From positions 1-51,030 of the forward strand of contig CAZEYK010000001.1 in the NCBI GenBank assembly GCA_964516055.1: DNA of 51,030 bases. Direction: 5' to 3'. Below the pieces are notes generated by a model, which had not been told where the DNA came from, searched no databases, and saw nothing but the letters and a program-made list of their open reading frames with translations. Numbering within the stretch: the stretch's first letter is position 1; the number at the start of each line of letters is the position of its first letter. The stretch is from an uncultured Gammaproteobacteria bacterium. GTDB lineage: Bacteria > Patescibacteriota > Patescibacteriia > Magasanikbacterales > UBA922. The translations under genes and the position numbers were made by a program. This document shows, piece by piece, positions 1 through 51,030 of the stretch.

Positions 1-1952
1 CTATCCTGTTGTGAAAAAGGATAAAAAGTATCAAGCAAACGGGCGTCCACACCATCCCATAATGAGACATCAAGCGCATCTTGTAACTGAGAAACAAATA
101 ATTCATCACCTGGATGCTGATCAAGATAGTCCGTAGCGATAACAGCAATTCCCCCTCGATACGTTTCCTCTGCAGCCAAAAATGACTGAATTTTTTTGCC
201 ATTTAAACTATACACATACACATATGGCGCATCACCAACACCCACACCAAGAACATATTCAGGAGAACCATCAGCAAATAAATCAGCAGTCGTTATATTC
301 AAAGGAGCCGTTAATCCAGGAAAAGCTATTTGCTGAACAGACTGAAAGGTATCATCAAACCGATGAAGCACCGCATGGCCGTCCACAATATATGACACAA
401 CAATATCAACAAATACGCCATTATCACGAGTAGCAGGGACAAGAGAAAGCGTTGTTCCTGTATGAGAAAATGCTTTTTTATACGTTTTTATCAATGTCCC
501 CTTAAAATCATAAACCCAAAAGAGAACATCATTCGATTCCTGAGGAGAAACAACAACTTCAGGCTCATCTCCCCCAAATACATTTCCCACTCGTACCGAT
601 ACAGGTCCATCAGTAGGAACAGAAAAAGAGCGAACACGATACCCCGACTCTGTATAAAAAGTAATGTTTGTTTCATCTGTATGTGATGCAGTCACAATAG
701 ATAGTGTTCCATCATAATCAAATACCGCCACATCATCCGCGTGAATAACCTCTGGACGAACAACAGATCCATTTATCGAATCAAAAGAACTAAAGCCATC
801 AGAAAATCGAAAAAAAGCAAATCCCGTTGGTCCAGAGGAAGCGCTCGTTAATGGCTGTGATAAAGCATACTGAACAGCAGGGCCAATCTGTAACAATCCA
901 TGCCCAAATAAATTTGCATATTCTTCTTCATTTTCTGGAGGAGTTTTACTTACGGTCTTAAACAATGCATCAAATATTTCTGAAGGACCCCACCCTGGTT
1001 GCACACTTTTAATAAGTGCTGCCGCACCAGAAACAAATGGTGCTGCAAAACTTGTTCCATTCCATTGCAACTCAGGACTATAGGTATCACGAAGACCGTT
1101 GGTGGGAGAATATCGTAATAACCCACCAATACCTACTCCTGGTGCAGTAATATCAATACAATTTGATCCAACATTTGAAAATACCGCCAACATACGTTCT
1201 ACAGAAACAGCACTTACTCCAAGTATAAAATTTTCGTCAGACATATCATCTGCACAAACAGGATAATGAGGATACGTATTTAATGATAATCGACTATTCC
1301 CAGCAGCGGCAACAAACACCACGCCATGATCATATGCATACTTCACAGCTTCCAGTAACTCAGTCACATACGCTTGTGACTCAACGTCTTCAGGATCAAA
1401 TTGTCCAACAAGACTGGTATTAATAACATCAGCACCATTATCCACAGCATAATGAATAGCATAGGGAAGATTTCCAATCCTGGCAGAACCATTATTTCCC
1501 AATACTTTAACGTTCATCAATTTTACATGCCAATTAATTCCTGCCCCTGCTTTATTATTATCCCCCACAGCACCAATAATACCAGCAATAATTGTGGCAT
1601 GATGAATATTTTTTTCATCATGTCCTTGAAGCGGATCCGGAGTGGGGTTATTATTTCCATCAAAAAAATTCCATCCATAACAATCATCAACATACCCATT
1701 GGCATCATCATCAATGTTATTATCACAAACTTCATCAACATTTTTCCATACATTATCACGCAAATCAGGATGAAACGTATCAAATCCATTATCAATAATA
1801 GCAACAACCACATCGAGTGAACCAGTGGCAAAATCCCACGCATCATACAATTTTACAAAATCATACGCAGGCTGTGTGGCAAAAGGATCATTTGGAACCA
1901 ATGCAAAAGCAGCATGTGGAAAAAATACCGTAGCAGCAACAAATAAACTCAT
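1..1952 (-). CDS. Secreted subtilisin-like (S8) serine peptidase with C-terminal FG-GAP/VCBS-like repeat region; partial, 3' end runs off the left window edge
   Basis: Absent from the ORF track because there is no stop inside the window. Hand translation of the reverse strand from ATG 1952-1950 (AGGGAG 5 nt upstream) stays open to position 1 (650 codons). It begins with the signal-like MSLFVAATVFFPHAAFA. S8 triad motifs follow: VAIIDNGFD (Asp), HHATIIAG (His), GTSFAAPFVSG (Ser). Later repeats include GNVFGGDEPEVVV and ADLFADGSPEYVLG. Confidence 0.85.
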   Translation of the reverse strand, partial: MSLFVAATVFFPHAAFALVPNDPFATQPAYDFVKLYDAWDFATGSLDVVVAIIDNGFDTFHPDLRDNVWKNVDEVCDNNIDDDANGYVDDCYGWNFFDGNNNPTPDPLQGHDEKNIHHATIIAGIIGAVGDNNKAGAGINWHVKLMNVKVLGNNGSARIGNLPYAIHYAVDNGADVINTSLVGQFDPEDVESQAYVTELLEAVKYAYDHGVVFVAAAGNSRLSLNTYPHYPVCADDMSDENFILGVSAVSVERMLAVFSNVGSNCIDITAPGVGIGGLLRYSPTNGLRDTYSPELQWNGTSFAAPFVSGAAALIKSVQPGWGPSEIFDALFKTVSKTPPENEEEYANLFGHGLLQIGPAVQYALSQPLTSASSGPTGFAFFRFSDGFSSFDSINGSVVRPEVIHADDVAVFDYDGTLSIVTASHTDETNITFYTESGYRVRSFSVPTDGPVSVRVGNVFGGDEPEVVVSPQESNDVLFWVYDFKGTLIKTYKKAFSHTGTTLSLVPATRDNGVFVDIVVSYIVDGHAVLHRFDDTFQSVQQIAFPGLTAPLNITTADLFADGSPEYVLGVGVGDAPYVYVYSLNGKKIQSFLAAEETYRGGIAVIATDYLDQHPGDELFVSQLQDALDVSLWDGVDARLLDTFYPFSQQD

Positions 1953-1997
1953 GATGCTCCCTGAAAAGATATATCGAAATATCATAAAAAATACATA

Positions 1998-3536
1998 TTA
2001 TAAACGTTCAATTTTTCCCTGACGATACCGGGTAGGATACGCATACGTATATCCATCATCACGAGACATCGTACTCGTCCTCCCAATCAAAATAGGATAC
2101 GGTGGATACACAATAAATCCACTCACTGTAGGGTCCGTACGATAAATTTGTGACGACATAGCACGAAGCTTTCCATCACTACTAAAAAAATACAATCCTT
2201 TTCCATCCGGATTACTCACCACCGTACCACGAGCATAACTATACGTATGTTCTGGCAGCGTAGTAAGTGCACCTCCTGTTGGTAATTTTCCAGACCGAAC
2301 CATAGCACCATCAGCTATTCCATTACCATTGCTATCCACCACACCAGGATCACTCGATAAAAATCGAATTTCTTCCAAATCACTAAGACCATCACCATCA
2401 GAATCAACCTTCGTATCAGAAGAACCATATCGCCGTTCAAGATCACTATCCAGTCCATCTCCATCTTCATCTGTTGCCCCACTCGCAATAGCCTCCGAAA
2501 ACGAACGAAGCGTATAATGCACTCGCTCCGCTTGATTAATAGTAATCACACGCTTTTTCCAATCTAATCCATAAAGTAACTCTTTTTCAATCTCAGACAA
2601 AAATGGTCGCAACACATATCCCGGTTCAACCGCAAATACTTCTTGTGAATCAACACCAAATCGCACCAACCATGAACCAGGTCGTGGCGAAACAGACTCC
2701 CCAACAGGATATTGACTCAACTCCACATTACTTACATAAACAATATCCCCAAAGTCAAAATCATCAAACCATGTATGAAATACGGCTAACGATGGATAAT
2801 CATGAAGCTCACCATCAAACCCATAATAATAGATTGAATCCCCTGGGCTCGTAACAATATCTCCGGCTTCTAACAATTGTCCAAAAGGGACAACAATAAT
2901 AGATTGTTTTTTTATAAATGTTCTCCCTTGTGCATCACGATATCGCACATACACTGTTTTTTTTCCTTCTCCCGTAGGCAAACTCCATCGAAGGGACTCT
3001 TGGACAGGTAACCACGGCACATCAGAAAAATCTGACGAATTACTAATTTGCATGTGTTCAACCCCCTCAGAAACCGTAGATGATACGGTAACCGTACGGT
3101 CAAACGTTGAGTCATCACCATCATTCACCGTCATTTCAATAAACGGCTGAGGATCAACGTCCAAAATAATTGCATCAGAAAATGTTGTTGATATATCTCC
3201 ATTAGTACTACGGAATTGCACATACACAACTTTTTCTCCTCGACCAAAATCCAAAAACCATTCCTTTCGCGAACTATATGGTTGCCAACTGACGTTACCA
3301 ATTTCTGGAGAATTAGCAATTCGCATACTTTCTACATCAGCCGTTCCCTTGGTAAAAGACAACACAACACTTCTTGTTCGTGTACGGGTATCACCACCAT
3401 TAATAGTAACCCGAGCCGAACGAAACACCCCTTGCGACTGCAAATCAAAAGGAACAACAGCAAAAGAAGCAACAGGAAATAACACCGTAACGAAAAAAAT
3501 AGCTAAAACAAGTTGAAAAACTTGATTTTTTTGCAT
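1998..3536 (-). CDS. Secreted cell-surface protein with two tandem ~75-aa beta-rich repeats and acidic thrombospondin-type-3-like Ca-binding repeats
   Basis: 512-aa ORF with ATG start and signal-like MQKNQVFQLVLAIFFVTVLFPVASFA. Internal repeat: VTINGGDTRTRTRSVVLSF...GEKVVYVQFRSTNGD versus MTVNDGDDSTFDRTVTVSS...GKKTVYVRYRDAQGR. Acidic stretch: DEDGDGLDSD..DSDGDGLSDLEE..DSNGNGIADG. Confidence 0.7.
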   Translation of the reverse strand: MQKNQVFQLVLAIFFVTVLFPVASFAVVPFDLQSQGVFRSARVTINGGDTRTRTRSVVLSFTKGTADVESMRIANSPEIGNVSWQPYSSRKEWFLDFGRGEKVVYVQFRSTNGDISTTFSDAIILDVDPQPFIEMTVNDGDDSTFDRTVTVSSTVSEGVEHMQISNSSDFSDVPWLPVQESLRWSLPTGEGKKTVYVRYRDAQGRTFIKKQSIIVVPFGQLLEAGDIVTSPGDSIYYYGFDGELHDYPSLAVFHTWFDDFDFGDIVYVSNVELSQYPVGESVSPRPGSWLVRFGVDSQEVFAVEPGYVLRPFLSEIEKELLYGLDWKKRVITINQAERVHYTLRSFSEAIASGATDEDGDGLDSDLERRYGSSDTKVDSDGDGLSDLEEIRFLSSDPGVVDSNGNGIADGAMVRSGKLPTGGALTTLPEHTYSYARGTVVSNPDGKGLYFFSSDGKLRAMSSQIYRTDPTVSGFIVYPPYPILIGRTSTMSRDDGYTYAYPTRYRQGKIERL

Positions 3537-3590
3537 AAATTCAGTATAAATAAATCAAAGATAGTATACCGTGAACCTAAGAAAAAAACA

Positions 3591-4988
3591 ATGATTTCTC
3601 TAAGCTACCGAGTAAAACAATTCATCTTGCTCAGCACAGATATCGCAAGTTTCTACATTGCCTTTATCATGAGTCTCACTCTCCGATATCAACGCCCACC
3701 AACGCCAGAAAACATACTACAGCATATTCCACTGTTTAGTATTGTGTTTTTTTTCTGGATTGTCCTGAACTATATTAATGGACTCTACGATCTTGTACAA
3801 TTATCATACACAAAAAAATATTATAGAAGACTCAGCGAAACCGCCATACTATCACTGATTGGAAGTGCCTGTTTTTTTTACCTTCTTCCCGCTAACCAAA
3901 ACATTACCCCAAAAACAATCCTTGTACTCAATGTTATCATTGGATACAGCATCAGCGCAGCACTTCGGGCAATGTATAACAGAATCATTGGAATCAAACG
4001 CCTACAAACAAATGTTATTTTCGTTGGAGTCACAAAAGAAACCGAAGAACTCATTGAGACCATAAAACAAAACCCCGAACGTGGATACAAAACGGTTGCT
4101 ATTATTGATCCGGAAAAACATATCAAAAATGCTACCTATGATCATTGCGAAGTATTTCACGGACTGCACACTATTCGCCCATGTATCACCAATTATCAAG
4201 GACATGTTGTCGTAATGGCCCCGCACCTCAAACAAAACGAAGATGCCCTCAGAGAATTATATCAACTCCTCTTTTGGAAAGTTCATATTATTGATTTACC
4301 CTCATTTTACGAAAGTATCACAGGAAGAATTCCCCCATCAACATTTTCTGAAAGCTGGTTTCTCAATCATCTCCAAAACAAAAATCACCCTGTCTACGAA
4401 AAAATACGAACCATTATTGACTATATTGCCATCGTATTTATTGGTGCCTACTTTATTCTTTTACTCCCTATTATTGCAATTACGATAAAGATTACCTCAA
4501 CAGGTCCTATCTTTATCAAACAAAAAAGAATTGGCCAACAAGGAAAAATATTTACCATGTACAAATTTAGATCCATGTACGCCCTTGCCGAAGATGGCAG
4601 CGCAGAAACAGATGGCTGGGAATTCGCCAAAAAACAAGACATCCGCATAACGTCTATAGGAACATTCTTACGGAAAACACGTATCGATGAACTTCCACAA
4701 GTCATCAATCTTTTCAAAAGAGATATCACACTCATTGGCCCACGGCCTGAACGCCCCGCAATTGTAGAAGAATTAGAAACACGCATGCCCTATTATCCTC
4801 TTCGTCATCTTGTACGACCGGGGCTTACCGGTTGGGCAGTGATTCACCAACACTATACCGACACACTGGAATCCTCACTCGAAAAACTGCAATACGATCT
4901 CTATTACATCAAAAATCGTTCTCTCCTCCTTGATATATCTATTCTCTTGCGAACAATAAATGTTGTTATGAGATTCATGGGACAATAA
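3591..4988 (+). CDS. Polyprenyl-phosphate glycosylphosphotransferase (WbaP/EPS sugar transferase family), initiating enzyme
   Basis: N-terminal TM helices are followed by the bacterial sugar transferase core IFIKQKRIGQQGKIFTMYKFRSM ... DELPQVINLFKRDITLIGPRPERP. The track ORF starts at a TTG (3513) that overlaps the divergent gene, so ATG 3591 (MISLSYRVKQ) is preferred. Confidence 0.85.
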   Translation: MISLSYRVKQFILLSTDIASFYIAFIMSLTLRYQRPPTPENILQHIPLFSIVFFFWIVLNYINGLYDLVQLSYTKKYYRRLSETAILSLIGSACFFYLLPANQNITPKTILVLNVIIGYSISAALRAMYNRIIGIKRLQTNVIFVGVTKETEELIETIKQNPERGYKTVAIIDPEKHIKNATYDHCEVFHGLHTIRPCITNYQGHVVVMAPHLKQNEDALRELYQLLFWKVHIIDLPSFYESITGRIPPSTFSESWFLNHLQNKNHPVYEKIRTIIDYIAIVFIGAYFILLLPIIAITIKITSTGPIFIKQKRIGQQGKIFTMYKFRSMYALAEDGSAETDGWEFAKKQDIRITSIGTFLRKTRIDELPQVINLFKRDITLIGPRPERPAIVEELETRMPYYPLRHLVRPGLTGWAVIHQHYTDTLESSLEKLQYDLYYIKNRSLLLDISILLRTINVVMRFMGQ

Positions 4989-5022
4989 AAAAATACAAGG
5001 AACGACATAAAAATTCACAAAT

Positions 5023-5052
5023 AAAAAATCCATCTGAGTAAGATGGGTTTTT
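5023..5052. terminator. Bidirectional intrinsic terminator between convergent genes
   Basis: A6 tract, then stem CCATCT (5030-5035) / AGATGG (5041-5046) with loop GAGTA, then a T5 tract. It lies between the WbaP-like stop (4988) and the epimerase stop (5070). Confidence 0.6.
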
Positions 5053-5069
5053 CGTACGTCGTACGTTAT

Positions 5070-5981
5070 CTACACACCAAAATCTTTTTTTAACATATCA
5101 ATACCCTCTTTCAAACTAACTGTTGGCTCCCAACCAAGGAGTTCCTTTGCTCGAGAACTATCAGCTTCCGTATACCGTACATCTCCTGGTCGATCAGGAA
5201 CATGTACTGATTCACCACCAATAAATTCCACAATATTATTAACTGAATGAGGATTTCCATTTCCTATATTAATCGTTTCCCCATTACATGCCGTATCTTT
5301 TGTCATCGCCAACATATTGGCTCGAACAATATCAGAAACATGCGTATAATCTCGATAATATTCTCCATCACCACAGATCGTCATTGGTTCACCATGTTTA
5401 ACTTGTTCCAAAAATTTGGCAATCACCAATGCATATGCTCCATGCGGATCAGCATACGGACCATACACATTAAAATACACCAAACTTACGGTTTCAAGAT
5501 TATATAACTCAGCAAACAACCGACAGTACTCTTCGCCAATAAATTTATGAAGTGCGTATGGCGCAATAGGTTTTTTAATAACCGTATCTTCTTTCAATGG
5601 ATACGTTTCTTGATTTCCATAAGAAGAAGATGATGATGAAAATACCACCCGTTTTACTCCATTATCTCGTGCAGCAAGAAGTACATTGAGCGTTCCATTT
5701 ACGTTTACATCATGAGTAAGTGCCGGATATTCCACAGAATAAGAAACCCGTGGCAATGCTGCCATATGAAACACACCCTCAACACCTTGCATCACCTTGT
5801 TCAAATCATCCATGTTGCGAATATCTCCTTCCACATATTCAGCTCCCTCTTGCATTCGCTCTTCCATTTTCCCGCCAGCATAATTATCAATAATACGCAC
5901 CTGATGTCCGTCTGCAAGAAGTTGTTTTGTTAAATTTGTTCCAATAAACCCGGCTCCACCGGTAATAAGATAGTGCGCCAT
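5070..5981 (-). CDS. NAD-dependent sugar-nucleotide epimerase/dehydratase (extended SDR; WbpP/TviC-like 4-epimerase candidate)
   Basis: ITGGAGFIGTNL Rossmann motif and a YxxxK catalytic motif in APYALHKFIGEEY. It sits directly downstream of a TviB/WbpO-type dehydrogenase. Confidence 0.75.
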   Translation of the reverse strand: MAHYLITGGAGFIGTNLTKQLLADGHQVRIIDNYAGGKMEERMQEGAEYVEGDIRNMDDLNKVMQGVEGVFHMAALPRVSYSVEYPALTHDVNVNGTLNVLLAARDNGVKRVVFSSSSSSYGNQETYPLKEDTVIKKPIAPYALHKFIGEEYCRLFAELYNLETVSLVYFNVYGPYADPHGAYALVIAKFLEQVKHGEPMTICGDGEYYRDYTHVSDIVRANMLAMTKDTACNGETINIGNGNPHSVNNIVEFIGGESVHVPDRPGDVRYTEADSSRAKELLGWEPTVSLKEGIDMLKKDFGV

Positions 5982-6025
5982 AATTAATTAAATAGTTAAT
6001 TGGTTAATGAATCGTCAATCAAACA

Positions 6026-7330
6026 TCACAGTGACCAATACGCCAAGCCAACATCTTCAATGTCCTGCCGATTATACAAATGTTTAATATCTGCCAGCAA
6101 GCAAGAGTGACCATTGGTAAATGCCTGTACTGTATGCGGATCCAACGAAGCAAACTCATCATGCGCCACACCAACAACAAGCAAATCAGCTTTTGGTAAT
6201 GCGTCCTTTTCTGTAAGAGAAAATCCATACTCATGCGCAACTTCAGCAACATCAGCATGAGGATCACACACAAACACCGTCATACCAGCAGCAATAAATG
6301 CGCGATACATATCAACCACTTTTGAATTGCGAATATCCGGAATATTTTCTTTAAACGTTACTCCCAACATCACAACAGTGGCATCTTTTGGATCTTTTCC
6401 TAACTGTCGCAATTGATCCATTAATGTTTCCGCAATAATGGTAGGTATCCTATCATTTATTCCTCTCCCCGCCAAAATAACATCTGGAGAATATCCAAGC
6501 TGTGTTGCCTTATGCGTCAAATAATAAGGGTCCACTCCAATACAATGTCCTCCAACAAGTCCTGGCTTGAACGGTAAAAAATTCCATTTTGTTCCTGCTG
6601 CCGCAAGCACATCATAAACACTAATATTCATGTGCGCAAAAATAAGCGAAAGCTCATTCATAAGCGCAATGTTTAAATCACGCTGCGTATTTTCAATAAC
6701 TTTTGCGGCTTCAGCTACTTTAATAGATGACGCTTCAAATACCGTTGTAACCGTACCATACACGCCAGCAATCACTGCCAAACTTTCTTTATTCATACCA
6801 GAAACAACTTTCACCACCTTATCAATAGTATGTTCTTTATCACCAGGATTCACTCGTTCTGGGGAATACCCAATCAAACAGTGTTCTGGGGCATGCAACG
6901 AAGCGGCTGCTTCAAGAATAGGCAAACATATTTCTTCTGTTGCGCCAGGATACACTGTAGATTCATAAACCACAATGGAACCCTCAACCATATGCTCCCC
7001 TACCATTTGTGAAGCCTTTTTGAGAATAGTTAAATCAGGTTCTTTATCATCGGTAATTGGCGTAGGGACGGCAACAATAATAAATTTTGCATCGGCAATA
7101 GATGCGGGATCATCACTATAAAAAATCGTCGCCTGTTGTAATTCAGCAGAATCAACTTCTTTTGTCACTTCAATCCCCTGTTTCAACTCAGCAATACGCG
7201 TTTTATTTACATCAAATCCAATCACGGAAAAATGTTTCGATAACAACACCGCAAGTGGCAATCCCACATACCCAAGTCCCACCACACAAACCTTTTCTTG
7301 CTTTGATTGTAACTGTTCAAGTGTAACCAT
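6026..7330 (-). CDS. Nucleotide-sugar 6-dehydrogenase, UDP-N-acetylhexosamine type (TviB/WbpO/WecC-like)
   Basis: VCVVGLGYVGLPLAVLL NAD motif. The catalytic-Cys motif GGHCIGVDPYYL is typical of the UDP-GlcNAc/GalNAc/ManNAc dehydrogenase branch, not GGSCxxKD. Confidence 0.8.
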   Translation of the reverse strand: MVTLEQLQSKQEKVCVVGLGYVGLPLAVLLSKHFSVIGFDVNKTRIAELKQGIEVTKEVDSAELQQATIFYSDDPASIADAKFIIVAVPTPITDDKEPDLTILKKASQMVGEHMVEGSIVVYESTVYPGATEEICLPILEAAASLHAPEHCLIGYSPERVNPGDKEHTIDKVVKVVSGMNKESLAVIAGVYGTVTTVFEASSIKVAEAAKVIENTQRDLNIALMNELSLIFAHMNISVYDVLAAAGTKWNFLPFKPGLVGGHCIGVDPYYLTHKATQLGYSPDVILAGRGINDRIPTIIAETLMDQLRQLGKDPKDATVVMLGVTFKENIPDIRNSKVVDMYRAFIAAGMTVFVCDPHADVAEVAHEYGFSLTEKDALPKADLLVVGVAHDEFASLDPHTVQAFTNGHSCLLADIKHLYNRQDIEDVGLAYWSL

Positions 7331-7396
7331 AAATAAAATGTATTTACCGTATTTATCAAAAAATGTAATACTTTTCTAAACAGATATTTGTGCTTT

Positions 7397-7672
7397 GGGG
7401 TATACTACCCCCAGCCAGCTCCATAGTGGCATAGCTCTGTGGATCTAGCTGCAAGAAATGATGCCAAAATAATATGTCATCCTGAGCGTAAGGAGGAGTA
7501 CCACGACGACTGAAGTCGAAGGATCCCGATGCAGAAAGCAAAATTTTCTATCACGAGATCCTTCGACTCCATTCGCTCGTTCCTTGCTCATTACGCTCAG
7601 GATGACATACTTCACAGCCTTGTCGGGCTTGCCTACCAGTAGGCAAAACTATGGAGCGAGAATCGTATCCCC
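7397..7672. repeat. ~276-bp imperfect palindromic (MITE-like or REP-like) element in the intergenic region
   Basis: Perfect 19-bp inverted repeat TATGTCATCCTGAGCGTAA (7473-7491) / TTACGCTCAGGATGACATA (7591-7609). Inner 12-bp pair AGTCGAAGGATC (7514-7525) / GATCCTTCGACT (7557-7568). Outer pair GCTCCATAGT (7418-7427) / ACTATGGAGC (7648-7657). Termini GGGGTATAC (7397-) / CGTATCCCC (-7672). Confidence 0.7.
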
Positions 7673-7695
7673 TTATAATTCGTAAATGAAAATTA

Positions 7696-9087
7696 TTAAT
7701 TATTCGTAATTCCCAAAAACGGAGACCCCACCGCAATAAGCGAAAATCCTGCCTTTTGCAACTCATCATATCGATGCTGCAACATCCTTCGCCCATCCAT
7801 AATAAGTGCATTCTTTTCTGGAAGAGCCAAAAGTACCTCCGCAACCTGTCGAAACTGTGGCCAATCCGTCGCAATAATAACCACATCCGCATGCATCGTA
7901 GCAGAACGAATATCCGCCATGTACACCAGTTGCTCACTCGCCGGAAAATCCATTCCAAACATATCATTTGCCACAGGATCATACAATCGTACTTCCTTTA
8001 CCCGCTTCTCTTGCAAAAATCGCACAATATCAAGACTTGGACTATTGCGTGTATCATTGGTATCTTGCTTAAATGCAAGTCCCAAAAGCGCAACTGTTTT
8101 TCCTTGCCAGTCAAATCCAGCTTCCGTTTCTGGCCGAGACAAAAATAATTCTAGCTGCCGTTTATTAGCAAGATACGTTTCATTCACAAGCGAAGAAACT
8201 TTTCCCGCTGTTTGTAACTGATGAGAAAGCGATCGAGCATCCTTGATCAAACAACTTCCCCCAGCATACAAACTATTATAAAATCCCCAATTACTAATTC
8301 GTTTATCCGCGGTAATAATAGACCGAACGTTTTCAAAGGTCACATCATCAAATGCTTCACACGTTCTCCCAATCACATCAAAACATTGCGCAAGCTTACT
8401 AAACAAATAATAATTTGCGAGAAGTTTTCCTGCCGCGGCTTCCTTTGGACTCACTTCAAGATATCCAACCGTTGATGAAGTATAAAATCGATTATATATA
8501 TTTCGCATAATACCAAAATCTTGTTCAGATTCTGCTCCCACCACTACACGATCTGGACGAATAGATCCTTCAATTGCTTTTCCTTCAACCAAAAATTCTG
8601 GATTAGACACCACCCCAAAGTTTGTAACACCTGCTTTCATTAATAACTCTTTGGTCATATCAATCATATCAATGGGAACCGTACTTTTGTTGACAATAAC
8701 TACATATTTTTGTTGAGCACCACCATTCCGTTTGGCTAGTGCGACTGCCAATTGTTCTGCTGCTGCGGTATAATAGGTAAGATTACTTTCTCCTGTTTCC
8801 CCAATTTCTGGTGTTGGCAGACACATGAACACGGCATCACACGTATCAAGGAATGCAAAAACTTCTTGATAATCACTCGTAAAACGCAAATGGTCTGCAT
8901 GTTGAGCACACATTTCCGCAAGTTCCTTTTCATGCAAGTACGATTCAATACGTGTTTTATCAAGTGAAGCAAAGGCGGCTATTTTTTCTGTATCAATATC
9001 AAAAACAAGCGTGTTGTGCCCACTATCCGCAGACACCGCCGCACTACACGCCCCCACAAATCCGCCTCCAATATATAAGATATTCAT
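7696..9087 (-). CDS. ugd: UDP-glucose 6-dehydrogenase family protein
   Basis: MNILYIGGGFVGACSAAV NAD motif and catalytic motif GGSCLIKDARSL. Length is 463 aa with an ATG start. Confidence 0.8.
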   Translation of the reverse strand: MNILYIGGGFVGACSAAVSADSGHNTLVFDIDTEKIAAFASLDKTRIESYLHEKELAEMCAQHADHLRFTSDYQEVFAFLDTCDAVFMCLPTPEIGETGESNLTYYTAAAEQLAVALAKRNGGAQQKYVVIVNKSTVPIDMIDMTKELLMKAGVTNFGVVSNPEFLVEGKAIEGSIRPDRVVVGAESEQDFGIMRNIYNRFYTSSTVGYLEVSPKEAAAGKLLANYYLFSKLAQCFDVIGRTCEAFDDVTFENVRSIITADKRISNWGFYNSLYAGGSCLIKDARSLSHQLQTAGKVSSLVNETYLANKRQLELFLSRPETEAGFDWQGKTVALLGLAFKQDTNDTRNSPSLDIVRFLQEKRVKEVRLYDPVANDMFGMDFPASEQLVYMADIRSATMHADVVIIATDWPQFRQVAEVLLALPEKNALIMDGRRMLQHRYDELQKAGFSLIAVGSPFLGITNN

Positions 9088-9115
9088 ACTATCAAATAAT
9101 TACCTAGACAACACG

Positions 9116-9161
9116 GTCATCTCGAGTAACCTCGGCAACAGCCGGGGCATCGAGAGATCTC
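9116..9161. repeat. Degenerate half-copy related to the left arm of the 7397-7672 palindromic element
   Basis: GTCATCTCGAGTAACCTCGGCAACAGCCGGGGCATCGAGAGATCTC resembles GTCATCCTGAGCGTAAGG...GTCGAAGGATC at 7476-7525 in its start, end and length. Confidence 0.4.
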
Positions 9162-9373
9162 AATGTATTTATTAGTTATATTACTGAAATGAAATATACC
9201 CAAAAATTTCATGACTACCTAGCTCCAAAAGTGTACAGGAATCCTCTTTTTTTTTCAATAAAAACGAAAAACATAAAAAAAGGGGGCTTGGGGGCGGCGT
9301 CATGAAAAAATCACAAATATTCAATATTATGATAAAACCACACAAAACAATCGTCCGCCCCCAAAACTTTTTG

Positions 9374-9397
9374 TTCCTTTTTGGTTACAAAAAGGAA
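9374..9397. other. Perfect 10-bp stem-loop in a long non-coding region
   Basis: TTCCTTTTTG (9374-9383), loop GTTA, CAAAAAGGAA (9388-9397). Its role (terminator remnant or leader structure) is unknown. Confidence 0.5.
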
Positions 9398-9502
9398 ATA
9401 TACTCAATTTCCTAGCTAATCCCATAGTAGCGTAGAACTGTAGAATCACATTGTCACCTATAGCCTATCCTATCTAAATATTACCTATACCCACAAAACA
9501 AC

Positions 9503-9531
9503 TTGACAAGAACACAAAAAAAGACTATATT
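9503..9531 (+). promoter_or_regulatory. sigma70-like promoter facing the GC-rich island
   Basis: TTGACA (9503-9508), a 17-nt spacer, then TATATT (9526-9531). It lies in AT-rich DNA about 195 nt upstream of the kinase ATG. Confidence 0.55.
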
Positions 9532-9589
9532 GCCCTGTTATCTAAGATGCCTATTTTGTAGTTAACACAGCTAAAAAATATACACCTGG

Positions 9590-9626
9590 ATAGCAAAAAC
9601 CACTCAAAGAGTGGACATTTTGCTAT
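9590..9626. other. Nested 15-bp hairpin at the AT/GC transition (5' leader of the island operon)
   Basis: Outer stem ATAGCAAAA (9590-9598) / TTTTGCTAT (9618-9626). Inner stem CCACTC (9600-9605) / GAGTGG (9609-9614). Confidence 0.5.
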
Positions 9627-9726
9627 TCAACAGTCCTTTACAATTCAACACTACGAAAAAAAACACAGATCCATCGGCGTCAGCCAATGCGATCTATACC
9701 CGCCGCAATGCGGCAGGAGTGACACC

Positions 9727-11409
9727 ATGGCTGACAATACCAACAAGAACTATCGCTACATCGACAACGACCAGTTCGGAGGAAAGGTGCTCGAGCCTGG
9801 ATCCAAGATCCAGAACACGGACATCACCGTCCTCGACATCCTTGGCGCCGGCTCATTCGGCGTCGCCTACCTCTGCCAGAACAACGGGCAGGGACAGGTC
9901 GTCGTCAAGATGCTTCGGCAGAAGTTTCGTGGGGATTCTACCCATGTGAAACTGCTGATGCACGAGTGTGACATCGGCATCGGTTTAAAGAGCATCTCCC
10001 AGGTCGCCGGAGCATTTCAGTTCGGCGATCACGACGGCATGCGCTACATCGTGCTGCCGTACATCAAAGGTGAGACGCTCGAAAAGAAACTCCGGAATAA
10101 AAAAATGACGGAAACGGAGGATGTTGTGAGGTTCTTCTTGAGCTTCCTCGACGCAGTGCATCTCATGCACAGCGCCGAGTGCATCCACCGCGACCTGAAA
10201 CCGGAGAACATCATCGTCCGCGAGGAAGATGGTGCCGCGTGCATCATCGACCTCGGCACAGCAACCCATGTCGGGGAGAAAGAAGGTGACAACGTCTATA
10301 AGACCCAAGACGGGCAGGGCGGTGTACGCGGAACCCCCGTGTACATGTCTCAACTCCAATTCTCTCACAAGGCGGCATCCCCCAAAATGGACCTCTTCGC
10401 AATCAGCGTCATGCTGTTCGAGGCCATCACGGGAAAGATGCCCATCGAAGTACAAGAGGGAGATGCCTACACGGACGTCTACCGCAAGTACTTCCAACAA
10501 AAGCACTATGAGAGCCTGGATCAGCTCGTCAAGAATGACGCAAAGCTCTCCATGTTCTTCCAAGTGCTGAAAATGGGTTTCAAAAGCGGCGAGCTCGGCC
10601 CCGAAGAAGGGTCCTACTTCGCCAGCGCGGAGGAATTCCTCGACGCGCTGAAGAACATCTGCGAAGTCAACTTCCCCACCCTCTGGGCGGAGATCAGCCG
10701 CCAGGAGGCGAAGGAAAAAACAGGCATGATGAACATCGGCGACATCATCACCCAGATCGACGACAACAAAAGGACCAATCGTCCCAAGGTCGTCGACACG
10801 GCAGACACCATGCCACCCGCCGAGGTTCACCTTGCCGCGACGGCTGAGGCGATCGAAATCACCCTCCCCCCGGGTAAGGCTGGTTCTTTCGCCAAAATCA
10901 CCGTAGCGGTGGTAGGAGCACTCATGCTCCTCGCCGCCATCGCCCTTGGAGCCATCTGGCTCCTGAGCAACGACGAGGTCACCACCAACCCCAAAACAAT
11001 AAACACCGTGCAGCAAGAGGACAGCAGGGATGTCAACGAATATCCCGCTGAACTCGAACAGCCATCCTCTCCCGACGCAGAGTCCTCAGACGCGAGCACG
11101 CTCGCGGACAAGGCTCCGCAACAGGAGAAAGACATCGGTGTCAAAGATACAGGGGGGGAAGCAAAAGTCGAAGAAGACGCGTCCAAACAGGACGTCGTCG
11201 TCAAGACTGACACCTCGCCAAAGAAGCCACCAAAAGTCGTACCTCGTCGCCGTCGCACTCGCCCCCCAAAGGTCGAGGACAACAGCAACAACGGTGCAAA
11301 AACAGATACGCCACCCACCGAGAAAAAGAAGCCAAAAAGCTTCCTCACCAAACCGCCCAGCGGTACGGAGAAGAAGCCAAAAAGCTTTCTCAACGGAGGT
11401 GGCAAATGA
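9727..11409 (+). CDS. Hanks-type Ser/Thr protein kinase with one TM helix and a Lys/Pro-rich low-complexity tail
   Basis: AGGAG lies 7 nt upstream of the ATG. Kinase motifs: G-loop LGAGSFGVAY, VVKML lysine, catalytic loop HRDLKPENIIV, IIDLGTA (DFG-like), GTPVYMS. TM helix FAKITVAVVGALMLLAAIALGAIWLL. The tail carries a duplicated EKK(K)PKSFL. Third codon positions are strongly G/C. Confidence 0.9.
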   Translation: MADNTNKNYRYIDNDQFGGKVLEPGSKIQNTDITVLDILGAGSFGVAYLCQNNGQGQVVVKMLRQKFRGDSTHVKLLMHECDIGIGLKSISQVAGAFQFGDHDGMRYIVLPYIKGETLEKKLRNKKMTETEDVVRFFLSFLDAVHLMHSAECIHRDLKPENIIVREEDGAACIIDLGTATHVGEKEGDNVYKTQDGQGGVRGTPVYMSQLQFSHKAASPKMDLFAISVMLFEAITGKMPIEVQEGDAYTDVYRKYFQQKHYESLDQLVKNDAKLSMFFQVLKMGFKSGELGPEEGSYFASAEEFLDALKNICEVNFPTLWAEISRQEAKEKTGMMNIGDIITQIDDNKRTNRPKVVDTADTMPPAEVHLAATAEAIEITLPPGKAGSFAKITVAVVGALMLLAAIALGAIWLLSNDEVTTNPKTINTVQQEDSRDVNEYPAELEQPSSPDAESSDASTLADKAPQQEKDIGVKDTGGEAKVEEDASKQDVVVKTDTSPKKPPKVVPRRRRTRPPKVEDNSNNGAKTDTPPTEKKKPKSFLTKPPSGTEKKPKSFLNGGGK

Positions 11410-12422
11410 AGCAGGAGAACAAGAACATCATGAACAGAACCATGTCGTTCCTCGCTGCCACGCTCGTGGTGGTGGGGATGCTCCTGGGTTGGGGAAACCT
11501 GGCCCAGGCGCAGTCGGACGAAGTCCTCATCACCAAGGCCGAGCAGGCCATGGTAAAGAAGGACTACGTCCAAGCCATCGAGCTGTACACCCAGCTCTCC
11601 AACCGCAACAAGGACATGTCGGTGTACAAAGTCAACCTCGCGTTGGCCTACATGTCCATGAACGACGTCTGCTCGGGCCTCAAGTGGTTCGAGCAGGCGT
11701 CAAAAAACGAAGATCTGCCGCAAAGCGACGCGGCTGTCATCCAGACTGAATATCTGGAAGGATCATACGCCTGCCAAACCCTCACCGTGACCATCATCCC
11801 CCCTAAAAAGGGTGTGAAGCTCACGGTCGAAGGCAAGCTCGTCGCCACGACGGACAAAAACGGCAAAGCGACCATCGCCAAGCCGTTCACGTCCGTCGGT
11901 CAGATCACCCTTGTCGCCACCACCGACAACCGCACGGCGTCCACCACCGTGGACATCCCGTACGGTATCGGGGAAAAGTCCGTCACCATCACCCTGCCCA
12001 AGCCTACCAAAGGCAACGGCATCGTGTGGACCGACGACAAGAAGACTGATGAGGATGAGTTCGAAGTTGGCACCAAGCATCTCACCGTCATCGGCGTCGG
12101 GACCCTGTCCCTCGCGCTGGTGACAGGCGGCGTGTTCGCCAACATTTCGGCCGCGGGAAAATACGGAGAACTCGAGACCCTCGCGGGCAAACAAGCCCGT
12201 GGAGAGCTCAGGTCTCCCGCCGAAGCCGCGAAGCTTCAAGGGGAGCTCGACGACATGAACCAGTTGATGACAGCAATGTACATCAGCGGCGGCCTCCTGG
12301 CTGCCGCCGACGTCGCGCTGTTCTTCTACTGGGAAGCCGAGGAAACCAACAACAACACCCCCACCGTCACCATCACCCCCATGCGGGATGGTGGCACCGC
12401 GGTGTTCACCCTCCCCTTCTGA
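11406..12422 (+). CDS. Exported TPR-like / beta-sandwich (PEGA-like) protein with two C-terminal TM segments
   Basis: ATGA overlap with the kinase stop. Signal-like FLAATLVVVGMLLGWGNLAQA. TPR-like helix pair KAEQAMVKKDYVQAIELYTQL. Beta-rich segment TVTIIPPKKGVKLTVEGKLVATTDKNGKATI. TM segments LTVIGVGTLSLALVTGGVFANI and MYISGGLLAAADVALFFYW. Confidence 0.7.
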   Translation: MKQENKNIMNRTMSFLAATLVVVGMLLGWGNLAQAQSDEVLITKAEQAMVKKDYVQAIELYTQLSNRNKDMSVYKVNLALAYMSMNDVCSGLKWFEQASKNEDLPQSDAAVIQTEYLEGSYACQTLTVTIIPPKKGVKLTVEGKLVATTDKNGKATIAKPFTSVGQITLVATTDNRTASTTVDIPYGIGEKSVTITLPKPTKGNGIVWTDDKKTDEDEFEVGTKHLTVIGVGTLSLALVTGGVFANISAAGKYGELETLAGKQARGELRSPAEAAKLQGELDDMNQLMTAMYISGGLLAAADVALFFYWEAEETNNNTPTVTITPMRDGGTAVFTLPF

Positions 12423-12429
12423 AACAACA

Positions 12430-12448
12430 GGGGAGGCAACGCCTCCCC
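12430..12448 (+). other. GC-rich intercistronic hairpin
   Basis: GGGGAGGC (12430-12437), loop AAC, GCCTCCCC (12441-12448), with no following T-run. It lies between island genes 2 and 3. Confidence 0.45.
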
Positions 12449-12466
12449 CCAACAAGGAACACAATC

Positions 12467-14515
12467 ATGAAACAGTTCATCCATTTCCTGATGGGGATGG
12501 GGATGGCGATGCTATTCGTCGTCTCCGGCGGCTGTGAGAGCAGCCTCATCACCTGCGAAAAGAGCGCAGACTGCCCCGCGCACGCTTCGACGTGCTCCGA
12601 GGGCATCTGCATCACGCAGATCTCCATCGACAACGACACCGACGGCAACAACGACGGCAACAACGACAGCGATGTCGTCAACCCCGACGTCCCCGATACG
12701 GACAACGACACCTCCGACGCCGACGTCCCCCTGGACAACGGCTGCGGCGGTTCGGTGGAATTCCCAGAGGGTCAACGCCCAGGCGACCCCTGCGGCGAAA
12801 ACGACGAAGGGATGTGGGAGTGCGCCGGACAAAACGCCGTTCAGTGCAACGCCCCCAACCGCAACGCGTGTGGTGGCGAACAAGAGCTCAACGACGTACC
12901 CGGCACGATGTGCGGCGACGTGTGTCGCGATGGTTCACTCCGCTGCGACGAGGATGGTGAAAACCTCTTCTGCGCTGGCGAAAACGAGCCGTCAAATTGG
13001 TACCTCGACCTCGACGAAGACGAATACGGCGCGGGCGACCCCGCCGAGTTCTGTCCGAGTCAAGAAAGAGGTGCCTACACCGCCACTGTTGGCGGTGACT
13101 GCAACGACACGGACCCCGACGTCCACCCCGACGCCACCGAGATCTGCGACGGAATGGACAACAACTGCAACGGCGACTCTGACGAGCCGCTGAACGCCTG
13201 CGGGAGTTGTCAGGTCCTCCGCGGAGAGCCCGGCACCACTTGTGGTGAAGGACTCGATTGCGGATCAGGGACCTGGGAGTGCATGGGCGGCAACGTCCAG
13301 TGCACCCCCGGCGAGAACTCAGATCTCAACGCCTGCGGCGGATGCAGCACCCTCAGCCATGAGCCTGAAGAGGCTTGTGGTCAGTGCGGTGCCTACGCCT
13401 GCGACGGCGAAAACGCCACAATGTGCGTTGGCGCCGAGCCCAACAACGTTTGCGGCGGGTGCAACGCCCTGTCAAGCGACGTTGGCGCGCCCTGTGGCGC
13501 CTGCGGCGAGTATATCTGCAACGGTCGGGACGCTGTGCAATGCAGCGACCCCGGCCGCAATGCCTGTAATGGGTGTGGTGTTCTGGCTCATCAGCCCGCC
13601 ACGTCCTGTGACGAATGTGGGACCTACACCTGCAACGGCCCCAACACCGTCACCTGCAGCAACGACGTAGGCTTCAACGCCTGCGGCGTCTGCGACCGCA
13701 ACGGTGGTGTCTGCTGCGGCACAACCCTGTGCCCGCAGTCACCGCAAGGCTGGCCTGCGACCTGCAACGAAAAAGATCACTGCGAGTATGCTCCAGCCGA
13801 CGAGCTGGAGTTCTACAAAACGGTGATCTACGTTCCCCCCGGGAGCTTCCTCATGGGGGGACCCGAAGGAATTGAGAATGAAAAACCCGTACACGAGGTA
13901 ACATTCGTGCAAGGGTACTTCATTGCAAAGTTCGAGACCACCAGCGAGTGGTACGAACAATGCCCTCCATGCTTGGAGCAGCAGCGATCAATTGCCAACG
14001 GCAACGTTGGCAACTGGGGGCTCAACACCTCCAGCAACGGTCGCTCGCTCCACCCCGTCAACGGCGTCAACAAAAATGACGCCACCACCTTCTGTCTCTG
14101 GGCAGAAGGTCGACTCCCCACAGAAGCCGAATGGGAATTCGCCGCCACAGGAGAAAATCACAGGATCTACCCCTGGGGGGATGTTAATGGAACCTGCAAC
14201 CAGGCAATACTAACAATCTGTGGTTCCTTGGGGACCACAGAAGTGGGAACAGCAGCTGGGGGCGTCACCCCCAAAGGATGTCTCGACATGATCGGCAACG
14301 TAGCCGAACATGTAAGCGACGCCTACCACCCAACATATGAGGGTGCCCCAAATGACGGCACATCATGGGATGAGGGTGGAGAACCTGGAACCATAGTCAT
14401 CCGCGGCGGGGGGTATCACCAGGATACCCCCCGCATATCACACAGAGTAAGCTCGTTTAGTGACGAGCGAAACGCAATGACAGGATTCAGGTGTGTCTTC
14501 TTTGGCCTCCCCTAG
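12467..14515 (+). CDS. Lipoprotein with Asp/Asn-rich linker, ~6-7 Cys-rich repeats, a MopE-like metal-binding motif and a C-terminal FGE-sulfatase (SUMF1/PvdO/GldK-type) domain
   Basis: Lipobox-like MLFVVSGGC. Repeats of the form NACGGCxxLxxxPGxxCGxCGxYxCxGxxxVxC. MopE-like motif DCNDTDPDVHPDATEICDGMDNNCNGDSDE. C-terminal domain: YVPPGSFLMGG..EKPVHEVTF..LPTEAEWEFAA..IRGGGY..GFRCV (about 13820-14506). Confidence 0.85.
   Translation: MKQFIHFLMGMGMAMLFVVSGGCESSLITCEKSADCPAHASTCSEGICITQISIDNDTDGNNDGNNDSDVVNPDVPDTDNDTSDADVPLDNGCGGSVEFPEGQRPGDPCGENDEGMWECAGQNAVQCNAPNRNACGGEQELNDVPGTMCGDVCRDGSLRCDEDGENLFCAGENEPSNWYLDLDEDEYGAGDPAEFCPSQERGAYTATVGGDCNDTDPDVHPDATEICDGMDNNCNGDSDEPLNACGSCQVLRGEPGTTCGEGLDCGSGTWECMGGNVQCTPGENSDLNACGGCSTLSHEPEEACGQCGAYACDGENATMCVGAEPNNVCGGCNALSSDVGAPCGACGEYICNGRDAVQCSDPGRNACNGCGVLAHQPATSCDECGTYTCNGPNTVTCSNDVGFNACGVCDRNGGVCCGTTLCPQSPQGWPATCNEKDHCEYAPADELEFYKTVIYVPPGSFLMGGPEGIENEKPVHEVTFVQGYFIAKFETTSEWYEQCPPCLEQQRSIANGNVGNWGLNTSSNGRSLHPVNGVNKNDATTFCLWAEGRLPTEAEWEFAATGENHRIYPWGDVNGTCNQAILTICGSLGTTEVGTAAGGVTPKGCLDMIGNVAEHVSDAYHPTYEGAPNDGTSWDEGGEPGTIVIRGGGYHQDTPRISHRVSSFSDERNAMTGFRCVFFGLP
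12734..13726 (+). repeat. Coding tandem array of ~38-40-aa cysteine-rich repeats (Myxococcus-type disulfide repeat-like)
   Basis: Seven units, the last partial, each begin with N[AGV]C: NGCGGSVEF.., NACGGEQEL.., NACGSCQVL.., NACGGCSTL.., NVCGGCNAL.., NACNGCGVL.., NACGVCDRN... Confidence 0.75.
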
Positions 14516-14540
14516 AGCCTAGGGTTGAGGTCTTCCCCAT

Positions 14541-14565
14541 ACCCGACTGTATTCTGCAGTCGGGT
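14541..14565 (+). other. GC-rich 9-bp hairpin just after the island stop codon (possible donor-type terminator without U-tract)
   Basis: ACCCGACTG (14541-14549), 7-nt loop, CAGTCGGGT (14557-14565). Confidence 0.45.
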
Positions 14566-14569
14566 CATC

Positions 14570-14602
14570 AAAAAAGCATTGAATAATATTCAATGCTTTT
14601 TT
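14570..14602. terminator. AT-rich bidirectional intrinsic terminator between convergent units
   Basis: A6 (14570-14575), palindrome GCATTGAATA-A-TATTCAATGC (14576-14596), T6 (14597-14602). It lies between the island stop (14515) and the minus-strand stop (14638). Confidence 0.75.
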
Positions 14603-14637
14603 GTTTATTACTAAATTGTAAAATACAAAAAAATAAT

Positions 14638-15348
14638 TTACTGTTCCAATAGATGTTTCATTCGTGCTTCAGCCACAATCCAATCATCCTTACTATCAAT
14701 ATCTTGCGAATACACCGTATCCATTTCATATCCATACCGTCTTTTCCCCCACAAAGAACCTTCCAATAAATTATTAACCCGAAACGCATAAATGGCAGAA
14801 TTCACATAATATGTTATTGGTAAATCCTGATTTCTCTTAAAATTGGTGCATTCTGATTTTACAACAGGCATAACAATTTCATCACCAATGTTTTCTAATT
14901 GTTTCAAATAACTCATCCTACCAGGAACTCGAGAAATACCAACCAAAGAATCAATATCATCCCGTTCCTCAATAATTTGTTTTACCTCTTGAATATGAAA
15001 AGATTGTCTGCCTGGACAAGAAGGCTCTAATAAAATAATCCAATCAGCATAATACTTTCTATTTTCCCTCATCCAATTAACAGCATGAATGACGACATCT
15101 AGTGACGTCGCCATATCAGTAGCCAACTCTGCTGGTCTAATAAAAGGAACATCCACACCATGAGCTTTACCAATACTTGCAATTTCTTCATCATCAGTAG
15201 ACAAAATAAAATGATCGAAAACATTACTTTGTTTTCCAACATCAATACTCCAAACAAGCAATGGCTTACCCAAAAATTCTTTAATATTCTTCCTAGGTAA
15301 ACGCTTTGATCCACCACGGGCAGTAATAAGGCCTAATATTTTTTTCAT
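14638..15348 (-). CDS. CMP-nonulosonic acid synthetase (acylneuraminate cytidylyltransferase family), copy 1
   Basis: MKKILGLITARGGSKRLPRKNIK..GKPLL.WSI motif. It is clearly paralogous to 39404-40135, sharing FDHFILSTDD, VPFxRPAELATD and YYxNSAIYAFRV. The track ORF's 34-aa N-terminal extension overlaps the upstream gene, so ATG 15348 is preferred. Confidence 0.8.
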   Translation of the reverse strand: MKKILGLITARGGSKRLPRKNIKEFLGKPLLVWSIDVGKQSNVFDHFILSTDDEEIASIGKAHGVDVPFIRPAELATDMATSLDVVIHAVNWMRENRKYYADWIILLEPSCPGRQSFHIQEVKQIIEERDDIDSLVGISRVPGRMSYLKQLENIGDEIVMPVVKSECTNFKRNQDLPITYYVNSAIYAFRVNNLLEGSLWGKRRYGYEMDTVYSQDIDSKDDWIVAEARMKHLLEQ

Positions 15349-15355
15349 AAATAAA

Positions 15356-17323
15356 CTATATATGCAAACCACACTCATTATTACCCGTATCATGAAATCG
15401 TCCCTTTCTTTCTTCGTTAGCAACATCACTTTTTTTTGTACAAGGTTCACAACCTAAAGAAGTATATCCTTCATTATATAATGGATGATATGATAACTTA
15501 TACGTTCGTAAATATTCCCATACATCATCTTTTGTCCAAAATGCAATTGGATTATACTTTACAATATTTTCTGATTTTTCAATAATAGGAGTATATTGTC
15601 GTTGAACACTTTCATCACGACGTAATCCGGTAATCCATGCATCATACTTATCTAAAATGGGAACAATGGCAGGTTTTTTCATGGCACAACACATATACTG
15701 TCCTTCATGAATAAACGAATTTGCAAACGTACTTTTTATTTCAGAAATATCATCTTCAGTAGGACGAACCCACAAAAGATTCATATGAATTTCTTGCTCT
15801 AATTCTTTTGCAAAACGAAGTGTCTCTGGAAATTCATATCCAGTATCAATACTAACAAACAAAGCATCAGACTTAATTTGCATAACTAAATCAGCAATAA
15901 CTCGAGAATCCTTACCAAATGAACAAGCAACAAACAAATTTGGATGAACCAAAAATGCATGTTCAATAATTATTTTTGAAAGTTCTACCTTTTCTTCAAG
16001 AGTTATGTTTTTTTTAGGAACATCCAATAAAAGAGGTTCTTCTTGAATGTCAGGCAACATTTTTTTCTCTGATGGAGTAATAACCCCAGCAGCAACAGTA
16101 TCTCCTGTAACTTCATCAATTAATATAAAACTTCCCAATTTTTTATTCTTCTTGTATGAATCAAAAACAAATGGTTCATGAGTAGTAAAACGCACCTTAC
16201 CTATCTGATTAAGTTCCACTTGAGAGGCTTCTTGATATTCCCCATTCAAAACATCAATAACAGAAAAAACAGTATTAATAAAACAAAAAGTCTCCTTTGT
16301 CGTTTGTTTGATAATATATCTATTTTTCTTTACCGCAGGTTGTTTATTAAACCAAAACACCACAGCATCAATATTGTTAGAAACAATAGGTTCATTACCA
16401 ACACGCACCACAATATCCCCTCGACTGACATCAATTTGGTCAACAAAACTCATAACAGCAGCCTGTCCATTAAACGCATAACTCACATCTTCTTCTGCTA
16501 CAGAAATATGTTCAATAAAAGATTCAACACCTGATGGTAAAACTTTTATATTATCTCCAACAAGAAATACTCCTCCAGCGACAGTCCCTGCATACCCTCG
16601 AAAATCTTGATCAGGACGAACAACATATTGCACAGGAAAACGAGCATCCACCATATTACGGGAAGAGATAACAGGAACATCATGAATATATTCAAGTACT
16701 GTCTGACCAAAATACCATAACAAATTATTGCCACGAGTAGCAACCATATCACCTTTTAAAGCAGAAACCGGAATAAACTGAATATTTTTTATACCAATAT
16801 TTCTCGTAAACAATTGAACATCATCCCTTATGTTTTCAAAAACACCTTGATCATATGACACCATATCCATTTTATTCACAACAACTGCGACATGGGGAAT
16901 ATTCAATAAAGAAAGGACAAAAAAATGACGTCTTGTTTGCACAGTCATTCCTTTTCTTGCGTCAATCACAATCAATGCAACTTGAGAATGAGAAGCACCT
17001 GTAACCATATTTCTTGTATATTCTTCATGACCAGGAACATCGGCAATAATAAACGTTCTTTGATTAGAAGAAAAATATCTATATGCTACATCAATAGTAA
17101 TTTTTTGTTCTCGCTCAGCTTCAAGACCATCTGTAAAAAGTGAATAATCAAGTTCATCCTCAATGTGTTCAGTATTTTCAACAGCTTGTATTTGATCTTC
17201 ATACACATTACCCGTATCATAAAGAAGCCTTCCTATTAAAGTTGATTTTCCATCATCTACACTTCCAGCAATAACAAGAGTAAGTAATTCCATGTTTCGA
17301 TTGTATTTACGTTTATTCTCCAT
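15356..17323 (-). CDS. cysN: Fusion: sulfate adenylyltransferase subunit 1 (CysN GTPase) + Fe-S type APS/PAPS reductase (CysH family)
   Basis: CysN part (aa 1-417): GSVDDGKSTLIGRLL, DVPGHEEY, NKMD. CysH part (aa ~441-655, nt 16003-15359): PP-loop-like ACSFGKDS, the Cys pair QYMCCAMKKP, GCEPCT, and the C-terminal ECGLH motif. Confidence 0.85.
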   Translation of the reverse strand: MENKRKYNRNMELLTLVIAGSVDDGKSTLIGRLLYDTGNVYEDQIQAVENTEHIEDELDYSLFTDGLEAEREQKITIDVAYRYFSSNQRTFIIADVPGHEEYTRNMVTGASHSQVALIVIDARKGMTVQTRRHFFVLSLLNIPHVAVVVNKMDMVSYDQGVFENIRDDVQLFTRNIGIKNIQFIPVSALKGDMVATRGNNLLWYFGQTVLEYIHDVPVISSRNMVDARFPVQYVVRPDQDFRGYAGTVAGGVFLVGDNIKVLPSGVESFIEHISVAEEDVSYAFNGQAAVMSFVDQIDVSRGDIVVRVGNEPIVSNNIDAVVFWFNKQPAVKKNRYIIKQTTKETFCFINTVFSVIDVLNGEYQEASQVELNQIGKVRFTTHEPFVFDSYKKNKKLGSFILIDEVTGDTVAAGVITPSEKKMLPDIQEEPLLLDVPKKNITLEEKVELSKIIIEHAFLVHPNLFVACSFGKDSRVIADLVMQIKSDALFVSIDTGYEFPETLRFAKELEQEIHMNLLWVRPTEDDISEIKSTFANSFIHEGQYMCCAMKKPAIVPILDKYDAWITGLRRDESVQRQYTPIIEKSENIVKYNPIAFWTKDDVWEYLRTYKLSYHPLYNEGYTSLGCEPCTKKSDVANEERKGRFHDTGNNECGLHI

Positions 17324-17326
17324 ACA

Positions 17327-18235
17327 CTAAAAATAGCCTTGTTTTTTTTTATGTTCCATTGAAGTGTCAGATGTTTTATCAATTGCCCTATTACTTCTTT
17401 CGGACTGTTTTGCTTCCAAAACTTCACAAAGGATTTCCTCAACTGTTTTTGCACATGACAATACGGCACCAGTAGAAGGTGAACACCCTAAAGTTCGATA
17501 ACGAGCTTCTGCTTCTATAACTTCTTCCCCTTCTCGAGCAATCACATAATTGTCCAACGCATAAAAACTATTATTGCGCTTCACCAATTTTCTTTTCTCG
17601 GCAAAATAGAGTGAGACAACTTCAATCTTTTCTTGAAGAATATACGCCCAGATATCGGCTTCAGTCCAATTAGACAATGGAAAAACGCGCATACTCTGTC
17701 CATTCTGTAATTGAGTATTGTATAAATTCCATAACTCAGGTCTTTGTAATTTTGGATTCCAACCACTGTGTTCATTACGAACAGAAAAAATACGTTCTTT
17801 TGCACGAGATTTTTCTTCTTCACGTCTAGCGCCACCAATTGCGGCATCAAAACGATACCTTTCAAGAGCGTCAAGTAAAGGCTTCGTTTTTTTATGATAA
17901 ATATAATTATCAGTATGTGCATCATTCGGACCAAAAGACAAAGCCTCCAAAGAATCATTTTTTTCAACAATCAGTTGCACACCAATTTTATCTATATAAT
18001 AATCACGAAATTCAATCATCTCTCTAAATTTAAACCCTGTGTCAACGTGCAAAAGAGGAAAAGGAATCTTTCCTGGGAAAAAAGCCTTTTGTGCTAAACG
18101 TAACAAAACTGAAGAATCCTTACCAATAGAATAAAGAAGGACAGGACGACGAAATGTCGCAGCGACCTCACGAAAAATATAAATACTTTCTGCTTCAAGC
18201 TGCTTAAGCGATGATAATTGATATTTTTCCCCCAT
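17327..18235 (-). CDS. cysD: Sulfate adenylyltransferase subunit 2
   Basis: LKQLEAESIYIFREVAA..PVLLYSIGKDSSVLLRLA PP-loop. Length is 302 aa. It ends 3 nt before the cysN fusion start. Confidence 0.85.
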   Translation of the reverse strand: MGEKYQLSSLKQLEAESIYIFREVAATFRRPVLLYSIGKDSSVLLRLAQKAFFPGKIPFPLLHVDTGFKFREMIEFRDYYIDKIGVQLIVEKNDSLEALSFGPNDAHTDNYIYHKKTKPLLDALERYRFDAAIGGARREEEKSRAKERIFSVRNEHSGWNPKLQRPELWNLYNTQLQNGQSMRVFPLSNWTEADIWAYILQEKIEVVSLYFAEKRKLVKRNNSFYALDNYVIAREGEEVIEAEARYRTLGCSPSTGAVLSCAKTVEEILCEVLEAKQSERSNRAIDKTSDTSMEHKKKQGYF

Positions 18236-18275
18236 AAAAAAACTTTTTTAGATACTAATTTTTAAAAAATTCTTA

Positions 18276-19301
18276 CTAATATAAATCTTCAATAAGAACC
18301 AAAGTATCCTCTTCAATAAATTTTTTAACCTTTTTTCCTAATACTTTATGAACATACCCCGTAGCAAGGCCCTTACCAGGTCGCTTAAATACGATATCAC
18401 TCCTTTCAAGAACTTTACCAACGGGGATATCCTTAGCAGCCACAATACTTTGACTTGCCCATCCCCTTGCAGCAATTATATGATCAACACGATTGGAACT
18501 TGCAGGAAGAATAGATGCTTCAACATCACGAATTTGTTTAACCATTTGCTTTAAATCTTCAGGATCACATGAAACAGGACAATCAAATGATCTTTTATCT
18601 GTTTTATCAAAAGAAAGATGTTTTTCAATAAGTTTTGCACCAAGCGCAACAGCCGCAATAGGAATATGTAAACCAATAGTATGATCGGAATATCCAATAG
18701 GACAATCTAATTGATTCTTTAACTGAGTAATAGTTCCCAAACTATTTATATCAACAGGAGTAGGATAAATAGTATTGCAATGCAACGCGACAATATCAAT
18801 GAGTCCCTCAGATTCCATAATAGAAAGAGAATTATGAATTTCTTCAACCGATTTATGGAGACCAAAAGAAACAATAACAGGCTTACCCCGAGAAGCAACA
18901 TTACGCAAAAAATCATTATTAATACTTTCTCCAGAACCAATCTTAAAAAATGGAATATCTAAATCTTTATCAATAAATTCTAAATCAACTTCCGTATGAG
19001 AAGTAACAAAAAAATCGATATTACGAATTTCACAATATTCCTTCAACATTCGTAAATCATTATATGAAAGTTCTTTATACTTTAATCGACTATACCAATA
19101 AGGATCTACCTTTTTTGAAACAAGTGCTTCCGTCGTTTGTGCTTGAAACTTAATAGCATCAGCACCAGCAGCCATAGCAGCATCTACCTGCCTCTTTGCA
19201 AGTGCAATGTCACCCCAATTTGTTAAACCTCCTTCTGCAACGATGTAGACAGGATATTCTTCACCGATGAAACCGTTACCAATACGTACTTTATTATTCA
19301 T
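18276..19301 (-). CDS. NeuB-family nonulosonic acid synthase (divergent), copy 1
   Basis: YIVAEGGLTNWGDIALAKRQVDAAMAAGADAIKFQ, compared with canonical IAEIGxNHNG. Metal-ligand contexts ALHCNTIYPTP and GYSDHTIG. C-terminal SAF-like IVAAKDIPVGKVLERSDIVFKRPGKG. Confidence 0.75.
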   Translation of the reverse strand: MNNKVRIGNGFIGEEYPVYIVAEGGLTNWGDIALAKRQVDAAMAAGADAIKFQAQTTEALVSKKVDPYWYSRLKYKELSYNDLRMLKEYCEIRNIDFFVTSHTEVDLEFIDKDLDIPFFKIGSGESINNDFLRNVASRGKPVIVSFGLHKSVEEIHNSLSIMESEGLIDIVALHCNTIYPTPVDINSLGTITQLKNQLDCPIGYSDHTIGLHIPIAAVALGAKLIEKHLSFDKTDKRSFDCPVSCDPEDLKQMVKQIRDVEASILPASSNRVDHIIAARGWASQSIVAAKDIPVGKVLERSDIVFKRPGKGLATGYVHKVLGKKVKKFIEEDTLVLIEDLY

Positions 19302-19334
19302 AAAATAATAATTTATTTAAGAATTAAAAAATAC

Positions 19335-20492
19335 CTATACTGATTGTTCCCACTTCACTTTTGGCATAATAGTATCTTTATCAATATTATCCTTATATTC
19401 AATAATCTTTTTCAACATACTGTCCACCAAAACGTCAGACAATTTTTGTGGTTTCAAGCCAAGATCAATGAATTTCGTATGAACAGGATTAAAATAATGT
19501 GTTTCCATCTCCTTTCGAGGATTTTCAATATTCATTATTTTCACATCAAGACCAAATTTCTTCCCTGATTCTTGAACAAGCATTGCAAGCTGATTAATTG
19601 AAAATGTTTCAGTAAACTGATTATAAATTTTAAATTCACCAGGCTCAGAAGGGTTAAGGACAGCAAGTTCAACACACTGCAATGTATCAAGAATATTCAA
19701 AAATGCACGTTTTTGTTCCCCTTTTCCATAAGGAGTAATAGGAAGACCTGCAATAGCTTGCACACAAAAACGATTTAATGCCGTACCAAAAATTTCATCA
19801 TAATGAAAACTGGTACATAATTTTTCATGAAATAGTGTTTCTTCCGTTTCAATACCATAAACAACACCTTGGTTTAAATCAGTTGCCCTAAGATTCCAGG
19901 TATTAACAGCAAAATAAATATTATTACTATCATGTACTTTTGAAAGATGATAAAAAGAACCTGGTCTTTTTGGAAATAACACACGATCTTTTCTTCCTTT
20001 ATGTTCTACATCAAGATATCCTTCTTCAATATCAATATTTGGTGTTCCATATTCTCCCATGGTACCAAGTTTAACCAAATGTGCATGTGGACAATGTTTT
20101 TTTATAGCAAATAAAACATTTAAATTTCCAATAACATTATTTGTTTGAGTAATAATAGCCTGTTCATTTCCACTCATGGAAAATGGCGCGGAAGGTTGTT
20201 CTCCATAATGGACAATGGCATCCGGTCTAAAATCCTCAAAAACTTTATGAACAAAACGAGTATTCACCAAATCGCCAACATACATTTTTATATCTTTCCC
20301 TGTCACGTCTTTCCACACACGAATACGCTCATGAAGCGTAGCAACTTCAGGTAATGGTTTAATTCCCATTTCCATTTCCCACTTTCTTTTATTGAAGTTA
20401 TCTAACACAGCAACCTCATACCCTTTTCGAGAAAAGTACATTGCAGTAGGCCAACCAAGGTACCCATCTCCTCCCAAAATCAAAATCTTCAT
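19335..20492 (-). CDS. sqdB: UDP-sulfoquinovose synthase
   Basis: Long near-identical blocks match the SQD1/SqdB sequence as I recall it. They are ILGGDGYLGW, LVKLGTMGEYGTPNIDIEEGY, SFYHLSKVHDS (Tyr/His/Lys catalytic context), ATDLNQGVVYG and FGTALNRFCVQA. Confidence 0.88.
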   Translation of the reverse strand: MKILILGGDGYLGWPTAMYFSRKGYEVAVLDNFNKRKWEMEMGIKPLPEVATLHERIRVWKDVTGKDIKMYVGDLVNTRFVHKVFEDFRPDAIVHYGEQPSAPFSMSGNEQAIITQTNNVIGNLNVLFAIKKHCPHAHLVKLGTMGEYGTPNIDIEEGYLDVEHKGRKDRVLFPKRPGSFYHLSKVHDSNNIYFAVNTWNLRATDLNQGVVYGIETEETLFHEKLCTSFHYDEIFGTALNRFCVQAIAGLPITPYGKGEQKRAFLNILDTLQCVELAVLNPSEPGEFKIYNQFTETFSINQLAMLVQESGKKFGLDVKIMNIENPRKEMETHYFNPVHTKFIDLGLKPQKLSDVLVDSMLKKIIEYKDNIDKDTIMPKVKWEQSV

Positions 20493-21433
20493 ACAATATT
20501 TGTTAATTTAGAATATTCTTCTTTAAAATAAATAAGTGTTTTATTAATACCATCTTCAAGTGTCACTTCCGGTTTCCAATTTAATTCTTTTTGTGTAACG
20601 CTGTTATCAAGGCAACTTCTCAAAATTTCACCAAGCAATGCCTCGCCATTATGTACGTGTACTGAAACATCAAGTTTTTGAGCAATAACCTGAAATAATT
20701 TATTTACACTACACTCCTTTCCAGTACTAACATTGTAAGTATTCAATGTATTTCCATTTTGTTCACCAGCAAGAACATTCACTCTTGCAATATCTTCCAC
20801 ATAAATAAAATCCCGAGTTTGCTCTCCACTACCATTGATCACAGGGGTAACACCTTCAAGTAAATTTTTAATAAATACAGCAACTACACCACCTTCTCCC
20901 TTCCTATCTTGCCTCGGACCATAAACATTGCTATATCTCAAGATGGTAACCGGCATGCCATAAACAGTATTATAATAATATAAATACTGTTCACCCGCCA
21001 ACTTATCAATACCATATGGAGAAATTGGTTTTGTCGAATGATCAAGTGTCGTTGGAAGCTGATCAGTATTCCCATATAATGCTCCTCCTGTAGAAGAAAA
21101 GACAAAACGCGAAATATTATATTTTCGTGCATATTCCAACAAATTCACCATTCCATGAACATTATTATAGATATCATTAAGTGGATCATTCACAGATTTT
21201 CTTACATTTGTAGCAGCAGCGAGATGACAAACAACATCAATCCTTTCATGAAAAAAAATATCCGATAAATCATCCGCAATATTCCGTCTATATATTGGAA
21301 CTCCTTTGGGAATATTATAATCTTTCCCAGTGCTAAAATCATCCAATACGATAGGATAATGACCGCTAACAATAAATTGTTCAACAACATGTGAGCCAAT
21401 AAAACCAGCACCACCAGTAACTAAAATACGCAT
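20489..21433 (-). CDS. NAD-dependent sugar-nucleotide 4-epimerase (GalE-like)
   Basis: MRILVTGGAGFIGSHV and the YxxxK motif in SPYGIDKLAGEQY. ATGA overlap with the sqdB start. Confidence 0.75.
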   Translation of the reverse strand: MRILVTGGAGFIGSHVVEQFIVSGHYPIVLDDFSTGKDYNIPKGVPIYRRNIADDLSDIFFHERIDVVCHLAAATNVRKSVNDPLNDIYNNVHGMVNLLEYARKYNISRFVFSSTGGALYGNTDQLPTTLDHSTKPISPYGIDKLAGEQYLYYYNTVYGMPVTILRYSNVYGPRQDRKGEGGVVAVFIKNLLEGVTPVINGSGEQTRDFIYVEDIARVNVLAGEQNGNTLNTYNVSTGKECSVNKLFQVIAQKLDVSVHVHNGEALLGEILRSCLDNSVTQKELNWKPEVTLEDGINKTLIYFKEEYSKLTNIV

Positions 21434-21457
21434 ATTCTAAGAATAGTTTTCTAAATA

Positions 21458-21486
21458 AGAATAACAAATGGCTATGGACAAGTCAA
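21458..21486 (-). promoter_or_regulatory. Possible internal sigma70-like promoter
   Basis: On the minus strand: TTGACT (21486-21481), 17-nt spacer, TATTCT (21463-21458), about 25 nt upstream of ATG 21433. It lies in one of the few gaps over 80 bp in the array. Confidence 0.3.
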
Positions 21487-21523
21487 GAGGAAAAATAAGC
21501 CTATTTTATCTAATTTAAAACAA

Positions 21524-22660
21524 TTAATACGTAATTTTTTTCATCAATAGGTCATCATCAACATCAATATTCCGAATAATTTCATAAATTTTTTTCCCTG
21601 CTGTACCATCACCAAATATATAATTATTAACAATTTTATTACGAAATTCATAGCTTGTTGCTTTATCAATAGCCTCAAGAATATCTTCTTTAACAGGATT
21701 ACAAGAAATAACGTTCACATCCCGGACCCTTCCTTCTTGACGTTTTCCAACAGTAACACTCGGCAAACCAAAATAAGGAGTTTCAATAAGACCTGAACTT
21801 GAATTACCAATAAAAAATGACGCGCCATCCATCAACCCCCAAAAATCTAAAGCATCTATATTTTTATGTACAGAAAAATACGGAACAGTACGAAACTCAT
21901 CAAGTGCACGTAAAGTTCCTTGATAACCTTGGTCACTACAGGGGTAAATCACGAGCGTCCGTATCCCATAATCCCTAAGAGCACCATATACAGATAAAGC
22001 TTCATCATATGACGCACATTCTTTCAAGGTCATAGGATGTTGAATACAAATGGCATAAGGCTCTTCTTCACCAATAGCATACATACGACGAACATCCCGA
22101 TTATTAGTAAATCTTCCTTGCATAACAAAATCAATATATGTAGCACCAACAGTATGTACCCGATGAGATTCTTCACCGAGTTTCAAAATACGATCAGCAC
22201 TATCCGCAGATGAAGGAAAATGTAGATGAGAAAGTTTAGTAATAGCATGAATTCTATTTCCATCCCTATTTCCAGCGACATCACCACCAAGAATATGTGC
22301 AACTGGAATATTTAACTCCATAGCCGCAATAGTAGCTGAAAGAACCTCTCCCCTATCACCCAAAGTAATCAATATATCTGGACGTGCTTCACTAAGCACA
22401 TCCACCATACGAGAAACAAATAGACCCAACGCCCGTCCACGCTCAACAGCCGAATCATCTTTCTGACCAAATACAACCTTATATGAAATAGGAAAAAATC
22501 GTTCAACTTCTTTTGCAGTATAGCCAAATATATTTGACAGATGCATATCTGTCACAATTAATTGCAATTCCATCAAAGGATCATTCTGGATCATCTCCAT
22601 TAACCCAATCATGGCCCCAAACCCGCCTCGTTTACCACTCAATACAGCGACCTTTTTCAT
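21524..22660 (-). CDS. Hydrolysing UDP-N-acetylglucosamine 2-epimerase (NeuC family), copy 1
   Basis: MKKVAVLSGKRGGFG, LGDRGEVLSATIAAMELNIPVAHILGGDV, HAITKLSHLHFPS. Confidence 0.8.
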   Translation of the reverse strand: MKKVAVLSGKRGGFGAMIGLMEMIQNDPLMELQLIVTDMHLSNIFGYTAKEVERFFPISYKVVFGQKDDSAVERGRALGLFVSRMVDVLSEARPDILITLGDRGEVLSATIAAMELNIPVAHILGGDVAGNRDGNRIHAITKLSHLHFPSSADSADRILKLGEESHRVHTVGATYIDFVMQGRFTNNRDVRRMYAIGEEEPYAICIQHPMTLKECASYDEALSVYGALRDYGIRTLVIYPCSDQGYQGTLRALDEFRTVPYFSVHKNIDALDFWGLMDGASFFIGNSSSGLIETPYFGLPSVTVGKRQEGRVRDVNVISCNPVKEDILEAIDKATSYEFRNKIVNNYIFGDGTAGKKIYEIIRNIDVDDDLLMKKITY

Positions 22661-22672
22661 ATATCAATTAAC

Positions 22673-23668
22673 TTATAATACAGCCTTGATACTTTGTGTA
22701 TCCAAAAAATTTTGAGAACTATATGAAAAATCGCAGATAACATTATTAAATCCTTCATACTCTGTATTGACTGATTGAACATTATCAATCAAAATCTCTG
22801 GAAGTAATACATATAATTTTTTATTCTCAATTAACGTTTGAGACAACTCACTTTCCGTAAATAAATCCTCATGCATTTTTTCTCCCGGAAATAAACCTAT
22901 CTTAGTAATAGTAACTCCACTATCAGGAAAAAATTTATCAATAAACGCCCTGGCTAATTCACCAAGTTCAATAGATTTCATTTTAAGAACAAAAATCTCA
23001 CCACCTTTTGCCAATACCGCAGAAGTCAATACAAGATCAATAGCTTCATTAGTATGCATAAAAAATCTTGTCATCTCTGAATTGGTAATAGTAATATTAT
23101 TATTCTCTTCAACTTGTTCCTTCCAAATAGGCAAAACAGAACCACGAGACCACATAACATTACCAAACCGTACACAAGAAAATTTAGTTTGAGCATTTCC
23201 CGAATAATAATTTGCATTCACAACTAACTTTTCCATCATCAACTTAGAAACTCCCATAATACTCGTTGGATTGACTGATTTGTCAGATGATATTGCTACT
23301 AATTTTTCAACATTATGTTCAATTGCGACGTCAATAACATTTTGAGTTCCCATGATATTTGTTTTTACTACTTCAAACGGATTATATTCACAAATAGCCA
23401 CGTGCTTGAGAGCCGCAGCATGAAATACAATATCTACTCCATCAAAAGCTCTTCGCAATCGATCTTTATCCCGAATATCACCAAGAAAAAGACGTAAATT
23501 TTCTGGATTACCTAACTTTTTTTGTAAATAAAATTGCTTATGTTCATCACGAGAATATACTCGAACTTGTTTTGGATTAAATGCCAAAATTTTTTTGACA
23601 AGTTCAGATCCAATCCAACCAGTGCCACCGGTGACCAAAACTATTTTATTCTCAAATTTATGTTTCAT
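22673..23668 (-). CDS. Short soluble CapD/PglF-type nucleotide-GlcNAc 4,6-dehydratase
   Basis: VLVTGGTGWIGSELV, YSRDEHKQ, and PTSIMGVSKLMMEK. Met sits at the usual SDR Tyr position, as in the PglF/WbpM/CapD family NVMGATK. Confidence 0.75.
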   Translation of the reverse strand: MKHKFENKIVLVTGGTGWIGSELVKKILAFNPKQVRVYSRDEHKQFYLQKKLGNPENLRLFLGDIRDKDRLRRAFDGVDIVFHAAALKHVAICEYNPFEVVKTNIMGTQNVIDVAIEHNVEKLVAISSDKSVNPTSIMGVSKLMMEKLVVNANYYSGNAQTKFSCVRFGNVMWSRGSVLPIWKEQVEENNNITITNSEMTRFFMHTNEAIDLVLTSAVLAKGGEIFVLKMKSIELGELARAFIDKFFPDSGVTITKIGLFPGEKMHEDLFTESELSQTLIENKKLYVLLPEILIDNVQSVNTEYEGFNNVICDFSYSSQNFLDTQSIKAVL

Positions 23669-24785
23669 ATGCTCTTAAAGTAGAAATAAGATATTCAATA
23701 ATAGCTTTAATATCCTCTTTTGTCAACCCTATATAGAACGGTAAAGCAAGGGAAGAAGCACTTACAGATTCCGATACAGGAAACATTCCCTCTGTATTAA
23801 TTGAAAAATTTTTTTGATAATAATCAGAAAGATGAATTGACGGCAAATAAGGTTTTGTACTAACTCCTTGTTTGGCAAGATCAAGTATCAAATGGTCCCT
23901 TTTATCAACATATTTTTGCAATCTTACTACATATACAAACCATGTATTAGTTGTATAATCAGCAGTTTGAGGGGAAGTAACCATATCAGAGTATGAAGCC
24001 AAAGCTTCTTCATACCAAAGTGCAATTTTTTGCCGTTCAGAAATAAAATAATCAAGTTTAGCAAGTTGAGTAATTCCAAGAGAAGCACTCATTTCATCCA
24101 TTCTATAATTATATCCAAGATGTACGTGATCCAACCACTGCAGGTTATCAGATCTTCCTTGGTTACGTAGACTTGCACACAATTTATAAATCCTCTCATC
24201 ATTTGTCACAATCATACCACCCTCTCCAGTAGTCATCTGCTTATTAGCATAAAAAGCAAAAACTCCAGACTCCCCAATTCCACCAACTTTTGTTCCCTTA
24301 TACTCAGCGCAAAGAGATTCACAAGCATCTTCTATCACATGGAGATTGTATTTCTTAGCCAACTCCATAATTGGATCCATATCAGCAGATTGCCCAAAAA
24401 TATGTGGGATAACAATCGCCGTTGTCTTGTCAGTAATAACTTTTTCAATCAATGCTGGATCCAAGTTATAAGTCATTTCATCAACATCAACAAATATAGG
24501 CGTAGCACCAACATAAACAATACAATTAGACGAAGCAATAAAAGAAAATGGAGAAGTAATAACCTCATCACCAGGTTTAACCCCTGCAGCAATTAAAGTT
24601 AAGTGAAGACCACAAGTACCACTACTAACAGCACAGGCATATTTCGTCCCAACTTTTTCTGCAAACTGACGTTCAAACTCTTGATACTTTGGCCCCAAGC
24701 TTAAACATCCAGAACGAAGTACTTCAAGTACACCGTCCTCATCAACTTTATCTAGATATGGTTTTGCTAATGGATATTTATTCAT
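23658..24785 (-). CDS. DegT/DnrJ/EryC1-family PLP sugar aminotransferase (PglE/LegC-like)
   Basis: LGPKYQEFERQFAEKVGTKYACAVSSGTCGLHL. PLP-lysine context FYANKQMTTGEGGMIVT. Confidence 0.85.
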   Translation of the reverse strand: MNKYPLAKPYLDKVDEDGVLEVLRSGCLSLGPKYQEFERQFAEKVGTKYACAVSSGTCGLHLTLIAAGVKPGDEVITSPFSFIASSNCIVYVGATPIFVDVDEMTYNLDPALIEKVITDKTTAIVIPHIFGQSADMDPIMELAKKYNLHVIEDACESLCAEYKGTKVGGIGESGVFAFYANKQMTTGEGGMIVTNDERIYKLCASLRNQGRSDNLQWLDHVHLGYNYRMDEMSASLGITQLAKLDYFISERQKIALWYEEALASYSDMVTSPQTADYTTNTWFVYVVRLQKYVDKRDHLILDLAKQGVSTKPYLPSIHLSDYYQKNFSINTEGMFPVSESVSASSLALPFYIGLTKEDIKAIIEYLISTLRAYET

Positions 24786-24838
24786 ATTTTTTATAAAAAA
24801 TTAATATATTTGGCAAACTGCACTAAATAAACAAAAAT

Positions 24839-25237
24839 TTAACGTATACTACGAATGATTTTTGCAGGACATCCTACAGCAACCACATAAGAAGGAATAT
24901 CTTTATTTACAAAACTATGTGCACCAATAACACTATGTTCACCTATTGTCACTCCTGGCATAATAATCGTATGTGCACCAATACAAACATTTTTTCCTAA
25001 AGTAACTTTTCCCTGTTTATTATCAATAGTAGAAACAGAATATATAGCACAATGAGCACCTATTTGAACATTATCTCCAATATCAACACCATATTTTGCA
25101 TTAATATAACAAAAAGCACCAATATCAGTATAGAGACCTAATACAAAATTTTTAACATGACGCACAATCCAATGCCATTGTGTCATTTTCCCTTCTTCAA
25201 TGACAGGAGGAATCCACTGAACAAATCTTTTTTCCAT
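24839..25237 (-). CDS. Left-handed beta-helix (hexapeptide) acetyltransferase
   Basis: Hexapeptide repeats IGDNVQIGAHCAIYS / IGAHTIIMPGVTIGEHSVIGAHSFV. Confidence 0.8.
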   Translation of the reverse strand: MEKRFVQWIPPVIEEGKMTQWHWIVRHVKNFVLGLYTDIGAFCYINAKYGVDIGDNVQIGAHCAIYSVSTIDNKQGKVTLGKNVCIGAHTIIMPGVTIGEHSVIGAHSFVNKDIPSYVVAVGCPAKIIRSIR

Positions 25238-25244
25238 ATGATAT

Positions 25245-26363
25245 TTATAAATTTAAATTATCCAAAATCTCTGCTATTTTTTTACCCGCAGTCCCATCAC
25301 CATAAGGGTTGATTGCATGTTTCACACGATATTGGAAATCTTTATCATACAAAGCCATACGTATTGCCTGGGTGATATCATCAACATCATGACCAACATG
25401 AAGAACAGTATCAACGCATTCTCTATTTTTTTGTCTGTTCCCTATATTTACTACAGGAGTAAACAAACTAGGGGCTTCAACAATACCACAACTGGAATTA
25501 CCCACCAATGTTCCTGCATATTTCAATAAACTCAAAAATTCTTTTCGAGGAATACTTTTATAGATAGAAATATTTTGATCATCATACTGATCTTCTATAA
25601 TATCAATAATATCACTACTTCCTGCATCAGCATTTGGATAAATAAGTATAACAGGTACATCAACTTTTTTAAGGGCCGAAAGTGTAATGATATATTGCTC
25701 TGAGGCTTCTTCTACCTCAGTAGTTACAGGATGTTGAATAAATAAAACATATGGACCATGTGATACATGATATTTTTCTCTTATTTTCTTTTCATCAAGT
25801 AACGTTTGTTGATAAAGAATATCAAGACCAGGAGCACCAACAGTATACAAATGGCGAACATCTCCGCCTAACAGAGTAGTTATCTTTTCCGCACTCTTTT
25901 GAGAAGCAGGAAAATGAATAGAAGATAATTGGGTAGTCGCATGTCTTACTGCGTCATCGACAGAACCAGAAACATCTCCACCATGTACATGAGCAACAGG
26001 AATATTCATATGTGCACCAACAATCGCCGACGCCAAGGTAAAACCAAGATCGGTCATCGCAATAATAATATCCGGCCTATTTTTTTTAAACTGGATAGTT
26101 AATTTTTCAATACAAACAGCAATAGCATTAGCCATACCAGCACCTGAAAAATCATGCTCACCATAGAGAGGTATCTCAGCAGCAATAGAAAAACCATCTT
26201 TTTTTATAAAATCAATAGTATGTCCATACTCTGGCAATAAATGCATCCCCGTAACAATAAGTTGAAGCGACAATCGAGGATGTGCTTCTATGGCACGAAG
26301 TATAGAATAACTTAATCCATATTCCGCCCTCGTTCCAGTAACAAGACATATTTTTTTTACCAT
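25245..26363 (-). CDS. Hydrolysing UDP-sugar 2-epimerase (NeuC/LegG family), copy 2
   Basis: MVKKICLVTGTRAEYG, NIPVAHVHGGDVSGSVDDAVRHATTQLSSIHFPAS. The track ORF begins at a TTG (26414) inside the upstream gene. ATG 26363 leaves a 4-nt gap. Confidence 0.8.
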   Translation of the reverse strand: MVKKICLVTGTRAEYGLSYSILRAIEAHPRLSLQLIVTGMHLLPEYGHTIDFIKKDGFSIAAEIPLYGEHDFSGAGMANAIAVCIEKLTIQFKKNRPDIIIAMTDLGFTLASAIVGAHMNIPVAHVHGGDVSGSVDDAVRHATTQLSSIHFPASQKSAEKITTLLGGDVRHLYTVGAPGLDILYQQTLLDEKKIREKYHVSHGPYVLFIQHPVTTEVEEASEQYIITLSALKKVDVPVILIYPNADAGSSDIIDIIEDQYDDQNISIYKSIPRKEFLSLLKYAGTLVGNSSCGIVEAPSLFTPVVNIGNRQKNRECVDTVLHVGHDVDDITQAIRMALYDKDFQYRVKHAINPYGDGTAGKKIAEILDNLNL

Positions 26364-26367
26364 ATAT

Positions 26368-27426
26368 TTATATAATATCATCCAAACGCAATAACGTATC
26401 AGCCTTAATATCAACGTTCGTTATCTTTCCTATTACAGTATCTATCAAATTAGGACAAATTCCTGTTCCTGGTCTTTTAATCGTAAGATACTCTGCTTTC
26501 AATACTGTACCAGCTGGAATATCTTTATTTACCACGATACTCTTTCTAGCAACATTAGCAACTTTTAATTCTTCCTCACTCGCCACTTTTTTTGAAGAGC
26601 CAAGTGCTTTCTCTATATTACGAATTGACTTAACCATAGCAATTAATTCAGAAGGCTCCAAAGACATTGCATGATCTGGACCATCCATTGTTTTATCTAA
26701 AGTAAAATGTTTTTCAATACAAACAGCTCCCATAGCAACAGCAGCAATTGAAACCTCTATACCAAGAGTGTGATCAGAATATCCAACAAGTACTCCACAT
26801 GCCTTTTGGATAGTATTAATTGCCCGTAAATGTACATGTTCCATGGGAGTAGGATACAAAGAAGAACAATGCAATACAACAATATCTTGTTTTCCAACCG
26901 CTTTTAAACTAAAAACCATGTTTTTTACTTCCTCAAGGGAGGACATCCCCGTTGAAAGTATCATAGGTTTTCCCTTACTGGCAATATGTAATAAACCTGG
27001 AATATTATTAGCATCACTTGATCCACACTTAAACAAAGGGACATTAACTACTTCATCCAAAAAATCAACATCAGTATTGGAAAATGGTGTAGACAAAAAA
27101 AGAATACCTCGTTCTTCTGCATACTTCTTTAACAATAAATGATCTTCACGCTGAAGTGTCAACCTCTCCAACATAGCGTATTGACTTTCTTTTTTTCCAA
27201 TATTTTTCGTCTGATATTCAGCCTGATCTGCGGACATTGTAACAAGAGTATGAGCAGTAAATGTTTGAAATTTAACAGCATCAACATGAGCAGCAATTGC
27301 AGCATCAATAAGCTTTTTAGCAATAACAATATCACCATTATGGTTTACTCCCGCTTCAGCAATAATAAATACAGGCCCATCAGGAGATATTTTTTTAGAT
27401 CCAACAGAAATAGAAGAAAAAGACAT
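26368..27426 (-). CDS. NeuB-family nonulosonic acid synthase, copy 2 (canonical motifs)
   Basis: VFIIAEAGVNHNGDIVIAKKLIDAAIAAHVDAVKFQTF, VLHCSSLYPTP, GYSDHTLG, and a SAF-like C-terminus. ATG 27426 avoids overlap with the upstream gene. Confidence 0.85.
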   Translation of the reverse strand: MSFSSISVGSKKISPDGPVFIIAEAGVNHNGDIVIAKKLIDAAIAAHVDAVKFQTFTAHTLVTMSADQAEYQTKNIGKKESQYAMLERLTLQREDHLLLKKYAEERGILFLSTPFSNTDVDFLDEVVNVPLFKCGSSDANNIPGLLHIASKGKPMILSTGMSSLEEVKNMVFSLKAVGKQDIVVLHCSSLYPTPMEHVHLRAINTIQKACGVLVGYSDHTLGIEVSIAAVAMGAVCIEKHFTLDKTMDGPDHAMSLEPSELIAMVKSIRNIEKALGSSKKVASEEELKVANVARKSIVVNKDIPAGTVLKAEYLTIKRPGTGICPNLIDTVIGKITNVDIKADTLLRLDDII

Positions 27427-27439
27427 ACAACAATAAATA

Positions 27440-28435
27440 CTAATAAACAAAATCAGGTATCTTTTCAAAGGTATATAAAGCCTTCAAAATATCCCAATCT
27501 TCAAAAAATGTGTACGGGTAAGAAAATTCACCTGACACGGCCGCTAAAAAATGCTGTATTTCCTCTCGATACATATCTTCTGTTGTTTCATATCCAACTT
27601 CACTTTCACCCTTTTGCAAAGATATAATGTCCCATTGACCAGAAGAACTATTATAAACTTTAATTTGATAACTCATCCAATCCCACTCAATAACACCTTC
27701 TTCACACATAATACGTAAAGTACGAAAAGGATATCTTGCTACCACGTCAATAAGAATAGTACCAATAATATTATTGGAAAATTTCACCGAAGCAGCATAC
27801 ACATCATCAGCAGACATTTCCAAATGTGAAACTTTACCCTTTATCCCCAAAATGGAAGAAACTTTTGTATCAAACAAACCAGTTAACCATATCAACTCAA
27901 ATGGTAACATTTCCCTACAGGCACCTGTTTCTTTCTGAGAAAAATATACTTTACGATAATCTTCCCAAGGATGCCAATCAGGGAGATATTGACCCAAATG
28001 ATACGAAAAAGTCAAAGGAGAACCCAAAGTACCTTGAGCCAAAATTTCCTTTATTTTTTTAACAGCCGGAAAATAACGAAAAGTGCACGATGGGGCTGCC
28101 ACAAACGATCCATCTAGAAGACCCAATAATCTTTCATACCCATCATCATGAGTAGTTGCTTCAACAAAAAAATGTTTTTTATTTTTTGCTGCATACAAAT
28201 AATATGTTGAATGATGATTTGGAGGGGTAGAAATAGAAAATATATCAGGATGAACAATATCAACAGCATCAGAAAACGAAGCAAATGTTTTTATGCCATA
28301 TTGTTCCTCAACTTCCTTTCTTCTTTCTTCATTCAAATCAAAACCAAACAGTGAATCTTCATTAACGCCATGAAACAAAAAATTTCTGATTCTTCTTTTT
28401 CCCATTGAGCCTAGGCCTACTTGTAAAATAGTCAT
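27440..28435 (-). CDS. Gfo/Idh/MocA-family NAD(P) oxidoreductase
   Basis: The N-terminal Rossmann motif MTILQVGLGSMGKRRIRN, the length and the domain order are typical of the family. Confidence 0.65.
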   Translation of the reverse strand: MTILQVGLGSMGKRRIRNFLFHGVNEDSLFGFDLNEERRKEVEEQYGIKTFASFSDAVDIVHPDIFSISTPPNHHSTYYLYAAKNKKHFFVEATTHDDGYERLLGLLDGSFVAAPSCTFRYFPAVKKIKEILAQGTLGSPLTFSYHLGQYLPDWHPWEDYRKVYFSQKETGACREMLPFELIWLTGLFDTKVSSILGIKGKVSHLEMSADDVYAASVKFSNNIIGTILIDVVARYPFRTLRIMCEEGVIEWDWMSYQIKVYNSSSGQWDIISLQKGESEVGYETTEDMYREEIQHFLAAVSGEFSYPYTFFEDWDILKALYTFEKIPDFVY

Positions 28436-28449
28436 ATAATTAATATCAA

Positions 28450-29169
28450 TTATTTACTTGCAAAAATAAAATACCATGGTAAATAAAGCGGTCCAGTAAA
28501 CTGTAATCGTTCATTGTGTTTGGTGGTAATAGTGTACGTTCCTAAATCTTTTGTATTTCTCTCTAAATCAATATCAATATGAAATGGAACAAAATAAAAA
28601 TTAGGATATCCATGATCAAAAAATAATTTTTTCACTTTATCCAAAGAATAAATATTATAATGATATAAGGAAAAATTATTTCCAAAAATATCAGGACGAT
28701 AATAATCACGGACAGTAGTATAGGATTCCAAACACCCTTCATAAAAAAGCGAGCTTGCAGCTATCCATCTAGGAGATAAATCAAACATAGACTGTAAAGG
28801 CTGTTCATAATTTTCAAGCCAAGATAACAATTGTAAACTTACAATTCCATCTATTCCAACATATTTTTCTTTAGATAAATTATACAAATCCCCAACATCA
28901 AAACTAATATTTGTAACAAAATTATCAAGCAGGTGTTTCTTAGCAACTTCAATTAATTTTACATTTTGATCTATTCCAATAAATTTTTTTTCAGGAGAAA
29001 CACGTTGAAAATAAAACACATTTGACCCCATTCCAGTTCCAATATCTAAAATAGTATCTGAACCTTTCATGCAAGGCATAGATAATATCCAATCCCAAAA
29101 AGCAATGGTACTCCGATAAGGAGAATCAAACTGCATTTTATGGTACAAAATTTCTTTCTTATTTTGCAT
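28450..29169 (-). CDS. Class I SAM-dependent methyltransferase
   Basis: Motif I ILDIGTGMGSNVFYF. ATG 29169 lies 1 nt after the upstream stop. The 60-aa hydrophobic extension in the track ORF overlaps the upstream gene. Confidence 0.7.
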   Translation of the reverse strand: MQNKKEILYHKMQFDSPYRSTIAFWDWILSMPCMKGSDTILDIGTGMGSNVFYFQRVSPEKKFIGIDQNVKLIEVAKKHLLDNFVTNISFDVGDLYNLSKEKYVGIDGIVSLQLLSWLENYEQPLQSMFDLSPRWIAASSLFYEGCLESYTTVRDYYRPDIFGNNFSLYHYNIYSLDKVKKLFFDHGYPNFYFVPFHIDIDLERNTKDLGTYTITTKHNERLQFTGPLYLPWYFIFASK

Positions 29170-29170
29170 A

Positions 29171-29965
29171 CTACAAATTTTGTTTATAAAAAGAAAAACA
29201 TGCATCCTCCAAAAAAGGAAAATTTTTACGATAATCCAATAACAATCGTTTATCAATTTGAACAAAGGATATAGGTTGAAAATTAGAAGACAAAAGTTCT
29301 TCTCCAAAAGGAGAAAAAACCTGAGAACCACCAGAATAAAAAATACCATTCCCCTCCCCCAACCGATTCACACCAATGACGTATGACTGAATATCAAGCG
29401 ATCTGGCCTTCAATAAATGCTGAAAATGAGCAATACGTATTGTAGGCCAATTTGCGATAACAACGGTTATATCTGGTTGTAATTTAGACAAAACAGTGGC
29501 CAAACCAGCGAATCTTAAATCATAGCAAATCATAAAAGAAAAACAAAATCCTTTATACCAAATCAAAGGAATGTTTGTTCCACCTGTATAATAATCATCT
29601 TCATGTGCGTAACTAAATGGATGTATTTTTTCATATCTGCCCAAACACGTACCATCACTTCCAATCATATACAAAACATTTACAAAAGATCTATTTTTCT
29701 TTTTTTCTACCATTCCAAAAATAATTGCCGTATTCTTTTCCTTTGCCAAAGAACAAAAAAATTCTTTAGTACCCCCACAAAAAAGTTCAGCAATGTCCAA
29801 AACATCCATACAAAATCCCGTCAACGTCATCTCTGGAAAAATAACAATGTCGGCATGTTGTTCACACGCTACTTCCAATACGTCTTTACATTGTTCTTTA
29901 TTTTTTTCCTTATCTTTCCAATAGATATCACACTGTGAGATACATACGTTGATCGTGTTGTTCAT
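29171..29965 (-). CDS. Carbon-nitrogen hydrolase (nitrilase superfamily, YafV/omega-amidase-like)
   Basis: Glu-Lys-Cys triad contexts: IVIFPEMTLTGF, RYEKIHPF, FMICYDLRF. Confidence 0.75.
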   Translation of the reverse strand: MNNTINVCISQCDIYWKDKEKNKEQCKDVLEVACEQHADIVIFPEMTLTGFCMDVLDIAELFCGGTKEFFCSLAKEKNTAIIFGMVEKKKNRSFVNVLYMIGSDGTCLGRYEKIHPFSYAHEDDYYTGGTNIPLIWYKGFCFSFMICYDLRFAGLATVLSKLQPDITVVIANWPTIRIAHFQHLLKARSLDIQSYVIGVNRLGEGNGIFYSGGSQVFSPFGEELLSSNFQPISFVQIDKRLLLDYRKNFPFLEDACFSFYKQNL

Positions 29966-30008
29966 AATGCTTCGAATAATTTCATTTACAAAAATTTAAT
30001 ACAACAAA

Positions 30009-31325
30009 CTAGTTATACTTTCTAAATACAGGCTTCACACAAGGACCAACTAATTTATCTTCTAAATTTTTTTTATCTAATGAATATTTCAACTGCAAGC
30101 AGGCATAATCCCAAGCTTCTACTGTTTTTTTGACATGTTCTATTGTATGAGAAAAACTTGGTGAAAAATATCCTGAAAAAAGAATTCCTCTTCCAATAAG
30201 CTCCTGTAAAAAATATGTTTTTACTTGAAACATATCATACATATCAGTAGCATTAACTGATAATGCCAAACGACAATCGACTCCATAAACATGCAACAAA
30301 GAATCGAGATCATATTTTTTATGTATATCATTTAATTCTTTTCTTAATGAAGCGCCAATCTTTGCAAGATATTTCGGAACATTTTTTTCTTGCAATTCAC
30401 GTAAAGAAGCAATTGCAGCAGCCAAAGAATGATTTTCTGCCCCATGAGTAGTTGAAATCAAAAATACTCTTTCATGATCTGTTCCATTAATCCCTCCTAA
30501 ATTCATAATATCTTTTTTACCTGCGAGGACCCCAACAGAAAATCCATTTGCAATTCCTTTTCCATACGTAGCCAAATCTGGAAAAACATTATAAACATAC
30601 TGAGCTCCTTTAATATGCCACCTGAACCCTGTAATCATTTCATCAAAAATCAAAACCACACCATACGCATCACACAATGAACGTAATTTATTTAAAAAAT
30701 TATTTTTTGGTTCAATCTCTGTTGCAGGTTCCAAAATAACACAAGAAATTTCATTTGGATACTTCTTAAAAAGATTTTCAACACTTTCAATGTCATTATA
30801 ATTAAATTTCACCGTCAAATCCTTAATAGCTTGTGGAACCCCCGCATCCATAACAGTAGAACCTATAAACCAATCATCATAACTATAAAACGCATGATCA
30901 GCACAGATTGCCACCAAATCTCTTCCCGTATATGCTCGAGACAATTTTACAGCTGCCGTTGTTACAGTAGAGCCGTTTTTGGCAAATTTCACCATATCTG
31001 CACAAGGAATAATATTCACCAAAAGTTCCGCAAATTCCACCTCCAGATGAGAAGGTCTCGTAAAATTTGCCCCAAATGATATTTGTTCTAGGACAGCATC
31101 AACAACACGTTTATAACCATGTCCCAATGTTGTAGAACGTAATCCCATTCCCCAATCAATAAATTTATTACCATCAACATCCCATACATAGGCACCTTCT
31201 CCTTTGCAAATAAATCCAGGAGAAAGCTTAGGAAATTGATCATCTCCTTTACTATACGTATGAGCACCCCCGGGGATACATGCATGTGATTTTTTGCGCA
31301 ACTCGTCGGATTTTTCAAAATTCAT
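30009..31325 (-). CDS. Class III PLP aminotransferase (glutamate-1-semialdehyde aminomutase-like)
   Basis: CIPGGAHTYSKGDDQFP, LIFDEMITGFR, ATYGKGIANGFSVG (PLP lysine context). Confidence 0.75.
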   Translation of the reverse strand: MNFEKSDELRKKSHACIPGGAHTYSKGDDQFPKLSPGFICKGEGAYVWDVDGNKFIDWGMGLRSTTLGHGYKRVVDAVLEQISFGANFTRPSHLEVEFAELLVNIIPCADMVKFAKNGSTVTTAAVKLSRAYTGRDLVAICADHAFYSYDDWFIGSTVMDAGVPQAIKDLTVKFNYNDIESVENLFKKYPNEISCVILEPATEIEPKNNFLNKLRSLCDAYGVVLIFDEMITGFRWHIKGAQYVYNVFPDLATYGKGIANGFSVGVLAGKKDIMNLGGINGTDHERVFLISTTHGAENHSLAAAIASLRELQEKNVPKYLAKIGASLRKELNDIHKKYDLDSLLHVYGVDCRLALSVNATDMYDMFQVKTYFLQELIGRGILFSGYFSPSFSHTIEHVKKTVEAWDYACLQLKYSLDKKNLEDKLVGPCVKPVFRKYN

Positions 31326-31340
31326 ATTATACTAATTATA

Positions 31341-32105
31341 TTATTTTTTAAACTGAACATTTGAATATTTTTTATTAAATCTTTGTTCATATTCTTTTTT
31401 CCTATTCCAATTTAGTTTAGAAATTTTTGGGTACTTTTTCAAAAAAGTAAACAACTGATCTAAAAAAAAACAATTTTCTTCTTTATACAAATGTGTATAA
31501 AGAACACGAACCAACTCAAGATCTTCTGGATAATCAAGCGTCAATCTATACTCAGGGAAACGATGTTCTTCAAGAGCATGAATTTGTTGCAAATGAAACA
31601 AGTTTGTTTTAAAAAAATAGCGTCCCCATCCTTCGGTATTGACATCATCCTTAATACGACAAACATGTTCTAAGGCATCAACCTTTACTCCCGAACCATA
31701 AGTACCATAAGGAAGTCCTTCAATAGAAATATAATCAGCATTCGTTTCAAAAAAACAATCAAAAATCTTTTGAATATACAACGGTTCTATAAATAAATCA
31801 TCACCATCAACTACAACAAAAAAATCAATACCAAACTGTCTTGCTGCACCCAAATAACGTTCTAACACATCTGTAACAGCACCCCTATATGATTGAACAC
31901 CTTTCATAGTATTTGCCATCTTAACCAACACATCATCCTCTGACAAAAAAGTGGTACACAAAATAACAGGAATATTTTTATTGTTGACCAAAATTCTCAA
32001 CAAACCATGTTCAAAGACAGTTTTTCCTTGTAAATCAAGAATCATTTTGTTTGGTAACCGAGTTGACCCAACTCTCGCTGTATAAAAAATTGCAATATTT
32101 GACAT
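31341..32105 (-). CDS. SpsF-type cytidylyltransferase-domain protein
   Basis: IAIFYTARVGSTRLPNKMILDLQGKTV and RLTLDYPEDLELV, as in SpsF-like proteins of spore-coat and NulO loci. Confidence 0.7.
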   Translation of the reverse strand: MSNIAIFYTARVGSTRLPNKMILDLQGKTVFEHGLLRILVNNKNIPVILCTTFLSEDDVLVKMANTMKGVQSYRGAVTDVLERYLGAARQFGIDFFVVVDGDDLFIEPLYIQKIFDCFFETNADYISIEGLPYGTYGSGVKVDALEHVCRIKDDVNTEGWGRYFFKTNLFHLQQIHALEEHRFPEYRLTLDYPEDLELVRVLYTHLYKEENCFFLDQLFTFLKKYPKISKLNWNRKKEYEQRFNKKYSNVQFKK

Positions 32106-32109
32106 ATAT

Positions 32110-33645
32110 CTATGTATTTTTTACCTTTTTTAGCTCCTTTAAAAATCCCTCAGTAATATTCATCACTGAATCAAAATGAGACAAAGATGAAAAACTATCA
32201 AAAAAATTAGTCTTATTTGCCTTAATAACAACTGATTGAAGAGCAATATAATAATTCAATACCTTCTGTTGATTAACAGTATAGCCATTGATAATAGTTT
32301 CAATTGCCTTTGTGCAAGAATCTGGGCTATCCACTCTAAAGATTCCTTCACAATACATATACCATGGATAGCCAAAAAGTAAAACAGGTCTTTGTCGAAC
32401 AATAGCTTCTAAACCAGCTGTGCCAGAAGCGGTGGCAACTGCTTGACAATTTTTAATTAAATCATATGTTGATATATTAGGTGATATAAGCTTAACATTT
32501 TTTATAGCAGCTAATTCTTTATAATATCCATTATAACGAAAAAGATGTGATCTATGATCATGAGAATCCCACTGTATTGAATACTCTTTTACATATATAA
32601 TCCAATCTTCAGGAAGTGCTGCGGCCACTGTCTTGACCATAAATATCATATCTACATAATACATTGCCAACGGACTAGTGGTGCATTCAGGTTGATAATG
32701 CAATGGAATATAAATAAACTTTTTATTCATATTAGGATAAGATTCCAATGCTAAATATTCTTTCTTATACGCATCTTTTAATCTTTTAAATTTTTTTAAA
32801 TAAAAATAATTTTTATAATTTTTACCTGATTTAAAAGACATTGATTCACCACTATAAAAAAATTGATACTTAATATAATAATAGGTAGTTTTAAAAAATA
32901 CCATTTTAAAAATATTTTTTATAATTTTATTGATTTTTGGAAATAATCGTAATTTTTTTTTCATTTTTAAATCCCTATCTTTTTTGTAAAATGGAGTGGC
33001 ATCATAGTATACATCTGACAATTTTAAAAAATAATCTTTTTCTGCAACAGGAATCTCATCAAGCGTATGTACTTCATTTTCAATAAGATGATAGTAATCT
33101 AAAAGAGACTCCGATGCCTTTTTATAATCTTGTACAACAATCAATCTATCTTGAACATTAGCCACTTCTAACATAATAGTTGGAATATTGTATAGTTTGG
33201 CCAATGAATACAAAACAAAATTATAAGCGACATGAGGAACATCACTAAAAATAATTACATCTGGTTTCATCAATGTCAAAATACCATTCCAATATGTCAC
33301 ATATTTATAATAAATATGTTTCTTTTCAAGAACAGACATATACGAAAAATCGAGTCTCGTCATCATAGTTAATACAATGGATTCACATTCTAATAATTGA
33401 GAAAGTAATTTGCTGCTCGGTGGAAAAAATTCCAAAGTATCTACTCCATTTGCAGGAATAGCCCTTATCGCCTCTAACTGATTATGAAAAATAGTTTGAG
33501 GAAATTTTTGTGTATCCTTGATAACAAGATCTCTATATATATCTTTTGCAGCTACCCAATAAACAATAGAAAAACCTTGCTTTTGCAAATTACATGCAAC
33601 ATCATACAGCACTGACGAAGAAAAATCACACAAAAAAACATTCAT
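32110..33645 (-). CDS. Putative capsule-synthesis-like (KpsS/LipB-like) glycosyltransferase; uncertain
   Basis: 511 aa from ATG 33645, which lies 1 nt after the upstream stop. The C-terminal half, IYIPLHYQPECTT..VATASGTAGLEAIVRQRPVLLFGYPWY, resembles the Capsule_synth-type fold. The track ORF's N-terminal 88 aa overlap the ABC gene. Confidence 0.45.
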   Translation of the reverse strand: MNVFLCDFSSSVLYDVACNLQKQGFSIVYWVAAKDIYRDLVIKDTQKFPQTIFHNQLEAIRAIPANGVDTLEFFPPSSKLLSQLLECESIVLTMMTRLDFSYMSVLEKKHIYYKYVTYWNGILTLMKPDVIIFSDVPHVAYNFVLYSLAKLYNIPTIMLEVANVQDRLIVVQDYKKASESLLDYYHLIENEVHTLDEIPVAEKDYFLKLSDVYYDATPFYKKDRDLKMKKKLRLFPKINKIIKNIFKMVFFKTTYYYIKYQFFYSGESMSFKSGKNYKNYFYLKKFKRLKDAYKKEYLALESYPNMNKKFIYIPLHYQPECTTSPLAMYYVDMIFMVKTVAAALPEDWIIYVKEYSIQWDSHDHRSHLFRYNGYYKELAAIKNVKLISPNISTYDLIKNCQAVATASGTAGLEAIVRQRPVLLFGYPWYMYCEGIFRVDSPDSCTKAIETIINGYTVNQQKVLNYYIALQSVVIKANKTNFFDSFSSLSHFDSVMNITEGFLKELKKVKNT

Positions 33646-33646
33646 A

Positions 33647-35434
33647 TTATAATCCCAAATTAGAAACTTTATAAAAATACGAAGATGTATCAGATAATAA
33701 TATGTCTGGAGAACCAGACTCAACCACGCCGCCATCATTAAGAACAAGAAGCGTATTACAATGATGAATTGTTGATAAACGATGAGCAATAATAATAATA
33801 GTAATTTTTCCACGAATATTTTCAATAACCTGCTGAATTTTTTTTTCAGACTCTTTATCAAGAGAACTAGTGGCTTCATCAAAAACAAGCAATTTTGGTT
33901 TACGAGCAAGAATCCGTGCTATAACAATGCGCTGTCTTTGTCCGTTAGATAACATAAGCCCCCTATCTCCTATCAACGTATCAAAACCGTTTGCACTTGA
34001 CTCAATAAAATCATAAATATTAGCCATCTTTGCAGCTTCAATAGCATCTTCTCTACTAATAGATTCATCATAATACTTAATATTATTTAAAAAAGAATCA
34101 TTAATCAAAAAATAATCTTGAGAAACATACCCAATATTTTTTCTCCAAGAATGTAAAGAAATACCTGATAATGGCAAGCCATCAATAAAAATTGTCCCTT
34201 CCTGTGGCTCATGCAAACGTAACAATACATCAACAAATGTTGTTTTCCCTGCTCCGGAAGGCCCTACAATTCCCAACATTTCACCACAACGTAACGTAAA
34301 ATTTAAAGAATTAAGTATTTTTTTATCAGAATAGGCATAACTAAAAGATACATTATTAAACACAATATCTTTCTTAAAAGAAAAAGTATCATTACCCATT
34401 TTTTTCTCCTGATTTTTTTTTGATTCCATTAAATAATTATTAACATATTCTAAATGTGGAAACGTTTCATTAATCCCCTGCCATGTAGTCTGCAATTGTT
34501 GAATATAGACAAAAATTCTTTGAATAAGATATACCAAGGCAATCATAGCAGAAAAAGAAAAATAAGACGTTTTCAATGTAAAAATAAACAAACCAGAAAT
34601 AAATAATAAACTAAATGGCTGCATCATAATAGTAACAACACTATTAAGCAAAAACCGAGAAATTTTATATGATTTCAAATCAGCAAAATGCAAAGATGCA
34701 ATGTTATAGACATTTTTTTCAACAGCCATTGTTTTTAACGTTTTTAACCCAACAATCTGTTCATTTATAAGATGAGCAATTTTTTTATTAAGATTTACAG
34801 TCTTTCTTGAAATATCCCTAGTTTTAATAATAACTGGACGTATACAAGTAAAAAATATTGCCCCAACTACCATGGTAATAAAAGTCATTATAAATGATAT
34901 GTTAATAGCAACCAAAAGATAAACAAACAAACCAGTAATAACCATTACAAAACTAGTAATCTGCTGTAACAATAATCCACTTCGCTGAATATCATGCATA
35001 ATAACATTCTCCAAATAACCGATCTTTTGTCTAATAAGGTATGCCCATGTTGAATGCAACGTTCTTTCAAGCAGTAATAACCGTTTAGTTTCTTCATATT
35101 CAGCAGTAATTTTTATTTTTATATAATTAGACCAAAATAAAAAAACGGCTTTCAATAAAAATAAAATAATAATCAAACCTAACATGTAATATACTGTCAA
35201 AGGTAATCTAAAAAAACTAAAAAATGTAACAATATTCCGTGAAATAACATCATCGCCCATATTTCCATTATTGGTAATCAAAGAAAAAAGTGGAATAATA
35301 GCATTAACACCTATCCCTTCCAATAAACCAGAGATAATACCAAAAATAAATAAATAGGCAATACTCCGTCTATATCCAGAAAACGCTAAATAAGCGTGAT
35401 CTATAATTAAAGAAATTTTATTTTGTTTTTTCAT
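33647..35434 (-). CDS. ABC exporter, fused permease/ATPase (MsbA/PglK-like)
   Basis: Six-TM N-terminal half. Walker A GPSGAGKTT, signature LSNGQRQR, Walker B LLVFDEATSSLD. Confidence 0.85.
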   Translation of the reverse strand: MKKQNKISLIIDHAYLAFSGYRRSIAYLFIFGIISGLLEGIGVNAIIPLFSLITNNGNMGDDVISRNIVTFFSFFRLPLTVYYMLGLIIILFLLKAVFLFWSNYIKIKITAEYEETKRLLLLERTLHSTWAYLIRQKIGYLENVIMHDIQRSGLLLQQITSFVMVITGLFVYLLVAINISFIMTFITMVVGAIFFTCIRPVIIKTRDISRKTVNLNKKIAHLINEQIVGLKTLKTMAVEKNVYNIASLHFADLKSYKISRFLLNSVVTIMMQPFSLLFISGLFIFTLKTSYFSFSAMIALVYLIQRIFVYIQQLQTTWQGINETFPHLEYVNNYLMESKKNQEKKMGNDTFSFKKDIVFNNVSFSYAYSDKKILNSLNFTLRCGEMLGIVGPSGAGKTTFVDVLLRLHEPQEGTIFIDGLPLSGISLHSWRKNIGYVSQDYFLINDSFLNNIKYYDESISREDAIEAAKMANIYDFIESSANGFDTLIGDRGLMLSNGQRQRIVIARILARKPKLLVFDEATSSLDKESEKKIQQVIENIRGKITIIIIAHRLSTIHHCNTLLVLNDGGVVESGSPDILLSDTSSYFYKVSNLGL

Positions 35435-35437
35435 AAA

Positions 35438-36817
35438 TTATTTTTTAGCTAGAAGTTTTTCAATACTGTTCACGATCCTTTCACAAGATTTTCCGTCATC
35501 TCGATAACAAACCTTATTAACAAGATTTTTCCTTTGAGCTTGATCAATAGAAGGATCACCAAAGTATTTATTTATACTAGAAAGCAATTCCTTATTATTA
35601 AAGACAAGATCAACAGCCCCAGTATCAAGAACCCATTGATAATGATCTTTCTTATAAAATAATTCACTCATATCCTGACCATGCTTATACAAAATACCAA
35701 AAGCAATATTAATAATAGGTAGATCAAAACAAGCGGCATCCAAAGTAAGAGTAGATGTAGTAGTAATCAATACATCAGAATGATGAAGCAAATTAGCAAA
35801 CATCTCCATATCCTTTCGAACTGGATCCCAATTATCCAAGAAAAAATTAGAAAGTGTAAAAAATGGATCTAATACAACATGTGGAGTATTCTCAAATCTG
35901 ACAAATCTATTATTATAAACATCAGAATAATGTGGACGAATAATAATTGTTGTATCCTCGTCATATACTCCTTCATCTAGCCATTTTACCAAAATATCAA
36001 CAATAGCATCATCATACGGCGCCCATACTCCTTCCGAACCAAAAAATATCAGTTTCCTCTTTGGATCAACTCCAATAAGTTTACAATATTCTTCCCGACT
36101 CAAAAGTGGTGCATCAACATAATAATCAAATTGTGGAAATCCTACAGACACAACTGAAGACTTCGAAAAACATTGCACACGAGGCACTTGTTCTTCCATC
36201 AACTCATTTTGAACCACTAATAAATCTGGAACAAATTTATAAAACATTTTTGCTATATTATCCCACCCCTTAGGCATACTAACAGTTTTTATACCACGTC
36301 GTCTTGCCTCTTTCATAAATAAAATGTCAACAGTAGAAACAATAGAAGAAGAAAAAACAAGAGACGGATTATACTTATCAAAATATTTTTCGTATGTATT
36401 ATTCCTAAAAACATGTTGTTCAACAAAACGAGCAATATATTTGAAAAAAGTAACATAACTAAAAGGTTTATACATCCATTTTTCTAGATACGCACGCCAA
36501 TTTGCCCGTTTCTTATTTTTCACATTCCCCATAAGAGAAAAAGTCCATGTCGTTTGTGTATATACAAGAAATGCAACAATTGGAGAAAAAATCTTACGGT
36601 AAATCCTTCCCAGTTTAACATTTTCAACTTCTTCAATAATTACCTGTTCTGATTCAAACTCATCTCTAAATGATTGTGGCAAATTAATTTTACGAATACG
36701 AGGAATGAAAATAACAATTTTGTAACCTCGTAATACAAGCAAATCCAAAATACCAGACCGCAAAATGTTACGAACCAAGAACCCCCGTGAAATGACAATA
36801 AACAAAGTCTCTTTCAT
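35438..36817 (-). CDS. Uncharacterised GT-B-like protein, paralog B (candidate glycosyl- or phospho-sugar transferase)
   Basis: Shares motifs with 40116-41522: ISRG..RNIL, LVFSxSI, GIKTxxMPKxWDN, GxPQFDYY, IFFGSEG, IRPH, HSDVxIxTxSTLTLDxA, CYxxDGKxxER. Confidence 0.5.
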   Translation of the reverse strand: MKETLFIVISRGFLVRNILRSGILDLLVLRGYKIVIFIPRIRKINLPQSFRDEFESEQVIIEEVENVKLGRIYRKIFSPIVAFLVYTQTTWTFSLMGNVKNKKRANWRAYLEKWMYKPFSYVTFFKYIARFVEQHVFRNNTYEKYFDKYNPSLVFSSSIVSTVDILFMKEARRRGIKTVSMPKGWDNIAKMFYKFVPDLLVVQNELMEEQVPRVQCFSKSSVVSVGFPQFDYYVDAPLLSREEYCKLIGVDPKRKLIFFGSEGVWAPYDDAIVDILVKWLDEGVYDEDTTIIIRPHYSDVYNNRFVRFENTPHVVLDPFFTLSNFFLDNWDPVRKDMEMFANLLHHSDVLITTTSTLTLDAACFDLPIINIAFGILYKHGQDMSELFYKKDHYQWVLDTGAVDLVFNNKELLSSINKYFGDPSIDQAQRKNLVNKVCYRDDGKSCERIVNSIEKLLAKK

Positions 36818-36825
36818 AAATAAAA

Positions 36826-37179
36826 TTATTTTCTAATATCAGGATTTCTCACCACTACATTAATAACAACATTATGCATATCAATAATAGGGACAATATT
36901 GATAGATGAATCCTTCGCAAATAACTCAGTAGCTTCTTCTTCCCCCTTAGCAACCGTTGGATTAAGATTAACTACATCACCAATAGGCGATGTAAGTGTC
37001 CTTCCAGAAACAAGAGCACGTCGAATATCCCCATCAGAAACCACACCTTCTAAATGATACTGATCATTAACAACCACCACCGTTCCCCGCTGATTATCAG
37101 TCATAGCAACCATCGCTTCTAACATAGTGATATTATTTTGCACTACGTAGTTATGTAATGCGAGTGTATCATGAGACAT
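36826..37179 (-). CDS. Stand-alone CBS-domain pair protein
   Basis: 117 aa. Sequence MLEAMVAMTDNQRGTVVVVNDQYHLEGVVSDGDIRRAL and a second CBS-like half. Confidence 0.7.
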   Translation of the reverse strand: MSHDTLALHNYVVQNNITMLEAMVAMTDNQRGTVVVVNDQYHLEGVVSDGDIRRALVSGRTLTSPIGDVVNLNPTVAKGEEEATELFAKDSSINIVPIIDMHNVVINVVVRNPDIRK

Positions 37180-37181
37180 AT

Positions 37182-38339
37182 TTAATACGTTAATTTTTTA
37201 ATTAACAACCCTTCATCTAATTTTACTTCTTTAAGAACGTCTACAATACGCTTGGCCGATTTTCCATCACCATATGGATTTATACACTGTTGTACTTGTT
37301 TCACAAAAACAGGAGACAATGCCATATTAATAGCATCGATAATCTCTTGTTGCTTATAATCCGTATTAATCACATTCTTTCCTTGCAAACGCCCCAGCTG
37401 CCTATTTCCAATATTCACAACTGGCAAATGAAACGAAGGCGCTTCAAGAATACCACTTGAAGAATTTCCCACCATCACATCTGCAACGCTCATCAATCCA
37501 GCATAATCTTCTCTCTTCACATTTTTATACATCTTCATGTTTGATTTTCTATACTCAAGAATCTTTCTTCTCACAATATTACCGCCAGCGTCAGAGTTAC
37601 TCGAAATAATTACCACTTGTCCATCAAATGAAGAAACAGCCTGCATAACTTCATCCATATGAGATTCCATACTACTTACCTCTTCAGTCACAGGATGAAA
37701 AACAAACAGCATAATCGGTTTTTCAGCATCAAGATCAAACTGCTTATAAATATCTTCTGCTGAAGTAATATCACCAAAAACAAAATCATCTAATTGAGGA
37801 GCACCAACCATATGGACACGATACTCTTCTTCTCCCATTTTTCGTACACGTTCAGCAGCATCATCGTTTGATGCAAAGTGCAAATGTGCAAATTTTGTAA
37901 TAGCATGCCGAGTTGACCCATCAATATTCCCAGATAATTCTCCTGCTTGGATATGAGCCGTAGGAATATACATATGTGCGCCAACAATAGCACCAACAAG
38001 TTGTTCCCCTCTATCCCCGGCGAGCAAAATCATGTCGGCACCCATTTGTTCAAGAATTTCAGGAAGTTGCAATTGAAATACCGCAAGAGATTTGGCCATA
38101 GATACATGATTGTATCCATCAAACGTATTATTAATACGAGAAAAAATTTTAATATTATCTCTTTCAAGCTCCGTAATACTCGATCCAAAAGAATCAAGTA
38201 CATGCATATTTGTCGCAATTACTCCATAATCGAGATCTTCATGTTGTTCTATTTCACGAATAATTGGACGAATATACCCATATTCTCCTCGCGACCCAGT
38301 AATAATCGCAATCATTCTTTTTTTATTCTTTTTGTCCAT
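37182..38339 (-). CDS. neuC: Hydrolysing UDP-N-acetylglucosamine 2-epimerase, copy 3
   Basis: MIAIITGSRGEYGY, LAGDRGEQLVGAIVGAHMYIPTAHIQAGELSGNIDGSTRHAITKFAHLHFAS. Confidence 0.8.
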   Translation of the reverse strand: MDKKNKKRMIAIITGSRGEYGYIRPIIREIEQHEDLDYGVIATNMHVLDSFGSSITELERDNIKIFSRINNTFDGYNHVSMAKSLAVFQLQLPEILEQMGADMILLAGDRGEQLVGAIVGAHMYIPTAHIQAGELSGNIDGSTRHAITKFAHLHFASNDDAAERVRKMGEEEYRVHMVGAPQLDDFVFGDITSAEDIYKQFDLDAEKPIMLFVFHPVTEEVSSMESHMDEVMQAVSSFDGQVVIISSNSDAGGNIVRRKILEYRKSNMKMYKNVKREDYAGLMSVADVMVGNSSSGILEAPSFHLPVVNIGNRQLGRLQGKNVINTDYKQQEIIDAINMALSPVFVKQVQQCINPYGDGKSAKRIVDVLKEVKLDEGLLIKKLTY

Positions 38340-38340
38340 A

Positions 38341-39399
38341 TTAAACAGTTATATATTCCCATTGTAAAATAGTATCTTTAGGGAAATCTTTAGTCACTCG
38401 CTTCCCAATCAACTTATCGGCATAACGTATATCCAAAAATTTAGCAGGAATACCAGAACCAGGACGTTTTGGAATAAGCATATCAAGGGTAAGCATTGTT
38501 CCTGCAGCGATATCTTCGGCAGCGACTACACTGTGATATGCCCAATCTCTAACTACTTGTTCATCTTTAGTAATATTTTTTTCACTACCCAGACTTACAT
38601 CAATTTTTCTTACTCCTTCAGCTAAATCTGCAAGCATGTCTGGTTCAAGAGCAATTTTATGATCAGGCCCATCTTGATCTCGAGATAACGTAAAATGCTT
38701 TTCAATAACTTTAGCCCCCATTGGAATAGACGCATAGGCCGTATAATTATCAACAGTATGATCAGATTGCCCAGCCCACACACCAAATTCTTCCTGCATC
38801 TTTCGAATCCGACCAAGATTAATATGTGAGTAATCCCCTGGTGGATATTCAGACGTACAATTAGTAAGAATCAAATTATCTTTGGCCCCTTCTTCTTCAT
38901 AGACAGCAACAGTCTCAACAATTTCTTCCCATTTGCTCATACCTGTAGAAACAATAACTGGTTTCCCTGTTTCCGCAGAGATTTTCGCCAACTTTCGTTG
39001 CATAGGAAGATTGGTAAGCTCTCCTGAACCAGTCTTAAATGCCTTCACGCCAAGTTCTTGTAAGACATCCACAGCAGCAGGACAAAATGGTGTACATAAA
39101 TATTCGACACCAACTTCTTCACAATAATCCATCACTTCTTTATGCATCTCTCGCGTAAACAAATTTCTTTTCAAAATATCATATAGTGGCCCATCCCACA
39201 TGTTTATAGAACCAGGAACCATTTCAATATCAGGAAGATGTAATTGAAACTTTGCAACATGAACCCCCGCTTTTTTAATCTCGTCAATCATCTTTTTTGC
39301 TGTTTCCACACTCCCATTATGAGAATCGGCAATTTCAGCGATAATCAATGTTGGTGAATCCTCAGAAATAGTATATTGTCCAAAAGTAATTGATTTCAT
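38341..39399 (-). CDS. neuB: NeuB-family nonulosonic (sialic) acid synthase, copy 3
   Basis: LIIAEIADSHNGSVETAKKMIDEIKKAGVHVAKFQ, QSDHT, and SAF-like VVAAEDIAAGTMLTLDMLIPKRPGSG. Confidence 0.8.
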   Translation of the reverse strand: MKSITFGQYTISEDSPTLIIAEIADSHNGSVETAKKMIDEIKKAGVHVAKFQLHLPDIEMVPGSINMWDGPLYDILKRNLFTREMHKEVMDYCEEVGVEYLCTPFCPAAVDVLQELGVKAFKTGSGELTNLPMQRKLAKISAETGKPVIVSTGMSKWEEIVETVAVYEEEGAKDNLILTNCTSEYPPGDYSHINLGRIRKMQEEFGVWAGQSDHTVDNYTAYASIPMGAKVIEKHFTLSRDQDGPDHKIALEPDMLADLAEGVRKIDVSLGSEKNITKDEQVVRDWAYHSVVAAEDIAAGTMLTLDMLIPKRPGSGIPAKFLDIRYADKLIGKRVTKDFPKDTILQWEYITV

Positions 39400-39403
39400 A
39401 ATA

Positions 39404-40135
39404 TTATGTTAAAAGTTTTTTCATTTTTATAGTGGCAACATCCCAATCATCTGGAGTATCAATATCAAAAGCATATTTTTCATCCATCAAATATCCCTTC
39501 GTTAAATCACCCCATAACGAAGGATCCTCTGTATAAAAATTGGCAACACGAAATGCATAAATAGCCGAATTAATATAATAAGTAGGTGATATATTTTGAT
39601 TTCGATGAATAAAATTTTTTACCTTTGTTCCATCAATAGAAGCAACTAAATCATCTTCCGTAAAAACAAGTGATTTATATGGACTAAAATGAGCAGGGAT
39701 TTTCGATATACCCACAATTGAATCAATATGATTTCCATATTCCTTAATTAATTGAACAACATCTATAACATGCGATGCTTGTCTTCCTGGAGCAGTTGGT
39801 TCAAACAAAACTACCCAATCAGCATTATATTGTTTATTATCACGCATCCACTCAACAGCATGTTTCACAACTTCAAATGATCCAGCAGTATCGGTAGCCA
39901 ACTCAGCGGGTCTCATAAATGGCACATCAATACAATATTCCTTTCCCACAGCAGCAATATCATCGTCATCTGTACTCAAAATAAAGTGATCAAAACAATT
40001 TGCATTTTTACCAACCTCAATACTCCACGCTAACAATGGTTTCCCATGAAATGGTTTAATATTCTTTCCTGGCAATCTTTTTGAATCACCACGCGCAGTA
40101 ATTATTCCTAAAATATTAGGATTTAATTTTTTCAT
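39404..40135 (-). CDS. neuA: CMP-nonulosonic acid synthetase, copy 2
   Basis: ILGIITARGDSKRLPGKNIKPFHGKPLLAWSI. Close paralog of 14638-15348. Confidence 0.8.
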   Translation of the reverse strand: MKKLNPNILGIITARGDSKRLPGKNIKPFHGKPLLAWSIEVGKNANCFDHFILSTDDDDIAAVGKEYCIDVPFMRPAELATDTAGSFEVVKHAVEWMRDNKQYNADWVVLFEPTAPGRQASHVIDVVQLIKEYGNHIDSIVGISKIPAHFSPYKSLVFTEDDLVASIDGTKVKNFIHRNQNISPTYYINSAIYAFRVANFYTEDPSLWGDLTKGYLMDEKYAFDIDTPDDWDVATIKMKKLLT

Positions 40136-41522
40136 ACGTTGTACTAATTACATCAAATAATCTTTCTCCTGCTTTTCCATCAAGTTTATAACAAAACCTT
40201 TCAATTAACTCACGTCGCTCCTTACCAAATTTATCTCCATTTTCAAGAATATCATTAATGCTATTCTTCAATTCATCAGCAGAATATGCTAAATAAGTAG
40301 ATTTAAAACTCAAAATCTCCTTATAATAATCACATACATACCATCTTCTAACACTTTTATATATTGGCAAATCATTTTCCTGTCCATCAAACATAATCAA
40401 TACAACAGGCTTTCCTATAGCCGCCCCATCCAAAGTAAGTGTAGAACACGTATTAATAATAACATCACTATGATACATGCAATTAAAAAAATGTTTCATT
40501 TGATCATAAGAATAATCCCAAGAATCCCTAAATTTCTTCGAAGGATTATTATGAGAATCAACAACAACATCATTTCTATTCAATACAGAAGAAAACTTTT
40601 CATAATCATTCTTATGACAAAAATGTGGTCTAATCAACAGTTGGCTTTCTTCAATAAGAAATCCATTTTTAATAAAATCTACAATAATTTCAGTAATATT
40701 CGAATCTGTTGGGATAACCTTTCCTTCTGATCCAAAAAATATAATACGCTTTTCAGGATCTAACCCCATGTTTTTACAAAAATCTTCTCGTGAAACAATA
40801 TAAGAATCATCACTATAATAATCAAACTGCGGTACACCAATAGTATTAATATTCTTTTCTTTATACCCTTGCAAATGTATCATCTGATGCTTCATAAAAG
40901 GACTCCATACGACAAGGGTATCAACTTGAATAGGAAACAATGCCTTAGACGGATTATCCCAAGTCTTTGGCATTCCAATAGTTTTGATACCACTTAACTT
41001 AGCTGCCTTAATAAAGGCAGCATCTTCAGACTCCATAATACTAGTAGAAAAAACCAAATCTAGTTTATATTCTTCAAAATATTTTCTATATTTGCTAACA
41101 ACTTCCTTATCAATAAGAAGACCATTAATATATATCAAAAAAGATTTATAAAATGACAACTTAGACAAAGGCAAAAAAACTATTGCTAACAAAATATATT
41201 TAATATTATGAAAAAAATTTAAAAACCAATTACGTTTGCTAACATCAACATAATCATAAAGTGCAAGACGTTTCGTGTTCAAATTAAAAACAGAAAATTT
41301 ATTTATCTTCAACACCACACTCTGTAAATAACCATACTTTTCAGGATAAAGTGGTAAAAATTTAACATTATCACCACCAAACTCAGAAATAAACCTTTCA
41401 TCCTTATATGCTGGTGTAAATATAACAATTTGTTCAGCACTTTTCTTAAGTTTCTCAAAAAAAACATTTTGCAAAATATTTCTTGCGGTACCTCCGCGTG
41501 ATATGGTAATGGCTATCTTCAT
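40116..41522 (-). CDS. Uncharacterised GT-B-like protein, paralog A
   Basis: Shares its motifs with 35438-36817 (see that entry). Overlaps the neuA-like start by 20 nt. Confidence 0.5.
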   Translation of the reverse strand: MKIAITISRGGTARNILQNVFFEKLKKSAEQIVIFTPAYKDERFISEFGGDNVKFLPLYPEKYGYLQSVVLKINKFSVFNLNTKRLALYDYVDVSKRNWFLNFFHNIKYILLAIVFLPLSKLSFYKSFLIYINGLLIDKEVVSKYRKYFEEYKLDLVFSTSIMESEDAAFIKAAKLSGIKTIGMPKTWDNPSKALFPIQVDTLVVWSPFMKHQMIHLQGYKEKNINTIGVPQFDYYSDDSYIVSREDFCKNMGLDPEKRIIFFGSEGKVIPTDSNITEIIVDFIKNGFLIEESQLLIRPHFCHKNDYEKFSSVLNRNDVVVDSHNNPSKKFRDSWDYSYDQMKHFFNCMYHSDVIINTCSTLTLDGAAIGKPVVLIMFDGQENDLPIYKSVRRWYVCDYYKEILSFKSTYLAYSADELKNSINDILENGDKFGKERRELIERFCYKLDGKAGERLFDVISTTYEKIKS

Positions 41523-41716
41523 ACTTTAATGATATATAACGTTCGTAATATCCTAGCTGAAAAAACACTAATTTTTTGAACCAAATCTTTTGGAAAAAAC
41601 AAAAATAGATACTTTTTGAAAAAATAGTTATCAATGCCCTTATAAAACAAAGAAATATCCAAAGAATTACATAATGGGCAAGTAATCAACGAAGGACTAT
41701 ATTTAAAAACTGACAT
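41519..41716 (-). CDS. Small 65-aa ORF, possibly a remnant of a methyltransferase N-terminus (CPLC zinc-ribbon half)
   Basis: ATG lies 7 nt after the upstream stop, and the ORF overlaps the downstream gene by ATGA. Only one CxxC is present (TCPLCNSLD). The rest is Phe/Lys/Leu-rich. Confidence 0.3.
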   Translation of the reverse strand: MSVFKYSPSLITCPLCNSLDISLFYKGIDNYFFKKYLFLFFPKDLVQKISVFSARILRTLYIIKV

Positions 41717-41722
41717 ACAAAA

Positions 41723-42463
41723 TTAATAATATAATGAAAAATCATTTTTCATAACCTCTCGTGCATGTATCAAATCTTCTTGAGTATCTATTTCAAGCCA
41801 TTCATACCCACTAATATCACCAATATAAAAGCCCACATGATCTGTATCCACGATCTTCTGCATAACATGTTCACTTACCGCTTGTTCAAAATCTTTTGCA
41901 ATTACGTCCTTAATAGTTTGCTTATATAATGGAAGATACTGTTCAGGACAATAGGTAATACCCACATACCCTAAACTATAATCTTGCAATGTTTTTGATA
42001 CGAATTTCAATTTATCACCTGAATCAGATGTTTTAACCTTCATATCATCATCAGTTAATTTTCTATCATTATCAGTGAATATTAAAAATTTATTTCCCAA
42101 TTGCTTCGCCATTTTATCTGCGATTTCCTTTCGAAAAATATGATCAGCATGATACACTACACATGAAGTATCAACCAAATCTAGACCACACTGCAAACTA
42201 AAAATATTACCCAAACGAAATTTTTTATTTTCTACAACTTCAACATTAGCATCAATATCTTTTACAACAGAGCGGAGTTTATCAATTTGAAAACCACCTA
42301 CAATAATGATTCTATCAGCACCAAGCGAATGTAAAAAACGAATACCATATTCTATAAGAGGTTTTCCTTCAATTTCAACCAAAGGTTTTGGTGTATCGAT
42401 AGTAATATCTTTTAATCTAGTACCCAAACCTGCGGCCATTACTACTGCTGTCAAATTATTCAT
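41723..42463 (-). CDS. Sugar-phosphate or alcohol-phosphate nucleotidyltransferase (LicC/IPCT-like)
   Basis: AVVMAAGLGTRLKDITIDTPKPLVEIEGKPLIEYGIRFL and C-terminal WLEIDTQEDL. ATGA overlap with the upstream 929-aa gene. Confidence 0.75.
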   Translation of the reverse strand: MNNLTAVVMAAGLGTRLKDITIDTPKPLVEIEGKPLIEYGIRFLHSLGADRIIIVGGFQIDKLRSVVKDIDANVEVVENKKFRLGNIFSLQCGLDLVDTSCVVYHADHIFRKEIADKMAKQLGNKFLIFTDNDRKLTDDDMKVKTSDSGDKLKFVSKTLQDYSLGYVGITYCPEQYLPLYKQTIKDVIAKDFEQAVSEHVMQKIVDTDHVGFYIGDISGYEWLEIDTQEDLIHAREVMKNDFSLYY

Positions 42464-45249
42464 AATTCTTTTAAAAAATCAGTGAATAACATTTTATTAG
42501 CAACAACGTACTTATATGATTCAAAAAACTGAACACCGTATTTAACGGCTAATTCACCATCAAACCATCTCATCGGCCAAACAAATGCTTCCCGAAGTAA
42601 CCGAAAACGTAATGCATCGAAAAAATATTTTTTTTCACTATCAGTAAATGAACGAATTGATTGGTAACCTTTCAAAAAAGAAGTAATTAAATTAACTTGA
42701 GGAATTCCATTATTAAAAGCCATCCAGATAAGCGGAGTCATAACATCAAATAACAAAATTCCCCGATAACAATTATTAAAATCAATAAAATGCAATTGTC
42801 CATCAGAATCTACAATAATATTTTCAGGTTTAACATCTTGATGAGTAGTTCCTATAGGTAATTCCACATCAAAATTCATCTGAGAAATTTCATTTCGTAT
42901 ATAAGAAACAAACTCATTAACATTTGGAAAATTCCTATTCATAACACTACCAGCATATTCGTCAACAAAAGACACAATATCATTATATTCCCACGTTTGT
43001 TTAGGTACCGATTGTTTCAGATCTTGCAAAATCACATGCATACGCCCCAATAATACTCCAACATCATGCAATTGTTCCTCTGTGGCAGAAGATAATATTT
43101 CACCAGGAATATATGTAAACAACGCATATTGTTTATTATTCATCGAAGTACCATATGTTTGTGCATTCAATAGTGGATGGATATAAGGACAAGGAAATTG
43201 TTGTAAAGCTAATGCAGTAAGAATAGAAAGTTCATAGGCAACTTGTTCCTGACTATCAAAATTATATTGCTTAAACAAATACAATCCCTCTGTAGAGTTC
43301 ACTAAATAATTAGTATTAACAACACCCATAGTTATTTCATCTACTTTTGTAGGATGAATACCATACTCAGATTGAACAATATGCGAAATATCCAAGGTAG
43401 CATAACTACGTCGAATAGCTTCTTCTAAATGGATATCATTACAAGTAACAAAATAATAATTATCGTTATGCCAAATAGATCCAATACGATCAACAAGTAC
43501 AAATCTCGCTTGATTTCCATGATACTTTTTACTAAATTTCATCGAATCCAAAATGGCTTGAAAATCTATATCATCTGGAATAGTATGAGGTAAATTATAC
43601 TTTTGTAACATAGCAATTTGTTTTTCTACAGTGTCATCATCACATATGCCCAACACTCGTGAAAGTTCAGCAGAAACACGCATTCCAATAGCAACAGACT
43701 CCCCATGTAATAGTCTATACCCAGATAAATGTTCTACCGCATGCCCAACTTCATGACCATACTGATTAACAAGCGCAATTTTTTCTTCATCATAATCTTG
43801 AGAAATAGAATCAACCTTTAATGTAGATGCTCTACGAACAACTTCTTCAAGAAAATCTAAATTTTTAATTTCCCCATTATATTCATCAAAAAATGTATAA
43901 AAATCAACATCCTGAGCAAAAGCTTGTTTAAGACATTCAGCAAGACCATCATAAACATATTTATCTTCAAGAGTCATTAAAGTAGCAGGATCAACGATTA
44001 CCTTTAATGGACTATAATAACTCCCAAGCATATTTTTTCCCAAAGTACCATTCACTCCCTGCTTTAACGCAATAGCAGCGTCACTTTGAGACAAAACAGT
44101 AGTAGGAAAACTAACAAATCCAATACCTCTATAAATTGTTGATGCAAGAAAACCGGCCAAATCTTTTACGACTCCCCCACCGACAGACATAATAATAGAT
44201 TTTTTATCAATTCCCTGAGAAATCATATAATCAGCAAGTCTAATATATTCAGAAATACTTTTTGTATTTTCACCTGGATCAACCAATATTTTTTCTATAC
44301 GATAGCCTAGACCTTTAAATTGCTTATAAATATTCTCCCCATAAAATTTATCAATATTTCTATCAACGACAATATAATGGGGAGAATAAAATGATTCATG
44401 AGGAATAATTTCATATTGATCAATATGATCAAGTATTCCTCTTTCTATAACAACATCAAAACGAAGCTTTTTATCATAATCATACACCGTTGACGGAATT
44501 AACGCTGTATAACTTGGGGTAGGATGATCTTCAGAAACACCAACATTTCTACAAAGAAAAGATTCTGCACGAATCAAATCAACCGGTAAATTGATGTCAA
44601 ACCATCTATGTTTAAATTCTGCAGAAAAAATATCATTTGCATTTCCATACTTTGCAAGCACATCACTACAAGTACGTGTGGTGTCATCAACAAAACCCAT
44701 TAAATCAAAATATCCGTTCAAACTTAAACGATATAATCCAGCTTCATACAATGGCAAACCTGTTGAACCGGTATCTTCATAAATAAGTTTTCCATCAACA
44801 AGATGAACATGAACAGTCGCCCCAGAGTCAACACCATACATAGCTCGAGCACCCACCAAAACTTCAACATCACCTTCAAAAGTAAAAGCAGACAGTGGGC
44901 TTTCCTGAAAAACAAGATCACACATACTCACAAAAAAATCATTAGCGATGAATCCACTATCGATAAGTGTTGAAATAGACTTCATTGCTGAAATCATATT
45001 AGCATCATGATCAATTTCAATGTAAGTAATATTCTTTTTTTCAAATAATTCTTTTTTTATCAACGAATCATATTTTCTAATAACAATAACAATATTTTCT
45101 ACTCCCATTTCTTCATAACGCTTTACACTACGCATGATCAATGTTTCTCCTCCAACCTTAACTAACGGTTTAGGTGTTTCAAAAATATCTAACCTTCTGC
45201 CAAGACCACCTGCCAAAATTACTCCTATATTAATATTTTTTGATGACAT
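42460..45249 (-). CDS. Tri-domain fusion: nucleotidyltransferase + 3-dehydroquinate-synthase-like sugar-phosphate cyclase + APH/choline-kinase-like kinase
   Basis: aa 1-235 (45249-44545): GVILAGGLGRRL..TPKPLVKVGGETLI. aa ~245-612 (44517-43414): SVGGGVVKDLAGFLAS..FPTTVLSQSDAAIALKQGVN..GKNMLGSYYSP..GLAECLK..YGHEVGHAVEH..LLHGESVAIGM. aa ~620-929 (43392-42463): THQDVKPENIIVDSDGQLHFIDFNN. Confidence 0.8.
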   Translation of the reverse strand: MSSKNINIGVILAGGLGRRLDIFETPKPLVKVGGETLIMRSVKRYEEMGVENIVIVIRKYDSLIKKELFEKKNITYIEIDHDANMISAMKSISTLIDSGFIANDFFVSMCDLVFQESPLSAFTFEGDVEVLVGARAMYGVDSGATVHVHLVDGKLIYEDTGSTGLPLYEAGLYRLSLNGYFDLMGFVDDTTRTCSDVLAKYGNANDIFSAEFKHRWFDINLPVDLIRAESFLCRNVGVSEDHPTPSYTALIPSTVYDYDKKLRFDVVIERGILDHIDQYEIIPHESFYSPHYIVVDRNIDKFYGENIYKQFKGLGYRIEKILVDPGENTKSISEYIRLADYMISQGIDKKSIIMSVGGGVVKDLAGFLASTIYRGIGFVSFPTTVLSQSDAAIALKQGVNGTLGKNMLGSYYSPLKVIVDPATLMTLEDKYVYDGLAECLKQAFAQDVDFYTFFDEYNGEIKNLDFLEEVVRRASTLKVDSISQDYDEEKIALVNQYGHEVGHAVEHLSGYRLLHGESVAIGMRVSAELSRVLGICDDDTVEKQIAMLQKYNLPHTIPDDIDFQAILDSMKFSKKYHGNQARFVLVDRIGSIWHNDNYYFVTCNDIHLEEAIRRSYATLDISHIVQSEYGIHPTKVDEITMGVVNTNYLVNSTEGLYLFKQYNFDSQEQVAYELSILTALALQQFPCPYIHPLLNAQTYGTSMNNKQYALFTYIPGEILSSATEEQLHDVGVLLGRMHVILQDLKQSVPKQTWEYNDIVSFVDEYAGSVMNRNFPNVNEFVSYIRNEISQMNFDVELPIGTTHQDVKPENIIVDSDGQLHFIDFNNCYRGILLFDVMTPLIWMAFNNGIPQVNLITSFLKGYQSIRSFTDSEKKYFFDALRFRLLREAFVWPMRWFDGELAVKYGVQFFESYKYVVANKMLFTDFLKEL

Positions 45250-45258
45250 AATAGAGTA

Positions 45259-46278
45259 TTAATACGTTACAATACATTTAAGAGTCTTCCTTTCCCTAGT
45301 TGCAACAAAAGCATCACTTATATTGTTAAGATGATAAATATATTCCTTAGAAATATAATATTCATGATTAAGCATACCTGCATGCCATTGTTCAATAACA
45401 ACATCATGCGCACTAGCTTCATCGTACAACTCCCCATTAAAAAATTGTATATCTCCTTGAGCTTTTATCACAGGTATACGATATTCATGATAAGCATTTA
45501 GCCCATATAAACCAATTTTCCCTTTATCACCTAAAAATGGGATAACTGCATCCAAATTTAAACAATCTCCTATAGTGTCAATAATTAAATCAAATTGAGT
45601 ATTATTATCATACAATGTACCAGCTACATTTTCATTAGTATACGGAATATATAAATTAGCACCTGCAGATAAAAATAATTTTTCACGCAAAGAACTACCA
45701 ATAACCGTAATCCTAAATGACTTATTCCGAGTATGCTCCAAAAAAGCCATAGCATTAGCTCCACTCCCAATGATACAGACTGATTGCCCCGAAGAAACAT
45801 CCATTCTGGTTAAAAAAGAAAGAGTTTCTCGCCAAGTAATAATCATCGTAGATGCAACAGGATCAACCCATTCAGGTAAAACCCTATGTACCCTATAACA
45901 ATCCCATTGAGATTGAGGGAGTGCATCATCTCGCATAGCTTGCCAGTCAGTAGCAACAGAATATTCAGCAAATGCTCCATACGCAATAGAATATGGACTA
46001 TCAGAAGGAAAAACATTGAACACACGAGTCACAACATCTCCCAGATTAATATGTCTTACTTTTTTCCCAATACCAATAACTTTTCCAATTCCTTCATGAC
46101 CAAGCACCGTTGGATAAAAAATTTTTTTATAATGTAAACCATCAATAATATGAGTATCCGTACCACTACAAATTCCTGTCGCAATAGTTTTACATAAAAC
46201 ATCATAATCACCAACAATAGGTTCCGGTAAATCACGGACCTCAAGGTTGCCAGGAGTAACTACAACAGCAGCTTTCAT
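45259..46278 (-). CDS. Zn-dependent medium-chain alcohol/polyol dehydrogenase
   Basis: GICSGTDTHI (Cys ligand), VLGHEGIGKV, and NAD motif VCIIGSGANAMAF. The four-Cys structural-zinc loop appears to be absent. Confidence 0.75.
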   Translation of the reverse strand: MKAAVVVTPGNLEVRDLPEPIVGDYDVLCKTIATGICSGTDTHIIDGLHYKKIFYPTVLGHEGIGKVIGIGKKVRHINLGDVVTRVFNVFPSDSPYSIAYGAFAEYSVATDWQAMRDDALPQSQWDCYRVHRVLPEWVDPVASTMIITWRETLSFLTRMDVSSGQSVCIIGSGANAMAFLEHTRNKSFRITVIGSSLREKLFLSAGANLYIPYTNENVAGTLYDNNTQFDLIIDTIGDCLNLDAVIPFLGDKGKIGLYGLNAYHEYRIPVIKAQGDIQFFNGELYDEASAHDVVIEQWHAGMLNHEYYISKEYIYHLNNISDAFVATRERKTLKCIVTY

Positions 46279-46284
46279 AATTCA

Positions 46285-47055
46285 TTACTTATTATACAAT
46301 TTTTGAGAATAAATAAGATAAAAATGTTTCAAAAATAAAGACACGTAAAAAAACATATATCCTATCGCAAAAAACATCACTCCATAGTCAACAATATGAA
46401 ACAATGAGCACACAAACAATACAAAAAAAACACCAGTTGAACTCAAAAAATTCTTATTCACTCGTGCCATAATGACATATATCGTACTTGCAAAACTTCG
46501 CGATACAATTACAGGGATACTCTCACCAAAAACAGCATCGTTCTTCTTTTGTTCAATAAGTTGTTGAAGCTGCAAAATCCGAGCATCAAGTAATCGATAC
46601 TCAAGTTTAGTAATACTTGCGATAGCCCCACATAAAAGAAATATTACCCCATATCCTTGGACATATAAAGCCACCCCCAAAATGAACGGAGCAAACCCAT
46701 ATTGAACATCATGACTAACAGGTTCCGTATATACACCACCAAGTAAACTCTTTTGTTCACGAAATCGTGCAACTTCTCCATCACACCCATCAAACACAAT
46801 AGATAAAAAGATAATCAAAGAACCAAGGATATTCATGAAAGTAGTATCAAAAAAGAACATACCTATCCCAATAAAAAAGGTAACAACGCTTAATATAGTG
46901 ATATTATTAGGAGTAATAGCTGTTTTCAAAAATATTTTCGTACAATAAATAGAAAAAATTCGAGAAAACAATCCCACCCAACTTTCACGTTTTGGATCGG
47001 GTGCTGTTTTTTGACAAATTGCACGAAGCTCTTTTATAGAATAATTTTTTTTCAT
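46285..47055 (-). CDS. CDP-alcohol phosphatidyltransferase-family membrane protein
   Basis: Polytopic membrane protein. Signature FDGCDGEVARFREQKSLLGG..., with the distal acidic positions of the motif imperfect. ATG 47055 is preferred over the track's TTG at 47103. Confidence 0.7.
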   Translation of the reverse strand: MKKNYSIKELRAICQKTAPDPKRESWVGLFSRIFSIYCTKIFLKTAITPNNITILSVVTFFIGIGMFFFDTTFMNILGSLIIFLSIVFDGCDGEVARFREQKSLLGGVYTEPVSHDVQYGFAPFILGVALYVQGYGVIFLLCGAIASITKLEYRLLDARILQLQQLIEQKKNDAVFGESIPVIVSRSFASTIYVIMARVNKNFLSSTGVFFVLFVCSLFHIVDYGVMFFAIGYMFFYVSLFLKHFYLIYSQKLYNK

Positions 47056-47126
47056 AATGTTATGGAAACACACGCAGAAAATTTTCTTAATGATAAATAA
47101 CAAAAAGTTAATATCCCCTATAAAAA

Positions 47127-48260
47127 CTATGAACGAATAAATGACAAAATACGTGATGCCCTACTATCCCAAGAAAATGAACATCCCTTTTCATACGCTG
47201 CTAAAGAGATAGTCTTTCCTAAAAAATTATCAGTAAGCAATGTTGTCACTTTCTTAGCCAAATCTACCGAATCATCAGGAGAACAAAGAAGTGCATTCTT
47301 CTCATCAACCAGATATGCCGAAAAACTCTCAATATCACTCGCAACAATTGGTACACCAGACACCATATACTCAAATAATTTAATAGGTGTGGTATAAGAG
47401 GCAGAACGTTCTTCTTTTGCCGTATTTGGAAGTACCAACACATCAGCAGATTTAATAAATCTAATAATATCATGGTGCTTCACAAACGGGTGAACATATA
47501 CATTATTAATACCTTTTTCTTCTATATACTTTTCAACAAGTTCACGATCCTGAGGAATTCCACCAATCAAACAAACATTTGCATCGATGAATGCAGCAGC
47601 ATCAATCAAAGTGTAAATTCCCTTCCATTTATAAAAATGTCCAACATACAAAACGACAGGACGCTTTTCAGAAAAAGAAAATGCTGATTGCCATACACGC
47701 ACATCTCGAGACACTCCCTCAAATTCTTTTACATCTACCCCATTGGGGGCTACTAATATAGCATCTAACGGCACATCATGCTGCTTATACAAAGACAACA
47801 AATTTTCTGCAACAACCACTTTTTTTGTAATGTTGCGCACAAACAAGAAATATAATGAGCGAAACCGTTTCTTTGGTTCATGATCTTCAAACACCACCAT
47901 TTTTCCAAATATACTCAACAAAAAGCATACTGTCAGCTCGCGCGAATAAATCACATCATATTTACCAAACAATCCATAAAAAAATGCAAAAATGGTAAAA
48001 CTTACTCGTTGCAAGAAAAAATACATCTTATGAAATGGTGTTTCCAAAAAAGAAAAAACGTTAGGGACAAACGTCATCGGAATATTATCTTCTACATGAT
48101 AAAATGAACGATAACCATCCGTAATATGATTCCGTCGTCGAGGCAACAAAAGCCGAACATTTTCCCCCGCACGGATAAAAGCTTCAATCGTTTTCACAAT
48201 CTGAAGCCCATGAGCTTTTTCAGTAGGAATGCGTGAATTAGCAATATATAAAATATTCAT
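47127..48260 (-). CDS. GT4-family (GT-B) glycosyltransferase
   Basis: MNILYIANSRIPTEKAHG and the E-x7-E region EERSASYTTPIKLFEYMVSGVPIVASD. Confidence 0.8.
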   Translation of the reverse strand: MNILYIANSRIPTEKAHGLQIVKTIEAFIRAGENVRLLLPRRRNHITDGYRSFYHVEDNIPMTFVPNVFSFLETPFHKMYFFLQRVSFTIFAFFYGLFGKYDVIYSRELTVCFLLSIFGKMVVFEDHEPKKRFRSLYFLFVRNITKKVVVAENLLSLYKQHDVPLDAILVAPNGVDVKEFEGVSRDVRVWQSAFSFSEKRPVVLYVGHFYKWKGIYTLIDAAAFIDANVCLIGGIPQDRELVEKYIEEKGINNVYVHPFVKHHDIIRFIKSADVLVLPNTAKEERSASYTTPIKLFEYMVSGVPIVASDIESFSAYLVDEKNALLCSPDDSVDLAKKVTTLLTDNFLGKTISLAAYEKGCSFSWDSRASRILSFIRS

Positions 48261-48261
48261 A

Positions 48262-48516
48262 CTAATCAGGCCACTTGTTTATAACACCGGTAACCTTTTC
48301 CTTTGCCTGTAAATAAACATCTACTGATTTCTCTTCAAGCTCGGGAGAAATTAATCGCAAAATTTCTTTCCCCAAAATACGATATTGCCCACCTACTTTA
48401 TTGGCACGCAAAATCCCCTTCTTGAGCAGACGTTTGATGGTACTTTCACTAACCTTAAGGAGTATTTGTGCTTCACTCGTTGTATATACAGCATGCTGTT
48501 TAATTTCTTGTTCCAT
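48262..48516 (-). CDS. Excisionase-family (MerR-like HTH_17) DNA-binding protein
   Basis: 84 aa. Sequence YTTSEAQILLKVSESTIKRLLKKGILRANKVGGQYRILGKEIL. It ends 1 nt before the GT4 start. Confidence 0.75.
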   Translation of the reverse strand: MEQEIKQHAVYTTSEAQILLKVSESTIKRLLKKGILRANKVGGQYRILGKEILRLISPELEEKSVDVYLQAKEKVTGVINKWPD

Positions 48517-48524
48517 ATACTAAA

Positions 48525-48562
48525 AGTATACCAACAGTGTCACAAGGTGTCAACAGGTGTCA
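48525..48562 (-). promoter_or_regulatory. sigma70-like promoter overlapped by three 10-bp-phased direct repeats (putative operator)
   Basis: On the minus strand: TTGACA (48553-48548), 17-nt spacer, TATACT (48530-48525), then only 8 nt to ATG 48516. On the plus strand GTGTCA occurs at 48537, 48547 and 48557, in GTGTCAcaagGTGTCAacagGTGTCAacaa. Confidence 0.55.
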
Positions 48563-48586
48563 ACAATACACAAATATTAGCCAATT

Positions 48587-49399
48587 TTAGACAATCAACT
48601 GTCTAAAACGATAATACGATATAACAATATGATAACGAATATACCGCCAAACTTGTTTAGGAGGTAATGAATGCGAAAAACCATGACGAACATAAATAAA
48701 AAATGAAACAAAAGAAATCTTAACTGCTCTTGCCAAATTTTTAAAAACAGAAATAAATATAACCTTCCTTTTACCTTTTGCCGATTCCCCAGTGAGAAAC
48801 TTTTTACGAGCGATAGACAAATAAAAATTATCTTTTTTTATACATTTTTTAAAATCAGGAGTATATCCATAAAAGCACTCCTTCATATCCATAAGTTCAA
48901 TATCTTCTGGAACTATTAATTTTTCATGAACCGGTTTATTTTTATTCCAATGTATCCCACCTTTTTTATTATACAAACGAATATAAGGAACTTTTTGAGC
49001 AAAAGAATATTTAACAATCCTGTTATCAATAATTGGCCAAAATGAAATTCTAAACGCTTTTTTTTCATCAGGACTTTTTTTTAAATTATTACGAATTTCT
49101 TCTATTAATCCATCAGACAAAAACTCATCAGAATCAAGCATCAATAGCCAATCACACTTTGCCAAACTTGCTGATTTAATTCTCATGGCGCCAAAATTCT
49201 CAATCATTACATTAGATTCATCTGTATCAACCTGCTTGAATACAGGTACACCAAAATTTTTAGCTATTTCCAAAGTTCTATCAGTACTATTTCCATCCAA
49301 CAAAAAAACATCTTGAAAATCTTTCAAACTATCCAAACATCTTTCCAAAGTATTTTCAGAATTCAACGTCAAAAGCGGAACCGAACAATTAATTTTCAT
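48587..49399 (-). CDS. GT2-family glycosyltransferase
   Basis: CSVPLLTLNSENTLERCLDSL..LLDGNSTDRT..LMLDSDEF (DxD-type motif). Confidence 0.75.
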   Translation of the reverse strand: MKINCSVPLLTLNSENTLERCLDSLKDFQDVFLLDGNSTDRTLEIAKNFGVPVFKQVDTDESNVMIENFGAMRIKSASLAKCDWLLMLDSDEFLSDGLIEEIRNNLKKSPDEKKAFRISFWPIIDNRIVKYSFAQKVPYIRLYNKKGGIHWNKNKPVHEKLIVPEDIELMDMKECFYGYTPDFKKCIKKDNFYLSIARKKFLTGESAKGKRKVIFISVFKNLARAVKISFVSFFIYVRHGFSHSLPPKQVWRYIRYHIVISYYRFRQLIV

Positions 49400-49432
49400 A
49401 CTAATCTGAATACTAAATTATTTTTTGTACAT

Positions 49433-50149
49433 TTACTCATTAAGTTTACACACCCAAAATATTTCTCCGCAATATTCAGGCAAATTACGTCCCACTTCAA
49501 ACAAAGCATCACAATATTCATTAGACAAATTTTCCATTTCTTTATTTGGCAAAAATTTTAATAAAATACCTGATTTATTAACTATCTCCAATCCACTCTT
49601 CGCCAATAATTCACCTAAAGAATTAAAATCAAAATATCTCTGGTGCCCAACTTCATGATCTCTTTCATTAAGATCATAAATAGTACTAATAAACCCCATT
49701 TCTTTTCCAATTTGACGATGAATAGAATTAGCATTGGGCACTATTATTACTACATACCCTTCTGGTGTCATGTAATTTTTTACTTTATTCAACATAAGCA
49801 AAGGATCATGGAGATGTTCCAGTATGTCAATCAAAAAAATCAAATCCATTTTTTGTTCAGGAAAATCATTCTTTTCAACATCCAACTCAATAAAATGAAA
49901 TTTGGAATCACTCTGAAATTTTTCCTTTGCCTGATCCAAATATTTTAGATCAGCATCAATACAAAAAACACTTGTACAATTTTTTATCATGTCAGAGACA
50001 TCATTTATCTTTTCTATTACATCTCCAGGGCCACAACCAACGTCAGCAATAGATTGAATTTTAATGCTACTAAAAAAATCAACTATAGCTTTGGCCCTGT
50101 ATTTTCCCATGACAGCATTAAAATCTTCTTTATATTGATTGGTAATCAT
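49433..50149 (-). CDS. Class I SAM-dependent methyltransferase
   Basis: Motif I IADVGCGPGDVIE. Post-I/II region DLIFLIDILEHLHDP..PEGYVVIIVPN. Confidence 0.75.
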   Translation of the reverse strand: MITNQYKEDFNAVMGKYRAKAIVDFFSSIKIQSIADVGCGPGDVIEKINDVSDMIKNCTSVFCIDADLKYLDQAKEKFQSDSKFHFIELDVEKNDFPEQKMDLIFLIDILEHLHDPLLMLNKVKNYMTPEGYVVIIVPNANSIHRQIGKEMGFISTIYDLNERDHEVGHQRYFDFNSLGELLAKSGLEIVNKSGILLKFLPNKEMENLSNEYCDALFEVGRNLPEYCGEIFWVCKLNE

Positions 50150-51030
50150 ACATTCAAAATTTTTTTTACATTTATTAATTTATCAGCTAAAAAATCTGGA
50201 TTACATTTTTCAAGAAAAATTTTATCACGAACTCCATCACATACCAAAATTGATTTCATTTCCAATTTTCTGGCAACATCACAGTCATCATTGGTATCTC
50301 CAACCATCCAAAAACCTTTATATTCATCTTCTCTATACTCATCTATTATAATCTGTTCTTTAGAAAAGGATCCACTTATCAATATTTTAAAAAAATATTC
50401 TTCAATTTCTAATCTTTTGATTTCATCTAAGCATGCTTTTTTATCCTTTCTTTTTGTAACCAAAACAATATTAAATTTCTCTGACATTTTTTTTAACAAA
50501 TCCAAAGAACCATACTTTAACGTATCCTGTTTTAAATATTTTTTCAACTCTATACGTTTGGTCCTCTCTTCGAGATAATCATTAATACTATTTTTTGGTA
50601 TATTTGTTTTCAAAATTATTGTACTTTCAGATTCACCACTCCTTTTTAAAAGAAGATATTGTTCCTTATTAATAGGCTTAAAATTATAAATTTTAGATAA
50701 ATCCAAATGCAATTGATACCACCTATCACTTACATCAACCAACGTACCATCAAAATCAATATATATATTTGGCTTTCCAGCCATTTTTTGAATACCCCCT
50801 AAAAGAGAATATTTCTGTTTAAAACCAAAACACTTCTTAATTTTTTTATTATCAAAAACCAAACTACTATTATTCTTATTTTCTAACTCTAAAAACTTAA
50901 TATATGAAGAGGATTTAAAAACCTTAATAACTGTTTCAGCCAACTTCTTTATTGCAATACCTTGTCCACTAGAAACATTAAACATTCCTACTCTAAAATT
51001 AAATATAGCAGAAACAATAACATCAACAGC
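50146..51030 (-). CDS. Partial ORF: C-terminal end of an SDR epimerase/dehydratase fused in frame to a HAD-superfamily phosphatase domain (5' end beyond the window)
   Basis: The frame is open from the right edge (AVDVIVSAIFNFRVGMFNVSSGQGIAIKKLAETVIK..CFGFKQKYSLLGGIQK). It continues without a stop into MAGKPNIYIDFDGTLVD (HAD motif I), LVTKR and VGDTNDD. An internal ATG at 50784 could also start a stand-alone HAD protein. Confidence 0.6.
   Translation of the reverse strand, partial: AVDVIVSAIFNFRVGMFNVSSGQGIAIKKLAETVIKVFKSSSYIKFLELENKNNSSLVFDNKKIKKCFGFKQKYSLLGGIQKMAGKPNIYIDFDGTLVDVSDRWYQLHLDLSKIYNFKPINKEQYLLLKRSGESESTIILKTNIPKNSINDYLEERTKRIELKKYLKQDTLKYGSLDLLKKMSEKFNIVLVTKRKDKKACLDEIKRLEIEEYFFKILISGSFSKEQIIIDEYREDEYKGFWMVGDTNDDCDVARKLEMKSILVCDGVRDKIFLEKCNPDFLADKLINVKKILNV

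Follow-up and report, generated by a model that had tools for sequence, protein, structure and literature searches.

The window analysed here is a 51-kb stretch of DNA (51,030 nt) from a member of Candidatus Magasanikbacteria (CPR/Patescibacteria), whose flank proteins are identical to the NCBI MAG proteins PIR77470-72. It harbors a foreign-type operon whose three genes encode a cell-surface sensor/kinase system and which lies in a surface-glycan (sugar-coat) locus of more than 50 kb, in the intergenic gap separating two of its transcription units. To the left, the leftward glycan transcription unit begins with a UDP-sugar dehydrogenase gene (7696-9087, minus strand; Pfam UDPG_MGDP_dh N, central and C domains), and to the right lies a NeuA-like CMP-sugar cytidylyltransferase gene (14638-15348, minus strand; Pfam CTP_transf_3), the last gene of the rightward unit, with a product of 236 aa in the gene calls of independent assemblies. 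Both have host composition (GC3 of 0.31 and 0.25, respectively). The operon runs head-on to all surrounding genes except a WbaP-like gene (3513-4988; GC3 0.36), and this gene and the three island genes are, as the sequence-only reading had noted, the sole credible plus-strand genes in the window.

Compositionally, the operon forms a GC-rich island. In 500-nt windows its GC content is 0.55–0.65 (mean 0.589; z = 5–6 compared to the outside, where the mean is 0.342, the sd 0.041 and the maximum 0.45), and a two-state maximum-likelihood change-point model placed the borders at 9671 and 14566. This confirms the sharp jump at both borders initially located at 9640 and 14568; hand counts of 57% and 67% GC on 60-nt lines inside the island were reproduced (56.7% and 66.7%), whereas the 37% given for the outside recomputes as 35.0%. 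The anomaly was equally seen in tetranucleotide usage (L1 distance of 0.82 between the island and the remaining window, against 0.12–0.24 for each other 4.9-kb chunk) and in GC3, which is 0.72, 0.82 and 0.71 in the three successive island genes and 0.18–0.36 in the 32 other genes. The contrast at third codon positions thus stands, although their description as almost all G/C was overstated. No further GC-rich segments were found in the window or in the adjacent ~7.6 kb to the right and 2.3 kb to the left. GC1 and GC2 of the island genes equal the values of the left-flank genes, and the excess is limited to third positions and short spacers. The kinase and the TPR protein described below have host-like amino-acid compositions (GARP 0.23–0.24, FYMINK 0.26–0.28), and the GARP/FYMINK value of the kinase falls outside the 5–95% range of its 119 homologs and is not high-GC-like. 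The compositional anomaly is genuine, and nearly all of the GC excess sits at silent codon positions.

The operon is framed by candidate regulatory elements. In AT-rich DNA, 195 nt 5' of the kinase start codon, a consensus scan identified a sigma-70-like sequence (9503-9531, plus strand; TTGACA, 17 nt, TATATT; 11/12 positions match) that is predicted to act as a promoter, and its CTTGACAA −35 block is alignable, along with the surroundings, with L045, a contig of a diverged relative. The leader that follows (folding at −55.2 kcal/mol, z = −5.2) carries two plus-strand hairpins (9552-9580 and 9588-9628). The second, composed of an A-tract, a GC stem and a T-tract, has a terminator-like score on both strands and resembles a bidirectional terminator; it may therefore be an attenuator or insulator. 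Equivalent leader hairpins are present in L045, with the inner stem altered (CCACTC/GAGTGG against CCTC/GAGG). Compared with Rfam, the leader matched nothing even at E ≤ 1, and it was rejected as a riboswitch or known RNA. Past the left border comes a GC-rich 5' UTR with the ribosome-binding site AGGAG (9671-9726, plus strand; GC of 0.61 in the spacer 9666-9726). At the right border (14541-14603), a GC-rich hairpin (14541-14567) adjoins an AT-rich palindrome (14569-14603), a perfect 17-bp repeat with A6 and T6 flanks (inverted repeat I5, 100% complementary) which, judging from a terminator scan, resembles a bidirectional terminator that would also serve the convergent cytidylyltransferase gene.

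The hallmarks of mobility are missing from the island. Neither a tRNA or other Rfam family nor an integrase or transposase was found among the ORFs and sequences of the 51-kb window, in agreement with the sequence-only reading, and neither direct repeats nor att-like sites were found at the island borders. The sole border repeat is an imperfect inverted one (9637-9665/14594-14622, 72% complementary). It was dismissed as transposon ends, given the chance-level frequency of its 9-mer core (3 observed vs 2.4 expected) and the lack of a recombinase, and as the ends of an invertible segment, given that the island orientation is constant across assemblies and L045. A plasmid or phage origin was likewise rejected, there being no DNA match in plasmid or phage collections.

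The first gene (9727-11409, plus strand) encodes a receptor-type Hanks Ser/Thr kinase of 560 aa (Pfam Pkinase PF00069, 5e-33, 115 bits), as judged from the motifs that define this family, namely the Gly-loop, the catalytic Lys, HRD and DFG; all are intact (GAGSFG, VVVK, HRDLKPEN and DLG, the latter being DFG in L045). An N-terminal cytoplasmic kinase domain is followed by one membrane span (~390-412), the only hydrophobic segment, and an outer tail, a layout for which a bitopic topology is predicted. The tail, of ~150 aa, is of low complexity and ends with a tandem KKPKSFL motif, which is kept in L045 and in a second relative, L046. The best PDB matches are StkP (top) and PknE, and the nearest non-self matches among 5.8 billion proteins share 26–35% identity over the kinase domain only. 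Four of the kinase homologs (P0155, P0230, P0252 and P0265) are kinase-FGE-sulfatase fusions.

The second gene (11406-12422, plus strand) begins in a 4-nt overlap with the kinase stop codon. Its product, a membrane protein of 338 aa with weak Pfam TPR and Big_1 hits, comprises a signal/anchor, a TPR-like five-helix domain, an Ig/PEGA-like beta-sandwich and a predicted transmembrane helical hairpin. The TPR and beta-sandwich folds are predicted with confidence by AlphaFold2 (pLDDT 85–90 at residues 35-200; helices at 32-117 and strands at 121-196), and Foldseek matched the model to peptide-binding TPR domains (Sgt2, CHIP) and to a RtkS-PpkA chain in 9k1u. In searches of 1.8 to 5.8 billion proteins, this protein was present in only three lineages, and its distant homologs reside on contigs of 61–67% GC.

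The third gene (12467-14515, plus strand) encodes a putative lipoprotein of 682 aa, in which a signal peptide to Cys23 and an acidic linker precede Cys-rich modules, a MopE motif and a C-terminal FGE-sulfatase domain (Pfam FGE-sulfatase 3e-39, Cu-binding_MopE 2e-11). It contains ~49 Cys and repeated NxCGGC modules. A single copy of the MopE motif (PF11617; residues 211-240, 44.2 bits vs a cut-off of 27) points to a MopE-type, putatively metal-binding motif protein, and five more NxCGGC modules lie outside the match to this model. The FGE-sulfatase fold (PF03781) spans residues 452-677 with 135.6 bits vs a cut-off of 23.3, and its nearest PDB relatives are ToxD (7spq, 6e-15) and PvdO (5hha, 7e-7, over the last 101 aa), with a further match to PorK (1e-4). 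Both catalytic, copper-binding Cys of the formylglycine-generating enzymes (...LCH.SYC...) fall in insertions of the Streptomyces coelicolor FGE (2q17/6muj) that are missing from the query (RGGGY--HQ---DTPRISHR). The lipoprotein is therefore not classed as an FGE/SUMF1 enzyme, and the missing pair suggests a binding or structural role for the domain. The best non-self matches among 5.8 billion proteins are full-length, with 27–30% identity; two full-length relatives, P0013 and P0059, are encoded in Memo/radical-SAM/AMMECR1 operons on contigs of 67% GC, and thus show no synteny with the island. Targets of diversity-generating retroelements (DGRs) in CPR often have the FGE/C-type-lectin fold. 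The lipoprotein gene was rejected as such a target: no window ORF has a reverse-transcriptase domain, no island segment is repeated elsewhere in the window or inside the island, and the gene is identical in all assemblies.

Known systems offer partial parallels. The operon shares with fused Hanks kinase-FGE-sulfatase receptors the two domain families and the predicted topology (cytoplasmic kinase, one span, external FGE-like domain), but its sensor is a separate lipoprotein with Cys-rich and MopE modules, the TPR/beta-sandwich gene lies between the kinase and lipoprotein genes, and sequence identity to any example is at most ~30%. The C-terminal domain also matches the non-catalytic FGE-fold proteins PvdO, ToxD and PorK/GldK (type IX secretion lipoproteins), which, unlike the island protein, have no N-terminal Cys-rich/MopE array and are not part of a kinase operon. 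Activation of a Hanks kinase by periplasmic partners has been described for RtkS-PpkA of Serratia and TagQRST-PpkA of Pseudomonas (PMC10482370, PMC6082577). The island resembles these systems, at the level of its genes, in pairing a membrane Hanks kinase with extracytoplasmic accessory proteins including a lipoprotein, and the beta-sandwich of the middle protein resembles the 76-77-residue 9k1u chain (Foldseek E = 3e-4, target TM-score 0.69), although this is a small and common fold. Unlike them, it comes without type VI secretion genes, an FHA protein or a PppA phosphatase, and CPR bacteria probably have a single membrane. TagR of the TagQRST set may carry an FGE-like domain.

The possibility that a high-GC fragment had been joined to a CPR contig by chimeric assembly or binning contamination was considered. 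Blastn against 13 contigs (L001–L013) recovered five assemblies with contigs crossing both junctions at 99.99–100% identity (ENA ERZ27293358, ERZ27293356 and ERZ27293386, JGI 3300025035, and a 112-kb SPAdes contig of ERZ22295043), while the eight further contigs cover one junction or stop inside the island. Seven of the 13 contigs end within the island, the assembly of one sample breaks exactly at the left junction (9675-9691) and an older NCBI MAG (locus tags COU30_) apparently is without this stretch, as an artificial join would have it. Against this, both junctions are identical in five independent assemblies made by different assemblers, the left junction and the gene order are repeated in the diverged L045 from a separate data set, and the operon is framed by host-type promoter and terminator sequences, so that an artefactual origin is effectively refuted. 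Minor irregularities at contig ends had other explanations: the end of L010 is Illumina adapter, and L011 (99.1% identity) was rejected as a second strain, since all its differences cluster in the last 120 nt and hence are an assembly artefact.

How old, then, is the insertion? L045, which stems from the unrelated run ERR10643346 and is the only relative recovered with flanks, carries the island cassette at the same site, preceded by the same promoter and leader in AT-rich DNA. As in the window, its genes encode in succession a 512-aa protein, WbaP, an epimerase and two dehydrogenases and then, on the opposite strand, the kinase, TPR protein and Cys-rich protein; the contig stops within the third gene, so that neither the right junction nor the FGE domain is seen in relatives. 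Identities are 53–76% for flank proteins (67% for the UDP-sugar dehydrogenase), 28% for the kinase, 56% for the TPR protein and 37% for the Cys-rich protein. The residual identity at four-fold sites between the window and L045 is 0.10 [0.04–0.16] in the flanks and 0.16 [0.08–0.23] in the island; silent sites have thus diverged almost to saturation in both. On L046, the kinase tail is followed in the same order by the TPR protein and the beginning of the Cys-rich protein, and GC3 is raised in all three lineages (0.52–0.82). A first scan of GTDB representative genomes returned nothing and a second only Bacteroidota and other distant relatives of a flank gene. Scans of JGI metagenomes with TPR-protein and Cys-rich-protein alignments found nothing; no empty site was encountered among the GTDB representatives and JGI contigs, because these collections contain no closer relatives.

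These observations do not support the view of the sequence-only reading, in which the island was acquired very recently from a Myxococcota-like high-GC donor and is still un-ameliorated. A relative with near-saturated synonymous sites has an orthologous cassette at the same site and with the same leader, and silent sites are as diverged in the island as in its flanks, which is hard to reconcile with a recent arrival; in 5.8 billion proteins there is no homolog above 35% identity for the kinase or 30% for the FGE protein (two word-indexed searches), hence no close donor homolog. Nor does the composition look un-ameliorated: GC1 and GC2 are host-like, amino-acid usage is host-like and unlike that of the high-GC homologs, and GC3 of 0.71–0.82, with C3 twice G3, is lower than and unlike typical Myxococcota values. 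None of the signs of recent transfer (empty site, close donor homolog, donor-like composition) was found in the island. We thus disfavor this scenario as very improbable, even though GC and GC3 step up sharply at gene boundaries and the window copy has the highest GC of the three known copies. Also in its favor, a MopE gene in a second Patescibacteria genome, L051, stands out with a gene-delimited GC3 of 0.91 vs ~0.58 in its host, and therefore such transfers into CPR seem to occur. As to the donor, the island families (MopE motif, FGE-sulfatase domain, Hanks kinases, TPR/PEGA-like membrane proteins) are enriched in Myxococcota/'Deltaproteobacteria' among named hits, and named MopE hits come mostly from these groups; a Myxococcota-like source accordingly appears plausible at the level of domain families, and beyond that level only distant hits were obtained.

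The reading that we prefer, and consider reasonably probable, is that a foreign-type operon entered horizontally before the CPR lineages split and was then inherited vertically, making the insertion an old one. With its deviant composition and its patchy distribution with homologs in unrelated taxa, the cassette fits a horizontally acquired island, and parts of this type are common among Myxococcota-like bacteria of high GC, which makes horizontal transfer most likely. The transfer would have occurred before the divergence of at least two, probably three, CPR lineages, and the operon would since have been passed on along with the AT-rich promoter and leader that belong to it. The difficulty lies in the silent sites. 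Under an equal-rates model, a four-fold GC of at most ~0.64 is expected after residence in AT-biased genomes since the split, even from an ancestor of 100% GC, whereas the window island has 0.79; an old insertion therefore requires unequal rates or an unknown GC-maintaining force.

One way around this discrepancy is recurrent, independent acquisition by each CPR lineage from a diverged GC-rich donor pool, at the same glycan-locus hotspot, by fresh insertion or by a swap through flank recombination. Each copy would then be young, accounting for high GC3 despite saturated divergence among copies, and the kinase (28%) is indeed much more diverged than the flanks. Glycan loci are recombination hotspots, and this one is a mosaic, since the CysN-PAPS fusion gene in the flank has its best relatives in Bacteroidota (45%). 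Repeated arrival nevertheless seems unlikely to us: both lineages have homologous AT-rich promoter and leader sequences, which run without a break into the GC-rich 5' UTR, copies of the cassette are known from three CPR-like contexts only, the proteins have no high-GC amino-acid signature, and mobility genes, direct repeats and att-like sites are all missing, with the 9-mer of the border inverted repeat at chance level.

The same discrepancy could also be resolved without any donor legacy, if a native cassette had turned GC-rich in place or had its GC kept by a local force, such as selection on DNA/mRNA composition or GC-biased conversion. The restriction of the excess to third positions and spacers, the host-like GC1, GC2 and amino-acid composition, the elevated GC3 across three lineages, the window value above the equal-rates expectation and a third-position skew (C > G, A > T) that matches the host plus-strand bias would all suit a native origin. 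We know of no mechanism, however, by which 4.9 kb of a bacterial genome would rise from a GC3 of ~0.3 to one of 0.8. In an Akashi-type test GC3 was 0.78 vs 0.74 at conserved vs variable amino-acid sites (p = 0.17), which gives no sign of selection for translational accuracy, and we rejected that explanation. The WbaP gene, on the same strand, reaches a GC3 of only 0.36, the domain families are rare elsewhere in CPR and common in high-GC bacteria, and neutral decay that started at a GC3 of ~0.9 is still just possible if the lineages differ in rate. A native origin thus has a small but appreciable probability.

Taking the ancient-transfer reading further, the domain content suggests how the operon might work. 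CPR bacteria are ultra-small episymbionts, and to our knowledge almost nothing is established about their cell-surface biology and signaling. The lipoprotein would display its non-catalytic FGE-like (lectin-like) domain and Cys-rich modules at the cell surface and bind an external ligand, the TPR/beta-sandwich protein would serve as a scaffold that may bind the extracellular C-terminal KKPKSFL repeats of the kinase, and the single-span kinase would pass the signal on by phosphorylating cytoplasmic targets, which could be the glycan-synthesis enzymes of adjoining genes. In a CPR glycan locus, such a conserved receptor-kinase operon might serve to sense a host or partner and to control the surface coat.

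Hundreds of compositionally detected genomic islands have been reported in 125 aquifer Patescibacteria/CPR genomes, where old transfers are expected to become undetectable as GC and tetranucleotide frequencies drift (PMC12455944). The present island resembles those in being a block of atypical composition with accessory genes, placed at a cell-surface locus of a streamlined CPR genome and with a donor missing from the data; it differs in lacking an integrase, tRNA target and repeats, and in being common to diverged lineages yet strongly atypical, with an anomaly at silent sites only. Tentatively, and with the odds against it, we consider that the cassette is a 'silent-site GC island', a conserved operon in which synonymous and spacer positions are actively kept GC-rich (GC3 0.6–0.8) in AT-biased CPR genomes, for as long as it took silent sites to saturate and the proteins to acquire host-like amino-acid usage. 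If true, the amelioration model by which transfers are dated would not hold here, and a local force outside the standard form of that model would be required, possibly selection on the DNA/mRNA composition of the head-on operon or strongly GC-biased conversion. The sharp GC step had been taken for a very recent transfer, yet the comparison with relatives indicates an old insertion, which composition alone mis-dates. Composition-based binning could also drop such a block, a point to which the COU30_ MAG may be relevant.

GC, third-position GC (GC3) and tetranucleotide analyses all set the three-gene plus-strand operon apart from the rest of the window, bearing out the sharp GC jump claimed by a sequence-only reading of this DNA. 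Within ~9671-14566, GC is 0.55–0.65 in 500-nt windows, while the rest of the window has a mean of 0.342 (sd 0.041, maximum 0.45), which places the island at z = 5–6. GC3 is 0.72, 0.82 and 0.71 in the island genes and 0.18–0.36 in 32 other genes, and the tetranucleotide L1 distance between island and rest is 0.82, against 0.12–0.24 for every other 4.9-kb chunk. The 60-nt hand counts behind that reading, when recomputed, came to 56.7%, 66.7% and 35.0%. No second GC-rich block was seen in ~10 kb of DNA adjoining the window, and the whole 51 kb contained no tRNA or Rfam family and, in line with the earlier reading, no integrase or transposase. The two flanks are themselves unlike in composition (left, 1-9600, GC 0.40 and GC3 0.27–0.36; right, 14600-51030, GC 0.33 and GC3 0.18–0.27), and the island lies where these two compositional domains meet within the glycan locus.

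Exact-protein look-ups in ENA and JGI assemblies recovered 13 contigs carrying the same locus, with 99.99–100% identity to the window except for the artefactual ends of two, namely L010, where 8072-8113 is Illumina adapter, and L011 (window 6458-6578), whose terminal 120 nt, within a dehydrogenase gene, are divergent and probably chimeric. An assembly artefact as the source of the island was rejected, because both junctions are bridged by 4 of the 13 contigs as well as by a 112-kb SPAdes contig containing the window (NODE_113, coverage 5.7). Seven of the 13 end within the 4.9-kb island (window 9727-14515; contigs L003-L013), and the contigs of one sample break at 9675-9691, exactly the GC change-point, so that the region is fragile in assembly, though bridged repeatedly. 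These breaks suggest either hidden heterogeneity or a GC bias that lowers coverage. Proteins PIR77470-72 of a Candidatus Magasanikbacteria metagenome-assembled genome (MAG) are identical to flank proteins. An older NCBI MAG (COU30_ tags) seemingly lacks the island stretch.

The first island gene (9727-11409, +) encodes a Hanks kinase with a full catalytic motif set, a single membrane span and a low-complexity outer tail. At the extreme C-terminus of this otherwise fast-evolving tail (11320-11409) the motif (D/E)KKPKSFL occurs twice in tandem. Gene 2 (11406-12422, +), whose start overlaps the gene 1 stop codon, gave an AlphaFold2 model that is confident over residues 35–200, showing five TPR-like helices and a beta-sandwich; the helical hairpin after these is modelled with low confidence. 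Foldseek matches it to peptide-binding TPR domains and to a small chain from the RtkS-PpkA complex. The gene 3 product (12467-14515, +) combines a lipoprotein-like signal and 49 cysteines in NxCGGC modules with a single MopE motif and, at the C-terminus, an FGE-sulfatase domain with neither catalytic cysteine of FGE; among solved structures, ToxD and PvdO are its closest relatives.

Upstream of the operon, an AT-rich intergenic region (9088-9670) carries a strong sigma-70-like promoter (TTGACA-17-TATATT, 9503-9531, +) and, between promoter and kinase gene, an AT-rich leader with two hairpins (9552-9580 and 9588-9628) that match no Rfam family. On either strand the second resembles a terminator, and it may act as an attenuator or insulator. 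The GC rise at 9671 falls within the 5' UTR. The operon ends in a GC-rich hairpin followed by a perfect AT-rich palindrome (14569-14603), a probable bidirectional terminator that faces the convergent cytidylyltransferase gene.

Close homologs of the FGE protein or the kinase were not found among 5.8 billion proteins, where the best matches reached 27–30% identity over the full length for the former and 26–35%, in the kinase domain only, for the latter. For the middle protein, an exhaustive HMMER search yielded just two relatives (59% and 41% identity), and a profile search with it added no further ones. The relative at 59% is encoded on a 10.5-kb contig, L045, which comes from an unrelated sequencing run and keeps the gene order of the window: genes for a 512-aa protein, WbaP, an epimerase and two dehydrogenases, then on the opposite strand those for the kinase, TPR protein and Cys-rich protein, the last of which continues to the contig end. 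Protein identity between window and L045 is 53–76% for five flank genes and 28%, 56% and 37% for the island genes. The AT-rich promoter and leader can also be aligned, down to the -35 box and the two hairpins (about 6546-6628 in L045), with the inner stem changed on both strands. L045 lacks ~280 bp of the intergenic DNA (9088-9370), which in the window holds a long-range GC-rich stem (9283-9297 paired with 9353-9365, approximate positions) enclosing a possible small ORF starting at 9302; Rfam matches there were at chance level only. On a 1.8-kb contig, L046, a kinase tail bearing the repeated (D/E)KKPKSFL motif is followed by the TPR protein and by the first part of the Cys-rich protein. The tandem motif is thus conserved in 3 of 3 lineages (L045 8270-8363; L046 about 200-340).

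Silent sites were used to gauge the age of the insertion. Where window and L045 encode the same amino acid, the similarity left at four-fold sites above that expected by chance was 0.10 [0.04–0.16] for the minus-strand flanks, 0.12 for WbaP and 0.16 [0.08–0.23] for the island, and Nei-Gojobori pS was 0.59–0.73 in island and flank genes alike. Divergence at silent sites is therefore near complete, and to the same degree, in island and flanks, which, together with the shared site and leader, points to a single acquisition before the two lineages diverged. The earlier interpretation of the island as a very recent transfer is not supported; the compositional observation itself stands, and the interpretation built on it is partly supported.

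The GC excess is restricted to third positions and short spacers (GC 0.55–0.61). C3 is 0.50 and T3 0.11 in the island, compared to 0.05 and 0.49 in the flanks, and GC1 and GC2 equal those of the left-flank genes. The kinase and TPR protein have GARP of 0.23–0.24 and FYMINK of 0.26–0.28, similar to host proteins and outside the 5–95% range of 119 kinase homologs (0.27–0.41 and 0.12–0.22, respectively). In L045, GC3 is 0.57–0.69 in the island and 0.26–0.32 in the flanks (GC ~0.40), and in L046 it is 0.31 in the kinase tail, 0.52 in the TPR protein and 0.73 in the Cys-rich protein. We infer from a one-parameter F81-type decay model with equal lineage rates that compositional deviation should have fallen to about 0.3–0.4 of its starting value per lineage, so that four-fold GC would not exceed about 0.64 even had the ancestor been 100% GC; the observed values are 0.59 in L045 and 0.79 in the window. 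If rates were unequal, neutral decay could just account for these values when starting from four-fold GC of ~0.9 in the ancestor, and active maintenance of silent-site GC is thus possible. Selection for translational accuracy left no sign, GC3 being equal at conserved and variable residues. It is this persistence of silent-site GC that is the unusual property of the cassette.

As to origin, named MopE matches are mostly from Myxococcota, 'Deltaproteobacteria' or Bradymonadaceae, and distant TPR/PEGA-type homologs of gene 2 lie on contigs with 61–67% GC. In another Patescibacteria MAG (GCA_046350895.1; L051 10001-12928), a 975-aa protein with 10 MopE repeats forms a gene-delimited block (GC 0.68, GC3 0.91), the surrounding glycan locus having GC ~0.52 and GC3 0.53–0.66 (about 0.58). 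This case suggests that glycan loci of CPR have taken up MopE-type genes repeatedly. The composition of a MopE+FGE gene from Woesearchaeota resembles that of its host. Taken together, these data make the high-GC, Myxococcota-like donor proposed earlier plausible, at the level of domain families only. The cassette is most likely a laterally derived accessory module of the receptor Hanks-kinase type in a CPR genome.

Kinase-FGE-sulfatase fusions are present among the gene 1 kinase homologs, which speaks for genes 1 and 3 being functionally linked. We propose that the three genes encode a split receptor kinase, in which the gene 3 lipoprotein ectodomain would bind a ligand, the gene 2 protein would scaffold the complex and the kinase would signal inward, possibly to the adjacent glycan enzymes. 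Because the TPR domains matched by Foldseek are of a type that binds short C-terminal peptides, the conserved kinase tail is a candidate partner of the gene 2 protein.

The 51 kb around the island form a surface-glycan locus with sulfate-activation genes, glycerophosphotransferases, an ABC exporter, glycosyltransferases and three NeuB paralogs (18276-19301, 26368-27468 and 38341-39399), each forming a set with its own 2-epimerase and cytidylyltransferase (NeuA), implying several different nonulosonic acids. Adjoining CysD is a 655-aa fusion of a CysN-like GTPase and a PAPS-reductase-like domain (15356-17323), whose best relatives in GTDB representative genomes are from Bacteroidota (~45%), indicating that the glycan locus is itself mosaic. 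A 929-aa three-part fusion (nucleotidyltransferase, 3-dehydroquinate-synthase-like and APH-type kinase; 42460-45249) could serve the glycan by activating a cyclitol or a sugar phosphate. All glycan-locus genes lie on the minus strand save the WbaP-like gene (3513-4988, +), the exception already pointed out from the sequence. The whole window shows a very strong strand asymmetry (plus-strand GC skew -0.2 to -0.45), with third-position C of 0.05 and G of 0.19 in minus-strand genes and 0.27 and 0.09, respectively, in the WbaP gene.

Follow-up and report, generated by a model that had tools for sequence, protein, structure and literature searches.

A GC-rich three-gene island in a Candidatus Magasanikbacteria surface-glycan locus and its possible role as a split receptor-type Ser/Thr kinase system

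The island and its operon signals

The DNA analysed here (the window) is a 51,030-nt stretch from Candidatus Magasanikbacteria, a CPR lineage from groundwater with a tiny, low-GC genome. Three tightly packed plus-strand genes (9727-11409, 11406-12422 and 12467-14515) form a 4.9-kb block, bounded by sharp GC steps at ~9650-9700 and ~14520-14570. The features of the locus are as follows.

9503..9531, +, promoter-like TTGACA-17-TATATT (11/12 consensus matches; a consensus match only)
9660..14565, +, GC-rich island (GC 0.51-0.66 vs 0.31-0.43 in the flanks), containing the three genes only
9727..11409, +, gene 1, bitopic Hanks-type Ser/Thr kinase, 560 aa (Pfam Pkinase, 5e-33)
9829..10533, +, kinase catalytic domain (aa 35-269), predicted cytoplasmic (PF00069, 115 bits; alignment to StkP and PknB)
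10909..10965, +, kinase TM helix (aa 395-413), the one strong TM segment (Kyte-Doolittle 2.6)
10966..11406, +, extracytoplasmic low-complexity tail of the kinase, 148 aa, K/P/T/S/D/E-rich
11406..12422, +, gene 2, 338-aa membrane protein, its ATG overlapping the kinase stop codon
11442..11513, +, signal-peptide-like segment of gene 2, ending in conserved WGN.AQAQ
11523..11756, +, TPR-like helical domain of gene 2 (aa 40-117; AF2 pLDDT ~87-94)
11769..11993, +, beta-sandwich of gene 2 (aa 122-196), PEGA-like by homology (AF2 pLDDT 76-89)
12081..12332, +, helical hairpin of gene 2: TM1, ~40-aa helical loop, weaker TM2 (low AF2 confidence)
12430..12448, +, intercistronic stem-loop GGGGAGGC-AAC-GCCUCCCC, no U-tract
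12467..14515, +, gene 3, 682-aa lipoprotein with 56 Cys
12467..12535, +, signal peptide and lipobox of gene 3, VSGG/C23
12743..13786, +, Cys-rich repeat region of gene 3 (aa 93-440), with units such as NACGGC..L...PG..CG.CG...C
13097-13186, +, one MopE motif in gene 3 (aa 211-240; Pfam)
13820..14497, +, FGE-sulfatase-fold domain of gene 3 (aa 452-677; PF03781, 3e-39, 135.6 bits vs a 23.3 cutoff)
14541..14603, no strand assigned, two hairpins 3' of gene 3 (14541-14565 and 14569-14603); z -7.2

GC3 is persistently high in genes 1, 2 and 3 (0.72, 0.82 and 0.71) as compared to the flanking genes (0.18-0.31), indicating that synonymous positions carry the compositional signal. These values confirm the foreign composition proposed in a preliminary description of this DNA, which had also rightly described the genome as streamlined and low in GC and the setting as a surface-glycan locus. 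The surrounding surface-glycan locus exceeds 45 kb and encodes three NeuB paralogs, cytidylyltransferases, glycerophosphotransferases, an ABC exporter and CysDN; two UDP-glucose/GDP-mannose dehydrogenase-family genes adjoin the island. The island has no integrase, no tRNA and no convincing flanking repeats.

The promoter-like site lies ~195 nt upstream of the kinase start, within AT-rich host-like DNA. An ATGA overlap joins genes 1 and 2 (GGAGGTGGCAAATGAAG), and each gene has a Shine-Dalgarno sequence: AGGAG for gene 1, GGAGGTG for gene 2 and, after the stem-loop, AAGGA for gene 3. The 44-nt spacer between genes 2 and 3 contains the 8-bp GC stem-loop, which has a folding energy of -15.9 kcal/mol (z -3.4) and is equalled by at most 1 of 200 shuffles. 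Stem-loops with different stem sequences occupy the same position in two other lineages, giving three in all (12 bp in L007, 9 bp in L008). The hairpin at 14569-14603 is a perfect 16-17-bp, A/T-flanked bidirectional terminator, common to the convergent host gene. The overlap, the three Shine-Dalgarno sequences, the single promoter-like site, the terminator and the stem-loop kept in three lineages support the earlier view of one operon, and the predicted topologies agree with three exported or membrane-bound products. The exported or membrane nature of the products stands, but the accompanying term 'periplasmic' is doubtful for a CPR cell, which to our knowledge has no outer membrane.

Properties of the three products

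The catalytic motifs of the kinase are complete: the G-loop GAGSFG (aa 40), K61, E80, HRDLKPEN (aa 154) and DLG (aa 175). Alignment to StkP and PknB thus predicts a catalytically competent enzyme, as had been supposed. The protein is only 26-35% identical to any database match. Charges on either side of the TM helix point to an N-in/C-out orientation. The outer tail is disordered, with a tandem KKPKSFL motif at its end (DNA repeats 11326-11347 and 11371-11392). This motif is kept in L007 (KKPKSFL x2) and L008 (GPKIFLPG x2); the remainder of the tail is not conserved.

The TPR-like domain of gene 2 matches Pfam below threshold only (TPR_Slam, 23.8 bits vs a 35.2 cutoff). Foldseek places it among peptide-binding TPRs, although these matches are generic (E 6e-3 to 3e-2). 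Gene 2 itself has no match to Pfam PEGA; PF08308 is matched by P0295 and P0320, homologs aligned to its beta-sandwich. In Foldseek, the sandwich matches 9k1u_D, a chain of the RtkS-PpkA crystal complex, with a TMt of 0.69. TM1 is strong (aa 226-244), and the second hydrophobic helix (about aa 289-309) is weaker and contains an Asp. The short tail after the hairpin ends in an invariant Phe. Of the signal peptide and two TM segments previously assigned to gene 2, the signal-like segment and TM1 hold, whereas TM2 is weak and modelled with low confidence. Profile searches proposed earlier likewise gave a divided result, with Pkinase (5e-33) and FGE-sulfatase (3e-39) recovered and the TPR and PEGA assignments of gene 2 not supported by Pfam matches of its own above threshold.

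The lipobox of gene 3 agrees with the PROSITE lipobox rule, and its Cys is kept in both orthologs (IFGC, MTGC), in keeping with the lipoprotein assignment made at the outset. A conserved motif, SSLITCE..CPAHA..C..GICIT, follows. The structure prediction for gene 3 has a pLDDT of 38. In alignment with the S. coelicolor FGE (2q17), the Cys-x4-Cys loop is deleted or replaced: the catalytic-Cys region reads RGGGY--HQ---DTPRISHR in gene 3 and RGGSYLCHDSYCNRYR in FGE. Because both catalytic cysteines are absent, the domain cannot make formylglycine and is probably a binding module rather than an enzyme, consistent with the non-catalytic role suggested before. The 55 extracytoplasmic Cys raise the question of how gene 3 folds in a presumed anaerobe.

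Recurrence, origin and interpretation of the module

The preliminary description had made co-occurrence of the three genes in other genomes a test of its proposal, and the triad is indeed found in two other diverged metagenomic lineages, L007 and L008. L007 shares the left junction of the island and its left neighbour (UDPG-DH). The kinase gene and gene 2 are tightly linked in all three lineages, with the ATGA overlap in the window. The island proteins are 31-59% identical among lineages, as compared to 66-76% for the flanks. Every catalytic motif is kept in the two kinase orthologs despite an identity of only 31%. With dN/dS of 0.25-0.34, at dS at or near saturation, the island genes are under purifying selection.

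The extreme compositional contrast could suggest an assembly or binning artefact, or decaying DNA without function. In an older NCBI MAG (COU30 locus tags), a 5.5-kb contig ends within the UDPG-DH upstream of the island (PIR77584.1, partial), and the island proteins have no recorded COU30 accession. However, identical junctions occur on six separately assembled contigs of one population, from six samples, with at most 1 SNP in 21 kb. Because the left junction also recurs in diverged L007, the island is not an assembly chimera. A 112-kb NCBI contig carries the kinase and gene 3, the ORFs are intact with dN/dS below 0.35, and motifs and intercistronic structure are conserved. The artefact or junk reading is essentially refuted.

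A donor carrying the same triad was not found among 5.8 billion proteins, 1.84 billion representatives, GTDB genomes and JGI metagenomes, so the suggestion that the triad was transplanted intact is not borne out; Myxococcales share only its skeleton. Over its full length, gene 2 is homologous to a family with a Myxococcales member (hhalign 99.7%, E 3.7e-26, 318 columns), and no curated family was found for either. Among seven distant gene-2 relatives, a kinase gene is nearby in three (L009, L019, L010) and a lipoprotein gene lies directly downstream in four (L009, L019, L017, L018). An adjacent kinase is missing from the P0290 contig and from the upstream side of L017 and L018, so that the true core may be gene 2 plus the lipoprotein, and the kinase an optional addition.

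These data lead us to propose, with a probability of roughly 0.55, that the three-gene operon of the island was acquired horizontally and has been maintained since, and that its products form a split Ser/Thr kinase system of the receptor type at the cell surface. The FGE-fold, C-type-lectin-like head of gene 3 would be the ligand-binding sensor, its ligand most plausibly a glycan or cell-surface molecule of the cell itself or of a host cell, and the TPR/PEGA protein would be the membrane adaptor. Speculatively, the kinase outer tail might dock on the TPR domain through its tandem KKPKSFL motif; retention of the tail motif in three lineages and the peptide-binding TPR matches are consistent with this idea. 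Ligand-dependent clustering would then activate the cytoplasmic kinase domain, which could phosphorylate proteins in the cytoplasm. The two UDP-sugar dehydrogenases next to the island, like other enzymes of the glycan locus, are no more than candidate substrates; the 51-kb window, the island included, encodes neither an FHA-domain substrate nor a PP2C phosphatase. The closest Cys-rich+FGE relatives lie in Memo/radical-SAM/AMMECR1 operons without a kinase, which counts against the receptor-kinase reading.

The same proteins could instead serve adhesion or host attachment by an episymbiotic CPR cell. In that case gene 3 would encode an adhesin of the stalked, lectin-like type, built from a lipid anchor, an acidic linker, a Cys-rich stalk and a C-type-lectin-like FGE-fold head. 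Gene 2 would supply its membrane platform for binding a host surface, and the role of the kinase would be limited to reporting or tuning attachment. The architecture of gene 3 fits this reading, as do the genomes in which the gene-2 and lipoprotein pair occurs without a kinase and the faster divergence of the island proteins, as expected of surface-interaction proteins. According to a survey of DGR targets, membrane-anchored proteins of CPR and other bacteria also commonly use the FGE/CLec fold as a head that binds carbohydrates or ligands. However, the kinase keeps all catalytic motifs in both lineages in which its domain is available, and its close linkage to gene 2 holds in each of the three; no adhesin family is matched, and the window gives no evidence of host association. 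We regard attachment as possible but unlikely. The island's position raises another option, control of the glycan locus itself, in which the kinase would phosphorylate neighbouring sugar-nucleotide enzymes (e.g., the two dehydrogenases) while its exported partners would track the condition of the polymer on the cell's own surface. In E. coli and B. subtilis, (tyrosine) kinases control UDP-glucose dehydrogenases by phosphorylation, and wall fragments are sensed by PASTA kinases. The UDPG-DH neighbour recurs in L007. Yet adjacency may merely reflect the insertion tolerance of glycan loci, the Myxococcales relatives lie outside such loci, and this kinase is Hanks-type rather than a BY-kinase, making local glycan control improbable.

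Matches of the kinase to the PADLOC PD-T4-6 and mad6 models (1e-39 to 1e-35) and to NCBIfam MAD6 (4e-25), together with foreign composition and fast evolution, could mean that the cell gained a defence island with an anti-phage kinase system of the PD-T4-6/Stk2-like or MADS-like kind. These matches cover the kinase domain or, for two PD-T4-6 models, the whole length, though not above generic kinase scores, and 88 bits falls far short of the curated cutoff of 460. Genes 2 and 3 match no defence family, the extracytoplasmic architecture of the three proteins is unlike that of cytosolic phage sensors, and neither relatives in viral contigs nor DNA similarity in plasmids were found, so a defence role is very unlikely. 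Pfam often labels the CLec fold of DGR targets as FGE-sulfatase, and gene 3 ends in such a domain with hairpins after it. Gene 3 might thus be a hypervariable C-type-lectin-fold receptor diversified by a retroelement, the kinase then serving in trans as its output domain. Such retroelements are abundant in CPR bacteria, and their cellular targets are typically membrane-anchored with a C-terminal CLec fold (DGR-target survey). However, the 51-kb window holds neither a template repeat matching the gene 3 3' end nor a reverse transcriptase, and gene 3 is identical on all six separately assembled contigs, with no sign of hypervariation. We give this reading hardly any credence.

Comparison with known systems

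Gene 3 shows a clear fold-level sequence match to the FGE (SUMF1/FGE) family. Its top PDB matches are ToxD (7spq, 3e-14), CalU17, FGE (2q17), PvdO and OvsA; ToxD, PvdO and the EgtB C-domain are fold relatives of FGE. No sulfatase gene lies near gene 3. PorK/GldK, to which gene 3 had been likened, are also lipoproteins with a non-catalytic FGE-sulfatase-fold domain, but membership fails: TIGR03525 scores 44.8 bits against a cutoff of 350, with the match restricted to the C-terminal third. T9SS genes are not present alongside the island, and a CPR host is not expected to carry a T9SS or an outer membrane.

The Myxococcales operon (L009, from the MAG Myxococcales bacterium, and L019) shares with the window the skeleton and gene order, with a membrane-anchored kinase upstream and a lipoprotein gene directly downstream. 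It runs kinase, Pro-rich bitopic protein, gene-2-like protein and Gly-rich lipoprotein, and thus has an extra Pro-rich membrane protein. Its lipoprotein head is a Gly-rich 500-aa protein rather than Cys-rich+FGE, and its kinases are HCD (non-RD) and tail-anchored, whereas the window kinase is HRD.

The recurrence of kinase-FGE pairing asserted in the preliminary description is supported by fused Pkinase-TM-FGE-sulfatase proteins among the database matches (P0126, P0201, P0223, P0236) and by the bSTK atlas, which lists an FGE-sulfatase architecture in its 'Proteo1' family. The fusions have the same two domains and the same inferred topology, kinase inside and FGE fold outside, and their FGE domains also depart from the catalytic Cys pair (e.g., P0126, RGGSWAESLGARSS). 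The window splits in two genes, with the adaptor gene between, what the fusions carry in one protein.

The function of such pairings had been called undefined, a statement that overlooks a studied precedent. In the H1-T6SS threonine-phosphorylation pathway of P. aeruginosa, the exported FGE-sulfatase-domain protein TagR and the lipoprotein TagQ activate the bitopic Hanks kinase PpkA. RtkS-PpkA of Serratia is analogous, and TagR, TagQ and RtkS act on PpkA from outside the cytoplasm. The two systems differ in several respects. In the window, a single protein with a long Cys-rich stalk carries both lipid anchor and FGE fold, whereas TagQ and TagR are separate; the part of the kinase outside the membrane is, unlike that of PpkA, a disordered tail in which a short motif is repeated; and the adaptor is a TPR/PEGA two-helix membrane protein in place of the ABC-like pair TagS/TagT. 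No T6SS, Fha or PppA genes occur near the island in the 51-kb window, and the CPR host, unlike PpkA hosts, is believed to lack an outer membrane. Even so, PpkA with TagR and TagQ appears to be the closest likeness and gives the best reading of the split receptor-kinase module: both systems would combine a bitopic Hanks kinase with separately encoded exported partners, an FGE-sulfatase-fold domain and a lipoprotein anchor. By this analogy, sensor domains that are elsewhere fused to the kinase would here work in trans, in the manner of TagR and TagQ with PpkA.

Gene organization and foreign composition of the island

The preliminary description, made from the sequence alone, placed three genes in the window, the first two overlapping by ATGA and the third following a 44-nt spacer with a hairpin. 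All of these features are in the sequence.

Genes and promoter-like element of the island
9727-11409, plus strand: gene 1, kinase, 560 aa (ORF call)
11406-12422, plus strand: gene 2, TPR/PEGA-like membrane protein, 338 aa (ORF call)
12467-14515, plus strand: gene 3, Cys-rich FGE-fold lipoprotein, 682 aa (ORF call)
9503-9531: promoter-like TTGACA-17-TATATT in AT-rich DNA

These are the sole long plus-strand genes of the region, almost all others lying on the minus strand. Each is preceded by a Shine-Dalgarno sequence, and two hairpins lie 3′ of gene 3, one of which is a perfect bidirectional terminator. Together with the ATGA coupling and the topology predictions, these signals uphold the earlier proposal of a single operon whose products are located in the envelope. 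Folding of the 44 nt that separate genes 2 and 3 gives a GC stem-loop of 8 bp (z -3.4). A stem-loop occupies the same place in the window and in L007 and L008, two diverged metagenomic contigs that carry the triad, with stems of 8, 12, and 9 bp, respectively, and differing sequences. Because its position is kept in three lineages with different stems, the stem-loop supports co-transcription of the island genes; it also suggests a role in mRNA stability or relative gene expression. A search of the 640-nt leader upstream of the kinase for known RNAs or riboswitches gave Rfam matches at chance level only. This spacer is AT-rich except at 9280-9366, where a GC-rich stem pairs GGGGGCGGCG with CGTCCGCCCCC around a loop of ~50 nt (z -3.5); this stem likewise has no Rfam match above chance.

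The GC content rises from ~0.33-0.43 in the flanks to 0.51-0.66 in the island, with steps at ~9650-9700 and ~14520-14570. The contrast is located at synonymous sites: GC3 is 0.72, 0.82, and 0.71 in genes 1, 2, and 3, as compared to 0.18-0.31 in the flanks. C-ending codons account for 69-89% of Y-ending pairs in the island versus 9% in the host, and the enrichment at island third positions is in C rather than in G+C (C makes up ~50% of fourfold sites). This deviation in composition and codon usage from the host supports a horizontal acquisition of the island, as the preliminary description had suggested. No tRNA gene was found as an island target, and searches of the flanks for direct repeats that could serve as attachment sites gave weak low-complexity matches, none convincing. 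No identifiable donor and no sign of mobility, be it an integrase, a tRNA target, or flanking direct repeats, was found for the island.

An artefact ranks last among the rival explanations of this compositional island. It is present on six contigs assembled separately from different samples, with identical junctions and at most one SNP in 21 kb, representing one population and many assemblies; the kinase and gene 3 are also on a 112-kb NCBI contig. The source samples are of groundwater (ERZ27293358 / SRR6050905 series). L007 keeps the order of the window (two UDPG-DH genes followed by the kinase and gene 2, with gene 3 represented by its start); the short contig L008 covers gene 2 together with the tail of the kinase and the beginning of gene 3. 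The identical junctions in six assemblies, the same order in L007, and the triad in L008 exclude an assembly chimera. They also bear out the expectation that the three genes would be found together elsewhere. Across all collections searched, carriers of the triad are the window population, L007, and L008 only. GTDB species genomes searched with a gene 2 alignment contained no triad or donor, searches of JGI metagenome contigs with gene 2 and the gene 3 N-terminus yielded nothing, no island relatives occur in viral contigs, and plasmids show no DNA similarity to the island. The earlier wording that the triad was transplanted intact is thus unproven, since no collection searched holds a donor triad. 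NCBI assigns proteins identical to those of the flanking genes to Candidatus Magasanikbacteria, a CPR/Patescibacteria lineage, under COU30 locus tags. In this older public MAG, one contig in the region of window ~6026-15356 breaks off within the UDPG-DH gene that precedes the island; PIR77584.1 is this partial UDPG-DH, at the edge of a contig of 5.5 kb. The island proteins have no COU30 accession on record. It appears that binned CPR genomes lose compositionally deviant regions of this kind.

Predicted properties of the three proteins

Gene 1 matches Pkinase (PF00069) at 5e-33, with 115 bits against a cutoff of 31.7. The kinase assignment of the preliminary description withstands alignment, in which all catalytic residues are present: GAGSFG (aa 40), K61 in VVVKML, E80, HRDLKPEN (aa 154-161), and DLG (aa 175). 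The L007 ortholog has the same catalytic motifs. The salt bridge between the APE Glu and the subdomain XI Arg, structural rather than catalytic, is lost in the window kinase (GTPVYMSQLQ, Glu to Leu; EEGSYFAS, Arg to Ser); the L007 kinase has SPRQ and retains the Arg. This loss is unusual, and it is no argument against kinase activity. Gene 1 is predicted to encode an active, membrane-spanning Hanks-type Ser/Thr kinase. Its single transmembrane helix (aa 395-413) is followed by a low-complexity tail of 148 aa, and the charge distribution suggests that this tail faces outward. At its C-terminal end are two tandem copies of a motif, KKPKSFL in the window and L007 and GPKIFLPG in L008; the remainder is unalignable among lineages. 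Outside its own lineage, the kinase has relatives no closer than 26-35% identity, in the catalytic domain only. Some of these matches are fused Pkinase-TM-FGE-sulfatase proteins, an architecture that a bacterial STK atlas also lists.

Gene 2 begins with a signal-like N-terminus ending WGN.AQAQ. For the TPR and PEGA domains proposed for it, all Pfam and NCBIfam TPR matches fall under the cutoff, and PEGA (PF08308) does not match gene 2 itself. Its homologs P0295 (1.9e-9) and P0320 (2.9e-4) match PEGA in the aligned columns. In the AF2 model, aa 40-117 form five TPR-like helices (pLDDT ~87-94), for which Foldseek returns peptide-binding TPRs (E 6e-3 to 3e-2, TMt up to 0.8). Residues 122-196 form a β-sandwich (pLDDT 76-89), for which Foldseek returns, among others, chain 9k1u_D of the RtkS-PpkA complex (TMt 0.69). 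A long helical hairpin, modeled with low confidence, contains one strongly and one weakly hydrophobic segment, and the short tail ends in an invariant Phe. Only two close relatives, P0002 (from L007) and P0279 (from L008), were found among 5.8 billion clustered proteins and 1.84 billion representatives. An exhaustive profile search recovered further gene-2-like proteins of 325-370 aa with the same end-to-end architecture, and profile-profile comparison of gene 2 with these distant relatives gives 99.7% probability (E 3.7e-26) over 318 columns. No curated full-length family exists for gene 2 or its distant relatives; this type of protein constitutes an undescribed family of putative adaptors.

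Gene 3 encodes, in order, a lipobox, an acidic linker, Cys-rich repeats over ~350 aa (one MopE motif among them), and a C-terminal FGE-fold domain (aa 452-677; FGE-sulfatase PF03781, 3e-39, 135.6 bits against a cutoff of 23.3). The protein contains 56 Cys in total. The lipobox reads MLFVVSGG followed by C23, with Ser rather than Leu at position -3, and the Cys is invariant in the three lineages; we take it to fit a PROSITE PS51257-type rule. From the signal peptide and lipobox, gene 3 is predicted to encode a lipoprotein. The hallmark of a catalytic FGE is a copper-binding Cys pair (C-x4-C) near the C-terminus. On alignment with solved FGEs (2q17 and 6muj), the corresponding loop of gene 3 is shortened and has Cys at neither position. 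With the pair absent, the domain cannot be a formylglycine-generating enzyme; a catalytic FGE was rejected on this basis, in agreement with the noncatalytic role that the preliminary description had implied. The best PDB sequence match is ToxD (7spq, 3e-14), and the AF2 model of gene 3 has a mean pLDDT of 37.9. The analogy drawn earlier with the T9SS ring lipoprotein PorK/GldK fails as family membership: TIGR03525 scores 44.8 bits against a cutoff of 350, and the window contains no gld or por genes. The closest full-length relatives, P0061 and P0015 (29-30% identity), are encoded in Memo/radical-SAM/FGE/AMMECR1 operons without a kinase. On contigs of 67% GC, L012 (2859-4742) and L014 (8001-10316), Cys-rich FGE-fold relatives lie in conserved operons of the order Memo, radical SAM, FGE, a 177-aa protein, and AMMECR1. 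We know of no description of an AmmeMemoRadiSam system associated with an FGE-fold protein.

Conservation, selection, and persistent GC-rich codons

The contigs that encode distant relatives of gene 2 differ in what lies beside it.

Gene neighborhoods of distant gene 2 relatives
L009 (MAG Myxococcales bacterium): tail-anchored kinase, Pro-rich bitopic protein, gene-2-like protein, lipoprotein of 503-533 aa
L019 (71% GC): arrangement as in L009
L010: gene-2-like protein, then a TPR-kinase
L017 and L018: gene-2-like protein, then directly a lipobox gene; without a kinase upstream
L011: upstream, the Gly-rich C-terminus of a protein that by eye is similar to the L009/L019 lipoprotein, with no BLAST hit
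Contig of the homolog P0290: no recognizable kinase or lipoprotein

These contexts establish a recurrent skeleton of kinase, gene-2-type protein, and lipoprotein in which the head of the lipoprotein is variable. In L009 (666-5418) and the metagenomic contig L019 (3667-8643), the four genes make up an uncharacterized operon; the kinase is tail-anchored and of the HCD (non-RD) type, the bitopic protein is Pro-rich, the TPR/PEGA protein has two membrane helices, and the lipoprotein is Gly-rich, with 41% identity between the L009 and L019 copies.

The kinases of the window and L007 share 31% protein identity, the gene 2 products 59%, and the N-terminal parts of gene 3 49%, as compared to 66-76% for the flanking host genes. 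The dN/dS ratios for this pair are 0.25-0.34 in the island genes and 0.09-0.22 in the flanks; the absolute values are rough because synonymous change reaches or approaches saturation throughout (pS 0.58-0.74). The island is constrained and functional, and it evolves faster than the housekeeping glycan genes. Although synonymous sites are saturated or nearly so, its GC3 is far above that of the host in two lineages (window 9660-14565; L007 6699-10563). We estimate that simple amelioration would bring fourfold-site GC to ~0.4-0.55, even from a start of 100% GC. The actual values are 0.58-0.85 in the window island and 0.55-0.68 in L007, and L008 shows a GC3 gradient from 0.31 in the kinase tail through 0.52 in gene 2 to 0.73 in gene 3. 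Possible causes of the persistent GC3 are later or repeated replacement from unsampled GC-rich donors, selection for C-ending codons, and recombination in the flanks. The island offers a small, well-defined case of why foreign genes sometimes fail to drift to host composition.

A receptor-kinase reading and its nearest studied system

The whole window is a surface-glycan locus that encodes three NeuB paralogs, three cytidylyltransferases, epimerases, aminotransferases, two glycerophosphotransferases, and an ABC exporter, along with CysD and a CysN-like fusion protein. It contains no phosphatase or FHA gene in its 51 kb. The genes for the NeuB (nonulosonic-acid synthase) paralogs, at 18276-19301, 26368-27468, and 38341-39399, are each accompanied by a separate epimerase and cytidylyltransferase; two of the cytidylyltransferase genes, at 14965-15264 and 39740-40039, share 71% identity across 300 nt. 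The gene at 15356-17323 encodes a 655-aa fusion of a CysN-like GTPase with a PAPS-reductase-like domain and adjoins CysD (17327-18235), which suggests sulfate activation for a sulfated surface polymer. A 929-aa fusion of a nucleotidyltransferase, a 3-dehydroquinate-synthase-like domain, and an APH-type kinase (42460-45249) is an unusual sugar/cyclitol activation enzyme. Between the two UDPG-DH genes, at 7473-7609, a 137-nt imperfect palindrome forms one long hairpin (-72 kcal/mol, z -10.9). Its arms, GTCATCCTGAGCGTAAGGAG, are found nowhere else in the window, and the palindrome possibly represents a regulatory structure or a MITE-like element.

The kinase is conserved together with two extracytoplasmic partners, and we read the island as a split receptor-kinase module. 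The FGE-fold head of gene 3 would bind a signal, probably a glycan or surface molecule, and the TPR/PEGA protein would bridge the lipoprotein and the kinase, possibly via the C-terminal tandem motif of the latter. Clustering would then activate the kinase, for which the neighboring UDP-sugar dehydrogenases (6026-7330 and 7696-9087) are candidate cytoplasmic targets. The foremost rival is that the triad is an adhesion module, and a regulator of the surrounding glycan locus ranks next. An anti-phage kinase, ranked third, draws its support from generic kinase-domain matches only, and a defense system was dropped on that account. Ranked below it is the possibility that gene 3 is the variable protein of a DGR, which was also dropped: the window contains no repeat of the gene 3 3′ end, no template repeat or template/variable repeat pair, and no reverse transcriptase, and gene 3 does not vary among assemblies.

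The split receptor-kinase reading can be extended into a bolder account, which is unlikely to hold in full. The island would represent an undescribed trans-envelope system, composed of a membrane Hanks kinase, a TPR/PEGA two-helix protein, and a lipoprotein with an exchangeable head, with Myxococcota-like bacteria as its native hosts. The version captured by a CPR lineage would have a lectin-like head of FGE fold and would serve to sense a host cell or the cell's own surface glycan, and the KKPKSFL repeats would dock the TPR adaptor. The persistent C-ending codons would be due to selection or to re-import, more than once, from an unsampled pool of GC-rich donors, rather than to a single recent transfer.

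CPR bacteria have genomes of ~1 Mb and a presumed lifestyle of attachment to other cells. To our knowledge, almost nothing has been established about the means by which they perceive partners or their own envelope. The proposed receptor-kinase module, imported, conserved, and located in a surface-glycan locus, is a concrete candidate for this role, and it provides a docking hypothesis in which the kinase tail motif binds the TPR domain.

The preliminary description considered the function of such pairings undefined, missing a precedent in which TagR and TagQ act on PpkA. In the PpkA pathway of the P. aeruginosa H1-T6SS, exported TagR, anchored through the lipoprotein TagQ, switches on PpkA, a bitopic Hanks kinase (PMC10482370). 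TagR is annotated as an FGE-sulfatase-domain protein in a gene table (PMC7253367), and in Serratia periplasmic RtkS does the job of TagR on PpkA. Like this pathway, the island has a bitopic Hanks kinase, a separate exported FGE-sulfatase-domain protein, and a lipoprotein anchor. Unlike it, the island uses another adaptor, combines anchor and sensor in one protein, and is without T6SS core, Fha, PppA, and TagS/T genes in the 51-kb window. The comparison ties the unexplained kinase-FGE-sulfatase proteins and the uncurated TPR/PEGA family to the sole studied precedent. Noteworthy are the skeleton common to Myxococcales, the tail motif, and the persistent GC-rich codons. The kind of system is known, and what is new is the undescribed adaptor family and the unusual host. 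The PpkA pathway is the nearest studied system, one that the island probably works like without being a member of it.

Follow-up and report, generated by a model that had tools for sequence, protein, structure and literature searches.

What does a small genome do with three sets of genes for nine-carbon sugars: does it make three different sugars, or are some of the copies redundant or decayed? The question is raised by a window of 51,030 nucleotides (the whole stretch of DNA analysed) from a member of Candidatus Magasanikbacteria, a CPR bacterium of Crystal Geyser groundwater. The window contains a co-directional run of 25 genes, all on the minus strand (14638-41522) and separated by gaps of at most 90 bp, in which three NeuB synthases, three NeuC hydrolysing 2-epimerases and three cytidylyltransferases (CT) are found (Table 1). 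A preliminary description of this DNA had already placed these nine genes, and its coordinates are borne out by matches to PF03102/PF08666, TIGR03568 and PF02348 (for the three NeuBs, PF03102 and PF08666 with E = 1e-61 to 1e-92). Its layout and its suspicion of a small genome also hold: there is a compact CT-NeuB-NeuC block, a set within a bacillosamine/legionaminic-type block, and a set with a divergent NeuB interleaved with sulfoquinovose and sulfate-activation genes. Although the genome is small and does carry three sets, calling this unusual was an overstatement, as related CPR loci frequently pack two or three sets of NeuB/NeuC into 10-17 kb (for instance L015, L016, L018, L027 and L031; further loci with several sets are L094, L096-L099 and L101). 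Campylobacter jejuni, with three neuB genes per genome, is the classical case. The region is probably the core of a large CPR surface-glycan island with three distinct functional branches, the first of which belongs to an SQD1-linked module. Each branch would end in a CMP-activated nine-carbon sugar, with candidate TagB-like and KpsS-like transferases and an ABC exporter alongside. The substrates and products given below are predictions from gene content, the sulfonated product of branch 1 most of all.

Table 1. Genes of the nonulosonic acid (NulO) island and two further glycosyltransferase genes of the window.
Feature	Position	Strand	Evidence
CT1, NeuA-like cytidylyltransferase (CMP-nonulosonate synthetase), set 1	14638-15348	-	PF02348 CTP_transf_3, E = 2e-20
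CysN (sulfate adenylyltransferase large subunit)-APS reductase domain fusion	15356-17323	-	TIGR02034 CysN, 482 bits (cutoff 336)
CysD (sulfate adenylyltransferase small subunit)	17327-18235	-	TIGR02039, 427 bits (cutoff 396.6)
NeuB1, nonulosonate synthase of SQD1-linked clade	18276-19301	-	PF03102 NeuB + PF08666 SAF
SQD1-like NAD-dependent sulfo-sugar synthase (P101 type)	19335-20492	-	A. thaliana SQD1, E = 7e-154, 55% identity
GalE-like NDP-sugar epimerase/reductase	20489-21433	-	PF01370, E = 2e-59
NeuC1, hydrolysing 2-epimerase of SQD1-linked module	21524-22660	-	TIGR03568 NeuC_NnaA, 327 bits (cutoff 235.9)
PglF/SpsM-type dehydratase, set 2	22673-23668	-	PF02719, E = 3e-100
DegT/PglE/LegC-type sugar aminotransferase, set 2	23658-24785	-	PF01041, E = 5e-116
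Hexapeptide-repeat N-acetyltransferase, PglD/NeuD-like, set 2	24839-25237	-	PF00132
NeuC2, LegG-like hydrolysing 2-epimerase, set 2	25245-26363	-	TIGR03568, 388 bits (cutoff 235.9)
NeuB2, LegI/NeuB-type nonulosonate synthase, set 2	26368-27426	-	PF03102 + PF08666 SAF; TIGR03569, 434 bits (cutoff 399.65)
GFO/IDH/MocA oxidoreductase, tailoring or precursor enzyme near set 2	27440-28435	-	PF01408 + PF22725
SAM-dependent methyltransferase	28450-29169	-	PF13847
Carbon-nitrogen hydrolase (amidase/nitrilase superfamily)	29171-29965	-	PF00795, E = 2e-31
Class-III aminotransferase, PRK06209 family (annotated GSA aminomutase-like)	30009-31325	-	NF004856, 592 bits (cutoff 486)
CT2, SpsF-type cytidylyltransferase, candidate CMP-Leg synthetase, set 2	31341-32105	-	PF02348, E = 1.5e-14
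KpsS/KpsC-like (Capsule_synth) putative CMP-sugar-dependent transferase, weak assignment	32110-33645	-	PF05159, E = 2e-9, residues 371-430 only
MsbA/PglK/HepA-like ABC exporter	33647-35434	-	PF00005 + PF00664
TagB-like transferase a, candidate NulO transferase	35438-36817	-	PF04464, E = 4e-11
Stand-alone CBS-domain protein, set-3 cassette	36826-37179	-	PF00571
NeuC3, hydrolysing 2-epimerase of set 3	37182-38339	-	TIGR03568, 395 bits (cutoff 235.9); family-invariant residues retained
NeuB3, nonulosonate synthase of set 3	38341-39399	-	PF03102 + PF08666 SAF; catalytic residues retained
CT3, CMP-nonulosonate synthetase of set 3	39404-40135	-	PF02348, E = 7e-22
TagB-like transferase b, candidate NulO transferase	40116-41522	-	PF04464, E = 2e-11
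GT4, ordinary glycosyltransferase	47127-48260
GT2, ordinary glycosyltransferase	48587-49399

If the copies were redundant or decayed, they could be artefacts of the assembly, pseudo-enzymes, or recent duplicates that make a single product. Some features could be read in this way: CT1 and CT3 remain fairly similar (57% identical as proteins and 71% over 415 nt of DNA), NeuC2 deviates at six near-invariant positions of its family (R104L, E106F, K144Q, H147S, E165G and R315C), and only NeuB2 exceeds the TIGR03569 equivalog cutoff (NeuB1 scores 269 and NeuB3 286 bits). Against it, pairwise amino-acid identity is low among the NeuBs (37% for NeuB1/2, 30% for NeuB1/3 and 38% for NeuB2/3) and the NeuCs (32-35%), with almost no nucleotide similarity between copies of either, and the SpsF-type CT is only marginally similar to CT1 and CT3; the copies are thus old paralogs rather than recent duplicates. 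Independent assemblies (JGI, ENA and Logan) of several samples show the genes from NeuB1 to NeuB2 in an identical order, which speaks against a collapse or expansion during assembly. No reading frame is broken, and the catalytic, metal and PEP residues of NeuB (a list drawn partly from PMC6795526) occur in all three copies: E25, K53, Q55, T110, K129, S132, E/D134, S154, Y186, S213, H215, E234, H236, D247 and R314 in Neisseria meningitidis numbering, with NeuB2 having Asp at position 134, as vertebrate NANS. The family-invariant acids and histidines are likewise retained in all three NeuCs, including D103, D128 and D135 of NeuC2 and the catalytic acids of NeuC1, so the copies are neither artefacts nor pseudo-enzymes. 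Finally, in other genomes each copy has orthologs, 54-76% identical, with the same gene neighbourhood, indicating purifying selection on each. Redundancy or decay is thereby already largely refuted and extremely improbable, and of the two outcomes that could have undone the preliminary description, near-identical copies and loss of catalytic residues, neither was found: the sets are separate, divergent and apparently functional.

Regarding branch 2 (22673-27426 plus CT2), the genes suggest a legionaminic-acid-type route from UDP-GlcNAc, for which the SpsM/C/D/G/E/F pathway of Bacillus subtilis provides a direct precedent, down to the SpsF CT of its CMP-Leg pathway and a TagB-domain protein, SpsB (PMC7439481). 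The route would start with a retaining 4,6-dehydratase of the PglF/SpsM type. The translated dehydratase has an SDK...MGVSK signature in which Met replaces the SDR Tyr, matching the TDKxnMx3K entry of PglF (PMC8987622) and the corresponding M146 of SpsM (PMC7439481). The aminotransferase and acetyltransferase would then give a UDP-diNAc-bacillosamine-type sugar, from which NeuC2 would remove UDP with epimerisation at C2; NeuB2 would condense the product with PEP, and the SpsF-type CT would activate it. The dehydratase (PseB TIGR03589, 336 bits, cutoff 408), the aminotransferase (PseC 311 and LegC-family 288 bits), NeuB1, NeuB3 and the CTs all score below NCBIfam equivalog cutoffs, a level at which exact products and stereochemistry cannot be named; the acetyltransferase is also under its cutoff (NeuD/PglB/VioB TIGR03570, 64 bits). 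For the methyltransferase between NeuB2 and CT2, a 239-aa start at MQNKK agrees with the gene call in another locus (L003).

Branch 3 (36826-40135) appears to be a conserved mobile cassette, CT-NeuB-NeuC-CBS, which recurs in 10 metagenome loci (L094-L103). NeuB3 orthologs (54-76% identity) are found in the same cassette in these loci and in L018, CT3 orthologs (54-55%) in L095-L097 and L100-L102, and the CBS-domain gene lies downstream of the NeuC3 ortholog in 10/10. The CBS-domain protein matches the C-terminal region of KpsF/GutQ (54 bits), and CT3 scores 162 bits against PseF (cutoff 205.7). Because genes for deoxy or amino tailoring are absent from the branch, a Neu5Ac-like sugar is its most likely product. 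Among the transfer and export genes, the KpsS/KpsC-like protein has no NCBIfam match, and the ABC exporter is under the cutoffs of the HepA family (323 bits), MsbA (291) and PglK (231). The two TagB-like transferases share 33% identity, and each scores 57 bits (cutoff 200) against NF046086, the BFO_1060 family of the Tannerella forsythia transferase of Pse/Leg derivatives (PMC5420450); a PDB sequence search with transferase b gave no match.

Branch 1 (14638-22660) is where the sulfur genes lie. The sulfoquinovose cassette noted earlier is real, with an SQD1 homolog, CysD and the CysN-APS reductase fusion. The C-terminal domain of the fusion scores 190 bits against NF002537 (cutoff 154) and has Fe-S type motifs CC (545), CEPC (625) and ECGLH (650); it contains no APS kinase domain. 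The SQD1-like protein (NF041015, 463 bits, cutoff 575) retains T145, M146, E148, Y149, Y182, H183 and K186. Position 101, Arg in SQD1, is Pro in 22/22 NeuB-linked homologs, but this is not specific to them: 119 of the best 120 database hits have Pro and one Thr, and the wider family contains many, diverse P-type sequences. The start of the SQD1-like gene is overlapped by 4 bp by the stop of the GalE-like gene (galE TIGR01179, 182 bits, cutoff 262), and in L014, L016 and L019-L021 orthologs of the latter (47-51% identity) adjoin an SQD1-like gene. The nearest solved structure to NeuC1 is Acinetobacter baumannii LegG (5XVS). CT1, whose translation shows ARGGSKRLPRKN and DID motifs and whose top NCBIfam match is PseF (150 bits, cutoff 205.7), shares 54-59% identity with the CTs that other genomes carry in NeuB3-type cassettes, but only 30-36% with those of SQD1 modules elsewhere. 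It is therefore a set-3-type CT, which would fit two sugars, NulO-1 and NulO-3, that have a common core but different distal ends.

Set 1 is not merely interleaved with the sulfur genes, as had been described; the whole NeuB1 clade is tied to an SQD1-like gene. Within a few kb, such a gene (47-73% identity) occurs in 26 of 34 NeuB1-clade loci from CPR, Gaiellales and Gammaproteobacteria MAGs, that is, in 26/26 of the informative loci, those whose upstream sequence extends for 4.6 kb or more. The same scan found it in 0/46 ordinary NeuB loci, a phylogenetically narrow outgroup, mostly Rhodobacteraceae. The linkage persists although gene order varies by lineage. Beside the pair, eleven loci also encode an APS reductase domain and two encode CysDN; 20 have the family of TagB-like transferase a, and ABC transporters are recurrent in the CPR modules. 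The NeuB, NeuC and SQD1-like members each form a clade of their own, with invariant substitutions at otherwise conserved positions: N29T, H30N, E31W/Y, F112H, N184T, P244R, G245S and F288W in NeuB (N. meningitidis numbering), and K10, G13, D38, R74, Y175, C241 and Y246 in NeuC. The NW for NH reported in the NeuB1 motif is a real divergence common to the whole clade, but its register was off by one: E-G-G-L-T-N-W-G aligns to E25-I-G-I-N-H-E-G, placing T-N-W over N-H-(N/E). The clade's Arg244 parallels an invariant Lys of vertebrate NANS, whose sugar is anionic at C6 (6-phosphate), while in neutral-sugar enzymes the position is occupied by Pro, Glu or Asp. This Arg is missing from a sister clade (L092 type), although that clade too is SQD1-linked. 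The converse linkage is not universal, as a 64%-identical P101-type SQD1-like gene lies in a Wzx/Wzy capsule locus (L091) with no NeuB, NeuC or CT within 8 kb; the product of this subfamily can thus act as a glycosyl donor in its own right.

What set 1 makes can be read in several ways. Our preferred reading is that it makes a C9-sulfonated nonulosonic acid, to which we tentatively give a little under an even chance. CysD and the CysN-APS reductase fusion would convert sulfate to sulfite, which the SQD1-like enzyme would add to C6 of a UDP-hexose (UDP-GlcNAc or UDP-Glc); NeuC1 would release the free 6-deoxy-6-sulfo sugar, NeuB1 would condense it with PEP to a 9-deoxy-9-sulfo nonulosonic acid, and CT1 would activate the product. 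By our own reasoning, a 2-hydroxy sugar is a chemically awkward substrate for a NeuC-type elimination, which counts against this route. Alternatively, one glycan could hold two sugars: UDP-sulfoquinovose, made from UDP-glucose and sulfite and added by an ordinary glycosyltransferase, and a separate Neu5Ac- or Kdn-like sugar from NeuC1, NeuB1 and CT1. The linkage would then reflect a conserved glycan with both residues, encoded by one gene block moved between lineages. This is a serious possibility, if short of even, since the SQD1-like protein keeps every catalytic residue of plant SQD1 and may simply make UDP-sulfoquinovose, and no aminosugar-specific feature could be demonstrated in it. The capsule locus L091 and the two GT4 genes directly after the SQD1-like gene in L092 fit as well, the GT4 and GT2 of the window could use UDP-sulfoquinovose, and sulfoquinovose is established as a stand-alone residue in Sulfolobus N-glycans (PMC4388408). 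However, two separate sugars leave unexplained why the SQD1-like gene is found, in every informative locus across three phyla, with one NeuB and one NeuC clade and with none of the others, and why residues conserved in Neu5Ac, Pse and Leg synthases are changed (F112H and P244R in NeuB), as are K10, R74 and N241C in NeuC. Moreover, most CPR modules have no conserved classical glycosyltransferase beside the SQD1-like gene, only TagB-like transferases.

The NCBI name of NeuB1, N-acylneuraminate-9-phosphate synthase, and the cationic Arg at the NANS Lys position would also suit a 9-phosphate-type enzyme like animal NANS, condensing a 6-phosphorylated hexosamine with PEP, with sulfur genes unrelated to its substrate. 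This is very unlikely: neither a sugar kinase nor a NulO-9-phosphate phosphatase is conserved in the module, a hydrolysing NeuC gives a free, unphosphorylated sugar, NeuB1 is not closer to NANS than to bacterial enzymes, and the SQD1 linkage is left unexplained.

Branch 1 is thus one copy of a widespread module composed of an SQD1-like enzyme, dedicated NeuC and NeuB clades and a CT, with APS reductase, CysDN and a GalE-like protein as optional members. A literature search found no paper linking sulfoquinovose synthase to NeuB or nonulosonic acids, and the module is apparently undescribed. Its real point of interest is the tie of the NeuB1 clade to the SQD1-like gene across phyla, and the module may yield a sulfonated sialic-acid-like sugar.

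All genes from 14638 to about 50985 lie on the minus strand, and the 25 genes between 14638 and 41522 are separated by intergenic gaps of at most 90 bp. The preliminary description of this DNA had placed three NeuB-like synthases, three NeuC-like epimerases and three cytidylyltransferases (CT) in the array, and Pfam and NCBIfam matches recovered all of them at the positions listed in the table. Each NeuB copy is composed of a TIM-barrel NeuB domain (PF03102, 209-310 bits) followed by a C-terminal SAF/antifreeze-like domain (PF08666, SAF/AFP). Regarding the equivalog model for Neu/Leg synthases (TIGR03569, cutoff 399.65), NeuB2 passes with 433.8 bits and NeuB1 and NeuB3 fail with 268.8 and 286.5 bits; as the sole copy above the cutoff, only NeuB2 is filed under this model. 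None of the three passes the PseI model (TIGR03586, cutoff 340.25; 202, 299 and 229 bits for NeuB1, NeuB2 and NeuB3), and profile searches of the window proteins found no PseG- or PseH-type genes in the locus. NeuC1, NeuC2 and NeuC3 score 327, 388 and 395 bits against TIGR03568 (NeuC, cutoff 235.9) and only 69-103 bits against the wecB model. The three CTs match PF02348 (CTP_transf_3), and the N-terminal loop, GxxRxPxKN or (A/T)ARxxSxRLPxKN, is visible in their translations. Against the PseF model (TIGR03584, cutoff 205.7), CT1 and CT3 reach 150 and 162 bits, and CT2 has no match.

Judged by their sequences, the NeuB, NeuC and CT paralogs are old. Amino-acid identity is 30-38% between NeuB pairs, 32-35% between NeuC pairs and 57% between CT1 and CT3, and the SpsF-type CT2 is scarcely alignable with either of the other CTs. 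Characterised NeuB references, namely N. meningitidis NeuB and C. jejuni PseI (both taken from PDB alignments) and vertebrate NANS, were compared by pairwise identity (30-38%) and by HMM cutoffs; the three copies are 31-36% identical to the two bacterial references, as distant as they are from one another. The active-site residues, compiled partly from PMC6795526 and numbered as in N. meningitidis NeuB, are kept in all three NeuB copies: H215 and H236, which bind the metal, R314 of the AFP domain, and the PEP/sugar residues E25, K53, Q55, T110, K129, S132, E134, S154, Y186, S213, E234 and D247. The sole variant is E134D in NeuB2, which is also found in vertebrate NANS. Likewise, the three NeuC copies keep the catalytic acids D103, E/D128 and D135 (LegG numbering), the family-invariant Asp, His, Glu and Arg positions and the acid of GG(D/E). 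Independent assemblies from JGI, ENA and Logan show the NeuB1-NeuB2 region with an unchanged gene order, and NeuB1 is 100% identical to an NCBI protein of Candidatus Magasanikbacteria bacterium CG10_big_fil (Crystal Geyser). Paralog divergence, independent assemblies and intact catalytic residues thus led us to reject an assembly artefact, a recent duplication and pseudo-enzymes, among them the near-identical duplicates and the loss of catalytic residues that had been raised at the outset, and the observation is therefore real.

Coordinates of the features discussed (empty cells, not listed)
Feature	Position	Strand	Set or remark
Bac_transf phosphoglycosyl transferase	3513-4988	+	initiating
Ser/Thr protein kinase	9727-11409	+	high-GC island
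TPR-like protein	11406-12422	+	high-GC island
Cys-rich MopE/FGE-sulfatase-domain protein	12467-14515	+	high-GC island
CT1	14638-15348	-	set 1
CysN-APS reductase fusion	15356-17323	-	set 1
NeuB1	18276-19301	-	set 1
NeuC1	21524-22660	-	set 1
Dehydratase to NeuB2	22673-27426	-	set 2
NeuC2	25245-26363	-	set 2
NeuB2	26368-27426	-	set 2
GFO oxidoreductase			between NeuB2 and CT2
Methyltransferase			between NeuB2 and CT2
C-N hydrolase			between NeuB2 and CT2
PRK06209-family class-III aminotransferase			between NeuB2 and CT2
CT2, SpsF-type	31341-32105	-	set 2
KpsS/KpsC-like protein	32110-33645	-	candidate transferase
Glyphos_transf/TagB-like protein	35438-36817	-	candidate transferase
CBS-domain protein	36826-37179	-	set 3
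NeuC3	37182-38339	-	set 3
NeuB3	38341-39399	-	set 3
CT3	39404-40135	-	set 3
Glyphos_transf/TagB-like protein	40116-41522	-	candidate transferase
NDP-cyclitol-like branch	41723-47103	-	nucleotide-activated cyclitol or polyol phosphate look
GT4 and GT2 glycosyltransferases			elsewhere in island
Two UDP-sugar dehydrogenases			elsewhere in island

Set 2 clusters six gene types of the legionaminic (Leg) route through UDP-diNAcBac: a retaining UDP-GlcNAc 4,6-dehydratase of PglF/SpsM type, a DegT-type aminotransferase (the C4 step), a hexapeptide N-acetyltransferase, NeuC2, NeuB2 and the SpsF-type CT2. Its gene content matches that of the UDP-linked route to legionaminic acid for which B. subtilis provides genetic evidence (PMC7439481), and the product is predicted to be of Leg type. 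[quoted passage not shown] The short dehydratase carries SDK...MxxxK (S-D-K followed by M-G-V-S-K), the signature of PglF/WbpM-type enzymes, with Met at the place of the SDR Tyr (table in PMC8987622), and B. subtilis SpsM likewise relies on a Met, M146 (PMC7439481). TagB-like candidate transferases are found near set 2, as SpsB is a TagB-domain candidate transferase in B. subtilis (PMC7439481). Unlike sps, set 2 has four extra genes between NeuB2 and CT2, a dehydratase and an aminotransferase below the PseB, PseC and LegC cutoffs, and a NeuC2 that is an outlier at six near-invariant positions. The LegB equivalog cutoff is not reached either; because the PseB, PseC and LegC cutoffs are missed, we call the set Leg-type without naming the stereochemistry. 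The four extra genes are of tailoring type, which suggests a modified derivative. Among 30 NeuC homologs, NeuC2 is the sole outlier at R104L, E106F, K144Q, H147S, E165G and R315C (LegG numbering), and it may use a different nucleotide or sugar.

Set 3 is a conserved cassette with the order CT-NeuB-NeuC-CBS. A metagenome scan with NeuB3 identified 10 loci (L094-L103) with a NeuB 54-76% identical to NeuB3. Behind this NeuB lie an ortholog of NeuC3 (60-68%) and a small protein with a CBS domain (37-46%); a CT3 ortholog (54-55%) precedes NeuB in six of these loci. Because the cassette lacks genes for a dehydratase and an aminotransferase, set 3 is by default predicted to make a Neu5Ac-like product. 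The CBS-domain protein is a stand-alone protein of 117 aa in the window, and its counterpart directly follows the NeuC3 ortholog in all ten cassettes; it may be a nucleotide-sensing regulator of the set-3 nonulosonic acid (NulO) branch. The NeuC3-NeuB3-CBS block (37182-39399) has a GC content of 0.37-0.38 against 0.29-0.32 in the flanking transferase and ABC genes, which is consistent with separate acquisition of the cassette. The CT of set 1 is related to this cassette: CT1 shares 54-59% identity with CTs from set-3 cassettes elsewhere (L095-L102), against only 30-36% with the CTs that other genomes have in modules of the set 1 kind. Since CT1 resembles the set-3 CTs and not the usual module CTs, a set-3-type CT was probably recruited into set 1, apparently displacing the module's own CT in the window lineage. 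This fits two NulOs, from sets 1 and 3, that share a core and differ distally.

In set 1, NeuB1, NeuC1 and CT1 are combined with a GalE-like gene, an SQD1-like gene and genes for sulfite formation. The SQD1-like protein is 55% identical to Arabidopsis SQD1 over its full length. The catalytic T145, Y182 and K186, together with M146, E148, Y149 and H183, are kept in this protein and in 22 of 22 NeuB-linked homologs, and the catalytic residues are those of SQD1 (Arabidopsis, PDB 1QRR) and of Agl3 (Sulfolobus acidocaldarius; PMC4388408). The window protein differs from both in its score against the UDP-sulfoquinovose synthase model NF041015 (463 bits, cutoff 575), in the subfamily-wide changes S179G, N228T-R229S-L230F-D231H and D267N, in the replacement of Arg101 (GEQ-R-SAP) by Pro, which is shared by all 22 NeuB-linked homologs, and in its context, which is a NulO module and not sulfolipid (SqdX/SQD2) or N-glycan (Agl) synthesis. 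Among the best 120 database matches, position 101 is Pro in 119 and Thr in one. Arg101 is common to SQD1 and Agl3, and the R101A mutant of Agl3 is inactive (PMC4388408); no role for the residue is given in that paper, which reports only the inactivity, or in the dehydratase review PMC8987622. The change to Pro is not a unique mark of NeuB-linked SQD1 homologs, as many diverse P-type (Pro101) proteins, along with R-type ones, are found among 50%-identity representatives, and one P-type homolog (locus L091) lies apart from NulO genes.

The sulfite supply in the window is complete, with CysD (427 bits, cutoff 396.6) and a CysN-APS reductase fusion (CysN 482 bits, cutoff 336; thioredoxin-dependent APS/PAPS reductase domain 190 bits, cutoff 154) adjacent to the SQD1-like gene. 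The fusion has the Fe-S-type motifs CC 545, CxxC 625 and ECGLH 650 and no APS kinase; thus CysN is joined to an Fe-S-type APS reductase and not to the usual CysC, and with CysD it makes up a two-gene route from sulfate to sulfite that is apparently reserved for the SQD1-like enzyme. Module loci elsewhere have the APS reductase as a separate gene of ~225-230 aa beside the SQD1-like gene. Because it adjoins this dedicated system, the SQD1-like enzyme very probably catalyses the addition of sulfite to a UDP-4-keto-5,6-ene sugar.

The divergent motif of NeuB1 is a clade character, x-E-(G/A)-G-(L/V)-T-N-(W/Y/F)-G. Scanning GTDB species representatives with the NeuB1-clade alignment, we identified 34 clade loci (41-62% identity) in CPR lineages, Gaiellales, two Gammaproteobacteria MAGs and one Bdellovibrionales MAG, and, as outgroup, 46 ordinary NeuB loci (~33% identity), mostly from Rhodobacteraceae. 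In tblastn searches with the window proteins, 26 of the 34 clade loci and none of the 46 outgroup loci had an SQD1-like gene (47-73% identity) close to NeuB. In all eight clade loci lacking it, the contig breaks off within 3.8 kb on the upstream side of NeuB, so the gene is present in 26 of 26 informative loci. A module-type NeuC (39-59% to NeuC1) and a CT accompany the SQD1-NeuB pair in nearly all loci, an APS-reductase domain lies beside it in 11, and CysD/CysN in two. Module gene order varies among lineages and the SQD1-NeuB linkage persists; TagB-like transferases and ABC exporters are recurrent in these loci. In five loci (L012, L013, L037, L042 and L043), the gene immediately upstream of the NeuB1-clade gene, on the other strand, encodes a B12-binding/radical-SAM-like protein (~600-900 aa, family F10).

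An obligatory two-way linkage was rejected, as three reverse look-ups from SQD1-like genes gave mixed contexts: NeuB, NeuC and CT all adjoin the gene in L092, NeuC and CT are present and NeuB is absent within 8 kb in L093, and all three are absent within 8 kb in L091. The L091 gene (8001-9197) encodes a P101-type homolog 64% identical to that of the window. It comes after a NusG/RfaH-like gene in a capsule locus of Gram-negative Wza/Wzc/Wzx/Wzy type that has no NulO genes in the vicinity, a context from which the P101 subfamily would also supply sulfo-sugar directly to ordinary polysaccharides.

Two readings of the linkage have to be weighed. In one, the coupling is at the level of the pathway: an SQD1-type 6-sulfo-hexose would be fed into the dedicated NeuC/NeuB pair, and the product would be a 9-deoxy-9-sulfo-Neu5Ac- or Kdn-like acid. 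In the other, the coupling is at the level of the glycan only, and the genes make two separate sugars of one glycan. Each of the SQD1-like, NeuB1-type and NeuC1-type proteins forms its own clade, with invariant changes at otherwise conserved positions, which favors pathway-level coupling. The NeuB1 clade has the pocket-lining changes N29T, H30N, E31W/Y, F112H, N184T, P244R, G245S and F288W; the module NeuCs have invariant K10, G13, D38, R74, Y175, C241 and Y246, with C241 replacing an otherwise invariant Asn; and the NeuB-linked SQD1 homologs have Pro for Arg101 in 22 of 22 cases. Position 244 is an invariant Arg in the NeuB1 clade and an invariant Lys in vertebrate NANS, and Pro, Glu or Asp in enzymes for neutral sugars. 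The substrate of NANS, ManNAc-6-phosphate, is anionic at C6, so that this animal enzyme of the NeuB family, with its cationic residue at 244, offers a parallel to the Arg of the NeuB1 clade. NANS differs in that it is no nearer to NeuB1 than the bacterial enzymes are, that its substrate carries a phosphate ester and not the proposed C-linked sulfonate, and that kinase and phosphatase partners are absent here. Vertebrate NANS (P0392, P0393 and others) has invariant Lys at both 244 and 288, and Val at the position aligned with Arg314; the AFP-domain alignment is possibly shifted, which makes 288 and 314 uncertain.

Other points speak against pathway-level coupling. P-type SQD1 homologs are diverse and extend beyond NulO contexts, the close homolog of L091 lies in a Wzx/Wzy capsule locus without NulO genes, and the window has ordinary GTs able to use UDP-sulfoquinovose. 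Furthermore, a sister NeuB clade (L092 type, P0116/P0120) is also SQD1-linked and has no Arg244, though it has His112, which weakens Arg244 as a universal feature of SQD1-linked NeuBs. Weighing the points for and against pathway-level coupling, we regard a C9-sulfonated NulO as a serious candidate for the set 1 product, falling a little short of probable. More tentatively, NeuC1, the GalE-like and SQD1-like proteins, NeuB1, CysD, the CysN-APS-reductase and CT1 may form a complete pathway to a hitherto unknown sugar class with a C-S sulfonate at C9, in a module shared horizontally by CPR bacteria, Gaiellales and some Gammaproteobacteria. That the genes make two separate sugars of one glycan is nearly as likely as the C9-sulfonated NulO.

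Regarding the transferases, the two Glyphos_transf/TagB-like proteins have domain-level matches to NF046086, the BFO_1060 family (57 bits each, cutoff 200), and a PDB sequence search with the TagB-like transferase gave no match. To this family belongs the T. forsythia enzyme that transfers Pse/Leg derivatives and has a TagB-like domain (PMC5420450). In T. forsythia (Tanf_01245 / TFUB4_00887 / BFO_1060; PMC5420450), as in the window, TagB-like GT-B proteins lie beside NulO genes, but at 57 against 200 bits the window proteins fall short of the family cutoff and the analogy is functional only. Together with the KpsS/KpsC-like protein, we infer three candidate CMP-sugar transferases for the three donors. 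The island also has an MsbA/PglK-like ABC exporter. The NDP-cyclitol-like branch comprises an NTP-transferase, a 929-aa fusion, a Zn-ADH and a CDP-alcohol phosphatidyltransferase that weakly resembles inositol-phosphate synthases. In the fusion, an NTP-transferase is joined to a 3-dehydroquinate-synthase-like sugar-phosphate cyclase (aroB 284 bits, cutoff 305) and an APH-type kinase, and we know of no characterised three-domain fusion with this make-up. Directly adjoining the glycan island is a 4.8-kb island (9727-14515, plus strand) of ~57-61% GC in a genome of 30-40% GC. It has the look of a recent horizontal transfer out of a donor rich in GC, and it is not chimeric, since its junctions recur in independent assemblies (L001, L004).

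The preliminary description had considered three NulO sets unusual for a small genome, and this stands only in part. Several NeuB paralogs in one genome are known: C. jejuni reportedly has three neuB genes, whose products are the synthases of Neu5Ac, Leg and Pse, and further bacteria with several NulOs have reportedly been described. Since multi-NulO loci also recur in CPR relatives, the three sets are a further case of a known phenomenon. As in the window, a single genome of C. jejuni encodes three divergent synthases of the NeuB family, each with a different predicted product. In contrast, the window sets form one co-directional 27-kb array in a reduced-genome CPR host, none looks like a Pse set (PseG/PseH are absent), and one is tied to a sulfo-sugar enzyme. 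Within the literature searched, we found no description of a sulfoquinovose synthase linked with NeuB or nonulosonic acids, nor of NulOs, including legionaminic acid, in CPR/Patescibacteria, and a large NulO-synthase phylogeny (PMC8208679) mentions neither CPR nor sulfur. In that literature the SQD1-linked NeuB/NeuC module is undescribed, and it represents at the least a novel form of NulO biosynthesis.

NulOs are key surface determinants in adhesion, in the mimicry of hosts and in recognition by phages and the immune system. To our knowledge, the known bacterial NulOs (Neu, Leg, Pse, Aci, Kdn and relatives) vary solely in stereochemistry and in N-/O-acyl groups, and no enzymatic route to a C-S sulfo-sugar other than SQD1 is known. 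A sulfonated product, if true, would be a chemically new member and a new class of NulO, would give a function to the large uncharacterised P101 branch of the SQD1 family, and would make a doubly anionic sulfo-sialic-acid-like sugar a common, overlooked surface decoration of uncultivated bacteria. The conservative reading still defines, for CPR, a conserved SQD1 and NulO glycan module, the conserved CT-NeuB-NeuC-CBS cassette and candidate NulO transferases of TagB-like type. For bacteria of this group, which live attached to hosts on a minimal metabolism, about 35 kb spent on three NulO branches and a private sulfate-to-sulfite system shows the extent of the investment in the surface, and the sugars are candidate molecules for recognition between episymbiont and host.

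Follow-up and report, generated by a model that had tools for sequence, protein, structure and literature searches.

The window, by which the whole 51,030-nucleotide stretch analysed here is meant, belongs to a Candidatus Magasanikbacteria genome, a tiny groundwater genome of the candidate phyla radiation (CPR). Three genes named in an earlier sequence-only reading (SqdB, CysD and CysN::APS reductase) were found as intact open reading frames on the minus strand, with unchanged coordinates. They are flanked by NeuC, a GalE-like SDR and a CMP-nonulosonate synthetase; the flanking NeuC and CMP synthetase had been missed. The CMP-nonulosonate synthetase was given a new start, at the ATG 7 nt past the stop codon of CysN::APS reductase, and the gaps between successive genes downstream of NeuC were -4, 33, 40, 3 and 7 nt, a tight operon packing. 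NeuB and NeuC of the SqdB-associated type are referred to below as module NeuB and module NeuC. The features of the locus were as follows:

23658-24785, minus strand: PseC-like aminotransferase, neighbour upstream of module NeuC, beside nonulosonic acid (NulO) set B
22673-23668, minus strand: PseB-like 4,6-dehydratase, neighbour upstream of module NeuC, beside NulO set B
21524-22660, minus strand: module NeuC, hydrolysing UDP-sugar 2-epimerase of the SqdB-module clade (TIGR03568 327.1, cut-off 235.9)
20489-21433, minus strand: GalE-like SDR (Pfam Epimerase, score below the GalE cut-off), stop overlapping the SqdB start by 4 nt
19335-20492, minus strand: SqdB-type sulfo-sugar nucleotide synthase, extended SDR, 385 aa (E=7e-154 to SQD1 structures 1qrr/1i24)
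18276-19301, minus strand: module NeuB, nonulosonic acid synthase of the SqdB-associated subfamily (Pfam NeuB and SAF)
17327-18235, minus strand: CysD, sulfate adenylyltransferase small subunit, 302 aa (TIGR02039 426.9, cut-off 396.6)
15356-17323, minus strand: CysN::APS reductase, a single 655-aa open reading frame (CysN and PF01507 profile matches)
16064-17323, minus strand: CysN domain, sulfate adenylyltransferase GTPase subunit, fusion residues 1-420 (TIGR02034, GTP_EFTU, GTP-eEF1A_C)
15356-15991 including the stop codon, minus strand: APS reductase domain (CysH, [4Fe-4S]), fusion residues about 445-655 (PF01507, NF002537)
14638-15348, minus strand: CMP-nonulosonate synthetase, PseF/NeuA-like (PF02348; TIGR03584 149 bits)

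The GalE-like SDR also adjoins SqdB in loci L005, L042, L044 and L055, and is a conserved partner in a GalE-type variant of the module. The PseB-like and PseC-like genes of the window may be part of the module or of the neighbouring NulO set B. A PseB-like gene accompanies a GFO-type second NulO set in L041, and PseC and PseB stand ahead of the SqdB module in L001.

The SqdB-type synthase and its sulfite supply

The call of SqdB as a UDP-sulfoquinovose synthase, made earlier from SQD1-like motifs, was upheld. The protein is 55.5% identical to Arabidopsis SQD1 over 382 residues aligned without gaps, and alignment to the SQD1 active site, which had been put forward as a check, found GGDGYLG, T145, Y182, H183 and K186 (within SFYHLSK) all kept, as well as H96, M146, S180 and Q209 (SQD1 numbering). 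Fold and length are shared with SQD1, SqdB of S. meliloti and cyanobacteria and Agl3 of Sulfolobus acidocaldarius, together with the NAD-binding GxxGxxG, T145/Y182/K186, H183 and the SQD1-specific insertion. The Arg of EQRSAP (SQD1 R101, essential in Agl3) is kept in homologues from S. meliloti, Rhodococcus, Microbulbifer, Pseudonocardia and Agrobacterium, whereas the window SqdB and its entire surrounding clade have Pro at this position ('EQPSAP', Pro101). Protein P0121, also from Candidatus Magasanikbacteria, is 100% identical to it. Between the window SqdB and Acidobacterial SqdBs without NulO linkage there were zero fixed residue differences, so its product may be plain UDP-sulfoquinovose; the candidate substrates may be UDP-Glc or UDP-GlcNAc. 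It is accompanied by genes for NeuC, NeuB and a CMP-transferase, and not by the lipid glycosyltransferases (SqdX/SqdD/SQD2) of known synthases. The APS reductase beside it implies that the enzyme needs sulfite.

The CysD, CysN and APS reductase calls were borne out by profile scores above cut-offs and by the cluster motifs. CysD is 64-73% identical to CysD of L001, L002, L039 and L041. In the fusion, CysN was matched over residues 14-415 (TIGR02034 481.9, cut-off 336.1) and PF01507 over residues 463-630; the APS reductase domain scored 190.2 against NF002537 (cut-off 154) and carries the CC...CxxC cluster motifs and ECGLH when aligned to its closest solved structures, M. tuberculosis CysH (7lhr) and P. 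aeruginosa APS reductase (2goy). The nearest relatives of the CysN domain are CPR CysN-CysC fusions (50-56% identity). As in CysN-CysC (NodQ-type) proteins, an N-terminal CysN GTPase working with CysD is joined to a C-terminal domain that uses up APS and pulls the unfavourable reaction, but here an iron-sulfur APS reductase takes the place of the APS kinase, so the product would be sulfite and not PAPS. The fusion is a rare replacement of the usual CysN-APS-kinase fusion: it was also found in L001, L002, L054 and P0241 and is otherwise very rare, this architecture being confined to a handful of clusters among 1.84 billion cluster representatives.

The sulfate genes had been placed immediately downstream of SqdB; they do lie in the same cassette, but the NeuB-family gene intervenes, within the coordinates first given for the cassette. 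Window open reading frames of at least 150 aa included no APS kinase, sulfite reductase or SqdX/SqdD-type gene, in agreement with the sequence-only reading. Across the loci compared, cysH, cysD with cysN, or the fusion adjoins SqdB or its NeuB partner in nine independent loci, apparently all CPR (the window, L001, L002, L005, L039, L041, L044, L054 and L058), compared with 0 of 35 SqdB loci from non-CPR phyla. The proposal of a sulfite supply dedicated to SqdB is therefore well supported. By contrast, it is highly improbable that cysD and cysN-cysH, although of standard assimilatory types, serve ordinary sulfate reduction for cysteine and are chance neighbours of SqdB, given that independent and divergent loci show the same linkage, with varied gene orders and in fused and unfused forms, that neither sulfite reductase nor cysteine synthase was found in the window or any related locus, and that L039 has a separate PAPS route beside its SqdB-linked cys genes.

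Nonulosonic acid genes of the module

SqdB lies among NeuC, CMP-transferase and NeuB genes in the window, L001, L039, L040, L041, L042, L044, L054, L055 and L056, although in L056 NeuB was not seen within 10 kb; L005 has SqdB with CMP-transferases and a divergent NeuB-like open reading frame, without NeuC. In related CPR loci cysH/D/N often accompany the module. Loci retrieved with module NeuB alone contained SqdB, module NeuC and CMP-transferase in six of six cases (L042, L044, L057, L058, L059, L066), whereas SqdB was present in none of five loci retrieved with ordinary NeuB (L046-48, L051, L052; Fisher p=0.002 for SqdB recovery). Shared ancestry could account for part of the synteny conserved among CPR. 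A second complete NulO set stands beside the SqdB set in L040 and L054, and only SqdB and a methyltransferase could set the product of the first set apart. In the loci compared, the module lacks a conserved UDP-sulfoquinovose glycosyltransferase; the only transferases accompanying it are TagF-like, of the CMP-leaving-group type. The window CMP-nonulosonate synthetase groups with the set-A CMP-transferase of the window, outside the module CMP-transferase clade.

SqdB-linked NeuBs and NeuCs form clades apart from the ordinary versions of these enzymes encoded in the same genomes, with non-CPR members (L016, L035) included; the window NeuB belongs to clade I. The module uses the same three enzyme families and the same operon logic as the Neu5Ac, legionaminic and pseudaminic acid pathways (NeuC/LegG, NeuB/LegI/PseI, NeuA/LegF/PseF), but its sugar-modifying enzyme is SqdB in place of a 4,6-dehydratase and aminotransferase. 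While module NeuC passes its profile cut-off, module NeuB does not reach the equivalog cut-offs of NCBIfam for NeuB and PseI, yet keeps the catalytic, PEP and metal residues and R314, the N-acetyl binder. It differs by a short W-x-x-R loop with a conserved Arg, F112H and F288W, all at positions listed as lining the ligand site (PMC6795526), and in CPR clades also by loss of E282. The alignment of the conserved Arg to NmNeuB N74 is aligner-dependent, HMMER placing a gap there. Module NeuC carries K10, G13, D38, R74, C241, Y246 and a 'SGKRGG' motif, having gained K10 and R74 in its pocket and lost the acidic residue at 13. Through these clade-specific substitutions the two pockets have gained Arg, His and Lys and lost acidic residues, and look adapted to a negatively charged substrate.

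Module NeuB may be likened to the animal Neu5Ac-9-P, Bacteroides Kdn-9-P and KDO8P synthases, which condense PEP with an aldose whose last carbon bears an anionic group. In KDO8P synthase the phosphate-binding Arg comes from the loop after a K-x-N/Q motif, and the conserved Arg of module NeuB lies in the equivalent loop after K53-x-Q55. Unlike the phosphate of those substrates, the anion here would be a C-linked sulfonate retained in the product, and the module has no phosphatase gene.

Proposed pathway and alternative readings

The sequences show what the enzymes are, that CysN and the reductase are fused, that the gene neighbourhood is conserved and that NeuB and NeuC of the module fall into clades of their own. 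In our best reading, which we consider somewhat probable, the sulfo-sugar is passed on to NeuC and NeuB and becomes a 9-deoxy-9-sulfo nonulosonic acid. APS would be formed from sulfate, ATP and GTP by CysD together with the CysN domain, and the fused reductase domain would convert it directly to sulfite with a thiol reductant, without PAPS, drawing the unfavourable sulfurylase reaction forward. SqdB would then act on a UDP-hexose by C4 oxidation, C5-C6 dehydration, addition of sulfite onto C6 and re-reduction of C4. Module NeuC would take this product, with loss of UDP and 2-epimerisation, and module NeuB would condense it with PEP. The resulting 9-deoxy-9-sulfo NulO would be Neu5Ac-like from UDP-GlcNAc or Kdn-like from UDP-Glc, its stereochemistry possibly altered by the GalE-like SDR, and would be activated by the CMP-transferase for transfer onto a surface polymer.

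We favour a role as NulO precursor because NeuB lies in the cassette, the genes around SqdB are a conserved set of NeuC, NeuB and CMP-transferase, the NeuB/NeuC clades have extra basic pocket residues and a conserved UDP-sulfoquinovose glycosyltransferase is lacking; the NeuB gene was overlooked when sulfoquinovose was proposed as a free-standing glycan unit in the manner of Sulfolobus Agl3. Activity of NeuC-type enzymes is known only on 2-acetamido sugars, which counts against the favoured reading, as do the placement of the window CMP-transferase outside the module clade and the NeuB-less neighbourhood in L056. The main alternative, which we think less probable, is that SqdB makes UDP-sulfoquinovose (or UDP-6-sulfofucose through GalE-like 4-epimerisation) for a separate surface-glycan residue, while the NulO genes supply a NulO that is ordinary or modified in another way and are interleaved only since both serve one polymer. 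Such a role would suit the gapless similarity to SQD1 with every catalytic residue kept, the lack of residue differences from an Acidobacterial SqdB adjoining GT4 and Bac_transf, the GalE-like gene overlapping the start of SqdB and the GT4 and GT2 genes at 47127-49399 of the window. Archaeal N-glycans contain C6-sulfonated hexoses (Sulfolobus sulfoquinovose, Thermoplasma 6-C-sulfofucose; PMC4388408; PMC12421959), likewise in a surface glycoconjugate and not a thylakoid lipid, but there it is the hexose itself, and a link to NulO genes or a dedicated cysDNH module is unreported for them. A separate residue leaves unexplained the dedicated clades with their added basic residues, the prediction of SqdB by module NeuB in all six loci and the lack of a conserved UDP-sugar glycosyltransferase in the module, and it would make one of the two NulO sets in L040 and L054, the first, a duplicate of the other.

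Any anion would suit the pocket Arg and His, and module NeuB might bind one that owes nothing to SqdB, as a NulO-9-phosphate synthase (ManNAc-6-P or Man-6-P) or on a 6-carboxy sugar from nearby UDP-sugar dehydrogenases. The NCBI label of NeuB_C and its relatives, 'N-acylneuraminate-9-phosphate synthase', and the two UGDH-family genes near the module in the window and in L054 point this way. We consider it unlikely: a sugar kinase or HAD phosphatase is not conserved in the module, the conserved partner is SqdB and not UGDH, basic substitutions also occur in module NeuC, which acts ahead of any kinase, and a provisional human NANS sequence was no closer to module NeuB than to NeuBs of the ordinary type.

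The literature searched reported no natural C-sulfonated nonulosonic acid. If the favoured reading is true, the module would make a sulfonated nine-carbon surface sugar of a kind never described before.

Layout of the block and identity of SqdB

All genes between about 14.6 kb and 51 kb of the window are carried on the minus strand, at a GC content of about 0.33. Nine of them, listed in transcription order, form the surroundings of the UDP-sulfoquinovose synthase homologue SqdB:

24785..23658, minus strand, PseC-like aminotransferase
23668..22673, minus strand, PseB-like dehydratase
22660..21524, minus strand, NeuC
21433..20489, minus strand, GalE-like SDR
20492..19335, minus strand, SqdB
19301..18276, minus strand, NeuB
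18235..17327, minus strand, CysD
17323..15356, minus strand, CysN fused to APS reductase
15348..14638, minus strand, CMP-nonulosonate synthetase

The gaps between them, in the same order, are so small (-11, 12, 90, -4, 33, 40, 3 and 7 nt) that the nine genes were treated as one operon-like block. An earlier sequence-only reading had described SqdB, CysD and a CysN::APS-reductase fusion as a sulfoquinovose (SQ) cassette. The three genes proved to be real and to share one block, but the interval assigned to the cassette also contains NeuB, with NeuC and the CMP-transferase on either side of the block. These four (SqdB, NeuC, NeuB and the CMP-transferase), with or without cys genes, are referred to below as the module, and the SqdB-associated subfamilies as NeuB* and NeuC*. 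SqdB and NeuB sequences 100% identical to those of the window are on record from a bacterium of the candidate phyla radiation (CPR), Candidatus Magasanikbacteria bacterium CG10_big_fil_rev_8_21_14.

Counting the SqdB set, three complete NeuC/NeuB/CMP-transferase sets for nonulosonic acids (NulO) were found in the window. The other two lie within 25245-40135: set A at 37182-40135, and set B at 25245-32105, where a GFO oxidoreductase, a methyltransferase, a CN-hydrolase and also a class III aminotransferase belong to the set. Besides an ABC exporter, the window carries two TagF-like genes and one that is KpsS-like (Capsule_synth), so that there is one candidate CMP-type transferase for each NulO set. 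The cluster at 41723-47103 combines an alcohol dehydrogenase and a CDP-alcohol phosphatidyltransferase with an NTP-transferase and a 929-aa protein in which NTP-transferase, dehydroquinate-synthase-like and APH kinase domains are fused. Together they look as if they make a decoration of cyclitol or polyol phosphate, activated with CDP. Between the CMP-transferase of the block and two UGDH genes, a sharp high-GC island (9727-14515, 0.53-0.66 against 0.33-0.40 around it) carries three ORFs on the opposite, plus strand: a Ser/Thr protein kinase, a 338-aa protein and a 682-aa Cys-rich FGE-sulfatase/MopE-repeat protein. A weak inverted repeat of 29 nt borders it, and at 14569-14603 there is a perfect 17-nt hairpin; the equivalent place in the related locus L054 has no island. 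The island either came in as foreign DNA from some high-GC bacterium or is a chimera of the assembly.

The window SqdB was aligned to the SQD1 crystal-structure sequence (E=7e-154) over 382 residues with zero gaps and 55.5% identity, and the motifs GGDGYLG, GTMGEYG and SFYHLSK fell in gap-free register. All four SQD1 residues by which the sequence-only reading had proposed to judge the protein (T145, Y182, H183 and K186) are kept, in line with an extended SDR, as are H96, M146, S180 and Q209. Its score against NF041015, the NCBIfam equivalog for UDP-sulfoquinovose synthase, was 463.2 for a cut-off of 575, but SQD1 itself reached only 484.7, so this cut-off does not separate true enzymes.

The single real deviation is in the A/G-E-Q-R-S/A-A-P motif, where the Arg (R101 of SQD1) is Pro, the window reading EQPSAP. 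The R101A mutant of Agl3, another UDP-sulfoquinovose synthase, is inactive, and the primer sequence places that mutation in the EQRSAP motif (PMC4388408). Arg occupies this position in SQD1 and in the homologues from S. meliloti, Rhodococcus, Microbulbifer, Pseudonocardia and Agrobacterium, and Pro in the window SqdB and 119 of its 120 nearest homologues. A genome scan for SqdB gave 36 related loci, one of them from the CPR (L005, Sungbacteria), and nine more CPR-type contexts were read; nearly all related bacterial loci aligned also had Pro101, with Ser in one. Pro101 was rejected as a marker of NulO-linked SqdBs, since the whole clade has it, even in Acidobacterial and Nitrospirota loci that have no NulO genes. 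A general link of the clade to UDP-GlcNAc 2-epimerase-family genes outside the CPR was likewise not upheld, such genes being found only in L012, L016, L024, L035, L036 and L062. The last, on a Haladaptatus salinisoli plasmid (3001-6783), has a haloarchaeal Pro101 SqdB followed by a GT4 and a non-hydrolysing UDP-GlcNAc 2-epimerase (WecB), and is another link between the Pro101 clade and that family. No fixed residue that might signal a switch to UDP-GlcNAc separated CPR from Acidobacterial SqdBs, with weak differences only at 78, 172 and 173.

No glycosyltransferase, whether of the sulfolipid (SQDG) pathway (SqdX/SQD2 or SqdD/SqdC) or of another kind, was found next to SqdB in the window or the CPR loci, and the window's generic GT4 is 27 kb away. 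In S. meliloti, by contrast, sqdB is followed by a glycosyltransferase gene. In Nitrospirota, Desulfobacterales, Brocadiia and Peptococcaceae (L015, L017-L020, L022-L031, L033, L035 and L038), a PseB-like (Polysacc_synt_2) gene lies directly upstream of SqdB and a GalE-like gene often follows it; compared with SQD1, the SqdBs of these loci show the substitutions N208M, V211P and S185T, and most of the loci are without NulO genes. The non-CPR locus L035 has in addition (2090-5463) a divergent second SqdB paralogue with 39% identity, whose catalytic Thr and Lys were unaligned, followed directly by NeuB* and NeuC*; its pair of PseB-like gene and normal SqdB lies 5 kb further.

Probable sulfite supply by CysD and the CysN::APS-reductase fusion

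CysD scored above the cut-off of TIGR02039 (426.9 against 396.6) and CysN above that of TIGR02034 (481.9 against 336.1), and the CysN ORF has the GTPase motifs GSVDDGKST (P-loop), DVPGH and NKMD. The C-terminal domain of the 655-aa fusion matched PF01507 with 152 bits and contains CC...CxxC iron-sulfur motifs and the catalytic Cys of ECGLH. These motifs aligned with its best solved relatives, M. tuberculosis CysH (7lhr) and P. aeruginosa APS reductase (2goy). It passed NF002537 (190.2 against 154) and stayed below the APS_reductase sub-model TIGR02055 (150.6 against 235.3). Given the motifs and nearest solved relatives, the domain should reduce APS directly, with no need of an APS kinase.

The bifunctional CysN-CysC enzyme ends in an APS kinase domain (PF01583), whereas the window fusion has PF01507 there. 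The CysN-CysC model NF004035 covered only residues 6-420 of the fusion (541.6, below 715), and the nearest CysN sequences are Patescibacteria CysN-CysC fusions; in the window fusion the reductase stands in the kinase's place. The same CysN::CysH architecture was found at full length in two related proteins (P0002 and P0003, 50-52% identity) and in a 663-aa protein of L054; the matches among 1.84 billion cluster representatives were P0241 and junction-spanning fragments. In P0246, CysN is fused to a reductase-like domain without the cluster cysteines. The CysN::CysH fusion is rare, and its recurrence in independent assemblies shows it to be real. A likely reason for it, by analogy with CysN-CysC, is that consumption of APS on the same polypeptide would pull the unfavourable sulfurylase reaction forward.

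In the CPR loci the sulfite genes take the form of CysD with the CysN::CysH fusion (window, L001, L002 and L054), of separate cysH/D/N (L039 and L041) or of cysH alone (L005, L044 and L058), and the modules of L040, L055 and L056 have none. Outside the CPR, cys genes adjoined SqdB in 0/35 loci. This distribution supports the proposal in the sequence-only reading that these genes are dedicated to SqdB, as a private sulfite supply that would be needed where general sulfur assimilation is lacking; the CPR usually do without it. That CysD and CysN::CysH serve to provide SqdB with sulfite is well supported. [quoted passage not shown]

On the 1.03-Mb CPR contig of L039 (12219-17731), SqdB and NeuB* are directly followed by a sulfotransferase, an APS kinase, a 946-aa pyruvate-kinase/PUA/ATP-sulfurylase/APS-kinase protein and a CysQ-like phosphatase. 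By its predicted functions this set is a PAPS-dependent O-sulfation route separate from the sulfite route, and its place beside the module suggests that the APS-to-sulfite and APS-to-PAPS routes are kept apart.

Recurrence of the module and the NeuB* and NeuC* subfamilies

SqdB lay among NulO genes in all CPR loci read. A methyltransferase variant, ordered TagF-like, NeuC, methyltransferase, CMP-transferase, (CysH, CysD, CysN), SqdB, NeuB, was found in L039, L040, L041 and L054. L001 shows it too, except that an unrelated 434-aa ORF replaces the TagF-like gene. A GalE variant of varying order (NeuC, (CysH), GalE-like, SqdB, CMP-transferase, NeuB) was found in the window, L042 (NeuC not found), L044 and L055. 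L005 is a looser GalE case with CysH, SqdB, GalE-like, two CMP-transferases and a divergent NeuB-like ORF, and L056 has NeuC, SqdB, a CMP-transferase and a TagF-like gene. L040 and L054 each carry a second complete NulO set besides the SqdB set.

The window copy of the CMP-transferase was rejected as module-specific: a module clade exists, but this copy clusters with its set-A paralogue. Neither TagF-like gene of the window could be assigned to the module, as the gene at 35438 (40-42% identity to module copies of L040/L041/L054) and that at 40116 (42-46% to L039 and L054a) match different module copies similarly.

For the reciprocal comparison, six loci with 5 kb or more of context were retrieved by NeuB* similarity alone (L042, L044, L057, L058, L059 and L066). 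All six contained an SqdB homologue (47-65% identity, with Pro101 wherever EQxSAP was recognisable) and a CMP-transferase, and NeuC had SGKRGG wherever it was present (none was found in L042). SqdB was found in 0/5 ordinary-NeuB loci from the same scan (L046-48, L051 and L052), a difference with Fisher p=0.002. L057, L058, L059 and L066 show a third arrangement (NeuC*, SqdB, CMP-transferase, 2-hydroxyacid dehydrogenase, NeuB*), the D-2-hydroxyacid dehydrogenase family gene being a recurrent NeuB* partner that lies immediately upstream of NeuB* or follows the CMP-transferase.

In simple neighbour-joining trees of small samples, SqdB-linked NeuBs formed two clades apart from ordinary NeuBs of the same loci and from N. 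meningitidis NeuB (NmNeuB). Clade I comprised the window, L001, L002, L039, L042, L044, L055, L043 and L045, with the non-CPR L035 as sister, and clade II comprised L040, L041 and L054, with L016 as sister. The window NeuB* has both NeuB domains, PF03102 (TIM barrel) and PF08666 (SAF), and keeps E25, K53, Q55, T110, K129, S132, S154, Y186, S213, H215, E234, H236, D247 and R314; catalytic, PEP and metal residues and R314 are kept in all SqdB-linked NeuBs. R314 positions the N-acetyl group (PMC6795526). The window NeuB* fell short of the NeuB/PseI equivalogs TIGR03569 (268.8 vs 399.65) and TIGR03586 (202.3 vs 340.25), whereas NeuB_B of the window passed with 433.6.

The pocket of the window NeuB* has T29/N30, H112, W288 and a W-x-x-R loop, against N29/H30, F112 and F288 in ordinary NeuBs. 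A short W-x-x-R loop replacing NmNeuB 68-78, F112 to His (T-P-F to T-x-H) and F288 to Trp are shared by SqdB-linked NeuBs, and the CPR clades have further lost E282 and changed N29/H30, M157 and G245. N74, F112 and F288 are among thirteen residues lining the NmNeuB ligand site (PMC6795526); equivalence of the new Arg with N74 varies by aligner. By eye, the W-(F/Y)-x-R and T-x-H motifs were present in all 120 nearest homologues bar two variants, which makes NeuB* a sizeable subfamily. NCBI names its relatives (window 18276-19301; P0390, P0401, P0433, P0450 and P0491) 'N-acylneuraminate-9-phosphate synthase', a name for enzymes taking a sugar with an anionic group on the last carbon. Similarity to the animal Neu5Ac-9-P synthase was rejected: an unverified human NANS sequence was not notably close to NeuB* and does not share the His, a comparison that is given no weight.

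NeuC* of the window passed TIGR03568, the equivalog for the hydrolysing UDP-GlcNAc 2-epimerase NeuC/LegG (327.1, cut-off 235.9), yet lies in a separate clade. The module NeuCs form this one clade, L016 and L035 included, with the N-terminal motif SGKRGG and the residues K10, G13 (ordinarily Glu/Asp), D38, R74 (ordinarily hydrophobic/Thr), C241 (ordinarily an invariant Asn) and Y246.

Proposed fate of the sulfo-sugar and its meaning

The analysis covered sequence and gene neighbourhood, with 51 kb of the genome visible. The favoured reading is that the sulfo-sugar would be the substrate of NeuC* and NeuB*, the SqdB product passing through NeuC* and then NeuB* to a 9-deoxy-9-sulfo nonulosonic acid. 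It is based on the reciprocal co-occurrence of SqdB, NeuC* and NeuB* across gene-order variants and beyond the CPR, and on the differences of NeuB* and NeuC* from ordinary paralogues of the same genomes, among them a gain of Arg, His and Lys and a loss of acidic residues, as expected for an extra-anionic substrate. In L040 and L054, moreover, SqdB and the methyltransferase are the only possible source of a different product of the first set. The module is without a conserved UDP-sugar glycosyltransferase; the transferase that is conserved in it is TagF-like, and the donors used by that family release CMP.

SQ, or 6-sulfofucose made with a coupled GalE-like enzyme, could instead be a separate glycan residue, as the sequence-only reading held for SQ. 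This would best account for the SQD1-like sequence of SqdB, but it leaves the dedicated NeuB* and NeuC* clades unexplained, and we consider it possible though doubtful. Sulfofucose has no known biosynthesis (PMC12421959). A NeuB* substrate of the 9-phosphate or 6-carboxy type is less likely, no kinase, phosphatase or dehydrogenase being conserved with NeuB*, and housekeeping cysteine synthesis as the role of the cys genes is unlikely in view of the recurring cys-SqdB linkage.

Within the favoured route to a sulfonated NulO, the weakest step is the start. The kept R314 suggests that the 2-acetamido group is kept and hence that UDP-GlcNAc would be the SqdB substrate, but CPR SqdBs have no fixed difference from those Acidobacterial SqdBs whose neighbours are GT4 and Bac_transf, with no NulO genes. 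In other respects the chemistry is plausible by analogy with known enzymology: NeuC chemistry leaves C6 untouched, animal and Bacteroides synthases accept 6-phospho sugars, and CMP-sialate synthetases tolerate C9 changes. With confidence evenly balanced for and against, we propose that many CPR and some other phyla make a C-sulfonated NulO (9-deoxy-9-sulfo-Neu5Ac or a Kdn analogue). The sulfonate would be introduced by an SqdB-type enzyme, supplied in genome-reduced lineages by a private sulfate-to-sulfite module including the CysN-APS reductase fusion, and held by Arg, His and Lys evolved in dedicated NeuC* and NeuB* pockets.

Sialic-acid-like sugars and sulfosugars are each well studied, and we know of no natural sugar joining the two types via a C-S bond. 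The literature searched made no mention of sulfoquinovose with nonulosonic acids, of sulfoquinovosamine or of 9-sulfo NulO and gave no pertinent paper on NulO in the CPR, and the only sulfosugars named in a 2025 paper were SQ, sulfofucose and sulforhamnose (PMC12421959). The enzymes belong to known families, and confirmation of the product would establish a new class among the sugars.

If no novel sugar is made, the CysN::APS-reductase fusion would still be one of the few cases in which APS is channelled, and it accounts for sulfate-activation genes kept in organisms without apparent cysteine biosynthesis. If the proposal is true, NeuB and NeuC subfamilies of new specificity would be useful in chemo-enzymatic synthesis of 9-modified sialic acids, and metagenomes can be mined for them by the W-x-x-R and T-x-H motifs of NeuB* and SGKRGG of NeuC*. 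The organosulfonate cycle would also gain one more sink and source. The cell surface of CPR bacteria is thought to mediate host attachment, and its chemistry is almost unexplored; these ultrasmall episymbionts would have a doubly anionic, hydrolysis-resistant surface sugar.
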